Shown here: positions 1 through 64,000 of the stretch, in pieces | Position numbering within the stretch: the first letter of the stretch is position 1 | Layout of the letters: each line of letters opens with the position of its first letter | Assembly (NCBI GenBank): GCA_963836755.1 | Contig: CAWIKF010000002.1 | Coordinates: 2,176,001 to 2,240,000, forward strand | Length of the DNA stretch: 64,000 bases | Reading direction: 5' to 3' | Source of the DNA: an uncultured Verrucomicrobiae bacterium | GTDB taxonomy: Bacteria > Verrucomicrobiota > Verrucomicrobiia > Chthoniobacterales > Chthoniobacteraceae | Notes under the pieces: model-generated | What the model saw: only the letters and a program-made list of their open reading frames with translations | Databases searched by the model: none | Told to the model about the DNA's origin: nothing | Position numbers and translations under genes: made by a program

Positions 1-1
1 A

Positions 2-448
2 ATCAATCGCGATCAAAAGGACCGTTTCATAAAATGCATGCGTGATGCGCTCTGGGTGTTGCGCGACAAGAAATTTGCCGTCTGGGGTTTGACCTTCAAA
101 CCCGACACAGATGACGTCCGCTGCTCAGTCGCAATCGACATTATCAATGACCTCGTAAAGGAAGGCGCGAGCGTGACTGCTTACGACCCCAAGGGGATGG
201 AGAAGGCCACGGAGTTCAAATTAATCCCAGAGACCGTCAAGCTTGTAAATTCTGCGCTCGAAGCAGTTGAAGGCGCTGAGGCTTTGATCATCGCGACCGA
301 ATGGAAGGAGTTTGCGAATGTCGATCTTCAGGAAGTGAAGGCCAAAATGGCGACACCGCTGATCTTCGACGGAAGGAATCTATTTGATCCGAAAACGGTC
401 GAGAGCTTTGGCTTTACCTACAAGGGAATCGGCCGCCGCAGTCCCTAA
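2..448 (+). CDS. ugd: UDP-glucose 6-dehydrogenase, C-terminal part (5'-truncated by window)
   Basis: Frame open from base 2; motifs WGLTFKPDTDDVR, AYDPKG, ATEWKEF, IFDGRNL. Confidence 0.9.
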   Translation: MNRDQKDRFIKCMRDALWVLRDKKFAVWGLTFKPDTDDVRCSVAIDIINDLVKEGASVTAYDPKGMEKATEFKLIPETVKLVNSALEAVEGAEALIIATEWKEFANVDLQEVKAKMATPLIFDGRNLFDPKTVESFGFTYKGIGRRSP

Positions 449-450
449 GA

Positions 451-819
451 CTACGCGACCGCGCGTCCGTCCATCAGTTCATCCAACACCGTCTGCAAAT
501 CATAAAGATGCAGCGGCTTCGATAGGAAGCGCGAAGCTCCCGACGCAGTGATGAAGGGATGTTCCGCGTGTAGTTTTCCCGACATCAATACGATCTTTGC
601 ATTGGGATCGCTGCTGAGAATTGCGTGCGTAGTCGTAAGGCCATTGATCCTCGGCATCATCACGTCCATCAGCACCACGTCAGGGCATGATTGATGATAG
701 GCTTGGATAACATCCAGCCCGCCGCGCGTAGCAGTTATGATTTGGTGGCCCGCTTCCTTGAGAAAAAGTGAAAGCATTTCCGCCACTTCACGATCATCAT
801 CAGCTACAAGTATTCGCAT
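451..819 (-). CDS. Single-domain response regulator (receiver)
   Basis: ILVADDD, LMDVMMPRING, FLSKP receiver motifs. Confidence 0.9.
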   Translation of the reverse strand: MRILVADDDREVAEMLSLFLKEAGHQIITATRGGLDVIQAYHQSCPDVVLMDVMMPRINGLTTTHAILSSDPNAKIVLMSGKLHAEHPFITASGASRFLSKPLHLYDLQTVLDELMDGRAVA

Positions 820-821
820 GG

Positions 822-1253
822 CTACTTGAGGCGACAGCGGATTTGCACGAAGCCGATGACCTCCAGCAAATCGTCAATGTGGAATGGCTTTGAGATGATG
901 GTGCCCTGAACCGTCTTGATGAAATCGTTGATTTTCGGATTGCCGCGCATTCCGGTGATGAAAATAAAGCGCGGGCACAAGTGCGGCCGCATCCGTTCCA
1001 CCGCGCGGTAAAACATGTCGCCCGGAAGATTCGGCATCAACATGTCGCAAACAATGACTTCAAAGTCCTTTTCCATAACCTCGCGAACGCCAGCCACTCC
1101 ATCGGGAACGGCAATAACTTCATACGAATGCGACTGCAAGAATTCGGTCAAAGTCTCACAAAACTGCTTATCATCCTCTAGCAGCAGGATTTTTTTCGAC
1201 CGTTGGCCCGAATGATTTTCTGGTAGCGGGATCCTCTTCGTGAGCGATTGCAT
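822..1253 (-). CDS. Single-domain response regulator (receiver)
   Basis: ILLLEDD, VCDMLMPNLPG, FITG, ISKPF. Confidence 0.88.
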   Translation of the reverse strand: MQSLTKRIPLPENHSGQRSKKILLLEDDKQFCETLTEFLQSHSYEVIAVPDGVAGVREVMEKDFEVIVCDMLMPNLPGDMFYRAVERMRPHLCPRFIFITGMRGNPKINDFIKTVQGTIISKPFHIDDLLEVIGFVQIRCRLK

Positions 1254-1353
1254 AGCTTTGTTCTCGGCTTACATCAGCAGAGCCCATGCCAGTTTTTGAA
1301 GTGGAACGTCTTGAAAATCGCTTTCTGACCTGATTTGGTTCGGTCCTCGACTT

Positions 1354-2691
1354 GTGGATTGTCAAACCCAATACGCGCCGGCGCAACATCATCCAAGGAC
1401 TGTCTCAGTCGTGACTGCCACAAGCATCGTCGTCGCCAATATGATCGGCACCGGGGTTTTCACGAGCTTGGGATTTCAAGTGCGGGAACTTCCCTCTTGC
1501 TTTGCCTTGATCACCTTATGGGCGATTGGCGGAATAGTCGCGCTTTGCGGAGCGCTTTCCTACGCGGAACTTGCCGCGGCGCTTCCGCGATCCGGCGGAG
1601 AGTATCACTTCCTTTCTAGGATATTTCATCCTGCCGTTGGTTTCATGGCAGGCTGGACCTCTGCCACCGTCGGGTTCGCCGCACCGGTCGCGCTCGCGGC
1701 CATGGCATTTGGCAACTACTTCAAAGGCCTTTCGCCAATCTCTCCAATTTTCAGTTCGCTGACAATCGTGTGGATTATTTCGCTCTTCCATCTCCGCGAT
1801 CTGAAGTCCGGCAGCGCCTTCCAAAATGTCTGGACGCTTTTGAAAATCCTGCTGCTCATCGGCTTCATCGTCGCGGGTTTTTGTTTTGGTCGGGCACAAG
1901 GGGTTTCCTTCTTACCCAGCTCGTCCGATATCAATCACATCGTCAGCGCACCGTTCGCGATCAGTCTCGTTTATGTCATGTATTCCTACTCTGGATGGAA
2001 TGCCTCGACCTATATTTCCGGGGAGATTCTTGAGCCGCAGCGGAATATTCCACGGTCACTTTTCGTCGGAACTTTGCTCGTGACAATTCTTTACGTCGCA
2101 ATCAACGCTGCATTTCTTTACACTACGCCAATGGCAAAACTTTCTGGGCAACTGGAAGTAGGATTGATCGCCGGCAACGCAGTGTTTGGTTCCATCGGGA
2201 CACGTGTCGTCGCAGCATTGATTTGTCTGGGACTTGTGTCTTCGATTAGTTCGATGGCATGGATAGGACCGCGAGTAACAATGGCGATGGGTGAGGACTT
2301 TCTCGGACTCAGCGTGTTTGCTCGCAAGACCCGGAGCGGCATTCCAGTAGTGGCCATCAGCGTTCAACTCGCCGTCACCACCCTTCTCTTGCTAACCTCC
2401 ACTTTCGAGATGGTGCTAATTTACATCCAGCTCTGTTTGATGCTGTGCTCGTTCCTTACCGTGCTCGGTGTCATCGTCCTAAGATTCACTCAACCAGAGC
2501 TTGTGAGACCTTATCGGACTTGGGGCTATCCTTTCACGCCTCTTCTCTTTCTTTCCGTAAGTCTATTCATGATGTTCTATATCCTAAAACAACATCCCCT
2601 TGAATCGACTTTGGGACTCGGGTTAATGTTATTGGGAGTAGTGGTTTATTTCACTGTCGTAAGTCATCATCGCCGCGCGACGCTTATATGA
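1354..2691 (+). CDS. APC-family amino acid permease
   Basis: NMIGTGVF, YAELAAALPRSGGEY, YSYSGWN, RPYRTWGYP; many hydrophobic segments; start uncertain. Confidence 0.9.
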   Translation: MDCQTQYAPAQHHPRTVSVVTATSIVVANMIGTGVFTSLGFQVRELPSCFALITLWAIGGIVALCGALSYAELAAALPRSGGEYHFLSRIFHPAVGFMAGWTSATVGFAAPVALAAMAFGNYFKGLSPISPIFSSLTIVWIISLFHLRDLKSGSAFQNVWTLLKILLLIGFIVAGFCFGRAQGVSFLPSSSDINHIVSAPFAISLVYVMYSYSGWNASTYISGEILEPQRNIPRSLFVGTLLVTILYVAINAAFLYTTPMAKLSGQLEVGLIAGNAVFGSIGTRVVAALICLGLVSSISSMAWIGPRVTMAMGEDFLGLSVFARKTRSGIPVVAISVQLAVTTLLLLTSTFEMVLIYIQLCLMLCSFLTVLGVIVLRFTQPELVRPYRTWGYPFTPLLFLSVSLFMMFYILKQHPLESTLGLGLMLLGVVVYFTVVSHHRRATLI

Positions 2692-3719
2692 AAACCATAC
2701 TCAGAGCCGTTCTACATGTCATACTATTCGCAGGAGCCTTCCAATCTCTCTGCGCCGATCCCGCGAGCTTTCAGGACACTGCGCGTTTTCTTGCCGGACT
2801 GCCTGTTTCTGGTCCTTTGCAGGCACTTGAAACTGACACCGGTTGGACAAGCCACGCACAATTTTTTGACAAGGCGTGGAGCAAGCTTGATCAAAGGCAG
2901 CTTGCTCCCATCCGAGCGTGGTCCGAGAACTTTCTCCACGATTCCTATCACAGTCACAAGCCTGTCTTTTACACGTTCAGCGGACCTGACTTTCTCTACG
3001 CACACACCTTCTTTCCTGCGAGCGATAACTACATTCTCTGTGGGACCGAGCCTGTAGGCAGCCTGCCTGATGTAACTCGCATTCCAAGCCACGAAGTTGG
3101 TGCCACTCTCAGAAACGTCGAAGCATCGTTGAACTCGGTGATGAACTACAGCTTCTTCATTACGAAGGAGATGCGAGTAAACCTACAAAACGGCCCCATA
3201 AATGGAACTCTGCCGATCCTTTACGTTTTCCTGGCGCGGCTGAATTGCCAGATCCAGGATGTGAGCTTCATCAGTAAAGGAGTTAAAATTACTTTTTCCA
3301 GCGGCGAGAATCGGAAACAAACTCTCTATTACTTCAATACAGACCTATCCGATGGTGCGGCGAATAGTGGGTTTTTCAAATTTTGCGATGGATTCGGCAC
3401 AGGACTTGGGCTGGTGAAGTCCGCCTCGTATCTCATGCACCAAAGCGATTTTTCGCATGTGCGTAGTTGGCTGCTAGACCATTGCGATACGATTGTGGAG
3501 GATGACTCCGGCATTCCCATCGCCGATTTCGACAGATCCAAATGGCGTTTACGCTTGTTCGGCGCCTATCAAGGGCCAATCGACATTTTCAAGCAGCATT
3601 ACCAGCCAATGCTAGCGGACTTTTACAAGGAAAGCGCTCCAGCACCGATTGATTTCGGGATAGGTTATCGAGGATGGAATCCCAAGCTTTCCACGCTGAT
3701 CGTCGGATTTCGACGCTAA
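2688..3719 (+). CDS. Secreted hypothetical protein
   Basis: Signal-peptide-like N-terminus; ATGA overlap with the permease stop; 343 aa ORF. Confidence 0.75.
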   Translation: MKTILRAVLHVILFAGAFQSLCADPASFQDTARFLAGLPVSGPLQALETDTGWTSHAQFFDKAWSKLDQRQLAPIRAWSENFLHDSYHSHKPVFYTFSGPDFLYAHTFFPASDNYILCGTEPVGSLPDVTRIPSHEVGATLRNVEASLNSVMNYSFFITKEMRVNLQNGPINGTLPILYVFLARLNCQIQDVSFISKGVKITFSSGENRKQTLYYFNTDLSDGAANSGFFKFCDGFGTGLGLVKSASYLMHQSDFSHVRSWLLDHCDTIVEDDSGIPIADFDRSKWRLRLFGAYQGPIDIFKQHYQPMLADFYKESAPAPIDFGIGYRGWNPKLSTLIVGFRR

Positions 3720-4756
3720 CGAGCTAGCAGCAGTCGCAAGAAAGCCGCATCCGAAAACTTCGCGTCCATACCTTGACGCGCTACAACCACGTCGAGCGAA
3801 GGAATCACATAGAGCCGCTGATAGCTGGAACCTAGCGAAACAATCATATCGGCTGGTGCGTCGCGACAGATGCAGGCGTGACTCCAGTTCGCCTGGTTCC
3901 ATTTGAGTTCCAGCAAATTTTCGATGTCGGGATCTCGTGCCCCGGCATTCACGGCCTCGCCATTCAACCAGAATCCCATGCCAAATTCCGGATTCGCGGC
4001 GCTTGGCTGAAAACATTCCTTCAACACCGCGGACGGGAGCACTTCATGCCCATTGTAATTTCCATGTTGCAGGATCGTGGCCCCGAGATGAAGCCATTGA
4101 CGTGCAGTGAGTTTAAAGCCCGTCGCGAGCAGTGGATGTCCAAGCTGATCGACTTTTGACTCCACATGATTCAAGCCCAGCGGATCGAGCACGCGATCTT
4201 GCAAATACCGAAGCGGCGTCGTGCCGCGCTTGAGAAGCTTTCGCCGAAGTAACTCGCCAAAAATTTGAGTATGACTCGGCCCGTAAAGGAAGCGTGTTCC
4301 TGGTTCTGCTACGACTGGAAGCGCAAGTGCAACGCGGTTTCGATCTGGAATATCTGATCGATGCAAGAATGACGCGGGTTCTATTCCATCAGTAAAGTTG
4401 AGCAGCTCTCGGATCCGTATCCGCGACTTCAGCGGGTCATTTTTCCACTCCGTAATTGTCGTCGCGACTGGCTCATCAAGGGCAAGCAATCCTTCTTTGA
4501 CCGCCACCATCGCTGCAATTATCCAAAAGCTTTTTGTTCCGCTATAGATGGGATGTGGCTCATTCGCGCCGCCTTGATAGTCTTCAAAAATAATCCGCCC
4601 ATGCTGCATGACCAAAAACGCGAGCCCTCGGCGTGCCTTTGAGTAAGCAGCCGCCGCGAGCAGCTGCTTTTCGGTGATTTCATTTCCGTGGCAAGCGATG
4701 CCAATCAACATCTGCAGAAGCGTGACGATCGCTGCACATCGGCTTCGCATTCTCAT
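3716..4756 (-). CDS. Serine hydrolase, beta-lactamase/AmpC-like family
   Basis: SxxK (YSGTKS), IRELLNFTDG, EPGTRFLYG, YVIPSLDVVVAR. Confidence 0.85.
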   Translation of the reverse strand: MRMRSRCAAIVTLLQMLIGIACHGNEITEKQLLAAAAYSKARRGLAFLVMQHGRIIFEDYQGGANEPHPIYSGTKSFWIIAAMVAVKEGLLALDEPVATTITEWKNDPLKSRIRIRELLNFTDGIEPASFLHRSDIPDRNRVALALPVVAEPGTRFLYGPSHTQIFGELLRRKLLKRGTTPLRYLQDRVLDPLGLNHVESKVDQLGHPLLATGFKLTARQWLHLGATILQHGNYNGHEVLPSAVLKECFQPSAANPEFGMGFWLNGEAVNAGARDPDIENLLELKWNQANWSHACICRDAPADMIVSLGSSYQRLYVIPSLDVVVARQGMDAKFSDAAFLRLLLAR

Positions 4757-5424
4757 TCGCCGAGGAGATCGGGTCGGACGCGGCGGGTTTTCTCAAGCGC
4801 CTGTTGCGCGCGCCATTTTGCGATCTCGCCATGATGACCGGAGAGCAGAATATCCGGCACGCGCCAGCCACGAAATTCCAGCGGCCGCGTGTAGTGCGGA
4901 AACTCGAGCGACCTTTGCGCAAACGAATCGTCCGCCGCGGAGCCGGCATCGCCGAGCACGCCGGGGATCAGCCTCACCACAGCATCCACGAGCACGAGCG
5001 CAGCGAGCGCGCCATTGGTCAGCACATAATCGCCGATCGAAATTTCCTCATCGACGAGATGATCGATGACGCGTTGATCCACTCCTTCATAATGCCCGCA
5101 CAGAATGATGAGATGCGGCGTGTGTAAAAAGTTCGCCGCGTCCTTTTGCTCGAAAGGCCGCCCCGCCGGCGACATCAGCACGACTTTCGCCGCCGGCGTG
5201 CGTAGCTCCTCGACCGCCGCAAAAATCGGTTCACACTTCATCACCATCCCCTGCCCGCCGCCATACGGCGCGTCGTCAGTCACCGCGTGTTTATCGCGCG
5301 CCCAATCACGGATGTTATGCACGCGGATCGTCGCGAGGTTTTTTTCCTGCGCGCGTTTCATCATGCTTTCGCCGAGTGCGCCCTCGCAGATCTTTGGGAA
5401 GAGCGTGAGAATATCGATGCGCAC
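4753..5424 (-). CDS. trmD: tRNA (guanine37-N1)-methyltransferase
   Basis: DDAPYGGGQGMVM, CGHYEGVDQR, SIGDYVLTNG, VPDILLSGHH. Confidence 0.98.
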   Translation of the reverse strand: MRIDILTLFPKICEGALGESMMKRAQEKNLATIRVHNIRDWARDKHAVTDDAPYGGGQGMVMKCEPIFAAVEELRTPAAKVVLMSPAGRPFEQKDAANFLHTPHLIILCGHYEGVDQRVIDHLVDEEISIGDYVLTNGALAALVLVDAVVRLIPGVLGDAGSAADDSFAQRSLEFPHYTRPLEFRGWRVPDILLSGHHGEIAKWRAQQALEKTRRVRPDLLGE

Positions 5425-5472
5425 GGCACCGCCATTTTGTTAAATCTGGAAGTTCTGTCAAAGTCCTTGCGC

Positions 5473-7458
5473 GTGGCCAAAAAAAGTCCGTCGAAAAAAT
5501 CTTACTGGAAATTCTGGCTGTGCTTGTTGGTCCTTGTCGCGGGGTTTGTTGTCTGCGCCGTCTACGCGATCTGGGCGTCCACGTTCGACCTGAAACAGGT
5601 CAACAACATCCCCGAGCGCTCCAGCGTTTTCGACATGGACGGAAAATATTACAGCCGTCTCGAAGGTGAAAATCGCGTGACGGTGCCGCTGGAACGCGTC
5701 TCTCAATCCTTGCAAAAAGCGTTGCTCGCGCGCGAAGACTCGCGTTTTTACAGGCATCACGGCATCGATCCGATCGGCATTTCGCGCGCGCTCGTGCGCA
5801 ACATTTTGCACGGCCACATTCGCGAGGGCGGCAGCACGCTCACGCAACAACTCGCGCTCAATACTTTTCTCGGCGGCCATCACACCCGCAGCCTGAACCG
5901 GAAATTGCTCGAGGCATTTCTCTCGTTGCGCATCGAGCAGAATTTCACGAAGCGCCAGATTCTGGAGAGCTACATGAATCGCATTTATTTTGGCGCGGGC
6001 GTTTACGGAATTGAAACTGCGAGCCAAACCTATTTCGGAAAACCGGCGTCAAAGTTGACTCTCAATGAATCGGCGATGCTCGTCGCGCTCATCCGCAGCC
6101 CGCATCGATACTCGCCTTTCCAGCATTTGAAAGTCGCGCTGCATCAGCGCGATCTCGTGCTCGATCGCATGGTTGAGTTGAAAATGATCGACAGCGCGCA
6201 ATCAAACGCGGCGCGGCGCACGCCGCTGGCACTGGCGAAAAAGCATGCGACGACGCAGCAGGAAAATTACGCGCTGGATGCGGTGCGCCGCGATCTCGAC
6301 ATGCTGCTCGATGACGATCAGCACGACGAGGGCGGCCTCAAAATTTACACGACGATCGATCCGGCGTTGCAGCGCGCGGCGCAGATTGCGGTCGATGCGG
6401 ATTTGCGAAAGGTCGAGCAAAAGCCGGGCTACGATCATACGCGGCGCTCGTATGTTCCAGCACAAGGCAACGAAACTGAAACCGCATATTTGCAGGGAGC
6501 GCTCGTCGCAATCGACAACCGCACCGGCGGCATTCGCGCACTGGTCGGCGGGCGCGATTACGCGGAGAGCCGTTTCAATCGCGCGCTGCTTTCAAAACGG
6601 CAGGTCGGATCGACATTCAAGCCGTTCGTCTACGCGACGGCTTTCACGCGAGGCTTGCGACCCGATTCGCTCATTGATGACAGCCGGATTCACCCGGGCG
6701 AATTGAGCACGATTTCCAACTGGAGCCCGGAGAATTCCGACGGCGTGTATGGCCCGCCCAAGCCCGCAGCGGAAGGTTTGATCCAATCGCGCAACACGAT
6801 GAGCGTGCGAATCGGAAACTACGCAGGGCTGGACAATGTCATACAAACGGCCGAGCGGGTGGGACTCGGAAAAATCCCAAGCACGCCAGCGGTTTTCATC
6901 GGCGCATTCGAGGCGACGCTCCGGGATATGACCGCGGCTTACACAGTTTTTCCGAACGATGGCCAGCGCCGGCAGCCATACGTCGTCGAGCGGATTGACG
7001 ACCCGGATGGGCAGGTGATTTACCGCGCGTCGCACGTGAACGCGCCCGCGATTGATCCCGGAAGTTCGGCGCTCGTGACGTCGCTTTTGCAGCAGGTGCT
7101 CACGCGCGGCACGGCCGCATCCGCGCGCTCTCTCGGCTGGCATAAGGCCGCGGCGGGCAAAACTGGCACGACAAATGATTACAAAGATGCGTGGTTCGTC
7201 GGTTACACAAAATCGCTCACATGCGGCGTCTGGGTCGGATTCGACCGGCCGCAAACCATCATGTCGCGCGGCTACGGCGCGACGCTCGCGCTGCCGATCT
7301 GGATTGACGCGATGAACGCTGCATCGCCGCAAAAATATCCCGCGCCGCAAATGGAAGGCGACTGGCAGTCCGGCTCGCAACACGGGCCGGAACATGGGAT
7401 CGAATCTCTGCCGGGAAATATTTTCCGTTCTTTCCGCAGATTTTTTGGTGGACATTGA
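5473..7458 (+). CDS. Class A penicillin-binding protein (PBP1A family)
   Basis: EDSRFYRHHGID, GGSTLTQQL, GSTFKP, SRN, GKTGT; N-terminal TM segment; GTG 5473 chosen because the longer ORF overlaps trmD. Confidence 0.93.
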   Translation: MAKKSPSKKSYWKFWLCLLVLVAGFVVCAVYAIWASTFDLKQVNNIPERSSVFDMDGKYYSRLEGENRVTVPLERVSQSLQKALLAREDSRFYRHHGIDPIGISRALVRNILHGHIREGGSTLTQQLALNTFLGGHHTRSLNRKLLEAFLSLRIEQNFTKRQILESYMNRIYFGAGVYGIETASQTYFGKPASKLTLNESAMLVALIRSPHRYSPFQHLKVALHQRDLVLDRMVELKMIDSAQSNAARRTPLALAKKHATTQQENYALDAVRRDLDMLLDDDQHDEGGLKIYTTIDPALQRAAQIAVDADLRKVEQKPGYDHTRRSYVPAQGNETETAYLQGALVAIDNRTGGIRALVGGRDYAESRFNRALLSKRQVGSTFKPFVYATAFTRGLRPDSLIDDSRIHPGELSTISNWSPENSDGVYGPPKPAAEGLIQSRNTMSVRIGNYAGLDNVIQTAERVGLGKIPSTPAVFIGAFEATLRDMTAAYTVFPNDGQRRQPYVVERIDDPDGQVIYRASHVNAPAIDPGSSALVTSLLQQVLTRGTAASARSLGWHKAAAGKTGTTNDYKDAWFVGYTKSLTCGVWVGFDRPQTIMSRGYGATLALPIWIDAMNAASPQKYPAPQMEGDWQSGSQHGPEHGIESLPGNIFRSFRRFFGGH

Positions 7459-7524
7459 GCGGAAGTAGAAAATCACTCCGTTGCGTTTTAGTATAATCAC
7501 CGTTAACACGACATTTCCATCGAG

Positions 7525-10500
7525 ATGAGCACGACCATGCGCATTCTGGTCTTGGAAAATGAGGAGGCAGCGGAGCAACTGCTCGACCAGATGCCGCAGG
7601 CTGGCGACTGCTCGACCGTGAGCCAATTCGTGCGGACGAAGGAAGAATTTTTGCACAAGCTTGGGACCGAGGCTTTCGACCTGATCATCGTCTCCGATTC
7701 GATTCCGGGATTCAGCGGTGAGGAGGCTTTGGCTGAATGCCAGCAACTTTGCCCCGCCGTTCCATTCGTCGTCATTTCGCGAGCGATGGACGACCAGACG
7801 ATGGTGGAATATTTCCGCAGAGGCGCGACAGACTGCATCTTGAAAAACCAGCTGGCACGGGTCGGCTCCGTCGTCCGGCGCACCTGCCGCGAGGCCGACT
7901 TGATGCGCAAGCGCGAGCAGATCGAAATCCTTGCGCGTGAGCGCACGAATTTTTTGCAGTTACAGCAGGTGATCGCGGTTGCGGCCAATGAAGCTGCGTC
8001 CGTCCCGGACGCATTGCAGGCCGGTTTGGATCTCGTTTGTGCCTACGCCGGCTTTCCAGTCGGTCACGCGTATCTGCTTGATGAAAGCGGCGGCAAAATG
8101 ATTTCCGCAAACGTTTGGGCGCTCTCCGATGCGCAGCGCTTCGCGGAGTTTCGGGACGGCACATCCGCGATGAGTTTCAGCCGCGGCGAAGGAATCGCTG
8201 GACAAGTGCTTATGACCCAACAACCCGCATGGATAGAGGATTTGCGGGAATGGAAAAATTTTCTCCGCAAAGAAATGGCTGAGCGGGCGGGCCTTCGTTG
8301 CGCGGTGGCATTCCCAGTGTTCGCGGGAAAGTCGGTAGTCGCGATGCTCGAGTTTTTTGTCGAAAAAGTGGAGCCGCAAAACCAACGCTTACTCGATGTG
8401 ATGACCTATGTCGGCACGCAGCTCGGCCGCGTGGTTGAGCGCGATCAAATCGATCACACGCTCAAACTAAGGGCGAGGAGAGAAGCGGCGGTCGCGCGGC
8501 TTGCGCAGCGGGCATTGCAGGAGCGAAACCTCGAAACATTTTTGCACGAAGCCATGGCGCTCGTCGCGGAGGTGCTGACCGCCGATTTCACCTGCGTTCT
8601 TGAACTAGCAGAGCACAACGAAACGTTAACGATGCGTGCAGGCTTCGGATGGCAGAGGCCGATCATGAGCTTCGTCTCCACACTCTCGATGGCTGGCTAC
8701 GCGCTCGCGAAAAACGAGCTCGTGATTTCGCATGATCTCGAAACTGAGCTGCGCTTCAAAATGCATTCGCACGTTATTGAGGAAGGCGTTCGCAGCGGAA
8801 TGGTTGCAGTCATTTCCGCGCGCGGCGAACAGCTCGGAGTGGTCGAAGTTTTCTCAAAAAACGCGCGAGAGTTCCGGCCCGGCGAAACTTCTTTCCTGCA
8901 AACGATTGCCGATGTGCTCGCAAGCGCGATCGAGCGCAGCCGGACCTATGCCGAGTTGAGCCTGCTCCATTCGGCGGTCGAGCAAACAACTGAATCGATC
9001 ACCGTGACCGATGCGAATCTCGACCTACCGGGGCCGCGCATCCTTTTCGTCAACGCCGCATTTACTGAAATGACGGGCTGGACCGCGGCCGAAGTGCTCG
9101 GCTCTTCGCCGCGCATCATGCAGGGGCCAAAGACGGATCGGAACGTCATGAATCTTTTGCGGGCAAAGCTCGCGAGTGGCGAGCACTTTGACGGCGAAGT
9201 CATTAACTATCGAAAAGATGGGACGGAATTTTGGCTCGAGTGGCACATCGCGCCGATCCGGGACACCGACGGGAACATCACGCAATTTTTTGCGATTCAG
9301 CGCGACGTGACGGCGCGAAAGTTGGCGGACAAAGCATTGCGCGAAAGCCAGGCGAACCTCGCGGCGGCGCAGCGAATCACTCACCTCGGAAGCTGGGAGC
9401 TCGAACTATTCGACCTTGAAGAGATGGAGCGGAACACGCTGCGCTGGTCGGACGAAGTGTTCCGCATCTTCGGTTATGAGCCGGGTGCGGTTGAAGTATC
9501 GGAGCAAAATTTCATGCGCTTCGTTCACCCGGACGATCGCGAAGCCGTGCGGGCGGCCCTGCTGCAAGCGGTGAAAACGCGGACGCAATACAGCATCGAT
9601 CACCGGATCATGCTGCCAAACGGCGATGAACGCACTGTTTACGAACAGGCGCATCTTGTTTTCGATGAGACCAGTGGGGCGCCGCTAAAAATGATGGGCA
9701 TCGTCCAGGACATCACCGATCGGCGCCGCAATGAAGAAGCGCTGCGGGAAAGCGAGGAGCGCTTCCGCGCGACGTTCGAGCAGGCTGCGGTCGGCATTTT
9801 GCACGTCGGCTTGGAAGGCGAGTTTTTGCGAGTGAACCAGCGGCTGTGTGATCTGCTCGACTACTCGCGCCAGGAATTGCGTCACAAAAAATTCCACGAG
9901 ATCGCGCATCCCGACGACACGGATTTGGGCGCGGCGGAAACAGAAAAAATTCTCGCGGGAGAAATCCAGAGTTACTCGCTCGAGAAACGCTACGTGAAAA
10001 AAAATGGCGAGACGGTTTGGGCAAATCTTACGACGGCGCTTCGTCTCGATGAATCAGGCCGGCCGCTTTATTTCATTTCCGTGATGGAAGACATCAGCGG
10101 CCGAAAGCGCCTGGAGCAACAGTTTTTGCAGGCGCAAAAAATGGAGGCGTTCGGCCGGCTCGCCGGCGGCGTCGCGCACGATTTCAACAACCTATTAACG
10201 GTCATCGGCGGCTACAACAGCCTCGTCCTTGAGGATCTCGCACCCACCGATCCGCGTCGCGAGTTTGTCGAGGAAGTCGCGAAAGCCTCGGATCGCGCCT
10301 CTGCATTGACGAATCAACTCCTCGCGTTCAGCCGCCAGCAGGTTTTGCAATCGAAGGTTTTTGATCCCAATGACGTTCTCGAAAATCTCGAAAGAATGCT
10401 CCAGCGCATCATCGGCGAAGACGTGGAATTTGTGACCGAACTCGAGCCGCAAATCGGCCACGTGCGCGCAGATATCAGCCAGATCGAAAATGTCCTGGTC

Positions 10501-11262
10501 AATCTAGCGGTGAACGCGCGCGACGCCATGCCACACGGCGGCACGCTCACGATCCGCACGTCGCGCTCCACGGCCACCGCGCGCGACGAGGAGCAAAATC
10601 CAGACGTGCGCGCCGGCGATTACATCTGCCTGTCGATCACCGACACAGGCACCGGCATGAGCGAGGAAGTCAAAGCACACATCTTCGAGCCGTTTTTTAC
10701 GACGAAAGAAGTCGGCCAGGGCACCGGTCTTGGCCTCGCGACCTGCTACGGCATTGTCAGCCAGAGCGGCGGCTACATCATGGTCGAAAGCGAACTGGGA
10801 CGCGGCACGACTTTCAAAATATTTCTGCCGTGCGTGACCGAGCAAACGGAGGAGCTTTCGGCGTCCGCTGAATTCAACGAATTGCCGCGCGGCACCGAAA
10901 CAATTCTGCTTGTCGAGGACGAGCCGATGGTGCGTCGCCTCACGCTTTGGGTGTTGCGCGCGCTCGGATACAACTTACTCGAGGCGGCGAATGGCGAAGA
11001 CGCGTTTGCAGTGATGCAGGCGCATGGCGAACAGCCGTTGCACCTCGTGATCACCGATGTCGTGATGCCGCACATGAGCGGCAAAGATCTCGCATTCTGG
11101 ATTCGCGCTTCGCAGCCGAACGCGAAAATTTTGTTCATTTCCGGTTATCCAAATCACGAGCTCGACGACATGAATGCGCTCGGAGGTCATGCCGAATTTT
11201 TGCGCAAGCCATTTGCTCCGAAAGAGCTTGCCCACAAGGTTCGCGAGATGCTCGAAGCTTAA
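7525..11262 (+). CDS. Hybrid sensor histidine kinase (REC-GAF-GAF-PAS x3-HisKA-HATPase-REC)
   Basis: GGVAHDFNNLL, NLAVNARDAM, DTGTGM, FEPFFTTK, GTGLGL; PAS/PAC motifs; receiver domains at both ends. Confidence 0.93.
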   Translation: MSTTMRILVLENEEAAEQLLDQMPQAGDCSTVSQFVRTKEEFLHKLGTEAFDLIIVSDSIPGFSGEEALAECQQLCPAVPFVVISRAMDDQTMVEYFRRGATDCILKNQLARVGSVVRRTCREADLMRKREQIEILARERTNFLQLQQVIAVAANEAASVPDALQAGLDLVCAYAGFPVGHAYLLDESGGKMISANVWALSDAQRFAEFRDGTSAMSFSRGEGIAGQVLMTQQPAWIEDLREWKNFLRKEMAERAGLRCAVAFPVFAGKSVVAMLEFFVEKVEPQNQRLLDVMTYVGTQLGRVVERDQIDHTLKLRARREAAVARLAQRALQERNLETFLHEAMALVAEVLTADFTCVLELAEHNETLTMRAGFGWQRPIMSFVSTLSMAGYALAKNELVISHDLETELRFKMHSHVIEEGVRSGMVAVISARGEQLGVVEVFSKNAREFRPGETSFLQTIADVLASAIERSRTYAELSLLHSAVEQTTESITVTDANLDLPGPRILFVNAAFTEMTGWTAAEVLGSSPRIMQGPKTDRNVMNLLRAKLASGEHFDGEVINYRKDGTEFWLEWHIAPIRDTDGNITQFFAIQRDVTARKLADKALRESQANLAAAQRITHLGSWELELFDLEEMERNTLRWSDEVFRIFGYEPGAVEVSEQNFMRFVHPDDREAVRAALLQAVKTRTQYSIDHRIMLPNGDERTVYEQAHLVFDETSGAPLKMMGIVQDITDRRRNEEALRESEERFRATFEQAAVGILHVGLEGEFLRVNQRLCDLLDYSRQELRHKKFHEIAHPDDTDLGAAETEKILAGEIQSYSLEKRYVKKNGETVWANLTTALRLDESGRPLYFISVMEDISGRKRLEQQFLQAQKMEAFGRLAGGVAHDFNNLLTVIGGYNSLVLEDLAPTDPRREFVEEVAKASDRASALTNQLLAFSRQQVLQSKVFDPNDVLENLERMLQRIIGEDVEFVTELEPQIGHVRADISQIENVLVNLAVNARDAMPHGGTLTIRTSRSTATARDEEQNPDVRAGDYICLSITDTGTGMSEEVKAHIFEPFFTTKEVGQGTGLGLATCYGIVSQSGGYIMVESELGRGTTFKIFLPCVTEQTEELSASAEFNELPRGTETILLVEDEPMVRRLTLWVLRALGYNLLEAANGEDAFAVMQAHGEQPLHLVITDVVMPHMSGKDLAFWIRASQPNAKILFISGYPNHELDDMNALGGHAEFLRKPFAPKELAHKVREMLEA

Positions 11263-12422
11263 ACCCGCAACGCTTCTGCGTAATAATTTTCGAGATTGCG
11301 GATCTGCGCACGCATCTCAAATTTTTGCGCGACTGCGCTCGCTGCCTGGCGGCTCATCGCACGGTAACGCTCCGGAGAATCGGCCAGCTCAATCATCGCG
11401 CGAGCAAGCGCTGCGTGGTCTCGCTCATCAACAAGCAGACCGCTGACGCCATTTTCAACGGCTTCGGGAATGCCGCCATGCGTCGTCGCGAATGCAGGTA
11501 AACCCGTTGCCATTGCCTCGAGCATCGAGTTCGGCACGCCTTCCTGGTTCCCGTCCGGCCCGAGCTCGCTTGGATGCAAAAAAGCATGCGCATCGTAAAA
11601 AAGATCCCGCAGTTGCTCCTGCGCAACGAAGCCAGTGAATCGCACTTTTTTCTCGACGCCGAGTTCCTGCGCCAGCGCCGCCAACTCTTCTCGCATCGCT
11701 CCCTCGCCTGCGATGGTCAAAGTCGCCGCCGGAAATTTTTTCGCAAAACCAGCGAATGCGCGCAAACTCACGCGCAAACCTTTTTTTGGAATTAGACGAC
11801 ACGCTTGCAAAAAGTTCCACGCTCCGCCCGCCGCCGGCTCGCGCTGTCGAAAAGGAAATTGATCGAGCGGAATGCCGGTCCGATGCAACCGTAGTTTTTC
11901 TCGCGCGCACCCGAGTTCGACGAGCTGCTCCGCCAGTGACTGTGAACGCGCGAGCACCATCGTCGCGTCGCGCAACATCCGTTGCATCGCCTCACGATAA
12001 TTCGATTTTTCCATGTCGACCATCGCGTCGGCTCCGTGGAAAGAAACGATTGTTGGCAGCGCGCGCATTTGAATCAGCGGCAGCAAATGCACCCCGATAT
12101 GGCCGAAGTAGATATGTAAAAGTTTCGCATCCACCTCGCGCAGTTTTTCTCCGATTTGACGCGCCTGATTTTGCGAAATCTGCACTGGCGCCTTCTTGAT
12201 TTTCTTTTGCCAAAAGCGCCGGAACTCCCGCGTGACGGGCCTCGGCAGCAAAATCAAATCGGAAACAGGGAACTCCGTGGCGTGCTCCCGCTTTTGCGCG
12301 AAGACGATTGGACGAAAGGTTTTGAGGCCGACGATCTGCCGGTAAATGTGCAGCATTTCCGGCTTCAAAAAAGTCGCGCAATACTGAACCGCGACCGGCC
12401 TCTCAAAAGAAAATGCTGACAC
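11259..12422 (-). CDS. Glycosyltransferase family 4 (WcaL-like)
   Basis: SFHGAD, RLIPKKG, EGVPNSMLEAMATGLP, GGIPE. Confidence 0.9.
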   Translation of the reverse strand: MSAFSFERPVAVQYCATFLKPEMLHIYRQIVGLKTFRPIVFAQKREHATEFPVSDLILLPRPVTREFRRFWQKKIKKAPVQISQNQARQIGEKLREVDAKLLHIYFGHIGVHLLPLIQMRALPTIVSFHGADAMVDMEKSNYREAMQRMLRDATMVLARSQSLAEQLVELGCAREKLRLHRTGIPLDQFPFRQREPAAGGAWNFLQACRLIPKKGLRVSLRAFAGFAKKFPAATLTIAGEGAMREELAALAQELGVEKKVRFTGFVAQEQLRDLFYDAHAFLHPSELGPDGNQEGVPNSMLEAMATGLPAFATTHGGIPEAVENGVSGLLVDERDHAALARAMIELADSPERYRAMSRQAASAVAQKFEMRAQIRNLENYYAEALRV

Positions 12423-12481
12423 AACCGGTCAGCATTTTCGAAGTCTGTGCGCGCTGCAAGCGCAACGATTTTGCTCGCCTC

Positions 12482-12793
12482 TCAAAAGGCAAAAGCGAAA
12501 AGGCGCAACGCGATCGGGTGCTCACGAGATTGATCGCGCGGGCGGAGAAACGGATCGCTCGGGCGATACTCGACGAACTCCGAGCCATTTCCGTATTCGC
12601 GCGGCGCGAGCGGATTAACGGCTTGCAAAACGTTTCCTGAGCGGGCGGCTCGTTGCAGTCCGCCCTCCGTCGTGGTGCGTGCAATCGCCGGCACTCTTGA
12701 CCCCGGAACCACACGAACCGGCGCGCGGAAATCCTGCGCGTGGAGAGTCAGTGAAGCAGCGGAGATTGCGGCGAAGAAAAGAAGTTTTTTCAT
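12482..12793 (-). CDS. Small secreted hypothetical protein
   Basis: MKKLLFFAAISAASLTLHAQ signal peptide; C-terminal Phe (FAFAF). Confidence 0.7.
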   Translation of the reverse strand: MKKLLFFAAISAASLTLHAQDFRAPVRVVPGSRVPAIARTTTEGGLQRAARSGNVLQAVNPLAPREYGNGSEFVEYRPSDPFLRPRDQSREHPIALRLFAFAF

Positions 12794-12893
12794 ATTTTGT
12801 CCTCTGCCATAAGTTCGGAATAGGCATCGAATCTGGCCGGATGCGAAGTCGAGGGTTGCCGCCCCGAGAACTTTTCCTATTGTGTCTGCGCCA

Positions 12894-13163
12894 ATGGAAC
12901 GCGAACTCACTGTCCTCAACACACTCGGACTTCACGCGCGCCCCGCCGCGGAATTCGTGCGGTGCGCGCGAAAGTTCAAGAGTGAAATTTTCATCCATAA
13001 GAGTGGCGAGCAATACTCGGCCGCGAGCATTCTCGATGTCCTGAGCGCCAACCTCGATTGCGGTGCGAAGCTGGTTTTGCATGCAGAGGGAGCCGACGCT
13101 GCTCAAGCGCTCGACGAGTTATCTGAACTGCTGAAAATTTTTGTGACGCAGGAAAACGAGTAA
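12894..13163 (+). CDS. ptsH: Phosphocarrier protein HPr
   Basis: GLHARPAA (His15) and SILDVL (Ser46 region). Confidence 0.93.
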   Translation: MERELTVLNTLGLHARPAAEFVRCARKFKSEIFIHKSGEQYSAASILDVLSANLDCGAKLVLHAEGADAAQALDELSELLKIFVTQENE

Positions 13164-13189
13164 TTGCATTGCCGGTGGCCGATCTCGAA

Positions 13190-14176
13190 ATGCAAAATCT
13201 TTCCGTGGATTTTGTCGAAAAAGCCAAACGCGTCATCGAGATCGAGCTGAACGAAATCCAGCGGCTTCTCGCGCGCGTGGACGAATCTTTTTCCGCTGCG
13301 GTGCAGACGCTTTTGCGCGCGGTGGAAACGCAGCGAAAGATTGTCGTCATGGGAGTCGGCAAGTCGGGAAACATCGGCGAGAAAATCGCGGCAACCTTGA
13401 CCAGCACAGGATCTCCGGCCGTCGTGCTCAATTCTCTCAACGCGCTGCACGGCGACCTCGGAGTGGTCGCGGACGGCGATGCGATCCTCGCATTGAGCCA
13501 CAGCGGCGAGACCGAGGAGTTGATCAATGTGCTGCCGGCACTCGCGCGATTTGACGTAAAAATTGTGTCGCTGACGGGAAATCCCAAATCATTTCTGGCG
13601 CAGAATTCCGACGTGCATCTCGACGTGAACGTCGAACAGGAAGCATGTCCGCTGAACCTCGCCCCGACCTCGAGCACGACAGCGATGCTCGTGCTCGGCG
13701 ATGCGCTGGCGATGGTTCTGCTCGAGGCGCGCGGTTTTAACAAAGATGATTTTGCACGTTTTCATCCGGGGGGAAAACTCGGGCGCACGCTACTCTTCAA
13801 AGTTCACCAAATCATGCGTGGTGATGATCGGATGGCCACGGTTGCCCCTCAAACAACCGTGCGCGAAGTGCTGCACGCGATGGCCCGGAAACGCACAGGT
13901 GCAGCAATTGTGACACAAACAAATGGCGCGCTGCTCGGGATTTTCACGCACGGCGATTTCGGCCGACATTTTCAAAATGAGCCGCAACTTTTGGAGCGGC
14001 CGGTGGGCGACTACCTGACGAAAAATCCGGTTACGATCGCAGCCGATAAACTTGCCGCGGAGGTGCTTCATATCCTCGAACATCATTCCATCGATGACTT
14101 GATCGTCGTGGACGAAATGAATCGGCCCGTCGGGATCGTGGACACGCAGGATCTTGCGCGATTCAAGCTGCTGTAA
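13190..14176 (+). CDS. kdsD: Arabinose-5-phosphate isomerase (KpsF/GutQ, SIS+CBS)
   Basis: GVGKSG, HGDLG, EACPLNLAPTSST, FARFHPGGKLG; CBS pair. Confidence 0.93.
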   Translation: MQNLSVDFVEKAKRVIEIELNEIQRLLARVDESFSAAVQTLLRAVETQRKIVVMGVGKSGNIGEKIAATLTSTGSPAVVLNSLNALHGDLGVVADGDAILALSHSGETEELINVLPALARFDVKIVSLTGNPKSFLAQNSDVHLDVNVEQEACPLNLAPTSSTTAMLVLGDALAMVLLEARGFNKDDFARFHPGGKLGRTLLFKVHQIMRGDDRMATVAPQTTVREVLHAMARKRTGAAIVTQTNGALLGIFTHGDFGRHFQNEPQLLERPVGDYLTKNPVTIAADKLAAEVLHILEHHSIDDLIVVDEMNRPVGIVDTQDLARFKLL

Positions 14177-14252
14177 GGCTTGCTTGCCAATTGCCGCGGA
14201 AATCTACGCTCCGCAGCGCCGAACAAAGATAAAGCATCCTGTTAAACCGGCG

Positions 14253-14677
14253 CTAAGTTCTGGTGCCGTTAGAAGCAAGGATTTTACGCAGTGTCTCGCA
14301 CCGTTTGCGGAGCGTCACGCGGTTCATTTTGGTGGCGCGCGCGAGCACGGTCGGCTTGTTGTCAAAACGGCTGAGCAAATGCCGCAGCGTGAGCGCTTCA
14401 AGTTCCTCGTGCATTTCCTTGTAAGAACGCCCGTCCTGCAATTTTTCGTCGAGCCACGCCTCAAGCGCGGGCGCAAGTTCGCTGACGCTGAGACCGATGC
14501 CCATACCGCCTTCTTTTTCAGAGAAAAAAATTTCGACGTAGCGCTCCATCGCCAGAGTTGAAAATCCTTGCCTGTGTCGCGAAAAACAAGACGCAGAGCG
14601 GCTTCGCGCGAACCGACGATTGAAAGTTCGCCCCCTTCGGGCATCGCATGAATGGCATTGATGATGATGTTGCTCAC
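14253..14677 (-). pseudogene. Frameshifted HATPase fragment joined to a Fis-type HTH tail (collapsed two-component remnant)
   Basis: NIIINAIHAMPEGGEL...RDTGK in one frame continues as GFS...FFSEKEGGMGIGLSVS in another, then LARATKMNRVTLRKR. Confidence 0.7.
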
Positions 14678-15069
14678 GGGCTGCGTGATGCGGCGACGAT
14701 CGACGCCGCATAAAGTTCCGGTTCGATGTGACGGCGATGCGGAGCGAAAAGCCGCAAAAAGGGCGCAAAATCATTGACGCGAAGGGACAAAACTTAATCA
14801 GCCCGCCGTGCGCGACGAGACCAAAGTTTGTCCACGAAAAATCGCCTCTTCACCGCAAAAAATGAATTGGTTTTCGCGGATACTTCCGTTCATAAGGTGA
14901 AAACGACCGGATATTTTCGATCCTAAACTCAGTTGGTGCAAATGATCCGTGAATCCCTCCATCGCCCGCAGATGCCGACCGTTACTTGATCTACGAAAGG
15001 TTCGTCATTGCATGCATGACGAATGCTAATGCGAGGCAGATCAAAAGTTAACTCCGTTACAAACCCACC

Positions 15070-15948
15070 ATGTTAAAGACCTGCTCTCCATTCTTTGTTT
15101 TAGCGGTTGCCACTCTCGCCGCTCTTCATGCGGAGAATTCAACTTCGATTCCTAGGGTCACGATCACCTCGACTGCGGGCTTAAGCGAAAATCAACCGGT
15201 CGGTGAAACTGGGCGTCCCGACTGGACTTCCGCACGCCGCTTTACGACGACGCGCGTTTACATTCAGCAGTCGCCGGGTGAGATCGGTTTTGAGCAATGG
15301 CTGCGCTTCCGGGATTTCCGCGACGGCAGTTCGCAGGCGCGTTTCCAGGAGGAATTGGAATTCGGTCTGCCCTATCGCATGCAGCTCGACATCTATGAAA
15401 ATTGGGTGGTCGATCAGGATCGTCACGCTGACCAGGATGAAACTTCGTTCGAGCTCCGTTTCGCATTGGCAGACTGGGGAAAAATCCCGCTCAATCCCAC
15501 GCTTTACGCTGAATACGCAGTAGTGAATCAGGCGCCGGACACAGTCGAATTCAAGCTGCTGCTCGGCCAGGATTTCGGCCCGCGCATTCATTACGGGCTG
15601 AATTTGGTTTACGAGCAGGAGACGTGGGGCGCGCGGTCGACGGAGTTTGCCGTCACGCAGGGAATCAGCTACACGCTCATCGATTCCGTCCTCAGCGCCG
15701 GCGTGGAAATGGAATACGAAATCGAAACCGAGCGCGGCTCGCGCAGCAATCCGGCGCAGCAATTCCTCATCGGCCCGAGCGTGCAGGTCCGGCCATCGCG
15801 CAACTCCCACCTCGACCTCGTCGGCTTGATCGGGGCGACGGGCAAATCACCGAACGTGGAAGGCTACATCATCTTCGGCGTTGATTTCGGCAAAGTCCTC
15901 GGCCAGAGCGAAAGCCATTATCAACCGGTCTCCGGCCGCGGGAATTAG
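15070..15948 (+). CDS. Secreted/outer-membrane beta-strand-rich protein
   Basis: Signal peptide; alternating aromatic beta-strand pattern (EELEFGL, NPTLYAEY, FLIGPSVQ). Confidence 0.7.
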   Translation: MLKTCSPFFVLAVATLAALHAENSTSIPRVTITSTAGLSENQPVGETGRPDWTSARRFTTTRVYIQQSPGEIGFEQWLRFRDFRDGSSQARFQEELEFGLPYRMQLDIYENWVVDQDRHADQDETSFELRFALADWGKIPLNPTLYAEYAVVNQAPDTVEFKLLLGQDFGPRIHYGLNLVYEQETWGARSTEFAVTQGISYTLIDSVLSAGVEMEYEIETERGSRSNPAQQFLIGPSVQVRPSRNSHLDLVGLIGATGKSPNVEGYIIFGVDFGKVLGQSESHYQPVSGRGN

Positions 15949-16032
15949 CGGCGCTATCGGTTCGAAAAAAAACTTGGCTCATCGAGCCGCCAACTCTTGA
16001 AAACGACGGCGTCTCGTTTGTTGGAGAAAAGT

Positions 16033-16926
16033 TTAACTTTTGTCGCAACCGCTGTTGAGACGGCGGCAGGCGACAATGGTGTTTGCGATCAACATAGCAA
16101 TCGTCATGGGCCCGACCCCGCCGGGAACGGGCGTGATCGCGCGGCAGCGCGGCGCGACGCTCCCAAAGTCGACATCGCCGACGAGGCAATAACCGCGTTC
16201 GGCGGAGGGATCCTCTTTCCGATTGATGCCGACATCGATGACCACAGCGCCTTCACGCACATGTTCGGCTTTGACGAACTCTGCGCGACCAATGGCAGCG
16301 ATCAAGATGTCGGCGCTGCGCGTGATTTCGGTGAGATTTTTCGTTCGCGAATGAGCGATGGTCACAGTCGCGTCGCCGCCGGCGCCTTTATTCATGAGCA
16401 AAAGCGCGAGCGGCTTTCCGACGATCATGCTGCGCCCGAGGATCACCACATGCGCGCCGGCGATCTCGATGCCGCTTTCGACGAGCAGCCGCTGGCAGCC
16501 CAGTGGGGTGCACGGGACGAAGCCGCTCGAGTCGCTGAGGGCGAGCTTCGCGACGTTCACCGGATGAAAGCCATCCACGTCTTTGCGCGGATCGATCGCA
16601 GCGATGACGGCGGCCTCGTCGATGTGCGGCGGCGGCGGCGATTGAACGAGAATGCCGTGGATCGAAGGATCGTCGTTCAGCGTTTGGACGAGCGCGATGA
16701 GCTCTTTCTGCGCAGTCTCTGCTGGCAACTCATGTTTGACGGAATGCAAGCCGAGTTCGCGACACATTTTGTCCTTCGCGCGAACGTAGGCGCGCGATGC
16801 AGGATCATCTCCCACGAGCACAACGGCGAGGCCGGGGATGAAACCGCGCGCTCGAAGGTCGGCGGCGCTGGCGCGCGACTCGGAGTGGATCTTTTGAGCA
16901 ATGGCTTTTCCGTCGATGAGATTCAT
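16033..16926 (-). CDS. folD: Methylenetetrahydrofolate dehydrogenase/cyclohydrolase
   Basis: [39 protein letters not shown]. Confidence 0.97.
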
Positions 16927-17073
16927 GAATGCAGCCGCGAAACTTTGACGCGTTCCGACAAACGAACAAAAAGCCGGACTTTCCGCAAGCAGCGCGCACG
17001 GATTCATCGAATGCGCAGCGGTTTTTCCCGAAAAGTATTTTGCTTTCAGCAGCCGCGTTTTAAAGTGCGGCTT

Positions 17074-18726
17074 GTGAATTATCAGGTCTTCGCCCGCAAA
17101 TATCGGCCGCAAACTTTCGACGAAGTGGTCGGGCAGGAGCACATCACGCAGACGCTAAAAAATGCGATCGAGCAGAATCGGCTCGCGCACGCGTATTTGT
17201 TCGTCGGCCCGCGCGGCACGGGCAAAACCTCGACGGCGCGCATTCTCGCGAAGGCGCTCAATTGCGAGAAAGGGCCGACGATCACACCGTGCGGCGAGTG
17301 CGCGAGTTGCCGCGAGATCGCAGCCGGCACGAGCTTCAACGTGCTGGAGTTTGACGCCGCATCGAACACGCAGGTCGACAAGGTGCGGGAGCTGATCATC
17401 GACAATGTCAAATACCTGCCGACGTCCGGGAAATACAAAATCTACATCGTGGACGAGGTGCACATGCTCTCCACATCGTCGTTTAACGCTTTGTTGAAAA
17501 CGCTCGAGGAACCGCCCGCGCATGTGATTTTCGTTTTCGCGACGACCGATGTGCAAAAAGTGCCGCTGACGATCCTGAGCCGATGCCAGCGCTTTGACCT
17601 TCGCCGCATACCGGCACCGCTCATCGCGAAGCATCTGCAATACATTGCGAAGAAAGAAAACATCGCGCTCGATGATGAAGCGGCGCAGACGATCGCGCGC
17701 GGCGCGGAGGGTGGTTTGCGCGACGCGGAATCGATGCTCGACCAGCTCGTCGCATTTTGCGGCGACAAAGTTTCGGGCACTGATGTGCTGACCGTTTTCG
17801 GTTTTACCGCGCAACAAACGGTGACGAAACTTTGCGGATGCATTCTCGCTGGAAGTTGCGCCGATGCGCTTGGCGTGGTTCATGAGCAGGCTGAGCAAGG
17901 GCGTGATCTCGGCCGCTTGATGAGCGATTTGATCGGACATCTTCGCGATCTGCTGGTGACGCAGGCGGACCCGGAATGCGTGAAGGCAGACGTGCCGCCG
18001 GAGACGTTTGCGGTGCTCCAGGCGCAGTCAGGCAAAATCGCGATGGACCGCGTGCTGGAGCTGATCGAGCAGTTCGCGGCCGCGGAAGGGCGGATGCGCT
18101 GGGCGCCAAACAAAAAAATGCATTTTGAAATAGCGGTGATCAAAGCGGTGCAAACACTGAGTCAAACGACGTTAAACGAAGTAATTGAAACTTTGACGGC
18201 ATTGCGCGGGGGCGAAGCGCCGCAACCAAAGTTGGCGCGCGTGGAAAAAAAAACTCCTCAGGCCGCTGACAATTCCACCTCTTTCGCTGCTCCATCCCCG
18301 CCGCGAGTTTCGACTACAAAAGAAGAAGCGGCTTCCGTCGAGACAGTTTCCGATGAAGCTTTGTGGCCGGCGTTGCTCCTGGAAATCCGAAACAATCGGC
18401 CGCTCATCAAAAGCTTCATCGAGGCTGGAGCGATGGTTTCACTGACCGCGAGCGAAGCGATCATCGGTTTCCCGCCGGATCAAAAAATGGCCGTGGAATC
18501 GCTCAACCGCAGCAACAACCGAACTTTTCTAGAGGCGCTCCTCGCGCAACTGACAGGTCGTCAACTGGCGTTGCGCTGTGAAATTCGTGAAGGTCTGGTG
18601 GTCACGCCGGTGACTTTGCCTGAGCCTGTCGCGATCGCTCCTGCCGATCCGATGGAGGAGTTTAAAAACGATCCGCTCATTCGCAAGGCGCTGGAGATTT
18701 TCAAAGGCGAGATTCAGCCGGTGTAA
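17074..18726 (+). CDS. dnaX: DNA polymerase III subunit gamma/tau
   Basis: [17 protein letters not shown], zinc-binding cysteines, DEVHMLS, SRCQ; GTG start. Confidence 0.97.
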
Positions 18727-18755
18727 ACTTTCCGTTAACTTTTCGCTAACAAACT

Positions 18756-19070
18756 ATGAACATTCAAAAAATGATGAAGCAGGCGCAGCAGATGCAGGAA
18801 AAGCTGGCGCAAACCCAGGCGGAGCTCGCCGAAAAAACTGTCGAAGTCACGGCCGGTGGCGGCAAAGTAACCGTGGTCGCAACCGGTGCGGGCGACGTTC
18901 TTTCAATCAAGATCAGCAAGGATGTGGTCGATCCGGACGACGTCGAGATGCTGGAGGATTTAATTTTGAGCGGGGTGACTCAGGCGATTGCGAAAGGGAA
19001 GGAGATGGCGCAGGCCGAGATGGGCAAGATGACTTCAGGCCTCGGATTGCCGCCGGGGCTGGGTTTCTAA
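18756..19070 (+). CDS. ybaB: YbaB/EbfC nucleoid-associated protein
   Basis: MMKQAQQMQ, AGGGKV, DVEMLEDLI; directly after dnaX. Confidence 0.95.
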   Translation: MNIQKMMKQAQQMQEKLAQTQAELAEKTVEVTAGGGKVTVVATGAGDVLSIKISKDVVDPDDVEMLEDLILSGVTQAIAKGKEMAQAEMGKMTSGLGLPPGLGF

Positions 19071-19072
19071 AA

Positions 19073-19864
19073 TCAGGGCTTCTGCGAAAGCCAGAGCCAG
19101 TCGCCGTAGCAATCGTTGTAATTGCTGGAGCCGCTGGGGGGGAATTGCGTGCTGCTCGGCGATGGCTTGTTGTATTCCGCGAGCGTGATGTAGCGCGCGG
19201 AGCCGTCAACCATCACGTAAACCGAGCCTGCCTGGTCGCCGGAGCCATAGCCGTCGAGCTTGAGCACACTCTTGTTATCGCCATCAGCGAAGTCCATGTA
19301 GAAATGGTCTTTATTGATTTGATGCATGCCGAGCAGAATCGTTTGACTCGGAGATTGGAATTTATTGATCCGGACGGAAATTGCGCCGGTGGTTTTGTCT
19401 CCCAGGTCATTGTATCCGTTCATGGTCCAGCTGGTATGGTTGGGAGCGTTGGAGACCAAATAAGTTGCAAGCGCCGCTCCCGTCATCGTTTGGGGATGAT
19501 TCGGATCGTTATTGCAGTAACCGGGCGCAAGGTAGATGCGGACGTCTTTGATGTAATCCGTGTTGGCATTATACGTCTGCACTCCGCTTGTCGGATCGGT
19601 TTGGTAACCGGCGAGGATTGCGGGCCATTTGTCTACATTCCCTTTCGTGCCGTCCTGCACTCGACCGGGAATGTTGTAGTCGTGGTCGCCGGCGTAAACG
19701 GTGAACGCGAGTCCGACCTGCCGCACGTTGCTCATGCCAGCGGTGCGGTCGCGCATTTTTCCGACGGAGCCCATCGCGGTAAAAAGCAGACCGGCGAGGA
19801 TCGCGATGATCGTGATCACGACCAGTAATTCAATGAGTGTAAACGCGCTTGTCCTGTTTTTCAT
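19073..19864 (-). CDS. Prepilin-type N-terminal cleavage/methylation domain protein (PVC pilin-like)
   Basis: AFTLIELLVVITIIAILAGLL; C-terminal VYVMVDGSA. Confidence 0.85.
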   Translation of the reverse strand: MKNRTSAFTLIELLVVITIIAILAGLLFTAMGSVGKMRDRTAGMSNVRQVGLAFTVYAGDHDYNIPGRVQDGTKGNVDKWPAILAGYQTDPTSGVQTYNANTDYIKDVRIYLAPGYCNNDPNHPQTMTGAALATYLVSNAPNHTSWTMNGYNDLGDKTTGAISVRINKFQSPSQTILLGMHQINKDHFYMDFADGDNKSVLKLDGYGSGDQAGSVYVMVDGSARYITLAEYNKPSPSSTQFPPSGSSNYNDCYGDWLWLSQKP

Positions 19865-20125
19865 GGGGTTGGAAAAAAGTAACCCATCTCGAAGATTCTG
19901 CCAAACTTGAATTCGCTCCACGACCTGCACGCCTAAATTTTAACGCCAACGCATGCGAAATCGCTGCGCGAAATGTGGCAAACCACACGCGCTGCTCGAT
20001 GACAGCGCGGCAATTTTCATTTGCCGGAGATGCGGGTCGCGACTAATAGTTTGCTCCCTCCAAGGCCGGATTTTTATGTCAAGTGATGCTATAGACGCCA
20101 TGAAAGGCGAAGTTTTCGCGCCCGC

Positions 20126-21979
20126 ATGAGCGAATCGAAAGGCCTTGCGCTCGCATGGCAGCAGAACGTGGTTTTTCGGTTCTTCGCGTCGCTGCGCCTC
20201 GCGATGCTTTTGCTAGGCGTCCTTATCGTGGCGACGGTCGCAGGCACGATCTACGAGTCGAGTTTTGATGCGAAAGTCGCCCGCGCCTATGTGTATGGCG
20301 CATCTTGGTTTAACATCTGGCTGCTGTTGCTCGCGCTGAATCTGACTGCGTCGGCATTGTCGCGAATGCCATGGAAAAGGCACCACACCGGGTTTCTCAT
20401 CACGCACTTAGGGATCATCATTCTGCTGATCGGCTCCTTCATTGGTCACATCTTCGGAGTCGAGGGCTCAATGACTCTTTTTAAAGGCGAACCGCCGCGG
20501 AACTTGCTTACAATGGATGAGCGCGTCCTGCAGATCGCTGAGAACGAAACTTCTGCACAGGTGGTGCCACTGGAATTTCTCAACCGCAAGCCTACTGCTG
20601 AACATCCGCGTCAGCTTGTGACAACTCCGTCAGGCTGGAGCTACCAAGCGATCGGTTATTCCTCTTCGCTGGAAGTCAAGACTGAGGCGCAGCCAGCCGC
20701 AAAAGATGGAGTGCCAGCAGTGCACATCATTCTCTCAACAGCGATGATGGGGCAGAAACTCGACTCATGGTTGATCGATGATGATGTCCACGGGACTTTT
20801 GACCTAGGTCTCGCGTCCCTTTCCTTGAAAAAAGGAACGGCGCCAGCCTCCTCGCTCCCAAAGACCGATGCGGTGGACATCGAAGAAAGTATCTTCGCCT
20901 TTGCAAATTCGCCAGCTGATCAGGTAGCCAAATCGCTGCAAGGCGGTAGCACCGGAGCAAAGGTCAAATTGATCGATGTAGCAAAGGGCAATTCTGGCAA
21001 AGTAGTGGTCCAGATCGGCACCGAGACGCAAAGCTTCGAGATAAGTCAATCGATGGGCAAGACCGCAAAGGTCGGCAGCTCGCCCTATAGCTTGACGATC
21101 GATCAATACTGGCCTGACTTTAGGATCAAGGACGGAAAGCCACTAACCCTCAGTGACCAACCGAACAACCCATGCATCCTTGTAACTCTACGAGGCCATG
21201 CGGTTCCTACACAACCCGTGGAAGATGAACATGCCACCGCAAAAAACTTTGTCGACATCTACCGCGATGATTCGGGTAAGTTGAGCTTCACCTTGTCGTC
21301 GCGCAAAGGCGGGGTGAGTCATGGAAGCTTGGAAGCAGGCAAGCCATTGGTGACAGGTTGGGCGGACTGGCAATTAGTCGTCGATCAAAACATCCCAAGC
21401 GCCATCTCCCACTTTGTCGCTCATCCCGCACCGAACGGAAAAGCAGAGGGGGTTCTAGTTCGGGCGAGTCACGCCGCAACCAGCGTGGAGCAATGGGTTC
21501 CCTTTGGCTGGCAGATCGCGATGCCGACTTCTCCCACTCCGATGGAAGTAGGTTATGGACTAAAGCAAAAGCCGTTGCCGATAAGTCTCCAACTGATGGA
21601 TTTCCAGGTGGAGCGCAATGAAGGCAGTGACTCACCCGCCGGCTTCAAGAGCACTCTCGAGATTACCAGCCAGGACGGCACCGTCGAGCATGGCCAGTGC
21701 TGGATGAACAATCCCATCAGCTTCCCCTCCTCATTGTTCAATACATTCACCGGATTGACCTATAAAATTTCGCAAGCTTCGTGGAACCCGGAGAACCTCT
21801 CCCAAAGCAGCGTGCAAATCTTACGAGACCCGGGCTGGGGCTTAAAATGGATCGGGTCGCTGCTCATCGTCGCAGGCATTTTCAATCTCTTTTATCTGCG
21901 GCCATATCCGAACGATATCAATCCGGCCGCACAAACTCGCGAGAGGGTTTCTTCCAAGCACGAGACTGTAGAAGTATGA
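20126..21979 (+). CDS. resB: Cytochrome c biogenesis protein ResB/CcsB (system II)
   Basis: FASLRLA, GFLITHLG, MNNP, YKISQAS, RDPG; coupled to ccsA. Confidence 0.85.
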   Translation: MSESKGLALAWQQNVVFRFFASLRLAMLLLGVLIVATVAGTIYESSFDAKVARAYVYGASWFNIWLLLLALNLTASALSRMPWKRHHTGFLITHLGIIILLIGSFIGHIFGVEGSMTLFKGEPPRNLLTMDERVLQIAENETSAQVVPLEFLNRKPTAEHPRQLVTTPSGWSYQAIGYSSSLEVKTEAQPAAKDGVPAVHIILSTAMMGQKLDSWLIDDDVHGTFDLGLASLSLKKGTAPASSLPKTDAVDIEESIFAFANSPADQVAKSLQGGSTGAKVKLIDVAKGNSGKVVVQIGTETQSFEISQSMGKTAKVGSSPYSLTIDQYWPDFRIKDGKPLTLSDQPNNPCILVTLRGHAVPTQPVEDEHATAKNFVDIYRDDSGKLSFTLSSRKGGVSHGSLEAGKPLVTGWADWQLVVDQNIPSAISHFVAHPAPNGKAEGVLVRASHAATSVEQWVPFGWQIAMPTSPTPMEVGYGLKQKPLPISLQLMDFQVERNEGSDSPAGFKSTLEITSQDGTVEHGQCWMNNPISFPSSLFNTFTGLTYKISQASWNPENLSQSSVQILRDPGWGLKWIGSLLIVAGIFNLFYLRPYPNDINPAAQTRERVSSKHETVEV

Positions 21980-23664
21980 CAATGATCAAACGTATTTTTC
22001 TCGCGCTGTTTCTTTTGTTTGTCACGACTCATGCCGTCTTGGCGGAAACGCTCGATTTTAATCAATGGGGACTACTAGCCATTCAAGACGGCGGCCGCCG
22101 CAAGCCTATCGATACTTTTTCCAAGGAAACCATCCTCCGGCTCACTGGAAAAAGCACCTATCTCAGCGGCACCACCACATGGACAGCGGACGACATCATC
22201 CTATCGATGCTATTGGAGACGCACGACTGGAAGAAGGAACCGATGATTCTCATCGGCTACAAGCCTTTGGTAGAAGAGATAGGCCTGGACGCTACGAGGA
22301 AGCTATTTTCCTTCACCGAAATCACGGCGGCTAACAAGCTTCTCGACATTGTGCGCAATGCGCAGGAAACGGAAAAGGCTGGGAAGGAAGTGCCGCGAAA
22401 TTTGAAGGAAGCTGAAAACGTGATGAACCGGCTCGAGTTATTCAACAAAGCTATCACGGGAGCAGCCTTCACGATCATTCCTCCGCGTCAGGAAGGCCGG
22501 TGGATGACACCTACTGAAATCGGCGACAGTTTCGGCGAAGATGTCGCGCGACCGGCGATGGACCAGCTTCGCGCTGTGGCAAACGCCTACGTCTCGCGCG
22601 ACAACTTTAACTTCAATGTCCACTCGAGCCAGCTTCGCCAGGCGTTGCGCCAGTTAAACCCTTCTCTCTATCCGAGCGATTCGAGCCTTAAGCTAGAGTA
22701 TTTCTACAATCATCTCAGCCCGTTTGATTGGGCAGTATTATTCTATGCTCTCGCCCTGCTCTGCCTCTGGATCGTGAATAGTTCACCGTCCTTCACGACT
22801 GTGCGCTATGCCGGACTTGCATTCGCAATCACTGGCGTCCTCTTTCACAGCGGGGGCATCGCCTTGCGTTGCATCATCGCCGGCAGACCACCTGTCACCA
22901 ACATGTTCGAGTCGGTGGTCTGGGTTTCCTTTGCAGTCATGGCTTTCGGCTTCGCCTTTTTTCTTCGCTATCGCACTTTGACTTACCTTCTTGCCGCGCT
23001 CCCGGTAAGTTTGCTTTGCCTTTTTGTAGTGCGGCAACTACCGGTCGCCATGCCGGAAAACATTGATCCGCTCGTGCCGGTGCTCCGGAGTAATTTCTGG
23101 CTGACCATTCACGTGCTGACGATCGCTTCAAGCTATGCCGCCTTCGGGCTGGCAATGGGCTTCGGACATATCGTCCTGTATCGATTCATCAAAAATCCGC
23201 AGGTCGCTGCGAACAACCAGACTCTGCACTTCTGGCTTTACCGAGTGCTGCAACTCGGAGTCCTTCTTCTCGCCGCCGGCACGATTCTCGGCGGAGTCTG
23301 GGCCAACTACAGCTGGGGGCGTTTCTGGGGTTGGGATCCAAAGGAGACTTGGGCATTGATTGCGCTGCTCTGCTACCTTTTCGTCCTTCACGGACGCATC
23401 GCTGGATGGTGGGATCAATTTGGTCTGGCGGTTTCAAGTGTCGTCTGCTTTTGCGCGGTTCTCATGACTTGGTATGGAGTCAATTTCATCCTCGGAAAAG
23501 GTCTGCATAGTTATGGCTTTGGCATTGGTGGCGAACGCTATGTCTATACCTTTGTTGCGCTGGACATGGCGTATGTCGGACTGGCATGCATCCGTTATCA
23601 TAAAGCAGGCAGGCCGCCGAAGTTCCCGCCGTTGCAAGGCGGTGAAATCGCCTTGGATCGCTAA
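21976..23664 (+). CDS. ccsA: Cytochrome c biogenesis protein CcsA
   Basis: WWD domain GGVWANYSWGRFWGWDPKETW, WLTIHV, GLHSY. Confidence 0.93.
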   Translation: MTMIKRIFLALFLLFVTTHAVLAETLDFNQWGLLAIQDGGRRKPIDTFSKETILRLTGKSTYLSGTTTWTADDIILSMLLETHDWKKEPMILIGYKPLVEEIGLDATRKLFSFTEITAANKLLDIVRNAQETEKAGKEVPRNLKEAENVMNRLELFNKAITGAAFTIIPPRQEGRWMTPTEIGDSFGEDVARPAMDQLRAVANAYVSRDNFNFNVHSSQLRQALRQLNPSLYPSDSSLKLEYFYNHLSPFDWAVLFYALALLCLWIVNSSPSFTTVRYAGLAFAITGVLFHSGGIALRCIIAGRPPVTNMFESVVWVSFAVMAFGFAFFLRYRTLTYLLAALPVSLLCLFVVRQLPVAMPENIDPLVPVLRSNFWLTIHVLTIASSYAAFGLAMGFGHIVLYRFIKNPQVAANNQTLHFWLYRVLQLGVLLLAAGTILGGVWANYSWGRFWGWDPKETWALIALLCYLFVLHGRIAGWWDQFGLAVSSVVCFCAVLMTWYGVNFILGKGLHSYGFGIGGERYVYTFVALDMAYVGLACIRYHKAGRPPKFPPLQGGEIALDR

Positions 23665-23679
23665 CAGAGCGCCGCGCCC

Positions 23680-24852
23680 TTAGATCGTATCGGGGTCGGA
23701 GACGAAACAGCGAGCCCAGACTGCGCGCATCGCAGCGGTCATGGACTTCGTAGAACTTTCCTTCTTCCCGCGCCGCCGCCTTGGGGCCGGACGATCCTTC
23801 AGTTCTTCCTGAAGCCGTTCGATGATGCCGCGCAGCAATTCGTTGTCCTGAACCAGTTCTGTCTGCGACGCCGAATCGCGCAGCGCCGAGAGCTTCAGTT
23901 GCAATTCGACTGTCTCGCGGCGAAGCAAATCGCGCTCCATTGCAGCAATGTGAAGTTTTTCCCGCGTGTCGTTGAGGACAGTTTGCACATCACGCAGCTC
24001 GGTTTCTACCCGCTGCCGCGCGGCTTTGGCGCTGAGCAAATCGGAAAGCTCATGATCCAGGCGCACCGCCTCAGCGAGGTGATCGCGCTCCTCCTTCGTC
24101 ACGGAAAAGCTAGTTTGCAAATGGCGAAACTCCGCACGCACGTCGACCAGTTCGGACGAGAGCTGCGCGTTTTCGGCCTGCAGCTCCCCAGACTCTTTCT
24201 GCGAGAGCTCCAGCTCATGCCGCACACGCTGCAAAATGATGTCGAGCTCGTTGCGCTCGCCGTGCGCGAGGTCGAGCTCCGTGCCGAGATCAGCCAGCGC
24301 CGCGCTTTTCTGGGCGAAATCGACGAGCAGGCTGTTGCGCTCCGCGTGCGCGACTTCCAACTGCTTTTGCTTTTGTGAAAGTTCCAGCTCGAGTTGTTGC
24401 GCGAAAACGTCGAGGCGATCGCGTTCCGCCGACATTTCTGTAAGCCGGTGCAATGCGTCCGCGGCCGCGGTTTGTGCCTGACGCAACTGAATGATCAGCG
24501 ACTCGCGTCCAGCCCGCTCCGTCGAGATTTCGAGCATCGAATTTTCCTGCTCGGTCTTCAGCACACGAAGTTCCTGCAGACTTTCCGCCAGCGCGATCTG
24601 CCGCTGCTCCGATTCGCGCTGCGTCTCAGCCAGCTCGGTTTTGGCGTTGTAAAGTTGGCGCTCGAGGTCGCTGGCGCGGTTGATCCACTTCGAAAGCTTC
24701 CTGCTTTCCTGAGCCTCGAGCTCGCCGCGCACCAGGAACGGGATTTGCAACGGGTGCGAGCAATGCGGACAATCGATTGTCAAGCCACCGCCCGTCTCCT
24801 CCACCACCAGCGGCTGCGCGCATGCGGGGCAATTGAAATGAACGTCCGACAT
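23680..24852 (-). CDS. Zinc-ribbon + long coiled-coil hypothetical protein
   Basis: CPAC...CPHC followed by ~300 aa of E/L/R/Q-rich heptads. Confidence 0.75.
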   Translation of the reverse strand: MSDVHFNCPACAQPLVVEETGGGLTIDCPHCSHPLQIPFLVRGELEAQESRKLSKWINRASDLERQLYNAKTELAETQRESEQRQIALAESLQELRVLKTEQENSMLEISTERAGRESLIIQLRQAQTAAADALHRLTEMSAERDRLDVFAQQLELELSQKQKQLEVAHAERNSLLVDFAQKSAALADLGTELDLAHGERNELDIILQRVRHELELSQKESGELQAENAQLSSELVDVRAEFRHLQTSFSVTKEERDHLAEAVRLDHELSDLLSAKAARQRVETELRDVQTVLNDTREKLHIAAMERDLLRRETVELQLKLSALRDSASQTELVQDNELLRGIIERLQEELKDRPAPRRRRGKKESSTKSMTAAMRAVWARCFVSDPDTI

Positions 24853-24957
24853 GGCCGTGGGATAAAGCCACATTCATTCCCGAAAAGCAACATTTTTCGT
24901 CCCGGAACGACACCGAGAAATTTGACAGCGGCCATTGCATTGCTACCCTCGCCGCAC

Positions 24958-25401
24958 ATGAAAAAAGTCATCGCCACGGTCGAGGCACCGAAGGCTGTCG
25001 GCCCATATTCGCAGGCGATCGCCATCGAAGGACTGCTCTTCTGCGCCGGTCAAATCCCGCTCGTCCCAACGACTGGTGAGCTCGTCGCCGCCGACGTCAC
25101 CGCGCAAACAACGCAGGTTTTGGAAAATCTCGGCGCCGTGCTACGCGCGAATGGAATGACTTACGCGAACGTCGTTAAAACGACTGTTTTTCTCACCGAC
25201 CTCGCCGACTTTGCCGCCATGAATGATGTTTACCGGATTTATTTTCCGGAACAGCCGCCGGCGCGTTCCACCATTCAAGTCGCGGCGCTTCCGAAAAATG
25301 CACAGGTCGAAATCGAAGCCATCGCCGCGGTCGGAATGGCACCGAAGTCGGAGTCAATGTTCGGCGCACCGACGGACATCTCGCCTGCCTCGCCGTTGTG
25401 A
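24958..25401 (+). CDS. ridA: RidA family reactive-intermediate deaminase
   Basis: APKAVGPYSQA, GQIP, PARSTIQVAALP, VEIEAIA. Confidence 0.92.
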   Translation: MKKVIATVEAPKAVGPYSQAIAIEGLLFCAGQIPLVPTTGELVAADVTAQTTQVLENLGAVLRANGMTYANVVKTTVFLTDLADFAAMNDVYRIYFPEQPPARSTIQVAALPKNAQVEIEAIAAVGMAPKSESMFGAPTDISPASPL

Positions 25402-25967
25402 CGCAGGACGAAATTGCCGCGCTTTTTCGCGAGACGAACGCTTTGCTCGACGGGCATTTCGTTCTCCGGTCCGGCTTGCACAGCCGACAGTTTTTTCAAT
25501 GTGCGATACTTTTGCAGCATACTCGCATCGCCGAGCGCGTTTGCGCAGAGCTCGCTGAAAAATTGCGCGGCGTCGATTGTGACAGCGTGATTTCACCTGC
25601 GCTCGGCGGCATCATCGTCGGTCACGAAGTCGCGCGCACACTCGGCAGGCGCCACATCTTTGCGGAAAAAGAAGACGGCAAACTTGTGCTGCGTCGCGGA
25701 TTTGAAATCGGCCCGGGCGAAAAATTCGTCGTCGCCGAAGACGTCGTCACTCGCGGCGGCCGCGTGCAGGAGACGATTGACATCGTCCGCGCACACGGCG
25801 GCGTGGTGACCGCGGTCGGCGTGCTGGTGGATCGCAGCGGCGGGAATTCTCCGGACTTCGGCTGCCCGTTCGTTTCGCTTGTTCAACTCAATGTTGAGAC
25901 CTTCGCGGCGGATCAGCTTCCGCCCGATCTCGCTGGCACTCCCGCGATCAAGCCCGGCAGCAAATAA
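25398..25967 (+). CDS. pyrE: Orotate phosphoribosyltransferase
   Basis: GHFVLRSGLHS, VVAEDVVTRGG (PRPP-binding), LVDRS. Confidence 0.93.
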   Translation: MTQDEIAALFRETNALLDGHFVLRSGLHSRQFFQCAILLQHTRIAERVCAELAEKLRGVDCDSVISPALGGIIVGHEVARTLGRRHIFAEKEDGKLVLRRGFEIGPGEKFVVAEDVVTRGGRVQETIDIVRAHGGVVTAVGVLVDRSGGNSPDFGCPFVSLVQLNVETFAADQLPPDLAGTPAIKPGSK

Positions 25968-26009
25968 GAAATCAGCAATGGCGCGTCGCCGCCATCTAGC
26001 CTACAAGCC

Positions 26010-27710
26010 ATGATGCAAAAGAAACTTTTCACCGAGCTCGGCCTTTCCCCTGAGCTGCTCAAGGCCATCGATCGCGTCGGTTACGAGGAAGCTTCGCCGA
26101 TCCAGTCGGAGGCGATTCCTCATCTCCTCGCCGGTCACGACGTCGTCGGCCAGTCGCAAACCGGCTCCGGCAAAACCGCCGCTTTCGCCATTCCCGCGAT
26201 TGAAAAAGTGGACGCAAATCTGCGCGCGCCGCAGGTGATTATTCTTTGCCCGACGCGCGAACTCGCGGTGCAGGTCGCGGAAGAAGTGGCAAAGCTCGCG
26301 GCCTTCAAACGCGGCGTGCGCGAGCTGCCGATCTACGGCGGCCAAAGTTACGAGCGGCAATTCCGCGGCTTGCACGCGGGCGCGCAAATCATCATCGGCA
26401 CGCCGGGCCGCGTAATGGATCATCTCGAGCGCAAAAGTCTAAAACTGGATCAAGTGCGCATGGTCATTCTCGACGAGGCCGATCGCATGCTCGACATGGG
26501 ATTTCTCGACGACATCAAAACGATCCTCAGCCACGCGCCCTCCGAGCGGCAGACCGTGCTTTTTTCCGCGACGATTCCGCCGCCAATCGCGCAGCTCATC
26601 AAAACTTTTACGCGCAATCCGGTGAACGTCCGCATCAAGGAAGAAGCGCTCACCGTCGTCGCGATCGAGCAGGTTTATTACGAGGTGGATCGGCGATCAA
26701 AACTCGAGGTGCTCTGCCGCCTGATCGATCTCGAGGACATCAAATTCGCGCTCATTTTTTGCGCGACAAAAATGATGGTCGATGAGCTGACGGAGCATTT
26801 GATCGTGCGCGGCTATTCCGCCGACAAACTTCACGGCGACATCGCGCAGGCGGCGCGCGAGCGAGTGATGGGAAAATTCCGCAAGCGCGCGTTCGAATTT
26901 CTCGTCGCGACGGATGTCGCTGCGCGCGGGCTCGACGTCGATGACATCGAAGTCGTCTTCAATTACGACCTGCCGCACGATGGCGAAGATTACGTCCACC
27001 GCATCGGCCGCACCGGCCGCGCGGGCCGCTCCGGACGCGCGATCACGTTTGTCGCCGGCCGCGAAATTTACAAACTGCAAAACATCATCCGCTTTACGAA
27101 AGGCCGGATCAAACGCGGCAAGGTGCCGTCGGCTGATGAAGTGGAGGAAAAGCGGACAAATGTTTTCTTCGAATCGCTGCAACAAACTTTGGAGGGCGGT
27201 GAATTCAAGCGCCACGATGCGCTCATCGATCGACTGCTCGACCAGGGTCACGCGCCGACCGACATTGCGAATGCGCTAATTCATTTGTTGAATGCCGACA
27301 AGGCGCGCAGCGGCGAAAAAATTCCCGAGGACAGCCCGCTGCCGCAGCGCAATTATCCGAAATACGAACCTCTCTCGCGTGAGCGTGAGCGCGGTTCGCG
27401 GAATGGCGAGTCGCGCGCGCCGCGCCGTCGCGAGCGTGCTCTCAGCGCCGAGCCGGGAATGGTTTCGCACGAAGCTGGAATGATCCGCCTTTCATTAAAC
27501 CTTGGCCGCGAGCATCAGATCGGGCCGGGCGATGTGGTCGGCGTCATTCTGGGTGCCGTCAAAATTCCAAAGGAAAGCATCGGCGCCATCCATTTGATGC
27601 CGAAGCAAACGCTCGTCGACGTCGCCGAAGATCACGCCGCGCGCGTTTTGGAAAAACTCAACGGCATCAAATTCAAAGGACGCAAACTCGCGATCCAGCC
27701 GGCTGCATAA
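26010..27710 (+). CDS. deaD: DEAD-box RNA helicase with DbpA-type RNA-binding domain
   Basis: QTGSGKT, PTRELA, DEAD, SAT, HRIGRTGR; C-terminal RNA-binding domain. Confidence 0.9.
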   Translation: MMQKKLFTELGLSPELLKAIDRVGYEEASPIQSEAIPHLLAGHDVVGQSQTGSGKTAAFAIPAIEKVDANLRAPQVIILCPTRELAVQVAEEVAKLAAFKRGVRELPIYGGQSYERQFRGLHAGAQIIIGTPGRVMDHLERKSLKLDQVRMVILDEADRMLDMGFLDDIKTILSHAPSERQTVLFSATIPPPIAQLIKTFTRNPVNVRIKEEALTVVAIEQVYYEVDRRSKLEVLCRLIDLEDIKFALIFCATKMMVDELTEHLIVRGYSADKLHGDIAQAARERVMGKFRKRAFEFLVATDVAARGLDVDDIEVVFNYDLPHDGEDYVHRIGRTGRAGRSGRAITFVAGREIYKLQNIIRFTKGRIKRGKVPSADEVEEKRTNVFFESLQQTLEGGEFKRHDALIDRLLDQGHAPTDIANALIHLLNADKARSGEKIPEDSPLPQRNYPKYEPLSRERERGSRNGESRAPRRRERALSAEPGMVSHEAGMIRLSLNLGREHQIGPGDVVGVILGAVKIPKESIGAIHLMPKQTLVDVAEDHAARVLEKLNGIKFKGRKLAIQPAA

Positions 27711-27721
27711 ACCGCGCGTGC

Positions 27722-27759
27722 GCAAAAAAAAGGCGACGCCGAAGCGTCGCCTTTTTTGC
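27722..27759. terminator. Bidirectional intrinsic terminator
   Basis: A-tract, GGCGACGC-cgaa-GCGTCGCC, T-tract, between convergent deaD and rpsI. Confidence 0.9.
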
Positions 27760-27770
27760 AGGAAACGCTC

Positions 27771-28160
27771 TTAGCGTTTCGAGAATTGGAAGCGTTTGCG
27801 AGCGCCGGGCTGACCCGACTTTTTCCGCTCTTTCATCCGCGAATCGCGCGTCAACAGGCCTTCCTGCTTGAGCGGCAACCGCAAATTTTCATCGGTCTGC
27901 AGAAGTGCCCGCGCGATCGCGAGCCGCACCGCACCGGCCTGGCCGTTCGAGCCGCCGCCATGCGCGTTGACCGAGAGATCGTAAGCGTTCGTGATTTTCG
28001 CAACCTGCATCGGCGCGAGGATCACGTTTTGCAGCGACTGCGTGGGAAAATATTCCTCGAAGCTCTTGCCGTTGACTTCGATTTTGCCGGTGCCCGGCGT
28101 CATGCGAATGCGCGCGACGGCGGTTTTGCGACGACCTGTGGCGATGATTTCTTCTGCCAT
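27771..28160 (-). CDS. rpsI: 30S ribosomal protein S9
   Basis: TGRRKTAVAR, GGGSNGQAGA, RKRFQFSKR. Confidence 0.98.
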   Translation of the reverse strand: MAEEIIATGRRKTAVARIRMTPGTGKIEVNGKSFEEYFPTQSLQNVILAPMQVAKITNAYDLSVNAHGGGSNGQAGAVRLAIARALLQTDENLRLPLKQEGLLTRDSRMKERKKSGQPGARKRFQFSKR

Positions 28161-28184
28161 GATTTTAACTTTTAGTTCTGAAAT

Positions 28185-28616
28185 TTAGACAACCGTCGCC
28201 GCCGTCGGATTCTGCGCGATGTGCGGATGCGTGTCGCCGGCGTAAACTTTGAGCTTCGTGTAAATGGAACGGCCGAGGCGATTGTGCGGGATCATGCCGC
28301 GCACCGCGTGCTCGATAAGCATCTCGGGACGGCGCTCGCGGCGCGCCTTGAACGTTTCGGATTTATGTCCGCCGACGAAGCCCGAAAAGCTCATGTAAGT
28401 TTTCGCCACCTCTTTTTTGCCAGTCACGCGAACTTTGCCGGCATTGATCACGACCACAAAATCGCCCGTGTCGCAATGCGGTGTGAAAATCGCCTTGTGC
28501 TTGCCGCGCAGGAGCGTCGCGGCTCTCACGGCGACGCGGCCGAGCACCTGGTCCTTGGCGTCGATCACCCACCATTTGCGGTCCACTTCATTGGCTTTTG
28601 CTGAAAATGTCTTCAT
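28185..28616 (-). CDS. rplM: 50S ribosomal protein L13
   Basis: WWVIDA, LRGKHK, DTGDFVVVINA, KLKVYAG. Confidence 0.98.
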   Translation of the reverse strand: MKTFSAKANEVDRKWWVIDAKDQVLGRVAVRAATLLRGKHKAIFTPHCDTGDFVVVINAGKVRVTGKKEVAKTYMSFSGFVGGHKSETFKARRERRPEMLIEHAVRGMIPHNRLGRSIYTKLKVYAGDTHPHIAQNPTAATVV

Positions 28617-28758
28617 GTCTGCTTTGCGGAAAGGGTGGAAAAATTAGAGGACGCTCCCGGCGGTGTCAAACTCTTTGTCGCACGTTTTTCGCCGCGCCGG
28701 CAAAGATGGATTGTTAAACAGCCGGCAACGCATAGTCTCGCCCCGGCGGATCGAGGTC

Positions 28759-29697
28759 ATGCGGAAATTTTTCCCGGAAAAGTTGGGCGGGCGGCAGGGT
28801 GGAACTTCCCCGCGTGACGATGGACTCGCCCGCGCCCTCGTCTCCTCGCCGCTCTTTCGCGATTACGCCCGCGGCATCACCGCACTGCTGAGCCTGCCGC
28901 TATCACTCCACGCGCCGGCGCGCAACGGCTCGCCGCGGTTCGCGCAAAACGGAAACTTCTTCTGCGGACTCTTGTCAAAAACGAGCGGCGGCTGCGGCCA
29001 GTGCATGGCGTTTCAACAAAAACCCGATCGCAACCAACCCGCGCCCGCGCCATCACCCTGCCCGGCCGGCCTCGGCGAAATCATCGTCCCCGTGCACCAT
29101 TGCGGCCGGCTCATCGCATCGCTCCACATCGGGCGCGTTCGTCTGCAACCCGCGCGCAAAGGCGACTTCCAGCGCCTCGCGAAACAATTCGCGCCGCTCG
29201 CCGCCGATCTCGATTTGCAAAAAGCCGAGGCCGCATGGCTGCGCACGCCGATTCTCACCCCTGCCCAATCCGCCGCGGTCCTCAGCATGCTCACCATCTT
29301 TGCCGCGCATCTCAGCCTCCACGCCGCACAACTCATGCGACGGAGCCCTCCGCGCGAACCGGAGACAATCACCCGCGCCCGCGGCCACATCGCCGCGCAC
29401 TTCACCGAAGAACTTCCCATGCCCGCCGTCGCCCGCGCCGTCGGCATGAGCGCGAACCATTTCAGCGAAAAATTCAAGCAATCCACCGGCCTCGACTTCA
29501 CCCGCTACCTAGCCCGCGCCCGCATCGACCACGCGCTCGAGCTCCTTCTCGACCCGCACCGGCGCATCAGCGAAATCGCCTTCGCCTCCGGCTTCCAGTC
29601 CCTCTCCCAATTCAACCGCACCTTCAAGAAACTCACCGGCCACTCGCCGTCCGAGCATAGGGCCGCACTCGCGGGTTCAATGCCCGCTATTGGATAA
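28759..29697 (+). CDS. AraC-family regulator with PocR-like sensor domain
   Basis: N-terminal FCG...C...CPAGL; C-terminal ISEIAFASGFQSLSQFNRTFKK; start uncertain. Confidence 0.82.
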   Translation: MRKFFPEKLGGRQGGTSPRDDGLARALVSSPLFRDYARGITALLSLPLSLHAPARNGSPRFAQNGNFFCGLLSKTSGGCGQCMAFQQKPDRNQPAPAPSPCPAGLGEIIVPVHHCGRLIASLHIGRVRLQPARKGDFQRLAKQFAPLAADLDLQKAEAAWLRTPILTPAQSAAVLSMLTIFAAHLSLHAAQLMRRSPPREPETITRARGHIAAHFTEELPMPAVARAVGMSANHFSEKFKQSTGLDFTRYLARARIDHALELLLDPHRRISEIAFASGFQSLSQFNRTFKKLTGHSPSEHRAALAGSMPAIG

Positions 29698-30170
29698 CAT
29701 CTTGTCACGCCACCGCCGCACGCTGCTCAGGTCCAGCCGTTCGCCTTTGAACTCGATCTGCTTCACCGGCTTCGTCCCGTTCGCGCTTGCGCGCTGGAGC
29801 ACGCTCGATATTTCCATCCAGCGCACCTCGGCGAATTCCAGCTTGTCCTTGCCGATCGCCCGCTCGTCGTCCTCCGAGACCGTGCCGATCACCAGCATCA
29901 CCGGATGCGGCTGCTGGAGCCAGTATTCCACCCAGCGCGGCTTCTTGATCGTAAAATCTCCGCGCCGTCGGTCTTGCGCTTCGTGAGGTCGGAATTGCCC
30001 GACTTCAGTTGCAGATAGAGCCGGCGCCCCGTGCCTTCGCCGTCGTCGTTGGTGAATTCCAACTCCATATCCAGCCCCTCGTCCTCCGTGGCCGGAATCT
30101 CGAAGCATTTCTGATCGGCGCTGGTGATGCGCGCTCCCACCTCCAGCGCCAGCAGCTTCCCGCGTCGGCG
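29677..30170 (-). pseudogene. DUF4365-like (PD-(D/E)xK-like) C-terminal fragment, frameshifted and 5'-truncated
   Basis: DEGLDMELEF...LYLQLKSG...DGAEI continues as FTIKKPRWVEYWLQQPHPVMLVI after a one-base loss in the run at 29953-29956. Confidence 0.75.
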
Positions 30171-30205
30171 GGTAACTTCTCCGGTTCGGGCCAAAGGCCC
30201 GTCAA

Positions 30206-30287
30206 CAAGCCAGCCCAGGGCAAGCGAGGAACGAGCGCCGCCCTGGGTCCACGTCACACCGACAAGAAGCCCCGACGGGGCGGAACA
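30206..30287. repeat. REP-like left arm flanking tnpA
   Basis: 30206-30247 is the exact reverse complement of 30822-30863; 30268-30287 matches 30781-30800 with 2 mismatches; internal hairpins. Confidence 0.88.
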
Positions 30288-30311
30288 ACCGCCAACGCCG
30301 ACAATGGCAGT

Positions 30312-30767
30312 TCAGTCCCAAACATAGCGTTCGTCGATCTCCATGCCGTGCTTGTGGCAAAGCGCCCGAAACTCGTCTTGGAACGACACCTTTCGATGAT
30401 GTTCCTCCTGCGTCGCGATGTAAGCGCGAACCTGCTCGACGTTCGATTGGCTGACGGAGAACGCGCCATATCCACCCTGCCAGTAGAAGTCGCTATAGGC
30501 AGGCCCCTGTTCCTTCATCCATCTCGAGGGAGTCTTCTTCACCTCTTCAACCAACCTCGCAATGGTGATAGTGCGGGACAGGTTGCAGAGAATATGAACG
30601 TGATCCTCGGTGCCATTGATGAGGATCGGCTCGCACTCAATGCCTTGCAGGATGCCAGCCATATAGGCGTGCAGCCGGGCGCGGAGTTCCGGGTCTCTAA
30701 GAAAAGGGACGCGGTTCTTCGCGCTGAAGACAACATGCAGGACGACGCGGGCCAGGGATTGCGGCAT
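30312..30767 (-). mobile_element. tnpA: IS200/IS605-type Y1 (HUH) transposase, REP-associated
   Basis: HVVFSAKNR, HUH motif DHVH, WQGGYGAFSVS, YIATQEEHH. Confidence 0.92.
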
Positions 30768-30780
30768 AACGGAGGGAGAT

Positions 30781-30863
30781 TGTTACGCCCCGTTGGGGCT
30801 TTGCCATTCTTTGTTTCCAGCCCCAGGGCGGCGCTCGTTCCTCGCTTGCCCTGGGCTGGCTTG
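30781..30863. repeat. REP-like right arm flanking tnpA
   Basis: Inverted copy of the left arm; contains GCCCCgttGGGGC and CCCAGGGC...GCCCTGGG hairpins. Confidence 0.88.
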
Positions 30864-30894
30864 CGGCAGGCGGTTGGCCTGAGTATCTGCGCAG

Positions 30895-31665
30895 TTAGGC
30901 GGTCGGCTCCACAAGATGGCGAACCTCAACTTCCTTCTGGCCGAGCCGGGTGATGAAATAGCGACTGCCGTCGAAATGGATCAAATCTTTCCGCTCTCCT
31001 AAGCCATTCAAGGTTCTGGCAAGGTTGGCGCGCATTTGTGGACGAACCCAACTTTCCATTTCTTTGAAAGCCGCTCCCTGTTCGCCGCGTTGATACAGTA
31101 GCACAAGGCAGTGATCGCTGACCGCAAGGTTGGGCTTCAAGATTTTCAAGAAGCCGTTGAAATCTTGAACGACAGGAACAGCACGCGTCACGATTTCGCT
31201 CACCATCTGTTGAGCAACATCAGCGCTAACGTTGTGATAGAGTCGAACGAACTCGGCCAGAACCCAATCGAGCACGGAGGATACGAGCATAGCGTCCTGC
31301 ACATTGGGGTCTATACCGTCGCCGAGATGGGCCGCATCCCGTTTGTTTCGAATGTCATATACCAAGCGAAGCGCTCGCGGAATATGAATGCGCACCGCAT
31401 CTGGATGCGATTCCTTTGGTAAGTTCTCCAGCTTCTGAATAGCCTTGTCAGTGTTTAGCTGGGTTCCGAGAGGGGTGAAACTTCCTTGGCTGATCTGCTC
31501 CAGCAACCGGAACGCAGCCTCGCAAAATCTGCCTCCTTCGACCTCAGTAAGACGAAGCCCACCTAGGTAGAGACTCTTTTTCGCTTGAGAGTGCGCTTCC
31601 AATAATTCGTCAACAAGCTTCGGCGGCAACGCCGTAGCAAGTTGGGATTGAATCGTAGTGCGCAC
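30895..31665 (-). CDS. Hypothetical protein with HEPN-like Rx6H motif and C-terminal winged-helix-like region
   Basis: Helical N-terminal domain with RNKRDAAH; C-terminal YFITRLG wing-like motif. Confidence 0.65.
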   Translation of the reverse strand: MRTTIQSQLATALPPKLVDELLEAHSQAKKSLYLGGLRLTEVEGGRFCEAAFRLLEQISQGSFTPLGTQLNTDKAIQKLENLPKESHPDAVRIHIPRALRLVYDIRNKRDAAHLGDGIDPNVQDAMLVSSVLDWVLAEFVRLYHNVSADVAQQMVSEIVTRAVPVVQDFNGFLKILKPNLAVSDHCLVLLYQRGEQGAAFKEMESWVRPQMRANLARTLNGLGERKDLIHFDGSRYFITRLGQKEVEVRHLVEPTA

Positions 31666-31672
31666 GCTTCAA

Positions 31673-32254
31673 TTAGTTCGTCTTCGCCGCAGATTTCTTC
31701 GTCTTCTTTCTCCGAGGCTTTCGGTGATTCGCTAGCACGGCCTTAACAGCTTCTTCGTCAGGCAGGGCGGCTACGACATCCTCACCCAAAGCAGTGATTT
31801 GCTTTTTTCCTTCCCCAACAGCGCCAAGAAACTTGTTTTGTTTTGTGGCATTACCGACAGCCATCGATGGATTTGAGAGGGGGGTGCCTCCCGCTTCTGT
31901 ATTCAGCCTGGTCAAATCCTCGGTCTTGAAGTGGGTTTGCTCGCGAGCATGCGTCAGGTAGTAGGCCAGGCAGGCAATCCGCTGAACGTCTGTCTTTGGC
32001 ATCTTCATTTTAAGAAACTGCTTCGAGGACTGACCCTCCTGGATTCCGCCGCCGCCAGACGCGCTACCTACACCTGAACCACCTTGTATTCCGCTCGACG
32101 CGCTTCCTTGCGTGACGTTCGAAGGGACTGAAACTCCCATTCGTTCGGCCACGGTCTTCAAAACAAATCTGCGTTGTGTTTCGTCGAGCGGCTCGAGCGC
32201 CTGAAGTATGGACTTCAGCGAATTTAATTCCTGATCAAAAGCGGAAACTTTCAT
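31673..32254 (-). CDS. Hypothetical protein, winged-helix-like C-terminal domain
   Basis: Short helical N-terminal domain, G/S linker, LAYYL...QITALGE, basic tail; 7 bp upstream of the HEPN-like gene. Confidence 0.65.
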   Translation of the reverse strand: MKVSAFDQELNSLKSILQALEPLDETQRRFVLKTVAERMGVSVPSNVTQGSASSGIQGGSGVGSASGGGGIQEGQSSKQFLKMKMPKTDVQRIACLAYYLTHAREQTHFKTEDLTRLNTEAGGTPLSNPSMAVGNATKQNKFLGAVGEGKKQITALGEDVVAALPDEEAVKAVLANHRKPRRKKTKKSAAKTN

Positions 32255-32340
32255 GTGGGGATCGTTATCGGTTTTTGGTTAATTGCGCAAGCCGGATTTA
32301 GGCCGGCAGTTTGCGACGCAATTCGAAATGATACTCGCGG

Positions 32341-32673
32341 TTAGGCAATGGAGCCTTTGATGGGGGCGTCGTCGAAGCGCAGGGGAAGGAAGCGGCGCTC
32401 CTTGTTCAGTGGATCGCGAAAGCGGAACGTGCCGGACTCCAACTGCGCCCAGTCCGAGCCGAACGCATTCGCCGACATGCACAGCACCAGCACGCGTGAT
32501 CGCTCCAGCCCTTCCTCGATCTTGGCCGGGATGCTGTCGCCCGGCTTGAGCACCCATTCATCGAACCACACCTTTACCCCGTCCTTCCGCAACCGCTCCG
32601 CCAGCGGGCGCACCACCGCCTTGTCCTTCGCGCTGTGGCTTAGGAAGACGTCGTATGTAAAAGGATCAGGCAT
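32341..32673 (-). CDS. TIR domain protein (short, probably a truncated N-terminus)
   Basis: YDVFLSHSAKDK, VWFDEW, PGDSI, SDWAQLE (catalytic Glu position). Confidence 0.85.
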   Translation of the reverse strand: MPDPFTYDVFLSHSAKDKAVVRPLAERLRKDGVKVWFDEWVLKPGDSIPAKIEEGLERSRVLVLCMSANAFGSDWAQLESGTFRFRDPLNKERRFLPLRFDDAPIKGSIA

Positions 32674-32840
32674 GGGTTTTGATGGAGCCAATAAAGGAGA
32701 GTAGTTCGCTTCTCGTTTTATCAGCATCGAAGGTAGAGAAGGAACAGCTTTTGTTAAAACCAAATTAAGATGCGAAATATGCGTGGGTTCTTGTCATCGT
32801 AGCCAGCTCTGCGTCGACAATCCATCGTGTCCGTCTGACA

Positions 32841-32869
32841 TTGACGAAGAAAGGGTGTGTGGCTACTTT
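32841..32869 (+). promoter_or_regulatory. Sigma-70-like promoter, probably leaderless, for the addiction module
   Basis: TTGACG-N17-TACTTT, with the ATG 6 nt after the -10 box. Confidence 0.6.
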
Positions 32870-32875
32870 GCTGTT

Positions 32876-33106
32876 ATGTCCACGCGGCAACTCAAGGAAG
32901 AGGCGATGGCGCTTCCACTCGCGGAACGGGTGTCGCTGGCGCAGGAGCTTTGGGCGAGCATCGATGCGGGTTTGAAGGAAGCCGATGAGCAGGAGGCAGT
33001 GCGCGAGGCGATTCGACGCGATCAAGAGTTGTCTTCCGGCGCGGCCAGCGGGCGCACGCACGAGCAAGTGATGCAGGCGGCACGGCGTGCTATCGGATGC
33101 GACTGA
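32876..33106 (+). CDS. Putative addiction-module antitoxin (TIGR02574-like)
   Basis: LPLAERVSLAQELWASI...EAIRRDQELSSG; overlaps the toxin start. Confidence 0.85.
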   Translation: MSTRQLKEEAMALPLAERVSLAQELWASIDAGLKEADEQEAVREAIRRDQELSSGAASGRTHEQVMQAARRAIGCD

Positions 33107-33393
33107 TTTATCATCCCGATGCCGAAGCGGAACTAACCGAGGCGGCTTAGTTTTATGAGCGCAGAGTTTCATCGCTCGGCGCACAGTTCCTAGACTCCGC
33201 AGATCGAGCGGTTCGCACGATCCTCGATGCGCCTGACCGATGGAGCGCCGTCGAGAGCGATATCCGGCACTACCTCATGCCTCGCTTTCCCTTCACGATC
33301 TACTATCGAGTCTTTCCCGATCACATCCGCATTCTCGCCTTCAAGCATCAAAGCCGGCATCCAGACTACTGGCGTTATCGCCTATCAGAGTAA
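33097..33393 (+). pseudogene. RelE/ParE-family toxin with in-frame amber stop at codon 18
   Basis: MRLIYHPDAEAELTEAA*FYE...LGAQF...RFPFTIYYR...ILAFKHQSRHPDYW; TAG at 33148-33150. Confidence 0.85.
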
Positions 33394-33475
33394 TTATCTG
33401 CAACCGACAACGGTCGGAAGGATATTTCCTCCTGAAAAAGCAGGTGTTACTCTGAGAAGGTTGGTTCGGTGGGCG

Positions 33476-33748
33476 GGAAACTTTCCTGCTTTTTCCGAAG
33501 ACTTCCTTCCTTTTGTTACGGAGGGATATGTTTTCTCGGGAAAAGGATATCCCTTTGCAGAAGAAACATATGTTTCCGCGGCGAAAACATACCCTTTTGT
33601 GACGGACACATATGTTTTCGGGAGGGAAACATATCCTTTTGTTGCGGACACCTATCGTTTCGCGACGGGCACATATCTTCCCGCGACGGACACCTATGTT
33701 CTCGTCGCAGAAACATATCCTTTTGCTGGAGATTGATCTCGTTTCGGC
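33476..33748. repeat. Degenerate 21-nt tandem array (~13 units) with dyad cores
   Basis: Units such as GAAGAAACATATGTTTCCGCG / GCGAAAACATACCCTTTTGTG / ACGGACACATATGTTTTCGGG / AGGGAAACATATCCTTTTGTT in unbroken 21-nt register. Confidence 0.9.
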
Positions 33749-33926
33749 GCGGCTTTAGGGAACTTTGAGGGAGACTTGGCGGAGCTTGCGCGCGGCGGAG
33801 GGAAGGGCGGTTGAGATGCGCAGCTTTTCCGGGGAGATGCGGCGACGGATGGCGGCGGGGTGGTTACGGTCGTGGCTTCAATCGAACCAACCAAAACCAA
33901 CTCAGTTCAATCCAGCCCGCTCTATT

Positions 33927-34550
33927 ATGATCGCAAAAGTTTCCATCAATTTTCTCAATGACGACACGGACCCGGAGTTGCTCGTCGATACCGACCGCGT
34001 GCTTACTTTGATGACGGGGAATGCGGTTTATGTGACGCCCGACCCGACGCTGGCGGCCGTGACGGCATCGCGCACGCTGTTTCAAGGCACGGTGAATGCG
34101 CTCAATGGTGGCACGGAGGCAACGGCGGCGCGCGATGCGCAGCGGAAGGTATTCGCGGGGCTCGTCCGCGACCTCGCCGCCTATGTGCAGAAGGCGTGCG
34201 GCGGTGACATGGTGAAGCTGCTGAGTTCCGGCTTTCCCGCGCAGAAGGATCGGCAGCCGGTGAACGGCGACCTGTCTGCGCCGGGAAATCTGCGGCTGAC
34301 GCGTTCCGGGATGAGCGGACAGATGAAGGCGCGCTGCACGCCGGTGGACAATGCGACGGGTTATCAATGGCGCTGGGCGCTTTCGACAGCGCCGACGGTT
34401 TTCACGATGGTCGAGCCGCCGACGACTGCGGCGAATGTGCTGATCGAGAATTTGACGCCGGGGACGGTTTACGTGGTGCAGGTGCGCGCGACGGGGACGA
34501 AGGGGAGGATGAGTGACTGGAGCGACCCTGCGGTTTTGATGGCGGTTTGA
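33927..34550 (+). CDS. Helical N-domain + fibronectin type III-like protein, no signal peptide
   Basis: APGNL, NLTPGTVYVVQVRA, SDWSDP FN3 motifs. Confidence 0.8.
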   Translation: MIAKVSINFLNDDTDPELLVDTDRVLTLMTGNAVYVTPDPTLAAVTASRTLFQGTVNALNGGTEATAARDAQRKVFAGLVRDLAAYVQKACGGDMVKLLSSGFPAQKDRQPVNGDLSAPGNLRLTRSGMSGQMKARCTPVDNATGYQWRWALSTAPTVFTMVEPPTTAANVLIENLTPGTVYVVQVRATGTKGRMSDWSDPAVLMAV

Positions 34551-34596
34551 CGGCGGGTCGGCTGGGGTCAAAAAGCGGCCATCGGCTGCAAAATCC

Positions 34597-34627
34597 CCAT
34601 CCGTGTTCCATCCGTTTCCATCCGTGG
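34597..34627 (+). repeat. Short triple repeat (CCATCCGT core)
   Basis: CCATCCGTGTT CCATCCGTTT CCATCCGTGG. Confidence 0.75.
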
Positions 34628-34678
34628 CTAAACCCGACACAGAGCGGTATCGGCTCGTGACGCGGGTTTGACGCAACT

Positions 34679-35905
34679 TTATGTCGACTTTTTCCGCAGG
34701 AGCTCTTCGTAAAGCTCCGCCGTCTGCTGCGCGATCGCGTGCCAGGAAAACTTTTCCTCAGCGCGCTTGCGGCCGGCTTTGCCGAAACGGTTACGCTTTT
34801 CGGGGTCGGCCATGAGCTCGTTGATGCCGGCGGCGAGGTCGCGGGAGAATTGGTCGGGGTTCGACGGCTCGAAGGGGCTCTCTTTCATCTGCTCGAGCGG
34901 GACGAGGATGCCGGTTTCGCCCGGGACGACGACTTCTTTAATGCCGCCGACGGCGCTGGCGACGACGGCCGTTTCGCAGGCCATGGCTTCGAGGTTGATG
35001 ATGCCGAACGGTTCGTAGATGGAGGGGCAGCAGAAGACGGCGGCCTGGGAGTAAAGTTCGTAGACGGTGGTTTTGTTCACCATTTCCTCGATCCAGATGA
35101 CGTCGGGGCGCTGAACTTTGACGGCATCGACGGCGGCTTTCATCTCGGCGGCGATCTCCGGGGTGTCGGGCGCGCCGGCGCAGAGGACGATCTGGAAGCC
35201 GGGGTGCATGTATTTCACGGCGTTGACGAGGTGGACGATGCCTTTCTGCCGTGTGATGCGGCCGACGAAGAGGACGAAGGGGACGGCGGGGTCGATGCCG
35301 TATTTCTCCAGCGCGACGGTGGTGGTGACGGGCTGGTATTCGTCGAGGTCGATGCCGTTGTAGATGATGGGGACGCGCTCTTTCGGGACGTTAAACAAAC
35401 GGAGGATGTCTCTTTGCGTCTCGCGGGAGACGGCGATGACGGCGTCGGCCATCTCTATGGCGGTTTTCTCGACCCAGCAGGAAAAGTCGTAGCCGCCGCC
35501 GAGTTGCTCGCGTTTCCACGGGCGGAGGGGCTCGAGCGAATGGACGGTGAGGACGAACGGGATGCCGTAGTTCATCTTCGCGAGGATGCCGCCGAAATGC
35601 GTATACCAAGTGTGGCAATGGACGATGTCGGCGTCGATATTCGTGGTGTTCCAGTCGAGACAATGTTGGACGGCGTTAAACACGCTGTGGAGCGGCTTCG
35701 GCGCGGTGTAGCCGCTGGTGTCGACGCCGTAGCCGGTGGCCTGGAGCGTGGGCGTGTCGATGCGCGTCTCGCGCTTTTCCTTGCCGTAGCAGCGGGCTTC
35801 GACGTCGATGAGCTTTGAGAGTTCGCGCGACAGGTAATCGACGTGGACGCCGGCGCCGCCGTAGATGGTGGGTGGGAATTCGTTTGTTAAAAAAAGTGCT
35901 TTCAT
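34679..35905 (-). CDS. glgA: Glycogen synthase, GT4 GlgA/GlgM type
   Basis: TNEFPPTIYGGAGVHV, HSLEPLRPWKREQLGGGY, YEPFGIINLEAMAC. Confidence 0.9.
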   Translation of the reverse strand: MKALFLTNEFPPTIYGGAGVHVDYLSRELSKLIDVEARCYGKEKRETRIDTPTLQATGYGVDTSGYTAPKPLHSVFNAVQHCLDWNTTNIDADIVHCHTWYTHFGGILAKMNYGIPFVLTVHSLEPLRPWKREQLGGGYDFSCWVEKTAIEMADAVIAVSRETQRDILRLFNVPKERVPIIYNGIDLDEYQPVTTTVALEKYGIDPAVPFVLFVGRITRQKGIVHLVNAVKYMHPGFQIVLCAGAPDTPEIAAEMKAAVDAVKVQRPDVIWIEEMVNKTTVYELYSQAAVFCCPSIYEPFGIINLEAMACETAVVASAVGGIKEVVVPGETGILVPLEQMKESPFEPSNPDQFSRDLAAGINELMADPEKRNRFGKAGRKRAEEKFSWHAIAQQTAELYEELLRKKST

Positions 35906-36215
35906 TGGGTTGGGAGAAGGAAAAAAGCGAACCGATTCATTGCGGCCATGCGTATCGCATTTATCGTTGCGAAACAAATCTCCTATTTTTTCCGCAACGC
36001 CCCACTTTTCCCTTTTTCTTTCTGAGAAAGCTTCGCCTGTTTTTCCACATGATTTCCGTTTTGTCTTCCGAGAATCCCGCTTTCTGCGGGGAATCCTTTT
36101 ATTTCCGCAGGGCACGAATCGTGGTTTTATGGTCGACCCGTCTGCGCATGATTTTTGGTTCCCTCCCCTTCACCGTTAAGATCCTTCAACGCCGGCTTCG
36201 CGCCGTTTCCGGGAA

Positions 36216-37178
36216 TTGAACGCGCCGATTCGCAAGGCATTCGTGCTGGGCGCGGGACTCGGCACGCGCTTGAAAACATTGACGGCGAGGACGCCGAAGC
36301 CGCTGCTGCCGATCTTCGGGAAACCTCTGATCACCTTCGCGTTTGACCATCTCATTCGCAACGGCGCGGAGCAGTTCGTCATCAATACGCACCACTGCCC
36401 GGAGTGTTATACACGCATTTTTCCAGAACACTTTTACCGCGGACTGCCGCTCCACTTTGAACACGAGCCAACGCTGCTGGAAACGGCTGGTGGGATCAAA
36501 AACGTCGAGCGATTGCTGCGCAACGACACGTTCATCGTTTACAACGGCGACATCCTCAGCGACCTGCCGATCGAGCGCGCGGTCAGCCAGCACTTCGAGC
36601 AGCGGAACGACGTGACGCTCATCCTCCGCTCCAGCGGCGCTCCGCTCCACATCGCGCTCGAGGGCAGCCGCGTGGTCGATATCGCGGGGCGCTTGCGCGC
36701 AAAGGCCGACGGCCATTACATGTTCACCGGCATCTATATTGTGAGCCCGTCATTCCTGGTCAAAATTCCGTCGCGCACCAAAATTTCCGTGATCCCGATC
36801 TTCATGAACATGATCCAGAAAAACCAAAAGCTCGGCGGCATCGTGATCGACGAGGGACATTGGTGGGACCTCGGCACGCGCGAAAGTTATCTCGAGGTGC
36901 ATCGACACCTTGCGAAACAACCGTTGGAATTTGAAATCAATCCGCGGATCGCGGGCACATGGCCGGAGTTCATACACCCGAGCGCGGAAATTTCTTCCTC
37001 GGCGAAAATATCCGGCGCCACATCCATTGGAGCGTCGGCGTTCATCAGCCCGGGCGTGCAGCTCCACGACTGCATCATCTGGGAACACGCCCGGGTCGCC
37101 CCCGGCGCTGTGTTGAACAACTGCATCGTCACTTCCGGCCAGACGGCGAGCGGCTCGCACACCGATCTCGATTTCTAA
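36216..37178 (+). CDS. Sugar-phosphate nucleotidyltransferase (MurU-like)
   Basis: LGAGLGTRL, PKPLL, LETAGGI, YNGD, WWDLGT; adjacent to an AmgK-like kinase. Confidence 0.8.
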   Translation: MNAPIRKAFVLGAGLGTRLKTLTARTPKPLLPIFGKPLITFAFDHLIRNGAEQFVINTHHCPECYTRIFPEHFYRGLPLHFEHEPTLLETAGGIKNVERLLRNDTFIVYNGDILSDLPIERAVSQHFEQRNDVTLILRSSGAPLHIALEGSRVVDIAGRLRAKADGHYMFTGIYIVSPSFLVKIPSRTKISVIPIFMNMIQKNQKLGGIVIDEGHWWDLGTRESYLEVHRHLAKQPLEFEINPRIAGTWPEFIHPSAEISSSAKISGATSIGASAFISPGVQLHDCIIWEHARVAPGAVLNNCIVTSGQTASGSHTDLDF

Positions 37179-37181
37179 ACG

Positions 37182-38183
37182 ATGCGCCTCGCCGATTCTC
37201 TCCTCCGCGAAACCGTCTCGCGTTTTCCGCGCTACGCGAAGAGCGGCATCAAAATCGAGCCGGTGGAAAAGGGCGGCTCCGACCGCAAATATTACCGCGT
37301 CCGCATCGGCGGCGAGCATTCGCTCATCCTCGTGAAATACGGCGACGGCCGCGCAGAGAATCGCCACTACGTCGCGATCGCGCAATTCCTCGCGAGTCTC
37401 GAAATTCACGTGCCGGAGATTTATTTCCATGATGAAAATGAGCAACTGATCTGGATGGAAGATCTCGGCGAGCGCGATCTCTGGTCGTTCCGCAACGAGC
37501 CGTGGGAGACGCGCCGCGAGCTTTACGCCAGCACGCTCGATGAGCTCGTCGCGCTGCATGCGCGCGCTCATCACGCGTTGCCAGATGCGGGGCTAACTTT
37601 GGAAGCGGAGTTCAACGCCGACCTCTACGCATGGGAACAAAATTACTTTTTCGAAAATTGCGCGCACCGGTATTTTGGCTCCGACCGCGCGGAATGTGAT
37701 CGCGATGCGCTGCGCGAAATCGCGTCGCAGTTGCATGAGCTGCCGCGCGTTTTGGTGCATCGCGATTTCCAGTCGCAAAACATTTTGATCGATCACGACC
37801 GCGCGCACCTCATCGATTTCCAAGGGCTGCGCCCCGGTCTCGCGCCTTACGATCTCGCCTCGCTGATTTACGATCCATACGTCGCGCTGCCGGAATCCGA
37901 GCGCGCGGAGCTGCAGCAAACTTACATTGAAAAAGCACAAGAGGCCGGCGTCGAAATTTCGAAAAACTTCCACGAAATCTTCGACCTCTGCGCGATGCAA
38001 AGATTGATGCAGGCACTCGGCGCATACGGTTTTCTTGGCCTCGTGAAAAGGCGGACGCACTTCCTCGATCACATCCCGATCGCGCTCCATTCGCTGCGCG
38101 AAGTCACCGCGCGGATCAAAGTTTTGCGGGAGCTGCCGGAGCTGCTCGCCGACTTTTGCGACAACATTTCGCGTGAAAAATGA
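37182..38183 (+). CDS. APH-family phosphotransferase (AmgK-like)
   Basis: GSDRKYYR, MEDLG, HRDFQSQNI, IDFQG, YDLASL, QRLMQALGAYG. Confidence 0.82.
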   Translation: MRLADSLLRETVSRFPRYAKSGIKIEPVEKGGSDRKYYRVRIGGEHSLILVKYGDGRAENRHYVAIAQFLASLEIHVPEIYFHDENEQLIWMEDLGERDLWSFRNEPWETRRELYASTLDELVALHARAHHALPDAGLTLEAEFNADLYAWEQNYFFENCAHRYFGSDRAECDRDALREIASQLHELPRVLVHRDFQSQNILIDHDRAHLIDFQGLRPGLAPYDLASLIYDPYVALPESERAELQQTYIEKAQEAGVEISKNFHEIFDLCAMQRLMQALGAYGFLGLVKRRTHFLDHIPIALHSLREVTARIKVLRELPELLADFCDNISREK

Positions 38184-38419
38184 ACTCGCCGCTGATGCAA
38201 TTTTTCAAGCGCGCGCTCGGCCGCGAACCGGCGCTGCATCCGATCGATCGCGGCCTCGCGAAGCGCTGGATCAAACAGCGGCTCGTCCGCGTTTTTCCGG
38301 AGCTGCGCGATGATCCGAAAGCGCTCGAAGCCGCGTATCATGCGCTCAGTCTCGAGCCTAAGCTGGGCACCGAGGAAGGCGACGCGGGGACTTACTTCGA
38401 GATGAATTGGCCGTTGTAA
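38180..38419 (+). CDS. Small hypothetical protein
   Basis: ATGA-coupled to the upstream kinase; 79 aa. Confidence 0.6.
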   Translation: MNSPLMQFFKRALGREPALHPIDRGLAKRWIKQRLVRVFPELRDDPKALEAAYHALSLEPKLGTEEGDAGTYFEMNWPL

Positions 38420-38467
38420 AACTTTCGCCAGCGCTGCGTTTCGCGCGAAAGTTTGCGGCGTAGTCTC

Positions 38468-39295
38468 ATGAAAAAAACTTTGCTCCCATTGCTATTTTGC
38501 GTCTGCGCGCTCGCCGGATGCGCGCCGCTCACGCCGCCGCCCGCGGGCGAAACGATCATCCACAATCGCGTTTATTCCGTGCCGCCCGATGGACGCCCGC
38601 TGCGGCTCGACATTTATTCGCCGTCGGGGCGCGGCCCGTTTCCACTGGTCATGTGGATTCACGGCGGCGGCTGGAAATATGGCAACAAAGGCTGGATGCT
38701 TTACCTGCGAAAGCTGACGCAGCGCGGCTTCGCGGTCGCATCGGTCGAATATCGGCTGAGCAATCGCGCGAAATATCCGGCGCAGTTAAACGACTGCCGC
38801 GACGCGCTCGCGTGGCTTTGGAAAAATGGCGCGAGCTATCGACTCGACCGCCGCAACACTTTCCTCGCCGGAGCTTCCGCGGGCGGACATCTCGCGGCGA
38901 TGCTCGGCCTCGAGGAAGGCCACGCGCGAATCGACGCCGTCTGCGCGATGTATCCGGCGACTGACCTGACGGGCTTTCCAAACCAGGACGCGCTGCGCGG
39001 ATACTTGCCGGAATTGCTCGGCGGCTCGGTCAATCAAAAACGGGCGCTGGCGGAATCGGGCAGCCCCGTGCGGCATGTCGATAGGAGTGCGCCGCCGTTT
39101 TTGATTTTCCACGGCGACAAAGATTTGCTCGTGCCGATCCGTCAAAGCGAGGAACTCGACGCCAAGCTGCATCGCGCGGGCGTCGAATCGCATCTCGTCG
39201 TGCTGCCGGGAATGCCGCACGGCTTTGCGCTGACCGATGCGCAACTCGATTCGGTCGCGCGATTTTTCCGCGCGCATCTTCGCGAAAAACTTTGA
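38468..39295 (+). CDS. Alpha/beta hydrolase (HSL-type esterase) lipoprotein
   Basis: Lipobox LAGC, HGGGW, GASAG, HGDKD, HGF. Confidence 0.9.
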   Translation: MKKTLLPLLFCVCALAGCAPLTPPPAGETIIHNRVYSVPPDGRPLRLDIYSPSGRGPFPLVMWIHGGGWKYGNKGWMLYLRKLTQRGFAVASVEYRLSNRAKYPAQLNDCRDALAWLWKNGASYRLDRRNTFLAGASAGGHLAAMLGLEEGHARIDAVCAMYPATDLTGFPNQDALRGYLPELLGGSVNQKRALAESGSPVRHVDRSAPPFLIFHGDKDLLVPIRQSEELDAKLHRAGVESHLVVLPGMPHGFALTDAQLDSVARFFRAHLREKL

Positions 39296-39302
39296 CGCCG
39301 AT

Positions 39303-40250
39303 TTAATCGAGCGCCGAAAGTTTTTTCCAAAGCTCCCGCTGTTCGGCGGTCAGCGTTTTCGGAATTTCGATCTGCGCGACCACGTAAAGATCGCCGCGCG
39401 TGTCGCCAGCTTTCGGCAGACCGCGCTGCTTGAGGCGGAAGCGCTGGCCGTGCTGCGTGCCGGGCGGCACTTTCATTTTCGCAGCGCCCTCGAGCGTCGG
39501 CGTCGAAATTTCGCAACCGAGCGCGGCCTGCCACGGCTGCAAGTCGGCCTCGTGAATGAGGTCGCTGCCCTCGACGCGAAAATCGGGATGCTGCGCAAAT
39601 TTTACGCGTAAAAAAAGATCGCCGGCGCTGCCGCCGTGCGCGCCTTTGCCGCCCTGGCCCGCGAGCCGAATCCGCTGTCCCTCGTGAACGCCGGCTGGGA
39701 TGCGAACGCTGTAAGTTTCCGTCTTCGCGTGCTGCGAACGGCGAAACGAAACCTGCCGTTTCGACCCGTGCAGCGCCTCCTCGATCGTGACGAGAATGTC
39801 GGCCTCGACGTCCTGCCCGCGCTGCGAAATGTCGCGCTGACCAAAGCCGCGCGCGTCGCCCATGCCGCCGCCAAACGGGTTGCGCTGCGCGCCGCCGCCG
39901 CCGAAAAATTGCTCGAAGAAATCGCTGAATCCTGTGCCGCCGAAATGAAAATCCGCGCCGCCATTTCCCTCGCCACCAGCGCGGTGCTGCCAGCCCGGCG
40001 GCGGTTGCTGCGGACCACCACGTTCCCAATCCGCGCCAAGCGTGTCGTATTTTTTCCGCTTCTCCGGGTCGCTTAGAACTTCATACGCCTCGTTGATTTC
40101 CTTGAACTTTGTCTCGGCCGTTTTCTTGTCCTTGTTGACGTCCGGATGATGCTTGCGGGCGAGCTTGCGAAACGCCTTTTTGATTTCGTCGGGAGTGGCC
40201 GCTTTTGAAACGCCGAGCGTCTCGTAATAATCCTTGAATTGAACTGGCAT
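39303..40250 (-). CDS. cbpA: DnaJ-class chaperone CbpA-like
   Basis: FKDYY, HPD, GFSDFFE; C-terminal domain without a zinc finger. Confidence 0.85.
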
Positions 40251-40318
40251 CGTGACGACGGAACCTAGCCGCTGTTCGCGCCGCTGCCAATGTCTGCGCG
40301 CCGCACGCGCGAAAATTT

Positions 40319-40990
40319 TTACATGCCGCCCGGATGCCGCGCGGTGAAGCCCCACGTCTCGCGGCTGTCGTAATGCCAGCGCGGGCCGACATTGCCGCCG
40401 CGCTGGAAATCGGTCGTGTCGAGGCGCAGCCCGGCGATGACGGCAAAGGTGTGGCCGTTGCGCGCGTAGATCGTGAGCCAGCGGCCTTTTCCACGCTGGC
40501 CAAAGTCCATCAACTCGCGTGACGGAATCGGCGAATTCAGAACGCCCGCGTGATGCAGCGCAAACGAAATGCTGCCCGAGCAATCGTAGCCGGAATCGAG
40601 GAACGAGCCGTGCCCGCCGCCCCATTTGTAAGGCGTTTTGCGGATCGTGTTGACGGCCCAGATCGCATTTTTCACAGCCTGCGGCGCATTCGATGGCGCA
40701 TATGCCACGCCGTGTCGGATGACCGCGCGATCGCCCTGCACCATCGGTCGCGCAGCACTCAAGACGGCCGGCGCACTCGATTCTTCATCCTGCTCCGGAA
40801 CAGCGGCCGGCTCGAAAATGGTCGGTGAATAAAGCGCGAGCTCCGTGCTGTGGCGCACCGCGTGCGCGCGCGGAATGTTTTGCGAACCGCTGAAGAACGG
40901 CTCGGAATGAAGCGCCGCGGCCGACAGCGAAAAAACTGCTGCTGATGCGGCGCAGATGCGGAAGTAAAAAGAAAAGCGTGAAGAGAACAT
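40319..40990 (-). CDS. NlpC/P60-like cell wall peptidase
   Basis: [14 protein letters not shown], downstream His; signal-like N-terminus. Confidence 0.8.
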
Positions 40991-41147
40991 GGTAATTATG
41001 AAGCTAGTTGCGCGCCATGCCGCGCCCTTTGAGCTGCCGCCGCGAAAAATTTGCGCTGGTTCTAGTGGCTGGTTGATTTAAATCAATCGCAATCGTCCCG
41101 AGCGGCGAAAAAAGATGCGCACATTCGTTTGTTTAACTGGTCGTTGA

Positions 41148-42068
41148 ATGTTCGCGTTCATTTTTCGCCGCCTCATCTCGCTGGTCTTCGTCCTTTTTTG
41201 TGTCGTCTCTATCACGTTTTTTTTGATCCGTCTCGCGCCGGGCGGACCGTTTGATCGTGAGCGGAAAATCCCGCCTCAAATCGAAAAGCAGTTGCTCGCG
41301 AAGTATCAACTCGATGGTCCGATCTCGCGCCAATACATCGATTATCTACGCGATTTGCTGCACGGCGATCTGCGCCTTTCCACAAAATACCGCGACCGCA
41401 GCGTTAACGAACTTTTGGCGCAGTCGCTTCCAGTTTCCGCGGAGCTCGGCTTCGCGGCATTCCTCATCGCGACGCTCGGCGGCATCTGGCTCGGCTGCGT
41501 CGCTGCCGTGCGCCGCCACACGGCGATCGACACCGGCGCGATGCTCGCCGCGCTTTTCGCGATCTCCATTCCGATGTTTGTCGTCGGGCCGCTCCTCATT
41601 TTAGTTTTTGCGCTGAAATTGCGCTGGCTGCCGGTCGGCGGTTGGGGCACATGGCCCGCACTCGTCCTGCCCGCGCTGACGCTCGCCGGGCCATATGTGG
41701 CCTACATTGCGCGGCTCATGCGCGCGAGCATGCTCGAGGTGCTCGGCCAGGATTTCGTCCGCACCGCGCGTGCGAAAGGGCTCCCGCGGCCGCGCATTAT
41801 TTACAAGCACGCGCTCAAGGTTGCGATCCTGCCGGTCGTCTCATTTCTCGGACCGCTCGCGGCAAATTTGCTGACCGGTTCGATCGTCGTCGAAGCAATT
41901 TTCAACATCCCCGGCGCCGGCGGATTTTTCGTCAACTCGATTCAAAATCGCGACGGCTTTTTGCTCGGCGGCGTCGTCATCGTTTACTGCACGCTGCTCG
42001 TGATTTTAAATCTGCTCGTCGATATCAGCTATGGACTGCTCGACCGCCGGATCAAGGTGTATGGCTGA
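41148..42068 (+). CDS. oppB: Oligopeptide ABC transporter permease
   Basis: LAPGGPF, DFVRTARAKGL, VEAIFNIPG. Confidence 0.9.
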   Translation: MFAFIFRRLISLVFVLFCVVSITFFLIRLAPGGPFDRERKIPPQIEKQLLAKYQLDGPISRQYIDYLRDLLHGDLRLSTKYRDRSVNELLAQSLPVSAELGFAAFLIATLGGIWLGCVAAVRRHTAIDTGAMLAALFAISIPMFVVGPLLILVFALKLRWLPVGGWGTWPALVLPALTLAGPYVAYIARLMRASMLEVLGQDFVRTARAKGLPRPRIIYKHALKVAILPVVSFLGPLAANLLTGSIVVEAIFNIPGAGGFFVNSIQNRDGFLLGGVVIVYCTLLVILNLLVDISYGLLDRRIKVYG

Positions 42069-42966
42069 TCCGCGCGAAAAAAGTGCCTGGCAAAAGCTGC
42101 GCAAAATGCCCGCTGCGAAAGCGTCGCTGATCGTGCTCGCAGTCGTCGTGGTCGCGGCGATTTTCGGGCCGATTTTGCTGCCGGCAAAGTATGCGTCACT
42201 GACGGAAAACCAATTCGCGCCGCCATCGCTCGCGCATCCGTTTGGCACCGATCTCAATGGCCGCGATGTCCTTTTTCGCGTGATGGAAGGCGCGCGCATT
42301 TCGCTGCTCGTCGGCATTTCCGGCGCGCTGATTTCGTTTTTTGTCGGCACGACCTACGGCCTCATCGCGGGCTACGCGGGCGGAAAAATCGACGCCGCGA
42401 TGATGCGTGCGGTTGAGATTTTATATTCCATTCCGCGGCTCATCATCATCCTTGTTTTCATCAACGCGTTCGACATGCATTTGAAAAACTGGCTCGCACT
42501 GCACAACGCCGGCGCGCTCGTCGGCTACTCAAAAATCGTCATCCTCGTCCTCTCGCTCGGGCTCATCGAATGGCTCACGATGGCGCGCATCGTGCGCGGT
42601 CAGGTGCTCTCGCTCAAGGCGCGGCAATTCGTCGATGCGGCGCGCAGCCTCGGGCAGAGCCGCGTGAAAATCGTGACACGCCATTTGCTGCCGAACCTCG
42701 CCGGCGTGGTCGTCATTTATCTCACGCTCACGATTCCTGCGGTGATTTTGGACGAATCTTTTTTGAGTTTTCTAGGCCTTGGAATCCAGGCGCCGCAGGC
42801 GAGCTGGGGCTCGCTGCTGAGCGACGGCGCGCAAGTGATCAATCCGATCCGCAGCAATTGGTGGCTGCTGGTTTTTCCGGCGCTCGTCATGTCCGCGACG
42901 CTGCTCTCGCTAAACTTTCTCGGCGATGCTTTGCGTGATGTGCTCGACCCGCGAGCGCAGCAGTAG
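42061..42966 (+). CDS. oppC: Oligopeptide ABC transporter permease
   Basis: HPFGTDLNGRD, RHLLPN, ESFLSFLGLG, NFLGDALRD. Confidence 0.9.
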   Translation: MADPREKSAWQKLRKMPAAKASLIVLAVVVVAAIFGPILLPAKYASLTENQFAPPSLAHPFGTDLNGRDVLFRVMEGARISLLVGISGALISFFVGTTYGLIAGYAGGKIDAAMMRAVEILYSIPRLIIILVFINAFDMHLKNWLALHNAGALVGYSKIVILVLSLGLIEWLTMARIVRGQVLSLKARQFVDAARSLGQSRVKIVTRHLLPNLAGVVVIYLTLTIPAVILDESFLSFLGLGIQAPQASWGSLLSDGAQVINPIRSNWWLLVFPALVMSATLLSLNFLGDALRDVLDPRAQQ

Positions 42967-43041
42967 AGCGGCTTCGGAGGAATTTTGACGCGATCAAAAG
43001 TTGGAGCTTGTCACAAAAATGCGCGTGCCTATTTTGCGGGA

Positions 43042-43758
43042 ATGCGTCTCCCCTCATTCCTCGCCGTTAAGCCGATCGCCGCGAAAACTTTTCTAAAAAA
43101 TTCGGCGGCTGGCCTCGCATTTTGCGCTTCCCTTTTGATCGCCGCCTCGAGCGCAAAGGCCGCGGATGTTTCGACAAAAAGCGCGCTCGAAACGGACCCC
43201 GCCGGATGGGAAGACGTGTTGCCCCCGGCTGATTTGAAAGGCTGGTTTCGTGTGCCAATTCCGGCCACCGGAAAGTTGATCCGCCAGCAATGGCATGTGG
43301 AAAATGGCGAGCTCGTTTGCGACGGCGATGGCGGGCACGACATGCTTTTGCTCGACCGCGAATTGCACGATTGCATTTTTCACGTCGAATGTTGCTTCAC
43401 GAAAATCGAGGGGAAAAAAGGTTACAACAGCGGCGTCTTCATCCGCACGTCGCGCGACGGCGCGATCTGGCATCAGGCGCAGGTCGGAAGTTTGTCCGGC
43501 GGATATTATTTCGGCGTCACGTCGTCCGAGCCCGGGACAAAAAAATACAAGAGCGGGCTGGGGCCGTGCCGGATGAAGGAAGCCGGCGAATGGAACACGA
43601 TGGAGCTGACAGCGCGTGGTCGTGTGCTGACGCTTTGGGTGAACGGTTTTCCGGCTGCGGAGGTTCCCGATTGCGGGATCGACAAAGGCTTCATCGGAGT
43701 GGAAGGCGAAGGATTTTTGATCCACTTTCGCAATCTGAAGCTCAAGGAACTGCACTAA
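43042..43758 (+). CDS. DUF1080 / 3-keto-disaccharide hydrolase family protein
   Basis: DLKGW, WHVENG, YNSGVFIR, GEWNTME, WVNG, FRNLKLKEL. Confidence 0.82.
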   Translation: MRLPSFLAVKPIAAKTFLKNSAAGLAFCASLLIAASSAKAADVSTKSALETDPAGWEDVLPPADLKGWFRVPIPATGKLIRQQWHVENGELVCDGDGGHDMLLLDRELHDCIFHVECCFTKIEGKKGYNSGVFIRTSRDGAIWHQAQVGSLSGGYYFGVTSSEPGTKKYKSGLGPCRMKEAGEWNTMELTARGRVLTLWVNGFPAAEVPDCGIDKGFIGVEGEGFLIHFRNLKLKELH

Positions 43759-43836
43759 AACGTCACGCGATTTTCCACGGCGCGGTTCCAAAATCGGCTG
43801 TGCGATTGTTGCTAGCGCGTCAAAGTTTGCCGCGCG

Positions 43837-44229
43837 CTATGAGGCCGGACGGTCACCGGACGGGAGATTCGCCTCGATGAATTTCACAAGGGCGTCGAGG
43901 CTCACCGGCTTCGCCATGAACGGGAATCCGCCGATCAAATTCCCATCGACCGCTTCTTTTTTCGAAACGATCGCCGTCAAAAAAACGATTTTCGATTTCG
44001 ACAAACTTCCGTCGGCTTGAATCTGCCGCGCGACATCGCCGCCGTCGATTTTTGGCATCACGATATCGAGCAGGATCAAGTCCGGACGAAACTCGCGCGC
44101 GGTTTCGAGCGCCTTCGTGCCATCATTTTGCTCGCGCACGATGTAGTCACCGGTGCGCTCGAGCGTCAGTTTCATGAGCCGGGTGAAACCGGATTCGTCA
44201 TCGACGATGAGGATGCGTTTTTTTTCCAT
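43837..44229 (-). CDS. Single-domain response regulator
   Basis: ILIVDDE, LLDIVMP, FLTA, AKP. Confidence 0.9.
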   Translation of the reverse strand: MEKKRILIVDDESGFTRLMKLTLERTGDYIVREQNDGTKALETAREFRPDLILLDIVMPKIDGGDVARQIQADGSLSKSKIVFLTAIVSKKEAVDGNLIGGFPFMAKPVSLDALVKFIEANLPSGDRPAS

Positions 44230-44235
44230 AGGGGC

Positions 44236-46218
44236 TCAGCCTTTGAACATGAGAGTAACGCGGGCGCCGCCCTCGGGTCGATTACGAATCTCGATGATGC
44301 CGCCGTGCAAATCCATGATCGAGCGCGTGACGCTGAGCCCGAGGCCGGTCCCCTGCCCGGTCGGCTTGGTGGTGTAAAATGGGTCGAATACTTTCGTGAG
44401 TTTGTCCTCGGAAATGCCCGGGCCGGTGTCGTCGACCTCGACGATGATGACAGTGTCGCCGACGCGAAAAGATTCGGAGCGATTGCCGCCAATGTTTGCG
44501 CCGACGCCGGTGAGCTGCTGCGCAAAAGTGCGGACGGTGAGCGTGCCGGATTTCTCGATCGCATGCGCGGCGTTTGTAAAAAGGTTGATGAACACCTGAC
44601 CGACCTTCATCGCGTCCAGTTTCACGCGCGGCAGATCGGGCTGCAGTTGTTTAACGATATGGAAGCCGGAGCCCCGCATCTCGCCGCGCACCAGGCGGAG
44701 CGAGCGCTCGATGATCTCGTTCAGATTTTGTTCGCTGACCTCGAGTTTGCGCGGCGCGGAAAAATCAAGCAGGCCGCGGATGACATTGTCCGCGCGCTGC
44801 ACCGCGTCGGTCAGATCTTTTAAAATATGCGGCACGTTTGAATCGTCCGCGAAATCTTGCTGCCGCAGGTAATCGATTCCCATCGTGATGATCGCGAGCG
44901 GATTTTTCACCTCGTGCGCGACGCCGGCCGCGAGCCGTCCGATTGATTTCATTTTCTCGGCCTCGATGAGCTGAAGCTGGATGCCGCGCAACTCCTCGTG
45001 CGCTTTTTTTAAATCAGCAAGCGCGGCGGACAGTTCCACGTTTGCCGCTCGCACGCGGTCGTCGGCGAGCTTCTGCTCAGTGATGTCGCGGCCGATGCAG
45101 ACGAGACCGGTGATCTTTCCGCTTTCATTTCGCAGCGGCACTTTCGTCGTCAAAAGCCAGCGGCGTTCACCGGCCGAACTGGTGGCAATTTCCTCGTGAT
45201 TTAGCAGCGGCTCGCCGGAGCGCGTGATGATGTCGTCGCTGGCTTTGAAATGCTCTGCGACTTCCTGCGGGAAAAAGTCGAAGACGGTTTTGCCAATGAT
45301 CTCGCTCCCTTCTTTGACGCCGAGAAATCGCGCGTGGGCGATGTTGTCGAGCAGGTATCGGCCTTCCACATTTTTCACGTAGATCGGGTCGGGCAAATTA
45401 TCGATGACACCGCGCAGCAAATTTCGTTCGGCAGCCAACTGCTCCTCCATCCGCTTGAATTCGGTGACGTCGCGCGAGATGCCGGTGGTTCCGATCACGC
45501 GGCCCTGGCGGTCGCGCAGCGGCAACTTTGTCGTCAAAACCCATCGCGTGCGTCCATCGGCCCGCACTTCTTTTTCGATTTGCGCGACCAAAGGCTCGCC
45601 GGTGTGGATGACCTGCAGCTCGTCTTCAAAAAATCGCTGCGCCTGCGCCGGGTCGATGAAATCAGCGTCACTTTTTCCGATGACGTCCTCATATTTGTCC
45701 TTGTTGAACAACCGCAACATCGCCGGGTTCACGCGGAGGAATCGGCTGTCGCGATCCTTGAAATAAATGCGGTCGGGAATGTGATCGAGCAGCGATTGAA
45801 GCAGGTCGCGCTCGTGCGCCAGCGCATGCTCCGCGCGGTTTCGCTCGATCGCGTAACGCATCGCGCGCAAAAGCAACTGGCCATCGAACCGGCCTTTCGC
45901 GAGATAATCCTGTGCGCCCGCGTGCACCGTTCGCAAAGCGAGCTCCTCGTCGTCGAGCCCGCTCAGCACAATGATCGGCACGTGCGGCACGAGCTTGTTT
46001 AACTGCAAAAAGGTGTCGAATCCGCTGCTGTCGGGCAGCGACATGTCGAGCAGGATGAGGTCAAAGTCGCCTTCGCGTAAAAGTTCGATCGCGTCGCTGA
46101 GGCGGCGAGCATTTGCCGCGATGACGAAGGATTCGTTTTCGCGCAGCGACTCTTCGAGCAGGCGGGTATCGCCGACATTATCCTCGACGAGCAGGACGCG
46201 GAATCTGGAGGGAGACAC
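44236..46218 (-). CDS. REC-PAS-PAS sensor histidine kinase
   Basis: AGVAHEVKNPL, NLFTNA, DTGPG, PFYTTK, GTGLGL. Confidence 0.92.
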   Translation of the reverse strand: MSPSRFRVLLVEDNVGDTRLLEESLRENESFVIAANARRLSDAIELLREGDFDLILLDMSLPDSSGFDTFLQLNKLVPHVPIIVLSGLDDEELALRTVHAGAQDYLAKGRFDGQLLLRAMRYAIERNRAEHALAHERDLLQSLLDHIPDRIYFKDRDSRFLRVNPAMLRLFNKDKYEDVIGKSDADFIDPAQAQRFFEDELQVIHTGEPLVAQIEKEVRADGRTRWVLTTKLPLRDRQGRVIGTTGISRDVTEFKRMEEQLAAERNLLRGVIDNLPDPIYVKNVEGRYLLDNIAHARFLGVKEGSEIIGKTVFDFFPQEVAEHFKASDDIITRSGEPLLNHEEIATSSAGERRWLLTTKVPLRNESGKITGLVCIGRDITEQKLADDRVRAANVELSAALADLKKAHEELRGIQLQLIEAEKMKSIGRLAAGVAHEVKNPLAIITMGIDYLRQQDFADDSNVPHILKDLTDAVQRADNVIRGLLDFSAPRKLEVSEQNLNEIIERSLRLVRGEMRGSGFHIVKQLQPDLPRVKLDAMKVGQVFINLFTNAAHAIEKSGTLTVRTFAQQLTGVGANIGGNRSESFRVGDTVIIVEVDDTGPGISEDKLTKVFDPFYTTKPTGQGTGLGLSVTRSIMDLHGGIIEIRNRPEGGARVTLMFKG

Positions 46219-46274
46219 GGGGCAGAAATAATTGCGCGTGGCGTGGCAAAAGGCGAGCAGATGTTTTACGCGTG

Positions 46275-46290
46275 TGGCACACGCTTTGCA
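46275..46290 (+). promoter_or_regulatory. Sigma-54 (-24/-12) promoter
   Basis: TGGCAC-ACGCT-TTGCA, consensus spacing. Confidence 0.7.
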
Positions 46291-46308
46291 TAAGCAACCG
46301 GCGAACTC

Positions 46309-46386
46309 ATGCCGATCCTTCTTTTCGTCATCGCAATCCTCGCCGGCTTTTTCTGCGTCGTCGCGTGGCGAACCAAAGGCTGGTAA
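46309..46386 (+). CDS. 25-aa single-TM small protein
   Basis: MPILLFVIAILAGFFCVVAWRTKGW; directly after the sigma-54 site. Confidence 0.6.
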   Translation: MPILLFVIAILAGFFCVVAWRTKGW

Positions 46387-46737
46387 AGCGTCCTTGCGCT
46401 TTTAGAAGAAGAAGCGACGGCTAACGATGCCAGCTGACGGGCGAGATTTGACCGCCCTCTGACCACCAGCAATGGCCGGTCCAGATGCCGAGAACTTTTT
46501 TGCCGCTGCCGAAAACGCACGAGACGACTTCGTAGCGGACCGGCTTCACGAGGCGGGCGCAATGGAAACGAGCAAGCTTCGGCATGGCGTCGCTTTCAGA
46601 GCAAATGACGTGCCGAGGTGCGCTCGAAGCTTATTTCGCGGTTTGGCGAAAAACTCCCGTGACTAGCGCATCACAATAGGGGAATGTCCTTATTATCCAT
46701 GGAAAATCTCCCAGCATTTCTAGCCTGCGTGAACTCA

Positions 46738-46769
46738 TGTTACGGAAAAGTAACACTTCAAACTTTGCC
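46738..46769 (+). promoter_or_regulatory. TGTTAC-N6-GTAACA-N8-TTTGCC promoter element
   Basis: Same layout at 52650 and 53911; 30 nt upstream of the cassette start. Confidence 0.6.
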
Positions 46770-46799
46770 TTCCGTCGCGCGAGAAGGCATTAGGGCCGG

Positions 46800-47423
46800 A
46801 TGAAACTTCGGACTTGGCAAAAGGCGGCCTTCACGCTGGTCGAGCTGCTGACCGTCATGAGCATTATCTGCATAATGCTCGTTGCCACCGTCCCCGCGAT
46901 TCAAGGTCTCTCAAAGAGCTCCTCGCGCCAGGCAGCGGTCAACATGCTGATGGATGTGATGGATCAGGCCCGCGGCCTGGCGATCACGCAGGGGCGGCCG
47001 GCTTACGTGGTTTTTGCGGATGGGAATCTGCCGGGGGATAAAATGGACCGCGCCGTGTGTATTTTCTCCGATAATTCCGATCCGGCGCAGCCGCCGAGCA
47101 TGCAGACGAAATGGAGCACGCTGCCCACCGGCTACTGCTTTAAGAACGACTCCTCAGTTTCGACCATCCTGAATGCGCCCGCGGACACGCCGGCAATCAC
47201 GTTCTCAGGCCAGGGCTTCACCAAAGTCGCTTTCCCTTACGTTCGATTCAGCGCGACTGGCGAGGTGCTTCATCCGACGAATCCAAATTATTCGCGAATC
47301 GTCCTCCTGAACGGATTCACCAATCCAAACGGCACGCAGGTTTCCACTTCCCCCTCCACGGTCACAGACCAGATCGTCGTTTCCCGATACACGGGGCGGC
47401 CGAAATACGTGAACGGGTTATGA
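46800..47423 (+). CDS. Verru_Chthon cassette protein D-like (GspH/FimT-type pilin)
   Basis: AFTLVELLTVM, QARGLAI, RFSATG, YTGRP. Confidence 0.8.
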   Translation: MKLRTWQKAAFTLVELLTVMSIICIMLVATVPAIQGLSKSSSRQAAVNMLMDVMDQARGLAITQGRPAYVVFADGNLPGDKMDRAVCIFSDNSDPAQPPSMQTKWSTLPTGYCFKNDSSVSTILNAPADTPAITFSGQGFTKVAFPYVRFSATGEVLHPTNPNYSRIVLLNGFTNPNGTQVSTSPSTVTDQIVVSRYTGRPKYVNGL

Positions 47424-47908
47424 AAAAAAAGTCCGCCGGCTTTTCGCTCATCGAGGTCGCGCTCGCGCTCGGTGTGATCGTTTTTGGTCTCGTCACGATG
47501 CTTGGCGTTTTCCCGATGGGCCTCGATGACAGCCGGACGAGCGTGAAGGAAACACGCGGCGCTCAGATGGCGCGGGCGGTTTTTTCCACGTTACAGACGC
47601 CTTCTTTCAATGCGGTCGATTGCTATGGTCAAACACTCGATCTTTCCTCGCTCGACACGAGCTCGACGCCGGTCTTGCTCTACGCAAAATTCTCCGATCC
47701 GGCGCAGCCGACCATCAGCTCGACGCGTGACTCCGACTCCATCTACACACTGGAGCTTCGCTTCAACCAGAACGTGACCCCCGCCGTCACTCCCGTCACG
47801 CTGAAGCCGATGACGCAGGGCACGGCAAATCTCGTGACGCTGACCATTTACGCGCAGACCAAAGACTCAGGAACCGTCCAATTCGCCACCGTCATCGGCG
47901 ATTACTAA
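47420..47908 (+). CDS. Verru_Chthon cassette protein B-like pilin
   Basis: GFSLIEVALALGVIVFGLVTMLGVFPMGL. Confidence 0.8.
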   Translation: MKKKSAGFSLIEVALALGVIVFGLVTMLGVFPMGLDDSRTSVKETRGAQMARAVFSTLQTPSFNAVDCYGQTLDLSSLDTSSTPVLLYAKFSDPAQPTISSTRDSDSIYTLELRFNQNVTPAVTPVTLKPMTQGTANLVTLTIYAQTKDSGTVQFATVIGDY

Positions 47909-47909
47909 G

Positions 47910-48755
47910 ATGCCTCGAGTTCATCGCGCGAAGAGTGGTTTCACTCTCATCGAAATATTGTTGGCAACGGCGATCACCGCTCTGATCGTGGTCCTGCTCA
48001 TGCACATCTTTTCGGCGACTGCGACGACATGGACGCATGCCGAGCAGCGCACCGACGCCTTCCGCGAAGCGCGCGCCGCGCTCGAGAGCATGGACCGCGA
48101 CTTGCGCAACGCCGTGCCCGCGCCGAAGCCGTCCGCCAGCCCCGATCCGTCGCCTCCGATGCTGGTTTTAAACTTTGACCCCAACACCGCGTCGCAGGAT
48201 CAGGTGAATGAGGAAATCTACATGATCAGTTCGCATCCGAATTCCGGGAAAAGCGATCTTTGCACGATCGGCTACCATTGCGTCTGGAACGCGACGACGA
48301 AATGCTACGTGCTCCGGCGAATCTTCAAGGACAGCGACGCGACTTTCGCCGCCTTCAAGAAAGCCGCTTCGGATGTGCCGATGACCTTTGCCGATCTCTA
48401 CACTTATTCCGCATTGATTGATGACAGCAGCGCCGCAACCCAAACGCCTCCCGCCGACGAGGAAGACGTCGCCTCCTACATCTGGGACCTGACCTTTCGC
48501 CCTTGCGTGAACAACACCCTTTCGACCTCGTATCCGAAGACGAGCTATTCCTCGGTGTTCCCGCTCTGGATCGAGATTCGGTTCAAAGCAGTCGGCGCAT
48601 CCGCGGTCAACAAATTGAAGACTCTTCCCATCACCCGCTCGACATGGGAAACGCCGAATGATCCGCTTTTCAAAAACACCATCCTGCCGTATTCGCAGCA
48701 GTTTGTGATGCGGGTCAAACTTGTCACCTCCACGTCCGGCTCCAGCACGCCATGA
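47910..48755 (+). CDS. Verru_Chthon cassette protein C-like pilin
   Basis: GFTLIEILLA, FREARAALESMDRDL, LCTIGY. Confidence 0.8.
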   Translation: MPRVHRAKSGFTLIEILLATAITALIVVLLMHIFSATATTWTHAEQRTDAFREARAALESMDRDLRNAVPAPKPSASPDPSPPMLVLNFDPNTASQDQVNEEIYMISSHPNSGKSDLCTIGYHCVWNATTKCYVLRRIFKDSDATFAAFKKAASDVPMTFADLYTYSALIDDSSAATQTPPADEEDVASYIWDLTFRPCVNNTLSTSYPKTSYSSVFPLWIEIRFKAVGASAVNKLKTLPITRSTWETPNDPLFKNTILPYSQQFVMRVKLVTSTSGSSTP

Positions 48756-51700
48756 AACAGCCAATCCACACCCAACGCGGCTTTGCGCTCGTGGTAGCGC
48801 TCATCATTCTCTCGCTGCTCGCGATCATCACCGCCGCCTTTCTTTCCAGCATGAGCATGGAGCGAAAAACGGCGCGCGCCTTTGGCAATTCCGCCCGGGC
48901 CGAACTCGCCGCGCAGGCTGCGGTCGCGCAAGGCATCGAGACTTTGAAGACACAGTTCCAGACGCATCCCGACTCAGCGACCACTTGGGAAACGCTCGCA
49001 GTCGGCTCCGGGGCAAGCTCCGGCACGGTCGATGGGACGGTGCTTTACTATCGCGATCATCCGAACGGCGCGGCGATCAATTCGGCCAGCGATACCATCT
49101 CCGTCCTGCCGTTGATGTCCGGTGCCAGCGTGCAGGATGTCGCGGCGAAAAGCAGCGCGGTCACCGTTCCATATTCGGCGAAAAGTTACACCGACGCCGA
49201 CAATACCTACGACCTCAATCACGCGCGCACCGCCGGCGACGCCGCCGGCTGGATTGGCTCGCCCGTCCCGCTTGGCAGCACGCCGAAAACGTTTCGCGTC
49301 CCGTGGGTCGAGATCAAGGACCCGACCGTCACGACGAACGCGAAGGTGATCTCCCGCTACGCCTTTTGGATCGAGGACGAAAGTTTCAAGGTCAACTTTA
49401 ACCTCGCCGGCAAAGTTGTCCGCGGCGCAGCCACCGTCGGCACCGGTCCTTCGCAAATCCCGATGCAAGGCGTCTTCCAGATCGCGATGAACGGCTCCAA
49501 TTACGACCAGCTCGCGAGCAGCGTCTTCGATCTGCGCAACCTTTTCTCCACCAAGTCGCTCCTCGAATACCGCGCGCTCAACCAGATCGACGGCCAGCCG
49601 ACGCTCGCCGACAGCAACAAATTCTACGGCACCATTTTCTCCGGCGGCCTCAACATATCCCGCACCGGCGCGAAGCGGCTCAACCTGAACGCCGTCGTCA
49701 AGGATTCCACCGACGCCACCACCATCCGCAAGCAGCTCGACCAAATTATTTACGCCATCAACTCCCAGCTCCCGAATTTCGGCCAGCGCTTCTACCGCAA
49801 CGGGACCGACCTCAACGCCCTCGACGTCTCCGGCACCGCGCCCGGCCCGGCCAGCGACCAGATGACCGACGTCTATCTTCAGAAAATCGCCTGCAACATC
49901 CGCGATTACATCGACACCGACAGCCAGCCGACCATCGTTAACAACGACGCCGCCAAAACCGTCCTCATCGGCACCAAGCCGACCGACGCCTACCTGACCC
50001 CGGCCCACACCAACACCGGCGCGAATGCCATTCTCGCCATCGGCAAGGAACGCGTCCCGATGCTGGATGAATACGCCTTCCTGGTCTATTCGATCTCGCC
50101 ATTCAGCAATCTAACCTCCAGCGCCACCAACAAGTCCTCCACCTTCAACGTCGGGATGGACCACTACTTCGAGTTTTGGAACATGACCGGCAAGGACATC
50201 AATGTCTCCGACCTCGGGCCAAATCCGTTTTTGAAATTGCTCAATCAGCCCGACTGGGACCTCACCACCCGCGCCTCCGGCAACGCCACCACCGGCGTCC
50301 CACCCGCCAATCGCACCTCCCAGCCCGACATCAATCCCAAGGACTCCATTCCGAACGATGCCAAGCGCGACATCGAAATTCCGCTCAGCGAGTTTCCAAA
50401 TCTCGTCTTCAAAGCCGGCAAGCCCACCGTCCTCACCACGCATCCGACCTCCGACGAGCCACCGGGCTTCCTGCCAAACGCCAGCCTCGTCTTTCGCTGG
50501 ACACCCGCCAGTGGACGGCAATCCTACGCCGACTACCATCGCATCTACAGCGGCGTCACCATCTCGGCCAATTCCAGCAAGCAATTCCGCCTCCTGATGA
50601 ACGCCCGCAATTCCGGCCTCACCGACGCCGATTCGCGCTGCTTCATCGGCAACGACTACGGCGTCCTCGAAAATGACCCGAGCCTCCCGATCATCCGCAG
50701 CTCGGGCAACCAGGACATCTCCTATCAAGATGTCACCGTCTTCCGCGGCGGCTCCCTTTGCGGCACCAACGCCACCCCCTCCCAATACGGCGATCCGCGC
50801 ACGAACCAGGAGCAGTTGAACATCTGCACCTACGACACCGCCCTCAACTTTGACGCCACACGCTACTTCACCTCGGGCCTCGACAGCAGCGTCCCCGGTA
50901 ACAGCTCCCTCACCGAGATCGACTCCGCACCGCCGGGGAACTTCGTCAGCTTCTCCAAATGGAGCGACCCGTGGCCGAACCCCGCGAGCCCTTACACCAG
51001 CGACGCCACGCATGCGCCCTCCGTCCAGGCCAATGCTCCCCTCACCTCCATCGGCCAGCTCGGCGACATCTTCGATCCCGCGCGCAAAATCAACACCTCC
51101 AGCAGCGGCTCCGGCGACATCACCTACAGCCGCGGCGGCGGGCGCACTTTCAAAATCGGCCAGCCCGACGGCTACGACGCCACCAACAACACCGGCGGCC
51201 TCTGGGACGGCAAATCAAAATCCGCCAGCCGCGATTGGACCGCGTGGCGGCTCGCCGATATTTTCAGCATCAATGACGACACCACCACCCCCGGCCTCAT
51301 CAACATCAACGGCGTCCGGCGCGACGGCGGCGCCGCTTTGAAGGCCGCGCTCTACGGGCTGATCTTTGCCGCCGATTCCGACCCGCAGCTCGCGGGTCAA
51401 ACTTTCTACGACGCCACCACCACCGCGCCGATCGCCGCCCTCGTCCAGCAGCTCACCGACCGGCTCAACAACGCCAGCACTTTCACCAACACCGTCGGGC
51501 CATTCGCCGAACGCGGCGAATTTTCCGAGATGCCCATCTTCGACAAGGGCACCAGCCTTTACACCGGCGCAAACATGACAAACGTCAACGACCGCGGCCG
51601 CGAGGAACTTTTCCGCCGTCTCGTCGAGATGACCACCACGCGCGGCAACATTTTCTCCATCTACGCCGTCGGCCAGGCCATTACGCAGAGCGCCACCGGC

Positions 51701-51868
51701 GCGAAAATCGTCACCAGCACCAACCAGACGAAGGTCACCTTCGAGATCGACCCCGTCTGGAACACGCCGCCGCCCACCACCTTTGACCCGACTGATGCCA
51801 ACGCAGCCAAAACCCGATTCAAGACACCCGACCATTATGCCATCAAAATTCTTCAGGTTAGCAATTAG
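48752..51868 (+). CDS. Verru_Chthon cassette protein A-like (PilX/GspK-type, large)
   Basis: RGFALVVAL, RYAFWIEDESFKVN, GLININ, TTRGNIFSIY. Confidence 0.8.
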   Translation: MKQPIHTQRGFALVVALIILSLLAIITAAFLSSMSMERKTARAFGNSARAELAAQAAVAQGIETLKTQFQTHPDSATTWETLAVGSGASSGTVDGTVLYYRDHPNGAAINSASDTISVLPLMSGASVQDVAAKSSAVTVPYSAKSYTDADNTYDLNHARTAGDAAGWIGSPVPLGSTPKTFRVPWVEIKDPTVTTNAKVISRYAFWIEDESFKVNFNLAGKVVRGAATVGTGPSQIPMQGVFQIAMNGSNYDQLASSVFDLRNLFSTKSLLEYRALNQIDGQPTLADSNKFYGTIFSGGLNISRTGAKRLNLNAVVKDSTDATTIRKQLDQIIYAINSQLPNFGQRFYRNGTDLNALDVSGTAPGPASDQMTDVYLQKIACNIRDYIDTDSQPTIVNNDAAKTVLIGTKPTDAYLTPAHTNTGANAILAIGKERVPMLDEYAFLVYSISPFSNLTSSATNKSSTFNVGMDHYFEFWNMTGKDINVSDLGPNPFLKLLNQPDWDLTTRASGNATTGVPPANRTSQPDINPKDSIPNDAKRDIEIPLSEFPNLVFKAGKPTVLTTHPTSDEPPGFLPNASLVFRWTPASGRQSYADYHRIYSGVTISANSSKQFRLLMNARNSGLTDADSRCFIGNDYGVLENDPSLPIIRSSGNQDISYQDVTVFRGGSLCGTNATPSQYGDPRTNQEQLNICTYDTALNFDATRYFTSGLDSSVPGNSSLTEIDSAPPGNFVSFSKWSDPWPNPASPYTSDATHAPSVQANAPLTSIGQLGDIFDPARKINTSSSGSGDITYSRGGGRTFKIGQPDGYDATNNTGGLWDGKSKSASRDWTAWRLADIFSINDDTTTPGLININGVRRDGGAALKAALYGLIFAADSDPQLAGQTFYDATTTAPIAALVQQLTDRLNNASTFTNTVGPFAERGEFSEMPIFDKGTSLYTGANMTNVNDRGREELFRRLVEMTTTRGNIFSIYAVGQAITQSATGAKIVTSTNQTKVTFEIDPVWNTPPPTTFDPTDANAAKTRFKTPDHYAIKILQVSN

Positions 51869-52598
51869 CCTCCTCTTCGCCCCGCTCCTCCACGCGCAGA
51901 CTCCCGCGCCCAGCGAATCCGCCGCCTCCGTAAGCCCGGCCGCCGCATCGCCCGCCGCCTCCGCCGCCGCATCGCCGGGCGGCACGCCCGAAAAGCACGC
52001 CTACGTCCGCTTTTGGAACATGTCCCCGGCGAAAGGCCCCGAGCTAGACCTTTCCGACTCGCCAAATCCCGACGACAAACCGCTCTTCTCCCAGCGCATC
52101 CCGTGGAGCGCCGGCCCCTACGTCCCGATCAAGATCGGCAAATACCCGTTCATCCTTTATAAAACAGGCGACCACAAGCAGCCGATCCAATCCATCAGCG
52201 TCATCCTGCGCGAAAACGTCTTCGTCACCTTCCTCGCCACCGACGACCAGGGCCGCCCGAAAATCGAGCTCATCGACGACACCTACGATCCCGCTGCGGT
52301 CAACGGCGGGCAGGTCGTCGTCCGCAATTACTTCCCCGGCGCCTCCGTCGATCTTCACGGGCCGAAGAAAAAAGTCCTCTTCACCGGCGTCGCCACCGGG
52401 CAGGCGCAGCACACGGACGATTTTCCTTTGAAAAAGCAGCAGATCGTCCTGCACACCGTCCTCAATGGCAACACGCCCGCCGACGCCGGGATGGAGGTGA
52501 ATTTCAAGCGCACCCCGCACGTCACCGTCCTGATTTTCCCGGACACCTACGGCTACTTTCACCCCACGCTGCAGGTGGACGGCATCGCGCCGGATTAG
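51837..52598 (+). CDS. Secreted hypothetical protein at the end of the cassette
   Basis: Signal peptide, A/S/P linker, two beta-rich halves (YVRFWN, VVVRNYF). Confidence 0.7.
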   Translation: MPSKFFRLAISLLFAPLLHAQTPAPSESAASVSPAAASPAASAAASPGGTPEKHAYVRFWNMSPAKGPELDLSDSPNPDDKPLFSQRIPWSAGPYVPIKIGKYPFILYKTGDHKQPIQSISVILRENVFVTFLATDDQGRPKIELIDDTYDPAAVNGGQVVVRNYFPGASVDLHGPKKKVLFTGVATGQAQHTDDFPLKKQQIVLHTVLNGNTPADAGMEVNFKRTPHVTVLIFPDTYGYFHPTLQVDGIAPD

Positions 52599-52649
52599 GC
52601 GTCCCGCAGGAATCTCGAGCCGGAGCGGTTATGGAAAATTTCGTCGCAT

Positions 52650-52681
52650 TGTGACGAAATCTTAACACTAAACCTTTTGCC
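52650..52681 (+). repeat. 32-bp direct repeat, copy 1
   Basis: TGTGACGAAATCTTAACACTAAACCTTTTGCC; 30/32 identical to 53911-53942. Confidence 0.9.
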
Positions 52682-52727
52682 ATCGTCGGCGCGGGGCAAT
52701 AGGCACAGAGGCGGAATGAAGGAAGCG

Positions 52728-52937
52728 CCACCCCCAAGCGCCAGCGGATTATCCCGAAGCGGCATCGGAAAACTCCGAAGCACGGTCGCATCATCCCGAA
52801 GCACCGTCGGGTTGTTCCCTCCAACGGTCACACCGTTCCCTCCAACGCCCGCACCGCTCCTTCCAACGGCGGCACCGTTCCTTCCAACGGCGGCACCGTT
52901 CCCTCCAACGGTGCAACGGTTCCCCGTGCGGACCGGA
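52728..52937. repeat. Degenerate 21-nt tandem array (~10 units)
   Basis: TTATCCCGAAGCGGCATCGGA ... CCGTTCCTTCCAACGGCGGCA units in 21-nt register; lies within ORF 52716-53030. Confidence 0.9.
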
Positions 52938-53026
52938 GTGCCGAACCAGGCCGAAAGCCCATTTTTCACGAAAAGCACCCGCTTTTCACCCAGCAAAACC
53001 ACGAAACGAACAAGAAAGACAAAAAA

Positions 53027-53692
53027 ATGAGCGATTACATACCGAGGCCGGATGACCAATACGGCGAATTCAGCGAGAACCTCCACACGAAAACCTCCGG
53101 CGCGCCCGCCTCCTTCGGGCTCTCCGCGGCCGATGTGACCAACGAAACCGCCGCACATACGGCGTGGGATACCGCCTACAGCGCCCACGTCAGTGCGCAA
53201 ACCTCTGCTGCGACAGCGCAGCAGACCAAGGACACAGCGCGCGGCGTGCTCGAAACCATCCAGCGCGCCCTCGTGGGCCAAATCCAGAAACGGCCCGCCA
53301 CCACCGATGCGCAGCGCACCGACTTGCGCATCACCGTTCCCGACAACACCCCGACCGCCCCGATCAATTCGATCGACACGTGGCCGGTGGCGACCGTCGA
53401 CACCTCCACCTCGCTGCGCCACCGTCTCGATTTTCGCGACAGCGGCACGCCAAACAGCCGAGCGAAGCCCGATGGCGTCATGCTCTGCGAGATCTGGGAA
53501 TACATCGGCGACACCGCCCCGGTGGATGAAAACGCCTACGTTTTCCTCGCCAGCGAGACGAAAACGCCGCATCGCAACGACTTCCCGGCGGCCGATGCGC
53601 GGAAGACGGCGTTTTACCGGCTGCGGTGGAAATTGAAGAGCGGCAATTACGGGCCGTGGAGCCACGTCGTCAGCGCGACGATCCCCGCCTAA
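53027..53692 (+). CDS. Helical N-domain + FN3/Ig-like protein, no signal peptide
   Basis: MSDYIPRPD, TKDTARGVLETIQRALVGQIQ, FYRLRW...YGPWSHVVS. Confidence 0.78.
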   Translation: MSDYIPRPDDQYGEFSENLHTKTSGAPASFGLSAADVTNETAAHTAWDTAYSAHVSAQTSAATAQQTKDTARGVLETIQRALVGQIQKRPATTDAQRTDLRITVPDNTPTAPINSIDTWPVATVDTSTSLRHRLDFRDSGTPNSRAKPDGVMLCEIWEYIGDTAPVDENAYVFLASETKTPHRNDFPAADARKTAFYRLRWKLKSGNYGPWSHVVSATIPA

Positions 53693-53760
53693 GCCGGGCC
53701 GCAGCGCCGCCGAAAACGCTGATAAACAAGTTTATTGTTTAAACAGCAGAAACCTCAACC

Positions 53761-53800
53761 GAAACAGGCCGGGAGCACCATCCCGGCCTGTTTCATTTTC
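53761..53800 (+). terminator. Intrinsic terminator-like hairpin
   Basis: Perfect 14-bp stem GAAACAGGCCGGGA/TCCCGGCCTGTTTC followed by ATTTTC. Confidence 0.8.
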
Positions 53801-53910
53801 TGCCGAAAGTGACGAGAAAAGCCCTCTCCAAAAGTTTTACAAGCGCTGATGAAAATCCTCGAAAGCTGATAAACAAAGGCTTTGCGGGTCATTATGGTGG
53901 TAAAAAGTTA

Positions 53911-53942
53911 TGTTACGAAATCTTAACACTAAACATTTTGCC
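53911..53942 (+). repeat. 32-bp direct repeat, copy 2 / probable promoter element
   Basis: TGTTACGAAATCTTAACACTAAACATTTTGCC; TTGCCT-N17-TATTTG follows. Confidence 0.9.
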
Positions 53943-54072
53943 TATCTGTTGAACCACCCCTATTTGTAGCGCGCCGAAAGGCACCAGAAACGCAAAAAGA
54001 TTTAATCAGAACAAAGTTAGCAAACCAAACTCAGCTCCAAAAACCACCGTCAGCCTTAACTCAACACCAAAA

Positions 54073-57000
54073 ATGAAAACCAAAAACCTCAACAAACTCG
54101 CCGTCGCCGTAGCAGCGGTCCTCGGAATCAATCCTGCCGGAGCGCAGGCAGCAGCAACGGATCAATACTGGAAAATCGACGGCACCACCGGCACATGGAC
54201 CGGGCCCAACTGGGGAACGTCCGCTCTCGGACCTTTCTCCACCGCTTGGACAAGCGCAAACAATGCGGACTTCACCGCCAGTTCCACGCTCACCTTCGCT
54301 ACCACGACCATTGGCAACGTCACCGTTGCCGATGGAGCTACGGTGACTGTTACTGCAGGAGGAACGCTGACACTGAATACAGCCACGCCGAGCATCTTCA
54401 ATATCGGAACGAATTCCACATTAACTTGGACGTCTCAAAACGTCACGGCGAACAGCACCGGTGGCTACACCAAGAGCGGCGCTGGAATTTTAAACCTAGG
54501 TGCATTGACCTACACGACGAATATGACCGGTGGCGTCACGCTGAATGCCGGAACCTTGGTCGTGTCTGGAGACAAGGCGCTCGGCAATGGAGCCTTGAAT
54601 CTCAATGGCGGAACACTTCAATCGTCTGGCACCCGCTCATTCGCCCCGACCTCCATTTCCTTCGGCGGCGACTTTGGCTTGTCTGGCACTGGAAATGCCA
54701 CTTTCGCGGCGACCGTGGGACTTGGGGCTTCCACCCGAACTATTACCAACGCCACCACGAGCGGCAGCCGGATCTTTTCCGGCCTTATCTCGGGCGGAGC
54801 GGGAGCAGGACTGACGTTTATTGGCAGCGGGGCGGGGCAGATTTACATTGGCAACGCATCGAATTCATTCAGCGGCCCGATCAGCATCACGGGTGGCGAA
54901 GTCGGTTTCGCCAGCGATGGCGCTCTCGGCACCGGGACATCGATCACGGTTGACGGAGGACGGCTGACATCCTCCTCCACCGCTGGCAACGCCGTCACTT
55001 CGACGTGGAGTGCCAGCCGAAACATCATGGTAGGCTCCGCAGCAGGAACGAGCATCAGTGTTCAAAGCGGCACCGGTGATCTCACCTACAACGGTGTCAT
55101 CTCCGACGTCACTGGAGAAACCGGCGCGTGGGCAAAGCAGGGCGGTGGTATTTTGCGCCTCGGTGGCCAGAGCACTTACTCCGGCAGCACGAGTATCAAT
55201 AACGGCATTGTGCAGATCACCACTGGTAATGATCGCCTGCCGACAGGCACGGTGGTCAACATCGGCCAGGCTGCAAGCTCGAACGTCGGCACGTTCGACC
55301 TGAATGGCAACAACCAGACGATCGCGGGCTTGGTTTCCACAACCGGCACGAATGCAGCCGCGGTTTCGAACACCGTCACGACATCGACCACTCCTGCAAC
55401 GCTCACCATTAATACTGCTGGAAGCAACAGCTATGCTTTCAGCGATGGCACTGCGGCAACCTCCGGTATCATCACCGGCGGGATCTCGCTGGTGAAAAAC
55501 GGCACGGGCACGCAGAGCTTGGGCGGCGTGAACACCTACACCGGCACGACCAGCATCAATAACGGCAAACTCCGCTTGACCGGCTCGCTGACGAGCGCGG
55601 TGACGGTGGGCAACAACACCGCCGCCGCCGCCATCTTCTCGGGCACGGGCACGACCACGGGCTTGGTGACGACTTCGACCATTGGATCGAACGTTGCCTA
55701 CCTCGCTCCGGGCGTGAACGTCAGCGGCACCCGCACCGACTTCGGCACTGCCGGAGCGCTCCACTTCAATAACGGCCTGACCATTGGCGACGGAACACAG
55801 CTTGACTACGACTTCGGCGCAAACACGGCCGCCAGTGACTCGATCGCAATGGCTGGCGCGCTGACCTTGGGCAACAACGTTGTCCTCAACGTTAATGATC
55901 TCGGCATCGTCACCGGCACCGGCTACACGCTGATCAGCGGCGCGACCGGCCTGACCGGCGGCGGGAATCTGGGCACCTGGTCGGCCGTTGGCGCACCGGG
56001 CGGCAGCACCGCGGCGTTCACGCTGTCCGGCAACGACGTTGTCGTGACATTCAACGGCGGTGCACCCACGACCACGGCGACGACCTACTCGCTGGCAGCG
56101 GTGGCATCGAACAACAATGTTCTTGTTAACAAAACGACCGCGGTCAACAGCACGATCACTAACACCGGCAACGGCACGGCTGATACGCTGAGCTACACCG
56201 GCTTGAACGCAAGCGCGACCGGCGGCACGATCACCGGGTCTACGAAGGACGGCGGTCCGCTGGCTCAAGGCGCGAACGACACCAACACCGGGTTGACCTA
56301 CAACGCAGGCGCCACCAGCGGCACCTACTCGATCACCCCGACGGTGGCTTCCACGACCAATGGCACCCTCGGCGGCAGCGCGAGCAGCAGCGGCACGGCA
56401 CCTCAAGCGGTGACGGTGTTTGACGCAGCGGCGCTCAGCGGCAGCGGACTCAACGTAGCCAACGCGGCGGGAAGCTTCCGCGCCTCGGCGTCGGTGACTT
56501 CCGAGAGCTTGAGCGGCCAGACGGGCTTCACCGCCACCAACCTTAACGGCACGAAGATTGACGCCGGCAGCAGTGTCGCTGCAGCGACCTTCGACAGCAC
56601 CGGCAAACTCAACGGCACTTATCACACCACCGCCACTATCGGCTTCAATGACCTGACCAGCGGCAGCGCAGCTATCGCAGGTGGCACGGGTGACAGCGCC
56701 AATAATGTGGTGCTCTCGGCGAGCGTCTCCGGCAAGAACAACACCGGCGGCGCCACGGTGCTCGCGGGTCAAAGCTACACGGGCTACGGCTTGGGCAGCA
56801 CGTTTACCGTCGGCACCACCGCGACGCTCCTCGACGGCAAGGCCGGCACGGGCAACACCGGCGGAACTTCCGATGGCGCAGACCACACCGTCAACATGGC
56901 CTTCTCCGACGTGGGCGCCCACGCGAACAATGTCAACAAGCTGAGCGATGTGCTCACCTTGACGGGCACCAACACCGACAAGTTTGTCCTGCAACTCACC

Positions 57001-57342
57001 TACACCGGCACACCGGCCCAAGGCACTCCGTTCCTCGCCTACTACAGCGCGACCTACGGCGGCTATGTCAACGCGATTGCCGGCAACAGCGCCGGGAACA
57101 CGACGCCATTCGGTGGAACCAACTACGGAGAAATCCTGGGCGCTTATGACCCGGCCAGCGAGTTTATCCTCGGCGACTACGGGTTTGATTCCGTCAACCA
57201 CACCGCATGGGCAGTGCTCGACCACAACAGCGACTACGAAGTCATCCCCGAGTCCAGCACTTGGGCATCACTCGCAGCGGGCCTTGGCACACTCATGGTC
57301 TGGCAGCGCGGCCGCCGCCGGCGGACGGCTCGCGTGAGCTAA
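54073..57342 (+). CDS. Large surface protein with autotransporter-associated beta-strand repeats and PEP-CTERM-like sorting signal
   Basis: Signal peptide; KxGxGxxxLxGxNTYTG repeats; C-terminal VIPESST-TM-RRRR. Confidence 0.88.
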   Translation: MKTKNLNKLAVAVAAVLGINPAGAQAAATDQYWKIDGTTGTWTGPNWGTSALGPFSTAWTSANNADFTASSTLTFATTTIGNVTVADGATVTVTAGGTLTLNTATPSIFNIGTNSTLTWTSQNVTANSTGGYTKSGAGILNLGALTYTTNMTGGVTLNAGTLVVSGDKALGNGALNLNGGTLQSSGTRSFAPTSISFGGDFGLSGTGNATFAATVGLGASTRTITNATTSGSRIFSGLISGGAGAGLTFIGSGAGQIYIGNASNSFSGPISITGGEVGFASDGALGTGTSITVDGGRLTSSSTAGNAVTSTWSASRNIMVGSAAGTSISVQSGTGDLTYNGVISDVTGETGAWAKQGGGILRLGGQSTYSGSTSINNGIVQITTGNDRLPTGTVVNIGQAASSNVGTFDLNGNNQTIAGLVSTTGTNAAAVSNTVTTSTTPATLTINTAGSNSYAFSDGTAATSGIITGGISLVKNGTGTQSLGGVNTYTGTTSINNGKLRLTGSLTSAVTVGNNTAAAAIFSGTGTTTGLVTTSTIGSNVAYLAPGVNVSGTRTDFGTAGALHFNNGLTIGDGTQLDYDFGANTAASDSIAMAGALTLGNNVVLNVNDLGIVTGTGYTLISGATGLTGGGNLGTWSAVGAPGGSTAAFTLSGNDVVVTFNGGAPTTTATTYSLAAVASNNNVLVNKTTAVNSTITNTGNGTADTLSYTGLNASATGGTITGSTKDGGPLAQGANDTNTGLTYNAGATSGTYSITPTVASTTNGTLGGSASSSGTAPQAVTVFDAAALSGSGLNVANAAGSFRASASVTSESLSGQTGFTATNLNGTKIDAGSSVAAATFDSTGKLNGTYHTTATIGFNDLTSGSAAIAGGTGDSANNVVLSASVSGKNNTGGATVLAGQSYTGYGLGSTFTVGTTATLLDGKAGTGNTGGTSDGADHTVNMAFSDVGAHANNVNKLSDVLTLTGTNTDKFVLQLTYTGTPAQGTPFLAYYSATYGGYVNAIAGNSAGNTTPFGGTNYGEILGAYDPASEFILGDYGFDSVNHTAWAVLDHNSDYEVIPESSTWASLAAGLGTLMVWQRGRRRRTARVS

Positions 57343-57371
57343 GCGAAAGCAATCTGGGCATTAAAGGGAAA

Positions 57372-57402
57372 AAGGGCGACGGCTGGAGGAGCCGTCGCCC
57401 TT
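57372..57402 (+). terminator. GC-rich hairpin after the first PEP-CTERM-like gene
   Basis: AAGGGCGACGGCT-ggagg-AGCCGTCGCCCTT. Confidence 0.65.
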
Positions 57403-57432
57403 AAGCCCGAGATGGGGGAGACCCCTAAGAAG

Positions 57433-57472
57433 TTCACCTACTTTTAACATTTCCTCCACACGATCGTAACAA
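57433..57472 (+). promoter_or_regulatory. Four 11-bp-phased boxes (OmpR/PhoB-type)
   Basis: TTCACCT, TTAACAT, TCCACAC, GTAACAA. Confidence 0.55.
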
Positions 57473-57493
57473 TCGGGCAGCAGGTTGCGCCCC

Positions 57494-60388
57494 ATGTCAT
57501 TGATCAGTAAAAAGAAGAGTCAGTCATCCAAGGGCGCTCGCAAGAAGCGCTTCGGTTTTTTGAAGGCGGTCGCGTCCGCAATCTCCGTCCCGCTCCTCGC
57601 GCTCGGTTTTCCGCAATCGAGCGATGCGCTCGACGCGGTGAGCTACACCAGCGCGGGAACGACCTACACCCAAACCTTCAACACGTCCGATGGAGGTCTA
57701 CAAAGTCCCGCCGCGAACGTAGCCCCGGCCAGCGGCGGCGTCGGCGCGGCGTCGTCAATGGTTGAGTTGAACGACTCCACGGCGCTGGGCGCGCAAGCTG
57801 GCGGGGTTGGAATGACGGGATGGTATGTTGGAAATTCGGCGACTGCGAATGTTGTAAAGTTTGGCACTGACGCTGGCGGTTCAAACACTGGGTCTGCTTT
57901 CAACTACGGGTTGGTCGGCAACAATGATCGAGCTTTGGGTGGGGAAGCTTCTGGCAGCACTCAACCTTATTTTGGAGTGATTCTGCAGAACAATACCGCG
58001 CTCACACTCAATAACGTTACCATCGGTTTCACCGGTCTCGAGTATCGCAATCCATCCTCCACGGTAAACACGGATACGTTTTCGTATTTGTTGACGAATT
58101 CATCGACGGACAACTTTTATACGAATGGCTACACGGCAAATACCGCGCTCAATTTCAGCTCCGCCGCCTCCGGCAGCACGGGCGGTCCGGGCGCTCAAGC
58201 GGCGCAAAATCCGCCGGAAAATCTTGGCACCAAAAGCTTGAACCTTGGTGCCAGCACGGCGTGGGCACCGGGCCAATATCTCATTCTGCGCTGGTCAGAC
58301 TTGGATGAGTCCGGGAGCGACGCCGGCCTCGCGATCGATAACTTCACCTTCTCGGCAATACAGGCCGCCAACCCGCCGCAAAACCTGACGTGGAATGCGC
58401 TCAATGGAACGTGGAATCACGCCTCGGTGAACTGGACCGGCGGCACCACCAACATTTTCAACGATGGAGACACGGCGAACTTTACTGATGCAAACGTCGG
58501 TTCGGTCACGATTGAGGCGGCTGGAGTCTCGCCAGCCGCGACGAATGTCAGCAACACCACAGGCACATACACCTTTAGCGGCGGCCCGATCAATGGCAAC
58601 GGTGTGCTGGCCAAAACAGGCAACGGCATTCTCGACCTGACGGGCCAAAGCGGCGGCAACGGCTACGCCGGCGGGACCACGATCAACGGCGGAACGGTGA
58701 AGATCAACGCGGACAACCAGCTCGGCACCGGCGGAATCACGCTCGGCGGCGGCACGCTGGTGACCAGCTCATCGATTAGCTCGACGAAGACGATCGCGCT
58801 AACGGGCGCGACCAGCAACAAGTTCGACACGGGCGGCTTCAGCTCGGCATTCGGCGCGATCAGCGGCGGTGGCGATCTCACCGTGACCGGCAACGGAGGC
58901 TTGACGACGAACGGCATTTATACGCAAACGACCGGGGCACTGACTGTCGATAGCGGGACCACTTTTACGCTCGGTGCCAACGGCAGCTCGACGATAACCG
59001 GCGCGACGATCAACGGCGCTCTCGCCCTGTCCGCGAACCTGCGACTGAACTTTAACACCGGCACAACGAGCGGCACCGGGCAAGCTCAGGTGCTAAGCAG
59101 CGGGACATTGATCTCCAATACCTCTGGCGTTGCCGGAGGAACGGTGAATGTAAATATCGCGCTCAATAGCAACCTGATTCCTTTCACGAAGGGCGACGTG
59201 ACGCAGGCAACCTACGCGCCCGGCACTTTCGTCACGACGATTGGCGGCACGAAGTTGACGAACGCAGGTGACAACACACTCACCATCGGCGGCGTGATCT
59301 CCGGCGACTCTGACGTAAACTTTGCCAACAACAGCACCACGGGCGGAGGCAGCGGCCACACGCTGCTCAATGCAGTCGAACTTTACACCGGCACGACGAC
59401 GGTCAACGGCAATGGCGCCAATGTCATCATCGGTATCGACAACGCGCTCCCGACCGGCACCGACGTGATCTTCGGCACGCAGACTGGGATCGGTTCGCCG
59501 AACATTGATCTGCACGGGCACGTGCTGGCCATCGGCTCGCTTTCCTCGGGCGCGAACGGCAGCGGCTACGGCGTGACAAATACCGGCGCGGCCGACTCCA
59601 CGCTCACAGTGGGCGGCTCGACCACGCCGGCGAATGCCTTTACCGGAATTCTTTCCGATGGAGCAACCAACAAGCTCGGGCTCATCAAGAATGGCTCAAG
59701 CACTTTGACGCTAACTGGTGTGAACAGCTACTCCGGCGCGACGGCGGTCAATGGCGGCGCGCTCATTGTAGGCGTCGCGGGCGTCGGCTCTGCGGCGAAA
59801 TCAGACATCACCGTGACCAACAACGGCATGCTCGGCGGTTCAGGAACGGTCAAGTCCGTGACCATCAATTCTGGCGGCACGCTCTCGCCCGGCAACAGCC
59901 CTGGAACGATGACCACCACCGCCGCGGCCTTCATGGGCGGCGGTATCTACAAGCTCGAGATGAACCAGGCGACAAACCCGACCGCCGGGACGAACAACGA
60001 CTTGCTCGCTGTGAACGGCACGCTCGATTTGTCCTCGCTCAGCTCGGGCACGCCGTTCGTGTTGAAGCTACAGACGCTCGATGGCTCCAACAATCCCGCT
60101 GCGCTCTCCGACTTTAATCCGGCGTCGAACTATACGTGGACCTTTGCCACTGCCAACAGCATCACGAATCCGGCCGGCGTCTTTAACAGCAACCTGTTTT
60201 CAGTCGATCCCTCGGGCTTTGCCAATAACTACAACGGCACATTCAATGTCAGCGAAGCCGGAAACGCGCTGCAACTGCAATACCAGGCGATCCCCGAATC
60301 ACAGACTGGCGCGACGTTCGTCGGCGGAGCGGCGCTGCTGCTGGTCTGGAGACGGCGCCGGTCACGGCTGGCGCGCCTCGGCGCTTAA
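57494..60388 (+). CDS. Second large beta-strand-repeat surface protein with PEP-CTERM-like signal
   Basis: Signal peptide; autotransporter-associated repeats; LSPGNSPG; C-terminal AIPESQT-TM-RRRR. Confidence 0.88.
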   Translation: MSLISKKKSQSSKGARKKRFGFLKAVASAISVPLLALGFPQSSDALDAVSYTSAGTTYTQTFNTSDGGLQSPAANVAPASGGVGAASSMVELNDSTALGAQAGGVGMTGWYVGNSATANVVKFGTDAGGSNTGSAFNYGLVGNNDRALGGEASGSTQPYFGVILQNNTALTLNNVTIGFTGLEYRNPSSTVNTDTFSYLLTNSSTDNFYTNGYTANTALNFSSAASGSTGGPGAQAAQNPPENLGTKSLNLGASTAWAPGQYLILRWSDLDESGSDAGLAIDNFTFSAIQAANPPQNLTWNALNGTWNHASVNWTGGTTNIFNDGDTANFTDANVGSVTIEAAGVSPAATNVSNTTGTYTFSGGPINGNGVLAKTGNGILDLTGQSGGNGYAGGTTINGGTVKINADNQLGTGGITLGGGTLVTSSSISSTKTIALTGATSNKFDTGGFSSAFGAISGGGDLTVTGNGGLTTNGIYTQTTGALTVDSGTTFTLGANGSSTITGATINGALALSANLRLNFNTGTTSGTGQAQVLSSGTLISNTSGVAGGTVNVNIALNSNLIPFTKGDVTQATYAPGTFVTTIGGTKLTNAGDNTLTIGGVISGDSDVNFANNSTTGGGSGHTLLNAVELYTGTTTVNGNGANVIIGIDNALPTGTDVIFGTQTGIGSPNIDLHGHVLAIGSLSSGANGSGYGVTNTGAADSTLTVGGSTTPANAFTGILSDGATNKLGLIKNGSSTLTLTGVNSYSGATAVNGGALIVGVAGVGSAAKSDITVTNNGMLGGSGTVKSVTINSGGTLSPGNSPGTMTTTAAAFMGGGIYKLEMNQATNPTAGTNNDLLAVNGTLDLSSLSSGTPFVLKLQTLDGSNNPAALSDFNPASNYTWTFATANSITNPAGVFNSNLFSVDPSGFANNYNGTFNVSEAGNALQLQYQAIPESQTGATFVGGAALLLVWRRRRSRLARLGA

Positions 60389-60421
60389 GCAAATCCGCAA
60401 AGCAAATTTAGGGATAAAGGG

Positions 60422-60454
60422 AGGGGCGACAGTTGGGGGACTGTCGCCCTTTTT
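60422..60454 (+). terminator. Intrinsic terminator
   Basis: GGGCGACAGT...ACTGTCGCCC followed by TTTTT. Confidence 0.8.
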
Positions 60455-60488
60455 GCTGCCCGCACGCCAACGGAGCATCGGGGAAAAT

Positions 60489-60528
60489 ATTACGAGAAAT
60501 TTACCCAACCTTCACACAATTGTCACAA
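60489..60528 (+). promoter_or_regulatory. Four 11-bp-phased boxes
   Basis: ATTACGA, TTTACCC, TTCACAC, GTCACAA upstream of the response regulator. Confidence 0.55.
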
Positions 60529-60547
60529 TCGAGTCGAAAACTCCCGC

Positions 60548-61219
60548 ATGCCTCAGACTGTGCTCGTCGTCGATGATGAACCCGATGTCTTGACGCTCGT
60601 TCGGAAAAACCTCGAGCGGGAAGACTTCATCGTCCTCACCGCGGCGGACGGCGAGCAGGCGATGGAAAAGGCGCGCGCCAGCCGCCCCGATGTGATCATT
60701 CTTGACATCATGCTGCCGATGCTCAACGGCTACGAAGTCTGCCGCCAGCTTCGCGCCGACGCGGGCACATCTCACATCCCGTTGCTGATGCTGAGCGCCA
60801 AAGGCAATCAGCTCGAACGCATCGCCGGCTTCGAGCTCGGCGCGGACGATTACGTTTCAAAACCCTTCAGTCCGCGCGAGCTCGTCTATCGCGTGAAAGC
60901 GCTCGCGAGGCGCCTGCCGGTCGCGCTCACATCGGATGGCGTCAAAGGTTTCAAGGTCGACACGAAGAACATGAAAGTCTCGATCGATGGTCGGCCACTG
61001 AATCTCACGCCGACGGAGTTCAAGCTGTTCCGAAGCCTCATCGATCGCCGTGATGAAATTCTCACGCGCGAATTTCTGTTGTCGGATGTTTTACATTACG
61101 AAAGCAGCGCCAGCACGCGCACGATCGACACGCACATGCGGCGCATTCGCGAAAAACTCGGACGCTCCAGCGGCTGCATCGAAACCGTCCGCAGCTACGG
61201 CTATCGTTTTTCCACGTAG
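60548..61219 (+). CDS. OmpR/PhoB-family response regulator
   Basis: GADDYVSKPFSPREL, LTPTEFKL, RTIDTHMRRIREKL, ETVRSYGYRF. Confidence 0.93.
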   Translation: MPQTVLVVDDEPDVLTLVRKNLEREDFIVLTAADGEQAMEKARASRPDVIILDIMLPMLNGYEVCRQLRADAGTSHIPLLMLSAKGNQLERIAGFELGADDYVSKPFSPRELVYRVKALARRLPVALTSDGVKGFKVDTKNMKVSIDGRPLNLTPTEFKLFRSLIDRRDEILTREFLLSDVLHYESSASTRTIDTHMRRIREKLGRSSGCIETVRSYGYRFST

Positions 61220-61261
61220 AAAACCGACGCGACTTCTACGCATCCGTTGCGCCTGAAAAAG

Positions 61262-61301
61262 TTCACGCAGATGACACACATCGGTCATCCGTTCGTGACA
61301 T
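61262..61301 (+). promoter_or_regulatory. Four 11-bp-phased boxes
   Basis: TTCACGC, GACACAC, GTCATCC, GTGACAT; TATGTT -10-like box at 61310. Confidence 0.55.
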
Positions 61302-61324
61302 TTGCCCGCTATGTTCCCACCACA

Positions 61325-61549
61325 ATGGATCGCGACTCACTTTACTCCGCACTTCTTTCCATCGCCGTGATCGCCGAACGCATCGGTGAAGTTCGCCAGG
61401 ATTTGCCGCCGGGCGAAAGAGCCGCGCGGCTCGCGGAGATCCTCGGCGAAGCGCAGCTCGATTTGACGGTGGCCCAGGCGACGATCGCCCGCGAAGTGGG
61501 GCTGGAGCTTGATCGCGCGCATTGGCCGCCGCGCCTGCGGCGACTCTAG
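61325..61549 (+). CDS. Small helical hypothetical protein
   Basis: 74-aa ORF filling the gap, with promoter-like elements upstream. Confidence 0.55.
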   Translation: MDRDSLYSALLSIAVIAERIGEVRQDLPPGERAARLAEILGEAQLDLTVAQATIAREVGLELDRAHWPPRLRRL

Positions 61550-62001
61550 ACGCGCGTCAACTTTGGCGGGAAAAGCCAGACGAGCCGATTTTCCTCGCCG
61601 TCAAAATCGACGCGCGCCACGCCTGATTTCGCGAGCTTCACGCGCGCGCCCGTCAGCTCCTGCAGCACCGCGCTGAAGTCCGGCTCGTGGCCGACGATCA
61701 TCAATTCCTCGCCCGGATATTTTTCCATCAAACGCTCCAGCTTTTTCACATCGAAACCTTTTTTGAGCCGCGGCTCCGTCTCCACGCGCCGCTCGATTTT
61801 TTTCGCGATCAGCTCCGCCGTTTGATACGCGCGCGGCAGCGGGCTCGTGAGAATCACATCCGGCTTCACTTTCAAATCGCGTAAAAATTTCGCGACCCGC
61901 CGCACTTCCTTCTGTCCGGCCTGCGTCAACGGCCGTTCGTCGTCCGGCTTTTTCCAATCCGGCCAATCTGCTTCACCGTGGCGAAAGAAATAAAGGATCA
62001 T
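61546..62001 (-). CDS. sixA: Phosphohistidine phosphatase SixA
   Basis: RHGEA, RPLT, SPLPRAYQTA, VGHEP. Confidence 0.9.
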   Translation of the reverse strand: MILYFFRHGEADWPDWKKPDDERPLTQAGQKEVRRVAKFLRDLKVKPDVILTSPLPRAYQTAELIAKKIERRVETEPRLKKGFDVKKLERLMEKYPGEELMIVGHEPDFSAVLQELTGARVKLAKSGVARVDFDGEENRLVWLFPPKLTRV

Positions 62002-62127
62002 CGAGAGCTATCAATTCACCTGCATTGGCCTTGTCAACACCGGACGCGACCGATGCGACAGATGTTGCGCAATCGTAACATTGGCACCCGTTTTACTGCT
62101 GATAGCAGCCGTGTATGGTTTTCGAAA

Positions 62128-62988
62128 ATGATGACGGTGAAAAATAGCGCGTTAAAGTTCCGGCTTCGCGTTGAGGAAGCGGCTGGCGCCGGCATCAAGC
62201 GCCTCGTTCACGAGCAGATCTGCGCGGCCGTAAACGAACTGCAGCAGAGCAGCCACAATCAGCACGCGGTGCACGCCGCGCGCAAACATTTGAAAAAAGT
62301 TCGAGCGCTTCTGCGCTTGGTCTCGTGCAAATTCGAACGCGAGCAGCTGCAGAGTGAGAAACAAAGTTTTCGCGATGCCGCGGGCGCCATTGCCCCGTTG
62401 CGCGATGCGACCGTGCGGCTGAAAACTTTTGAAACGCTGGCTGGTCGCGATGAAAAGTTCCCGCTCGCGCGCTCGAGTTTGCAGTCCGAGTCAGACAAAC
62501 TTTACGAAAACGCCAGTGCGCCCATGCGCGAGGCGGCAACGCTTCTGAGCAGCGCCAGCGCTCGCGTCAACGATTGGCCGGTAGAAAACTTTGATGCGCG
62601 TGATTTGAGAAATGAGATCCGTCGCGCTTACAAAAAAGCGCGGCGCGCGCTGGACGTCGCGCGCGAAGATTCTTCGCAAATTCACGCGTGGCGCAAACGC
62701 GTGAAAACGCTCTGGTATGCCTTACGGATCTTCCGCGATCTTCTGCCGGGCACCGCCGGGGAGCTGACCGACAAAGCGGAAATTCTCGGAGAAATCGCCG
62801 GCAATCAACACGACCTCGTAATGCTCCGAGAAAAGTTGTGCGAGCTGCCGGGATGCAACCCGCTTCTCGACAAGATTGACGCGCACGACGCGGAATTGCG
62901 ACAGCGCGCCATCGATCTCGGCACGCAATTTTTCGCGGAAAAACCGCGAGCGTTTGCGCGGATGCTTGATCCGCTAAAGAAGCTCTAG
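62128..62988 (+). CDS. CHAD domain protein
   Basis: VHAARKHLKKVRALL, LRDATV, IHAWRKRVKTLWY, GNQHDL. Confidence 0.88.
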   Translation: MMTVKNSALKFRLRVEEAAGAGIKRLVHEQICAAVNELQQSSHNQHAVHAARKHLKKVRALLRLVSCKFEREQLQSEKQSFRDAAGAIAPLRDATVRLKTFETLAGRDEKFPLARSSLQSESDKLYENASAPMREAATLLSSASARVNDWPVENFDARDLRNEIRRAYKKARRALDVAREDSSQIHAWRKRVKTLWYALRIFRDLLPGTAGELTDKAEILGEIAGNQHDLVMLREKLCELPGCNPLLDKIDAHDAELRQRAIDLGTQFFAEKPRAFARMLDPLKKL

Positions 62989-63680
62989 TGCGCCGCGGCC
63001 AGCTCAGCCTTTGCCTCGGCGAGATCGTGCTGAAATTCCTCGTTTGCTTTCATGTCACTCACGATCGCCTGCGCCAGCACGCGCCCGCCGTAAATGTCGG
63101 TGGCATAATGCCGCGCAATTTCCACGCGATGCCAACCCATCAGCCGCGCGTGCGCGACGATCGCGTCGTGCTTGTCGGGAAAAAGTTCGCAAAGGACGAG
63201 CGCGAGCACCATCGATTCCGTCGAATGCCCGCTCGGGTAGCTGAAACTTTTCTCCAATTTACCCGTCGCGAGACTTGGATCCACGGCAAACGGACGCGGG
63301 CGTTTGTAAAAATCCTTCGTATTGTCGGTGACAGACTTTGCCGCGTTGAGCACGCGATCGAAAAACGCGGCGGTCTTTGGAAATTTTCCGCGTTGAAAAA
63401 AATCGCCGACGGCTGGCGTGAAATTGAAAACGTCGAATTCTTTTTCCGACAGCGCGGCTGCAGCCTCAGCGCTCGAGCATGCGTGCGAGACCTCGCGGAC
63501 TTCATTCAGATCCGCGGCCTGCTCCGGCGAATCCGGCTGTGGCGGCGGCGCGAGCAGCGCGGTCGCGTCGGGATGACCCGCAGAAACGTAATGCACGTCC
63601 TCGGCTGAGGCGTGGAGTGAAACTGCCGCGAAGGCGCATGCGCACGACGCTTGCAGGAGTATGGAGATGGATTTTTTCAC
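62985..63680 (-). CDS. PAP2-family acid phosphatase (class A NSAP-like)
   Basis: KDFYKRPRP, SYPSGH, RVEIARHYATD; signal peptide. Confidence 0.88.
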   Translation of the reverse strand: MKKSISILLQASCACAFAAVSLHASAEDVHYVSAGHPDATALLAPPPQPDSPEQAADLNEVREVSHACSSAEAAAALSEKEFDVFNFTPAVGDFFQRGKFPKTAAFFDRVLNAAKSVTDNTKDFYKRPRPFAVDPSLATGKLEKSFSYPSGHSTESMVLALVLCELFPDKHDAIVAHARLMGWHRVEIARHYATDIYGGRVLAQAIVSDMKANEEFQHDLAEAKAELAAAH

Positions 63681-63875
63681 GGTGTTGGTCGGTTGGGTTT
63701 TTCGCCGAGGGTTTGCGGCGAAGGATTTGGCGAGGTTGTAGCGGCGCCGCGTATCGTCGACAAGTTGCAAGTTGGGACTGTAAAAATGCTCCGACCGCGT
63801 CAGTGAAATTTAAAGCTCTGGAGCCGCGCCGAAGCCGACGTAGCGAAGCGCGCTCGGGCGTGTTAGCTTCCGCGG

Positions 63876-64000
63876 ATGGAGTTTCAGCTCGCTTCGGATT
63901 ATTCGCCGCAGGGCGATCAGCAGCAGGCGATTGAGAAGCTGACGAAATCGGTCGAGGCGGGGAATCGGCATCAAACTTTGCTGGGCGTGACTGGGTCGGG
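63876..64000 (+). CDS. uvrB: Excinuclease ABC subunit B, N-terminus (truncated by window)
   Basis: [22 protein letters not shown]...[10 protein letters not shown] (start of Walker A). Confidence 0.93.

What the first reader, a model, noticed from the sequence alone, without database searches (positions are those of the whole stretch)
33445..53692. Recurrent module: 21-nt-period array upstream of a signal-less helical+FN3 protein, present twice
Seen: two loci 19 kb apart (33445-34550 and 52650-53692) share one layout. Each has a promoter-like element, ~10-13 degenerate tandem units in strict 21-nt register, an A/C-rich leader, then a 207- or 221-aa gene. The proteins are distant but alignable by eye (ATAARDAQRKVFAGLVRDLAAYVQ vs AQQTKDTARGVLETIQRALVGQIQ; C-terminal FN3-like strands ending SDWSDPAV vs GPWSHVVS), and neither has a signal peptide. 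The two arrays share no obvious sequence, so period and position are conserved rather than sequence. Both sit in accessory contexts. Inference: this is a dedicated array+protein system that I cannot match to a described one. The array could act as an RNA, as a DNA scaffold (21 bp is two helical turns) or as a rapidly varying heptad peptide partnering the protein.
Basis: partly seen in the sequence, partly recalled or inferred. Interest (0 to 1): 0.88.

Follow-up and report, generated by a model that had tools for sequence, protein, structure and literature searches.

The report
Mobile two-turn DNA array and protein
Non-coding blocks of 21-base DNA repeats, whose sequence changes freely while the spacing stays fixed, sit in front of a large unnamed bacterial protein family, and in this genome copies of those blocks have also spread to dozens of other places, even in frame inside housekeeping genes, which suggests an undescribed DNA-protein system that is also mobile.

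Summary
Both arrays are real (lag-21 identity 0.52 and 0.63; 1000 shuffles reach at most 0.32 and 0.38). The two proteins are remote homologs (profile match 94%): a helical N-domain plus an FN3 fold. In other genomes, 90 of 114 homolog loci have a 21/42/43-period array upstream, against 0 of 106 downstream. The arrays show no codon-phase selection, include 41-nt periods, are often palindromic and show no RNA-strand bias, so they are most likely double-stranded DNA elements. This scan has reported the array-plus-gene pairing before on other DNA. What this genome adds: 61 arrays, 22 gene-linked and 39 gene-less. Twenty of the gene-less ones share units with a gene-linked array. Several are insertions absent from sister genomes, some in frame inside housekeeping genes; a copy of array B's unit sits in ispG. 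A shared end motif, TTTACTCTGT, abuts unrelated arrays. Best reading (0.4): the protein coats its upstream array, and arrays spread as non-autonomous elements. Binding, function and the mobilising enzyme are not shown. My literature searches found no description.

The parts
30312..30767 (-). Y1 (HUH) transposase gene with 105-nt inverted flanks (REPtron-like); a neighbour, with no link to the arrays shown
   Evidence: PF01797 82 bits; flanks 79% inverted-identical, no other copy in the genome at E<1e-3
32783..33395 (+). Addiction-module antitoxin gene and a RelE/ParE-like partner with an internal stop; context only
   Evidence: PF09720 and TIGR02574; translation; partner name recalled
33385..33393 (-). 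Outward-facing copy of the TTACTCTG(A) array-end motif; overlaps the upstream stop codon, so it may be chance
33447..33455 (+). Inward-facing copy of the TTACTCTG(A) array-end motif
33482..33805 (.). Array A: about 12 degenerate 21-nt units to 33733, fading beyond; dyad-symmetric
   Evidence: dyad z 3.3, p 0.003; RNA fold z -4.7
33806..33926 (+). Leader A, A/C-rich at its 3' end
33927..34550 (+). Gene A (P0001, 207 aa): helical N-domain plus FN3
34597..34626 (.). Short ATCCGTG-type repeat, also found beside other array-linked loci of the genome
52650..52667 (.). Operator-like palindrome TGTKAC-N6-KTAACA; also at 46738 and 53911 and in the leader of another array-linked gene
52730..52924 (.). 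Array B: 9 units of 21 nt; its later units match an in-frame insertion in ispG elsewhere in the genome
   Evidence: 84.5% over 110 nt to G000:C2:1021274
52925..53026 (+). Leader B, A/C-rich; a related leader follows the array at G000:C2:1528773
53027..53692 (+). Gene B (P0002, 221 aa): helical N-domain plus FN3-fold domain, no Pfam match
53761..53794 (+). Terminator-like hairpin after gene B

Best explanation
The array is a double-stranded DNA element, a lattice of mostly two-fold-symmetric units set two helical turns apart (four turns in the 41/42-nt variants), lying upstream of the partner gene and often of its promoter. SHOWN: the pairing, the fixed period with free sequence, the lack of coding signal, frequent dyad symmetry, and the copying of arrays and of whole array-gene cassettes to new sites. 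INFERRED: the encoded helical+FN3 protein, which has a conserved basic surface and no recognisable catalytic motif, binds this lattice cooperatively (one dimer per unit, reading shape and spacing more than sequence) and so controls its own promoter. ALSO INFERRED: the array behaves as a non-autonomous mobile element, copied by a host or trans-acting enzyme, much as REP sequences relate to RAYT genes. The gene-less copies would then be extra binding sites or footprints of that mobility.
For: Pairing: 90 of 114 homolog loci have a 21/42/43 array upstream, 0 of 106 downstream, 3 of 71 far upstream; 10 of 15 family ORFs vs 47 of 2329 ORFs in this genome. Period specificity: 67 lag-21 segments vs 0-12 at each of 11 other lags, plus 7 arrays at 41 and 3 at 42 (one of the 42s is a coding repeat). 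Not coding: best-frame unit-to-unit dN/dS 0.70 vs null 0.70, 2 of 91 at p<0.05, 26 of 91 with no open sense frame. Dyad symmetry in 42 of 70 arrays and in 5 of 5 tested 41-nt arrays. No strand bias: fold z -1.1 sense vs -1.4 antisense in 45 arrays; G-U vs A-C 24:16 arrays, p 0.27. Position: a strong sigma-70-like site follows the array in 12 of 63 loci and precedes it in 0 of 63; sigma-54-like boxes follow 4 gene-linked arrays here. Protein: K68, R72, R80, R97, R145, K147, K193 and R200 are basic in 83-98% of 145 homologs. Mobility: 39 gene-less arrays, 20 sharing units with gene-linked ones; insertions absent from relatives; an empty site for a whole cassette.
Against: No binding, expression or oligomer data. 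Array sequence does not follow protein sequence: similarity is at null level below 60% protein identity, and only 42% of pairs at 80-90% identity have similar arrays. One array with its flanks (88.5% over 585 nt) precedes two dissimilar genes. This excludes tight sequence read-out and equally fits a host reader. The proteins are not strongly basic overall (pI 7.7 and 5.8; family medians 8.9 and 6.3). Window array B as a whole is not significantly palindromic (p 0.31), and 28 of 70 arrays are not. There is no A/T phasing at 10.5 nt, so 'helical turns' rests on the period alone. 21 of 114 homolog loci have no detected array. 51 of 63 loci lack a strong promoter after the array, and the downstream sense score is no better than downstream antisense (p 0.30). 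Open sense frames are somewhat more common than null (1.21 vs 0.84). No target-site duplication or terminal repeat was seen, and no mobilising enzyme is tied to the arrays.
Confidence: 0.4

Rival explanations
1. The array is a portable regulatory DNA element read by a host factor (a nucleoid protein, an enhancer-binding activator, or RNA polymerase sensing DNA structure). The helical+FN3 gene is only the regulated output, and gene-less arrays are stray copies of an array-plus-promoter cassette.
For: Arrays precede sigma-70-like and sigma-54-like promoters. In a sister genome four gene-less copies keep the array and about 55 nt of leader and stop shortly after the TTTACTCTGTAG motif, just before where the parents' start codon lies. 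Array and protein sequences are uncoupled. LytTR operators have the same 9+12 bp spacing with free sequence (PMC6193735, passages).
Against: No LytTR domain found in this 96%-complete genome or among 123 neighbour ORFs (top five families shown per protein). No conserved neighbour gene. One host reader would be expected to impose a sequence consensus, and the commonest conserved 4-mer occurs in only 12 of 70 units. It does not explain why the pairing persists across many phyla with one protein family.
Confidence: 0.25
2. The array works as RNA or single-stranded DNA: a transcript of tandem hairpins bound by the protein, whose copies are reinserted by reverse transcription or by an HUH transposase.
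For: Dyad units fold well in some cases (array A z -4.7). Pooled G-U exceeds A-C, 340 vs 251. Copies are discrete and collinear from the first unit. Y1/HUH transposase domains exist in the genome, one 2.7 kb from array A. In 4 array ends the motif faces into the array.
Against: The G-U excess is not significant per array. Covariation on the dyad axis (+10%) is no greater than off-axis controls (+11 to +15%). Both strands fold equally. Where a strong promoter is visible it lies after the array. No Rfam match.
Confidence: 0.2
3. The arrays are selfish or neutral minisatellites that hitch-hike with a mobile gene family and have no function; 21 dominates because it is tolerated in frame.
For: Rapid turnover. 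Gene-less copies are more homogeneous (0.68 vs 0.61, p 0.009). In-frame copies sit in loops that take other inserts too (4 of 7 AlaRS-like orthologs carry their own).
Against: Frame tolerance cannot explain 41- and 43-nt periods or the near absence of 15, 18, 24 and 27. It does not explain strict upstream placement across phyla or dyad symmetry.
Confidence: 0.1
4. The arrays encode a fast-evolving heptad peptide that partners the protein.
For: Array B has all three sense frames open, one in frame with gene B, and the ispG insertion is read in that same frame. Open sense frames exceed the null on average. Some homolog records are N-terminally longer.
Against: No synonymous bias. 26 of 91 arrays have no open sense frame. 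41-nt units break frame. Array B's in-frame reading has no ATG/GTG/TTG before the gene start. In-frame insertions occur in either orientation.
Confidence: 0.05

Closest known systems
REP/REPIN elements with RAYT transposase genes
   Same: A protein gene next to palindromic repeats, with gene-less copies of the same repeat families dispersed in the genome (REPIN definition seen only in the search listing for PMC3337134).
   Different: The partner here has no HUH/Y1 domain. Units are head-to-tail arrays of 9-20 copies at a fixed period, not inverted pairs. There are about 20 unrelated families in one genome.
BrickBuilt MITE of Porphyromonas gingivalis (PMC4596501; abstract and section 'Genome locations' read)
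   Same: A dispersed, mobile tandem array of similar unit size (23 nt) with leader/tail and promoter activity.
   Different: BrickBuilt has one sequence, inverted-repeat ends and target duplications, is strictly intergenic, and no partner gene is described in the parts read. Here there are many sequences at one period, in-frame insertions, a fixed partner family and no TIR or TSD seen.
Rickettsia palindromic elements (as summarised in PMC10969869, passages read)
   Same: Palindromic mobile DNA inserted in frame in unrelated metabolic genes.
   Different: RPEs are about 150-bp single elements, each encoding a conserved peptide. These are periodic arrays with no conserved peptide and with a linked protein family.
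LytTR regulatory system operators (PMC6193735, passages read)
   Same: 9 bp + 12 bp = 21-bp period, spacing conserved while sequence is not, located just upstream of -35, autoregulatory.
   Different: LRS have a pair of direct repeats, a LytTR regulator and a membrane inhibitor. Here there are 9-20 often palindromic units, no LytTR domain found, and dispersed copies.
Plasmid centromere and iteron arrays (parC, sopC, iterons; recalled, no call)
   Same: Helically phased tandem sites upstream of the gene for their binding protein, often autoregulatory.
   Different: No partition ATPase or Rep among neighbours, the protein fold differs, and the loci are chromosomal and multicopy.
CRISPR, TIGR and VIPR arrays (bioRxiv 10.64898/2026.10.21.760802, section 2.3 read)
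   Same: A periodic non-coding array paired with a protein family.
   Different: Periods there are 60-79, 18 and 5 nt with variable guide segments. No 21-nt class is mentioned in the main text. Units here lack unique spacers and show no RNA signature.

Membership tests
REP/REPIN-RAYT | Partner gene is a Y1/HUH transposase | tested here: not met
   No Y1_Tnp match for P0001, P0002 or 20 paralog-like ORFs; near-invariant residues include no His, Tyr, Asp or Glu
REP/REPIN-RAYT | Dispersed gene-less copies of the repeat next to the gene | tested here: met
   20 of 39 gene-less arrays share units with gene-linked arrays
REP/REPIN-RAYT | Mobilisation in trans by a RAYT-like enzyme | not testable with these tools
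   Y1 domains are present in the genome, but their flanks do not match arrays
MITE (BrickBuilt type) | Terminal inverted repeats and target-site duplication | tested here: inconclusive
   None seen at four insertions, but the relatives are only about 75-88% identical; the end motif scores at one end only in all 21 arrays that carry it
MITE (BrickBuilt type) | Filled and empty sites in relatives | tested here: met
   ispG, NrdJ-like and AlaRS-like insertions and one whole cassette are absent in relatives
Rickettsia palindromic element | In-frame insertion in unrelated housekeeping genes | tested here: met
Rickettsia palindromic element | A conserved peptide encoded by each element | tested here: not met
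   The inserted peptides differ between genes; no codon-phase selection
LytTR regulatory system | Direct repeats at 21-bp period upstream of -35 | tested here: inconclusive
   The period matches; a strong promoter follows in 12 of 63 loci; unit number and symmetry differ
LytTR regulatory system | LytTR regulator plus membrane inhibitor in the operon | tested here: not met
RNA-guided arrays (CRISPR/TIGR/VIPR) | Constant repeat alternating with variable guide, expressed as RNA, with a known effector fold | tested here: inconclusive
   No Rfam or PADLOC match; no RNA signature; expression not testable; N-domain fold not searched alone
Fibronectin type III fold | Beta-sandwich matching FN3 structures | tested here: met
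   Z 15.8, rmsd 1.2 over 89 residues; Z 11.9, rmsd 2.1 over 98; PF00041 for P0001
Plasmid centromere / iteron systems | Adjacent partition ATPase or Rep initiator, with demonstrated binding | tested here: inconclusive
   None among 123 neighbour ORFs (longest ORF per side only); binding not testable

The most novel reading that the evidence does not exclude
A new class of widespread bacterial system. A non-enzymatic helical+FN3 protein polymerises on DNA arrays defined by geometry (palindromic units every two helical turns) rather than by sequence. The arrays are themselves mobile and seed dozens of new protein-loading sites per chromosome, including inside essential genes, where they add new peptide loops. 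That would be a self-spreading, sequence-reprogrammable DNA-organising or regulatory network with about 20 parallel families in one 3.2-Mb genome.
Probability: 0.3. Interest if true: 0.92.

Novelty: categorically new. Interest (0 to 1): 0.8.

Why it matters
The protein family is large (4,623 clusters at 50% identity with E<=1e-10 for one subfamily profile), spans many phyla and has no name or function. A DNA element whose period is conserved while its sequence turns over faster than its partner protein is an unusual recognition problem. The gene-less copies make it directly testable: binding or ChIP on parent and orphan copies in one genome separates a cognate-reader model from a host-reader model. 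The in-frame copies show a route by which non-coding mobile DNA adds 70-110 residue loops to enzymes such as IspG.

Tried and rejected
Peptide coding: rejected. A 7-nt sub-repeat or 10.5-nt A/T phasing inside units: not seen. Compensatory covariation: no excess over off-axis controls. Pfam, NCBIfam, PADLOC, PHROGs, PDB-sequence and ESM Atlas searches gave only FN3 or unnamed clusters. Fold searches were filled by the FN3 domain; the helical domain was not modelled alone, so its fold relatives are untested. No relatives were found in viral contigs with two patterns per subfamily. No RNA holder was listed for locus A; this is no evidence on expression. A homodimer prediction could not be run because the queue stayed full; there is no result. 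The link between the nearby Y1 transposase and the arrays was not supported. TTTACTCTGT read as a general palindromic operator: the TCT centre is specific to array-adjacent copies; a -10 box, an IHF-like site or a recombination site all remain open. Three lag-21/42 hits were removed as coding repeats (two coiled-coil heptad tracts, one Q-rich tract). Literature searches that found no description. They cover only open-access PMC and bioRxiv, and bioRxiv supplements (for example the 66 out-of-band periodic clusters of the Evo-PIN preprint) could not be seen.
Full report
OBSERVATION. Both loci are as described. Lag-21 identity is 0.517 over 33420-33800 and 0.633 over 52730-52960; 1000 shuffles reach at most 0.32 and 0.38. 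These are the only lag-21 segments in the window. Array A has about 12 in-register units and array B has 9; they do not match each other. The genes encode 207 and 221 aa. BLASTP between them is not significant, but their family profiles align over 188 columns (94.4%, E 8.6e-8). AlphaFold models (pLDDT 95.8 and 90.8) show helices, then a beta-sandwich that matches FN3 domains (Z 15.8 and 11.9). The helical domain was not searched alone. No sigma-70 consensus lies at either locus. Neither neighbourhood is syntenic in two same-genus genomes. The Verru_Chthon cassette matches point to a verrucomicrobial host.

THE PAIRING IS GENERAL. A profile of the P0002 subfamily finds 4,623 clusters at 50% identity with E<=1e-10. 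Record titles of the best 80 of 212 GTDB loci name Acidobacteriota, Planctomycetota, Cyanobacteria, Armatimonadota, Bacteroidota/Ignavibacteria, Chloroflexota and Verrucomicrobiia. Of 158 loci held, I dropped 8 own-genome loci and those with hits under 30 bits or starting after profile position 30. Of the rest, 114 had at least 500 nt upstream, and 93 of them carry an array: period 21 in 78, 42 in 11, 43 in 1, 14 in 2, and 12 in 1 (a slicing artefact; two rows were mis-sliced). Downstream, 6 of 106 had any array and none at 21/42; far upstream 3 of 71 were at 21/42; far downstream 0 of 65. These loci are not independent (some come from one genome). In this genome 10 of 15 profile-detected family ORFs have an array, against 47 of 2329 ORFs overall. 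No neighbour gene is conserved among 123 flanking ORFs; methylases, TIR, toxin-antitoxin and housekeeping genes all occur.

WHAT THE ARRAY IS. It is not coding. In 91 de-duplicated gene-linked arrays the best-frame unit-to-unit dN/dS is 0.70, equal to a column-permuted null; 2 of 91 reach p<0.05, and 26 have no open sense frame. Seven arrays in this genome have period 41. Against this reading, open sense frames average 1.21 vs 0.84 in the null. Units are often two-fold symmetric: 42 of 70 well-registered arrays, 5 of 5 tested 41-nt arrays, 14 of 33 gene-less arrays and window array A (p 0.003), but not array B as a whole (p 0.31). RNA signatures are missing. Both strands fold alike (first 45 of 70 arrays). 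Covariation on the dyad axis is no greater than off it. The pooled G-U excess (340 vs 251) is not significant per array (24:16, p 0.27). With a recalled sigma-70 matrix, a strong sense promoter lies within 120 nt after the array in 12 of 63 loci and before it in 0 of 63, although the paired score is not better than on the antisense strand. Sigma-54-like boxes (motif recalled) follow 4 gene-linked arrays here and 4 of 73 elsewhere. So the array often lies upstream of the transcript. There is no A/T phasing at 10.5 nt; the helical-turn reading rests on the periods 21, 41, 42 and 43. Array sequence turns over faster than the protein: similarity is at null level below 60% protein identity. The P0001 ortholog in a sister genome sits at another locus behind a diverged 21-nt array.

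THE ARRAYS MOVE. The 3.18-Mb genome has 67 lag-21 segments against 0-12 at 11 other lags. After a score cut, adding periods 41/42 and removing three coding repeats, 61 remain: 22 gene-linked (assigned by eye; homology of some helical-only genes to P0001/P0002 is not shown) and 39 gene-less. Twenty of the 39 share units with a gene-linked array. The unit of window array B recurs at G000:C2:1021274 (84.5% over 110 nt) as an insertion in frame inside ispG (TIGR00612), absent from both sister genomes. A collinear copy of another gene-linked array lies in frame in an alanyl-tRNA-synthetase-like gene, about 110 aa longer there than three compact orthologs. Four of 7 orthologs carry their own inserts in that loop, one of them a different 21-nt array by eye. 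A 73-aa array insertion in a ribonucleotide-reductase-like gene is absent in 3 of 3 orthologs, and another lies in an AcrB-like gene. These three gene names are recalled from motifs, not from a call. One whole array-plus-gene cassette of about 1.45 kb replaces about 50 nt in a sister genome. I saw no target duplication or terminal repeat, but the relatives are too distant for exact junctions.

AN END MOTIF. Sixteen of 31 genome copies of TTACTCTG lie within 150 nt of arrays, which cover about 1% of the genome, across unrelated array families; 17 face outward and 4 inward (matrix trained on these sites). The independent test is in two sister genomes: 13 exact TTTACTCTGTWG matches against 0 for the reversed control, 10 of them within about 60 nt after an array. 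There, parent loci continue to the start of an FN3-family gene 20-30 nt later, while four gene-less copies stop shortly after the motif. Locus A carries the motif; locus B does not. Its role is unresolved.

PROTEIN. It is cytoplasmic by crude hydropathy (2.4% of 209 homologs have a hydrophobic N-terminus) and not strongly basic, yet eight Lys/Arg positions are kept in 83-98% of 145 homologs, three spaced along the long helix. Near-invariant positions include no His, Tyr, Asp or Glu, though Asp9 is acidic in 94%. That fits a non-catalytic nucleic-acid binder; it does not show binding.

MECHANISM AND RIVALS. Best reading (0.4): the protein coats its upstream dsDNA lattice, regulates its own gene, and the arrays spread as non-autonomous elements through an enzyme not yet identified. 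Rivals: a host-read portable regulatory cassette (0.25), an RNA or ssDNA hairpin array (0.2), a functionless minisatellite (0.1), a heptad peptide (0.05).

COMPARISON AND NOVELTY. It works like a REP-RAYT pair in its dispersal, like BrickBuilt in being a mobile minisatellite (PMC4596501: abstract and one section read), like Rickettsia palindromic elements in its in-frame insertions (PMC10969869: passages), and like LytTR operators in spacing (PMC6193735: passages). It fails a defining feature of REP-RAYT, RPE and LRS, and the MITE test is inconclusive. A 2026 survey of periodic intergenic arrays lists periods 5, 18 and 60-79 and no 21-nt class in its main text (10.64898/2026.10.21.760802: abstract, section 2.3 and term search; supplements closed). 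Six searches found no description; subscription journals were not covered. Earlier AI notes of this scan report the same pairing in other genomes and one gene-less copy. They are unchecked leads, not support; the numbers above are from my own calls.

Noticed in passing
window 46738, 52650, 53911; G000:C2:1903698: An 18-bp palindrome TGTKAC-N6-KTAACA occurs four times in the genome, three of them in this window (before the pseudopilin cassette, array B and the PATR gene), each followed by a TTTGCC/TTCGAC-like hexamer: a candidate local operator.
   Followed up: partly
window 30312-30767: Y1 transposase gene enclosed by 105-nt inverted repeats that have no other copy in the genome.
   Followed up: partly
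G000:C1:58956-62555: An alanyl-tRNA-synthetase-like reading frame of 1200 aa carries the array insertion, a REP-like palindrome and a Y1-transposase-like domain, all in frame.
   Followed up: partly
L159:786-2972 (G000 ispG): Besides the array, IspG seems to carry a second in-frame insert near its C-terminal domain that resembles the genome's REP-like palindromes.
   Followed up: no
window 33097-33395: The RelE/ParE-like partner of the addiction-module antitoxin has an internal stop codon.
   Followed up: no
window 46800-52598 and 54073-60388: A Verru_Chthon-like pseudopilin cassette and two PATR-repeat autotransporter-like genes surround locus B; absent from two same-genus genomes.
   Followed up: no
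window 30895-32254: Two minus-strand genes (256 and 193 aa) with no Pfam match between the transposase and the addiction module; they look like a defence-island pair.
   Followed up: no
G000:C1:273670 and C1:615828: One array with its flanks (88.5% over 585 nt) precedes two dissimilar genes, an FN3 type and a helical-only type.
   Followed up: partly
G000:C1:543697 and C2:1549174: Composite arrays: two different unit families joined in one tract.
   Followed up: no
L173 (G005:C194), L179 (G011:C258): TTTACTCTGTAG also occurs without an array, once directly after a tRNA gene 3' end.
   Followed up: no
L077, L092: Two planctomycete homolog loci have 14-nt-period tracts instead of 21, probably unrelated heptamer repeats.
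   Followed up: no
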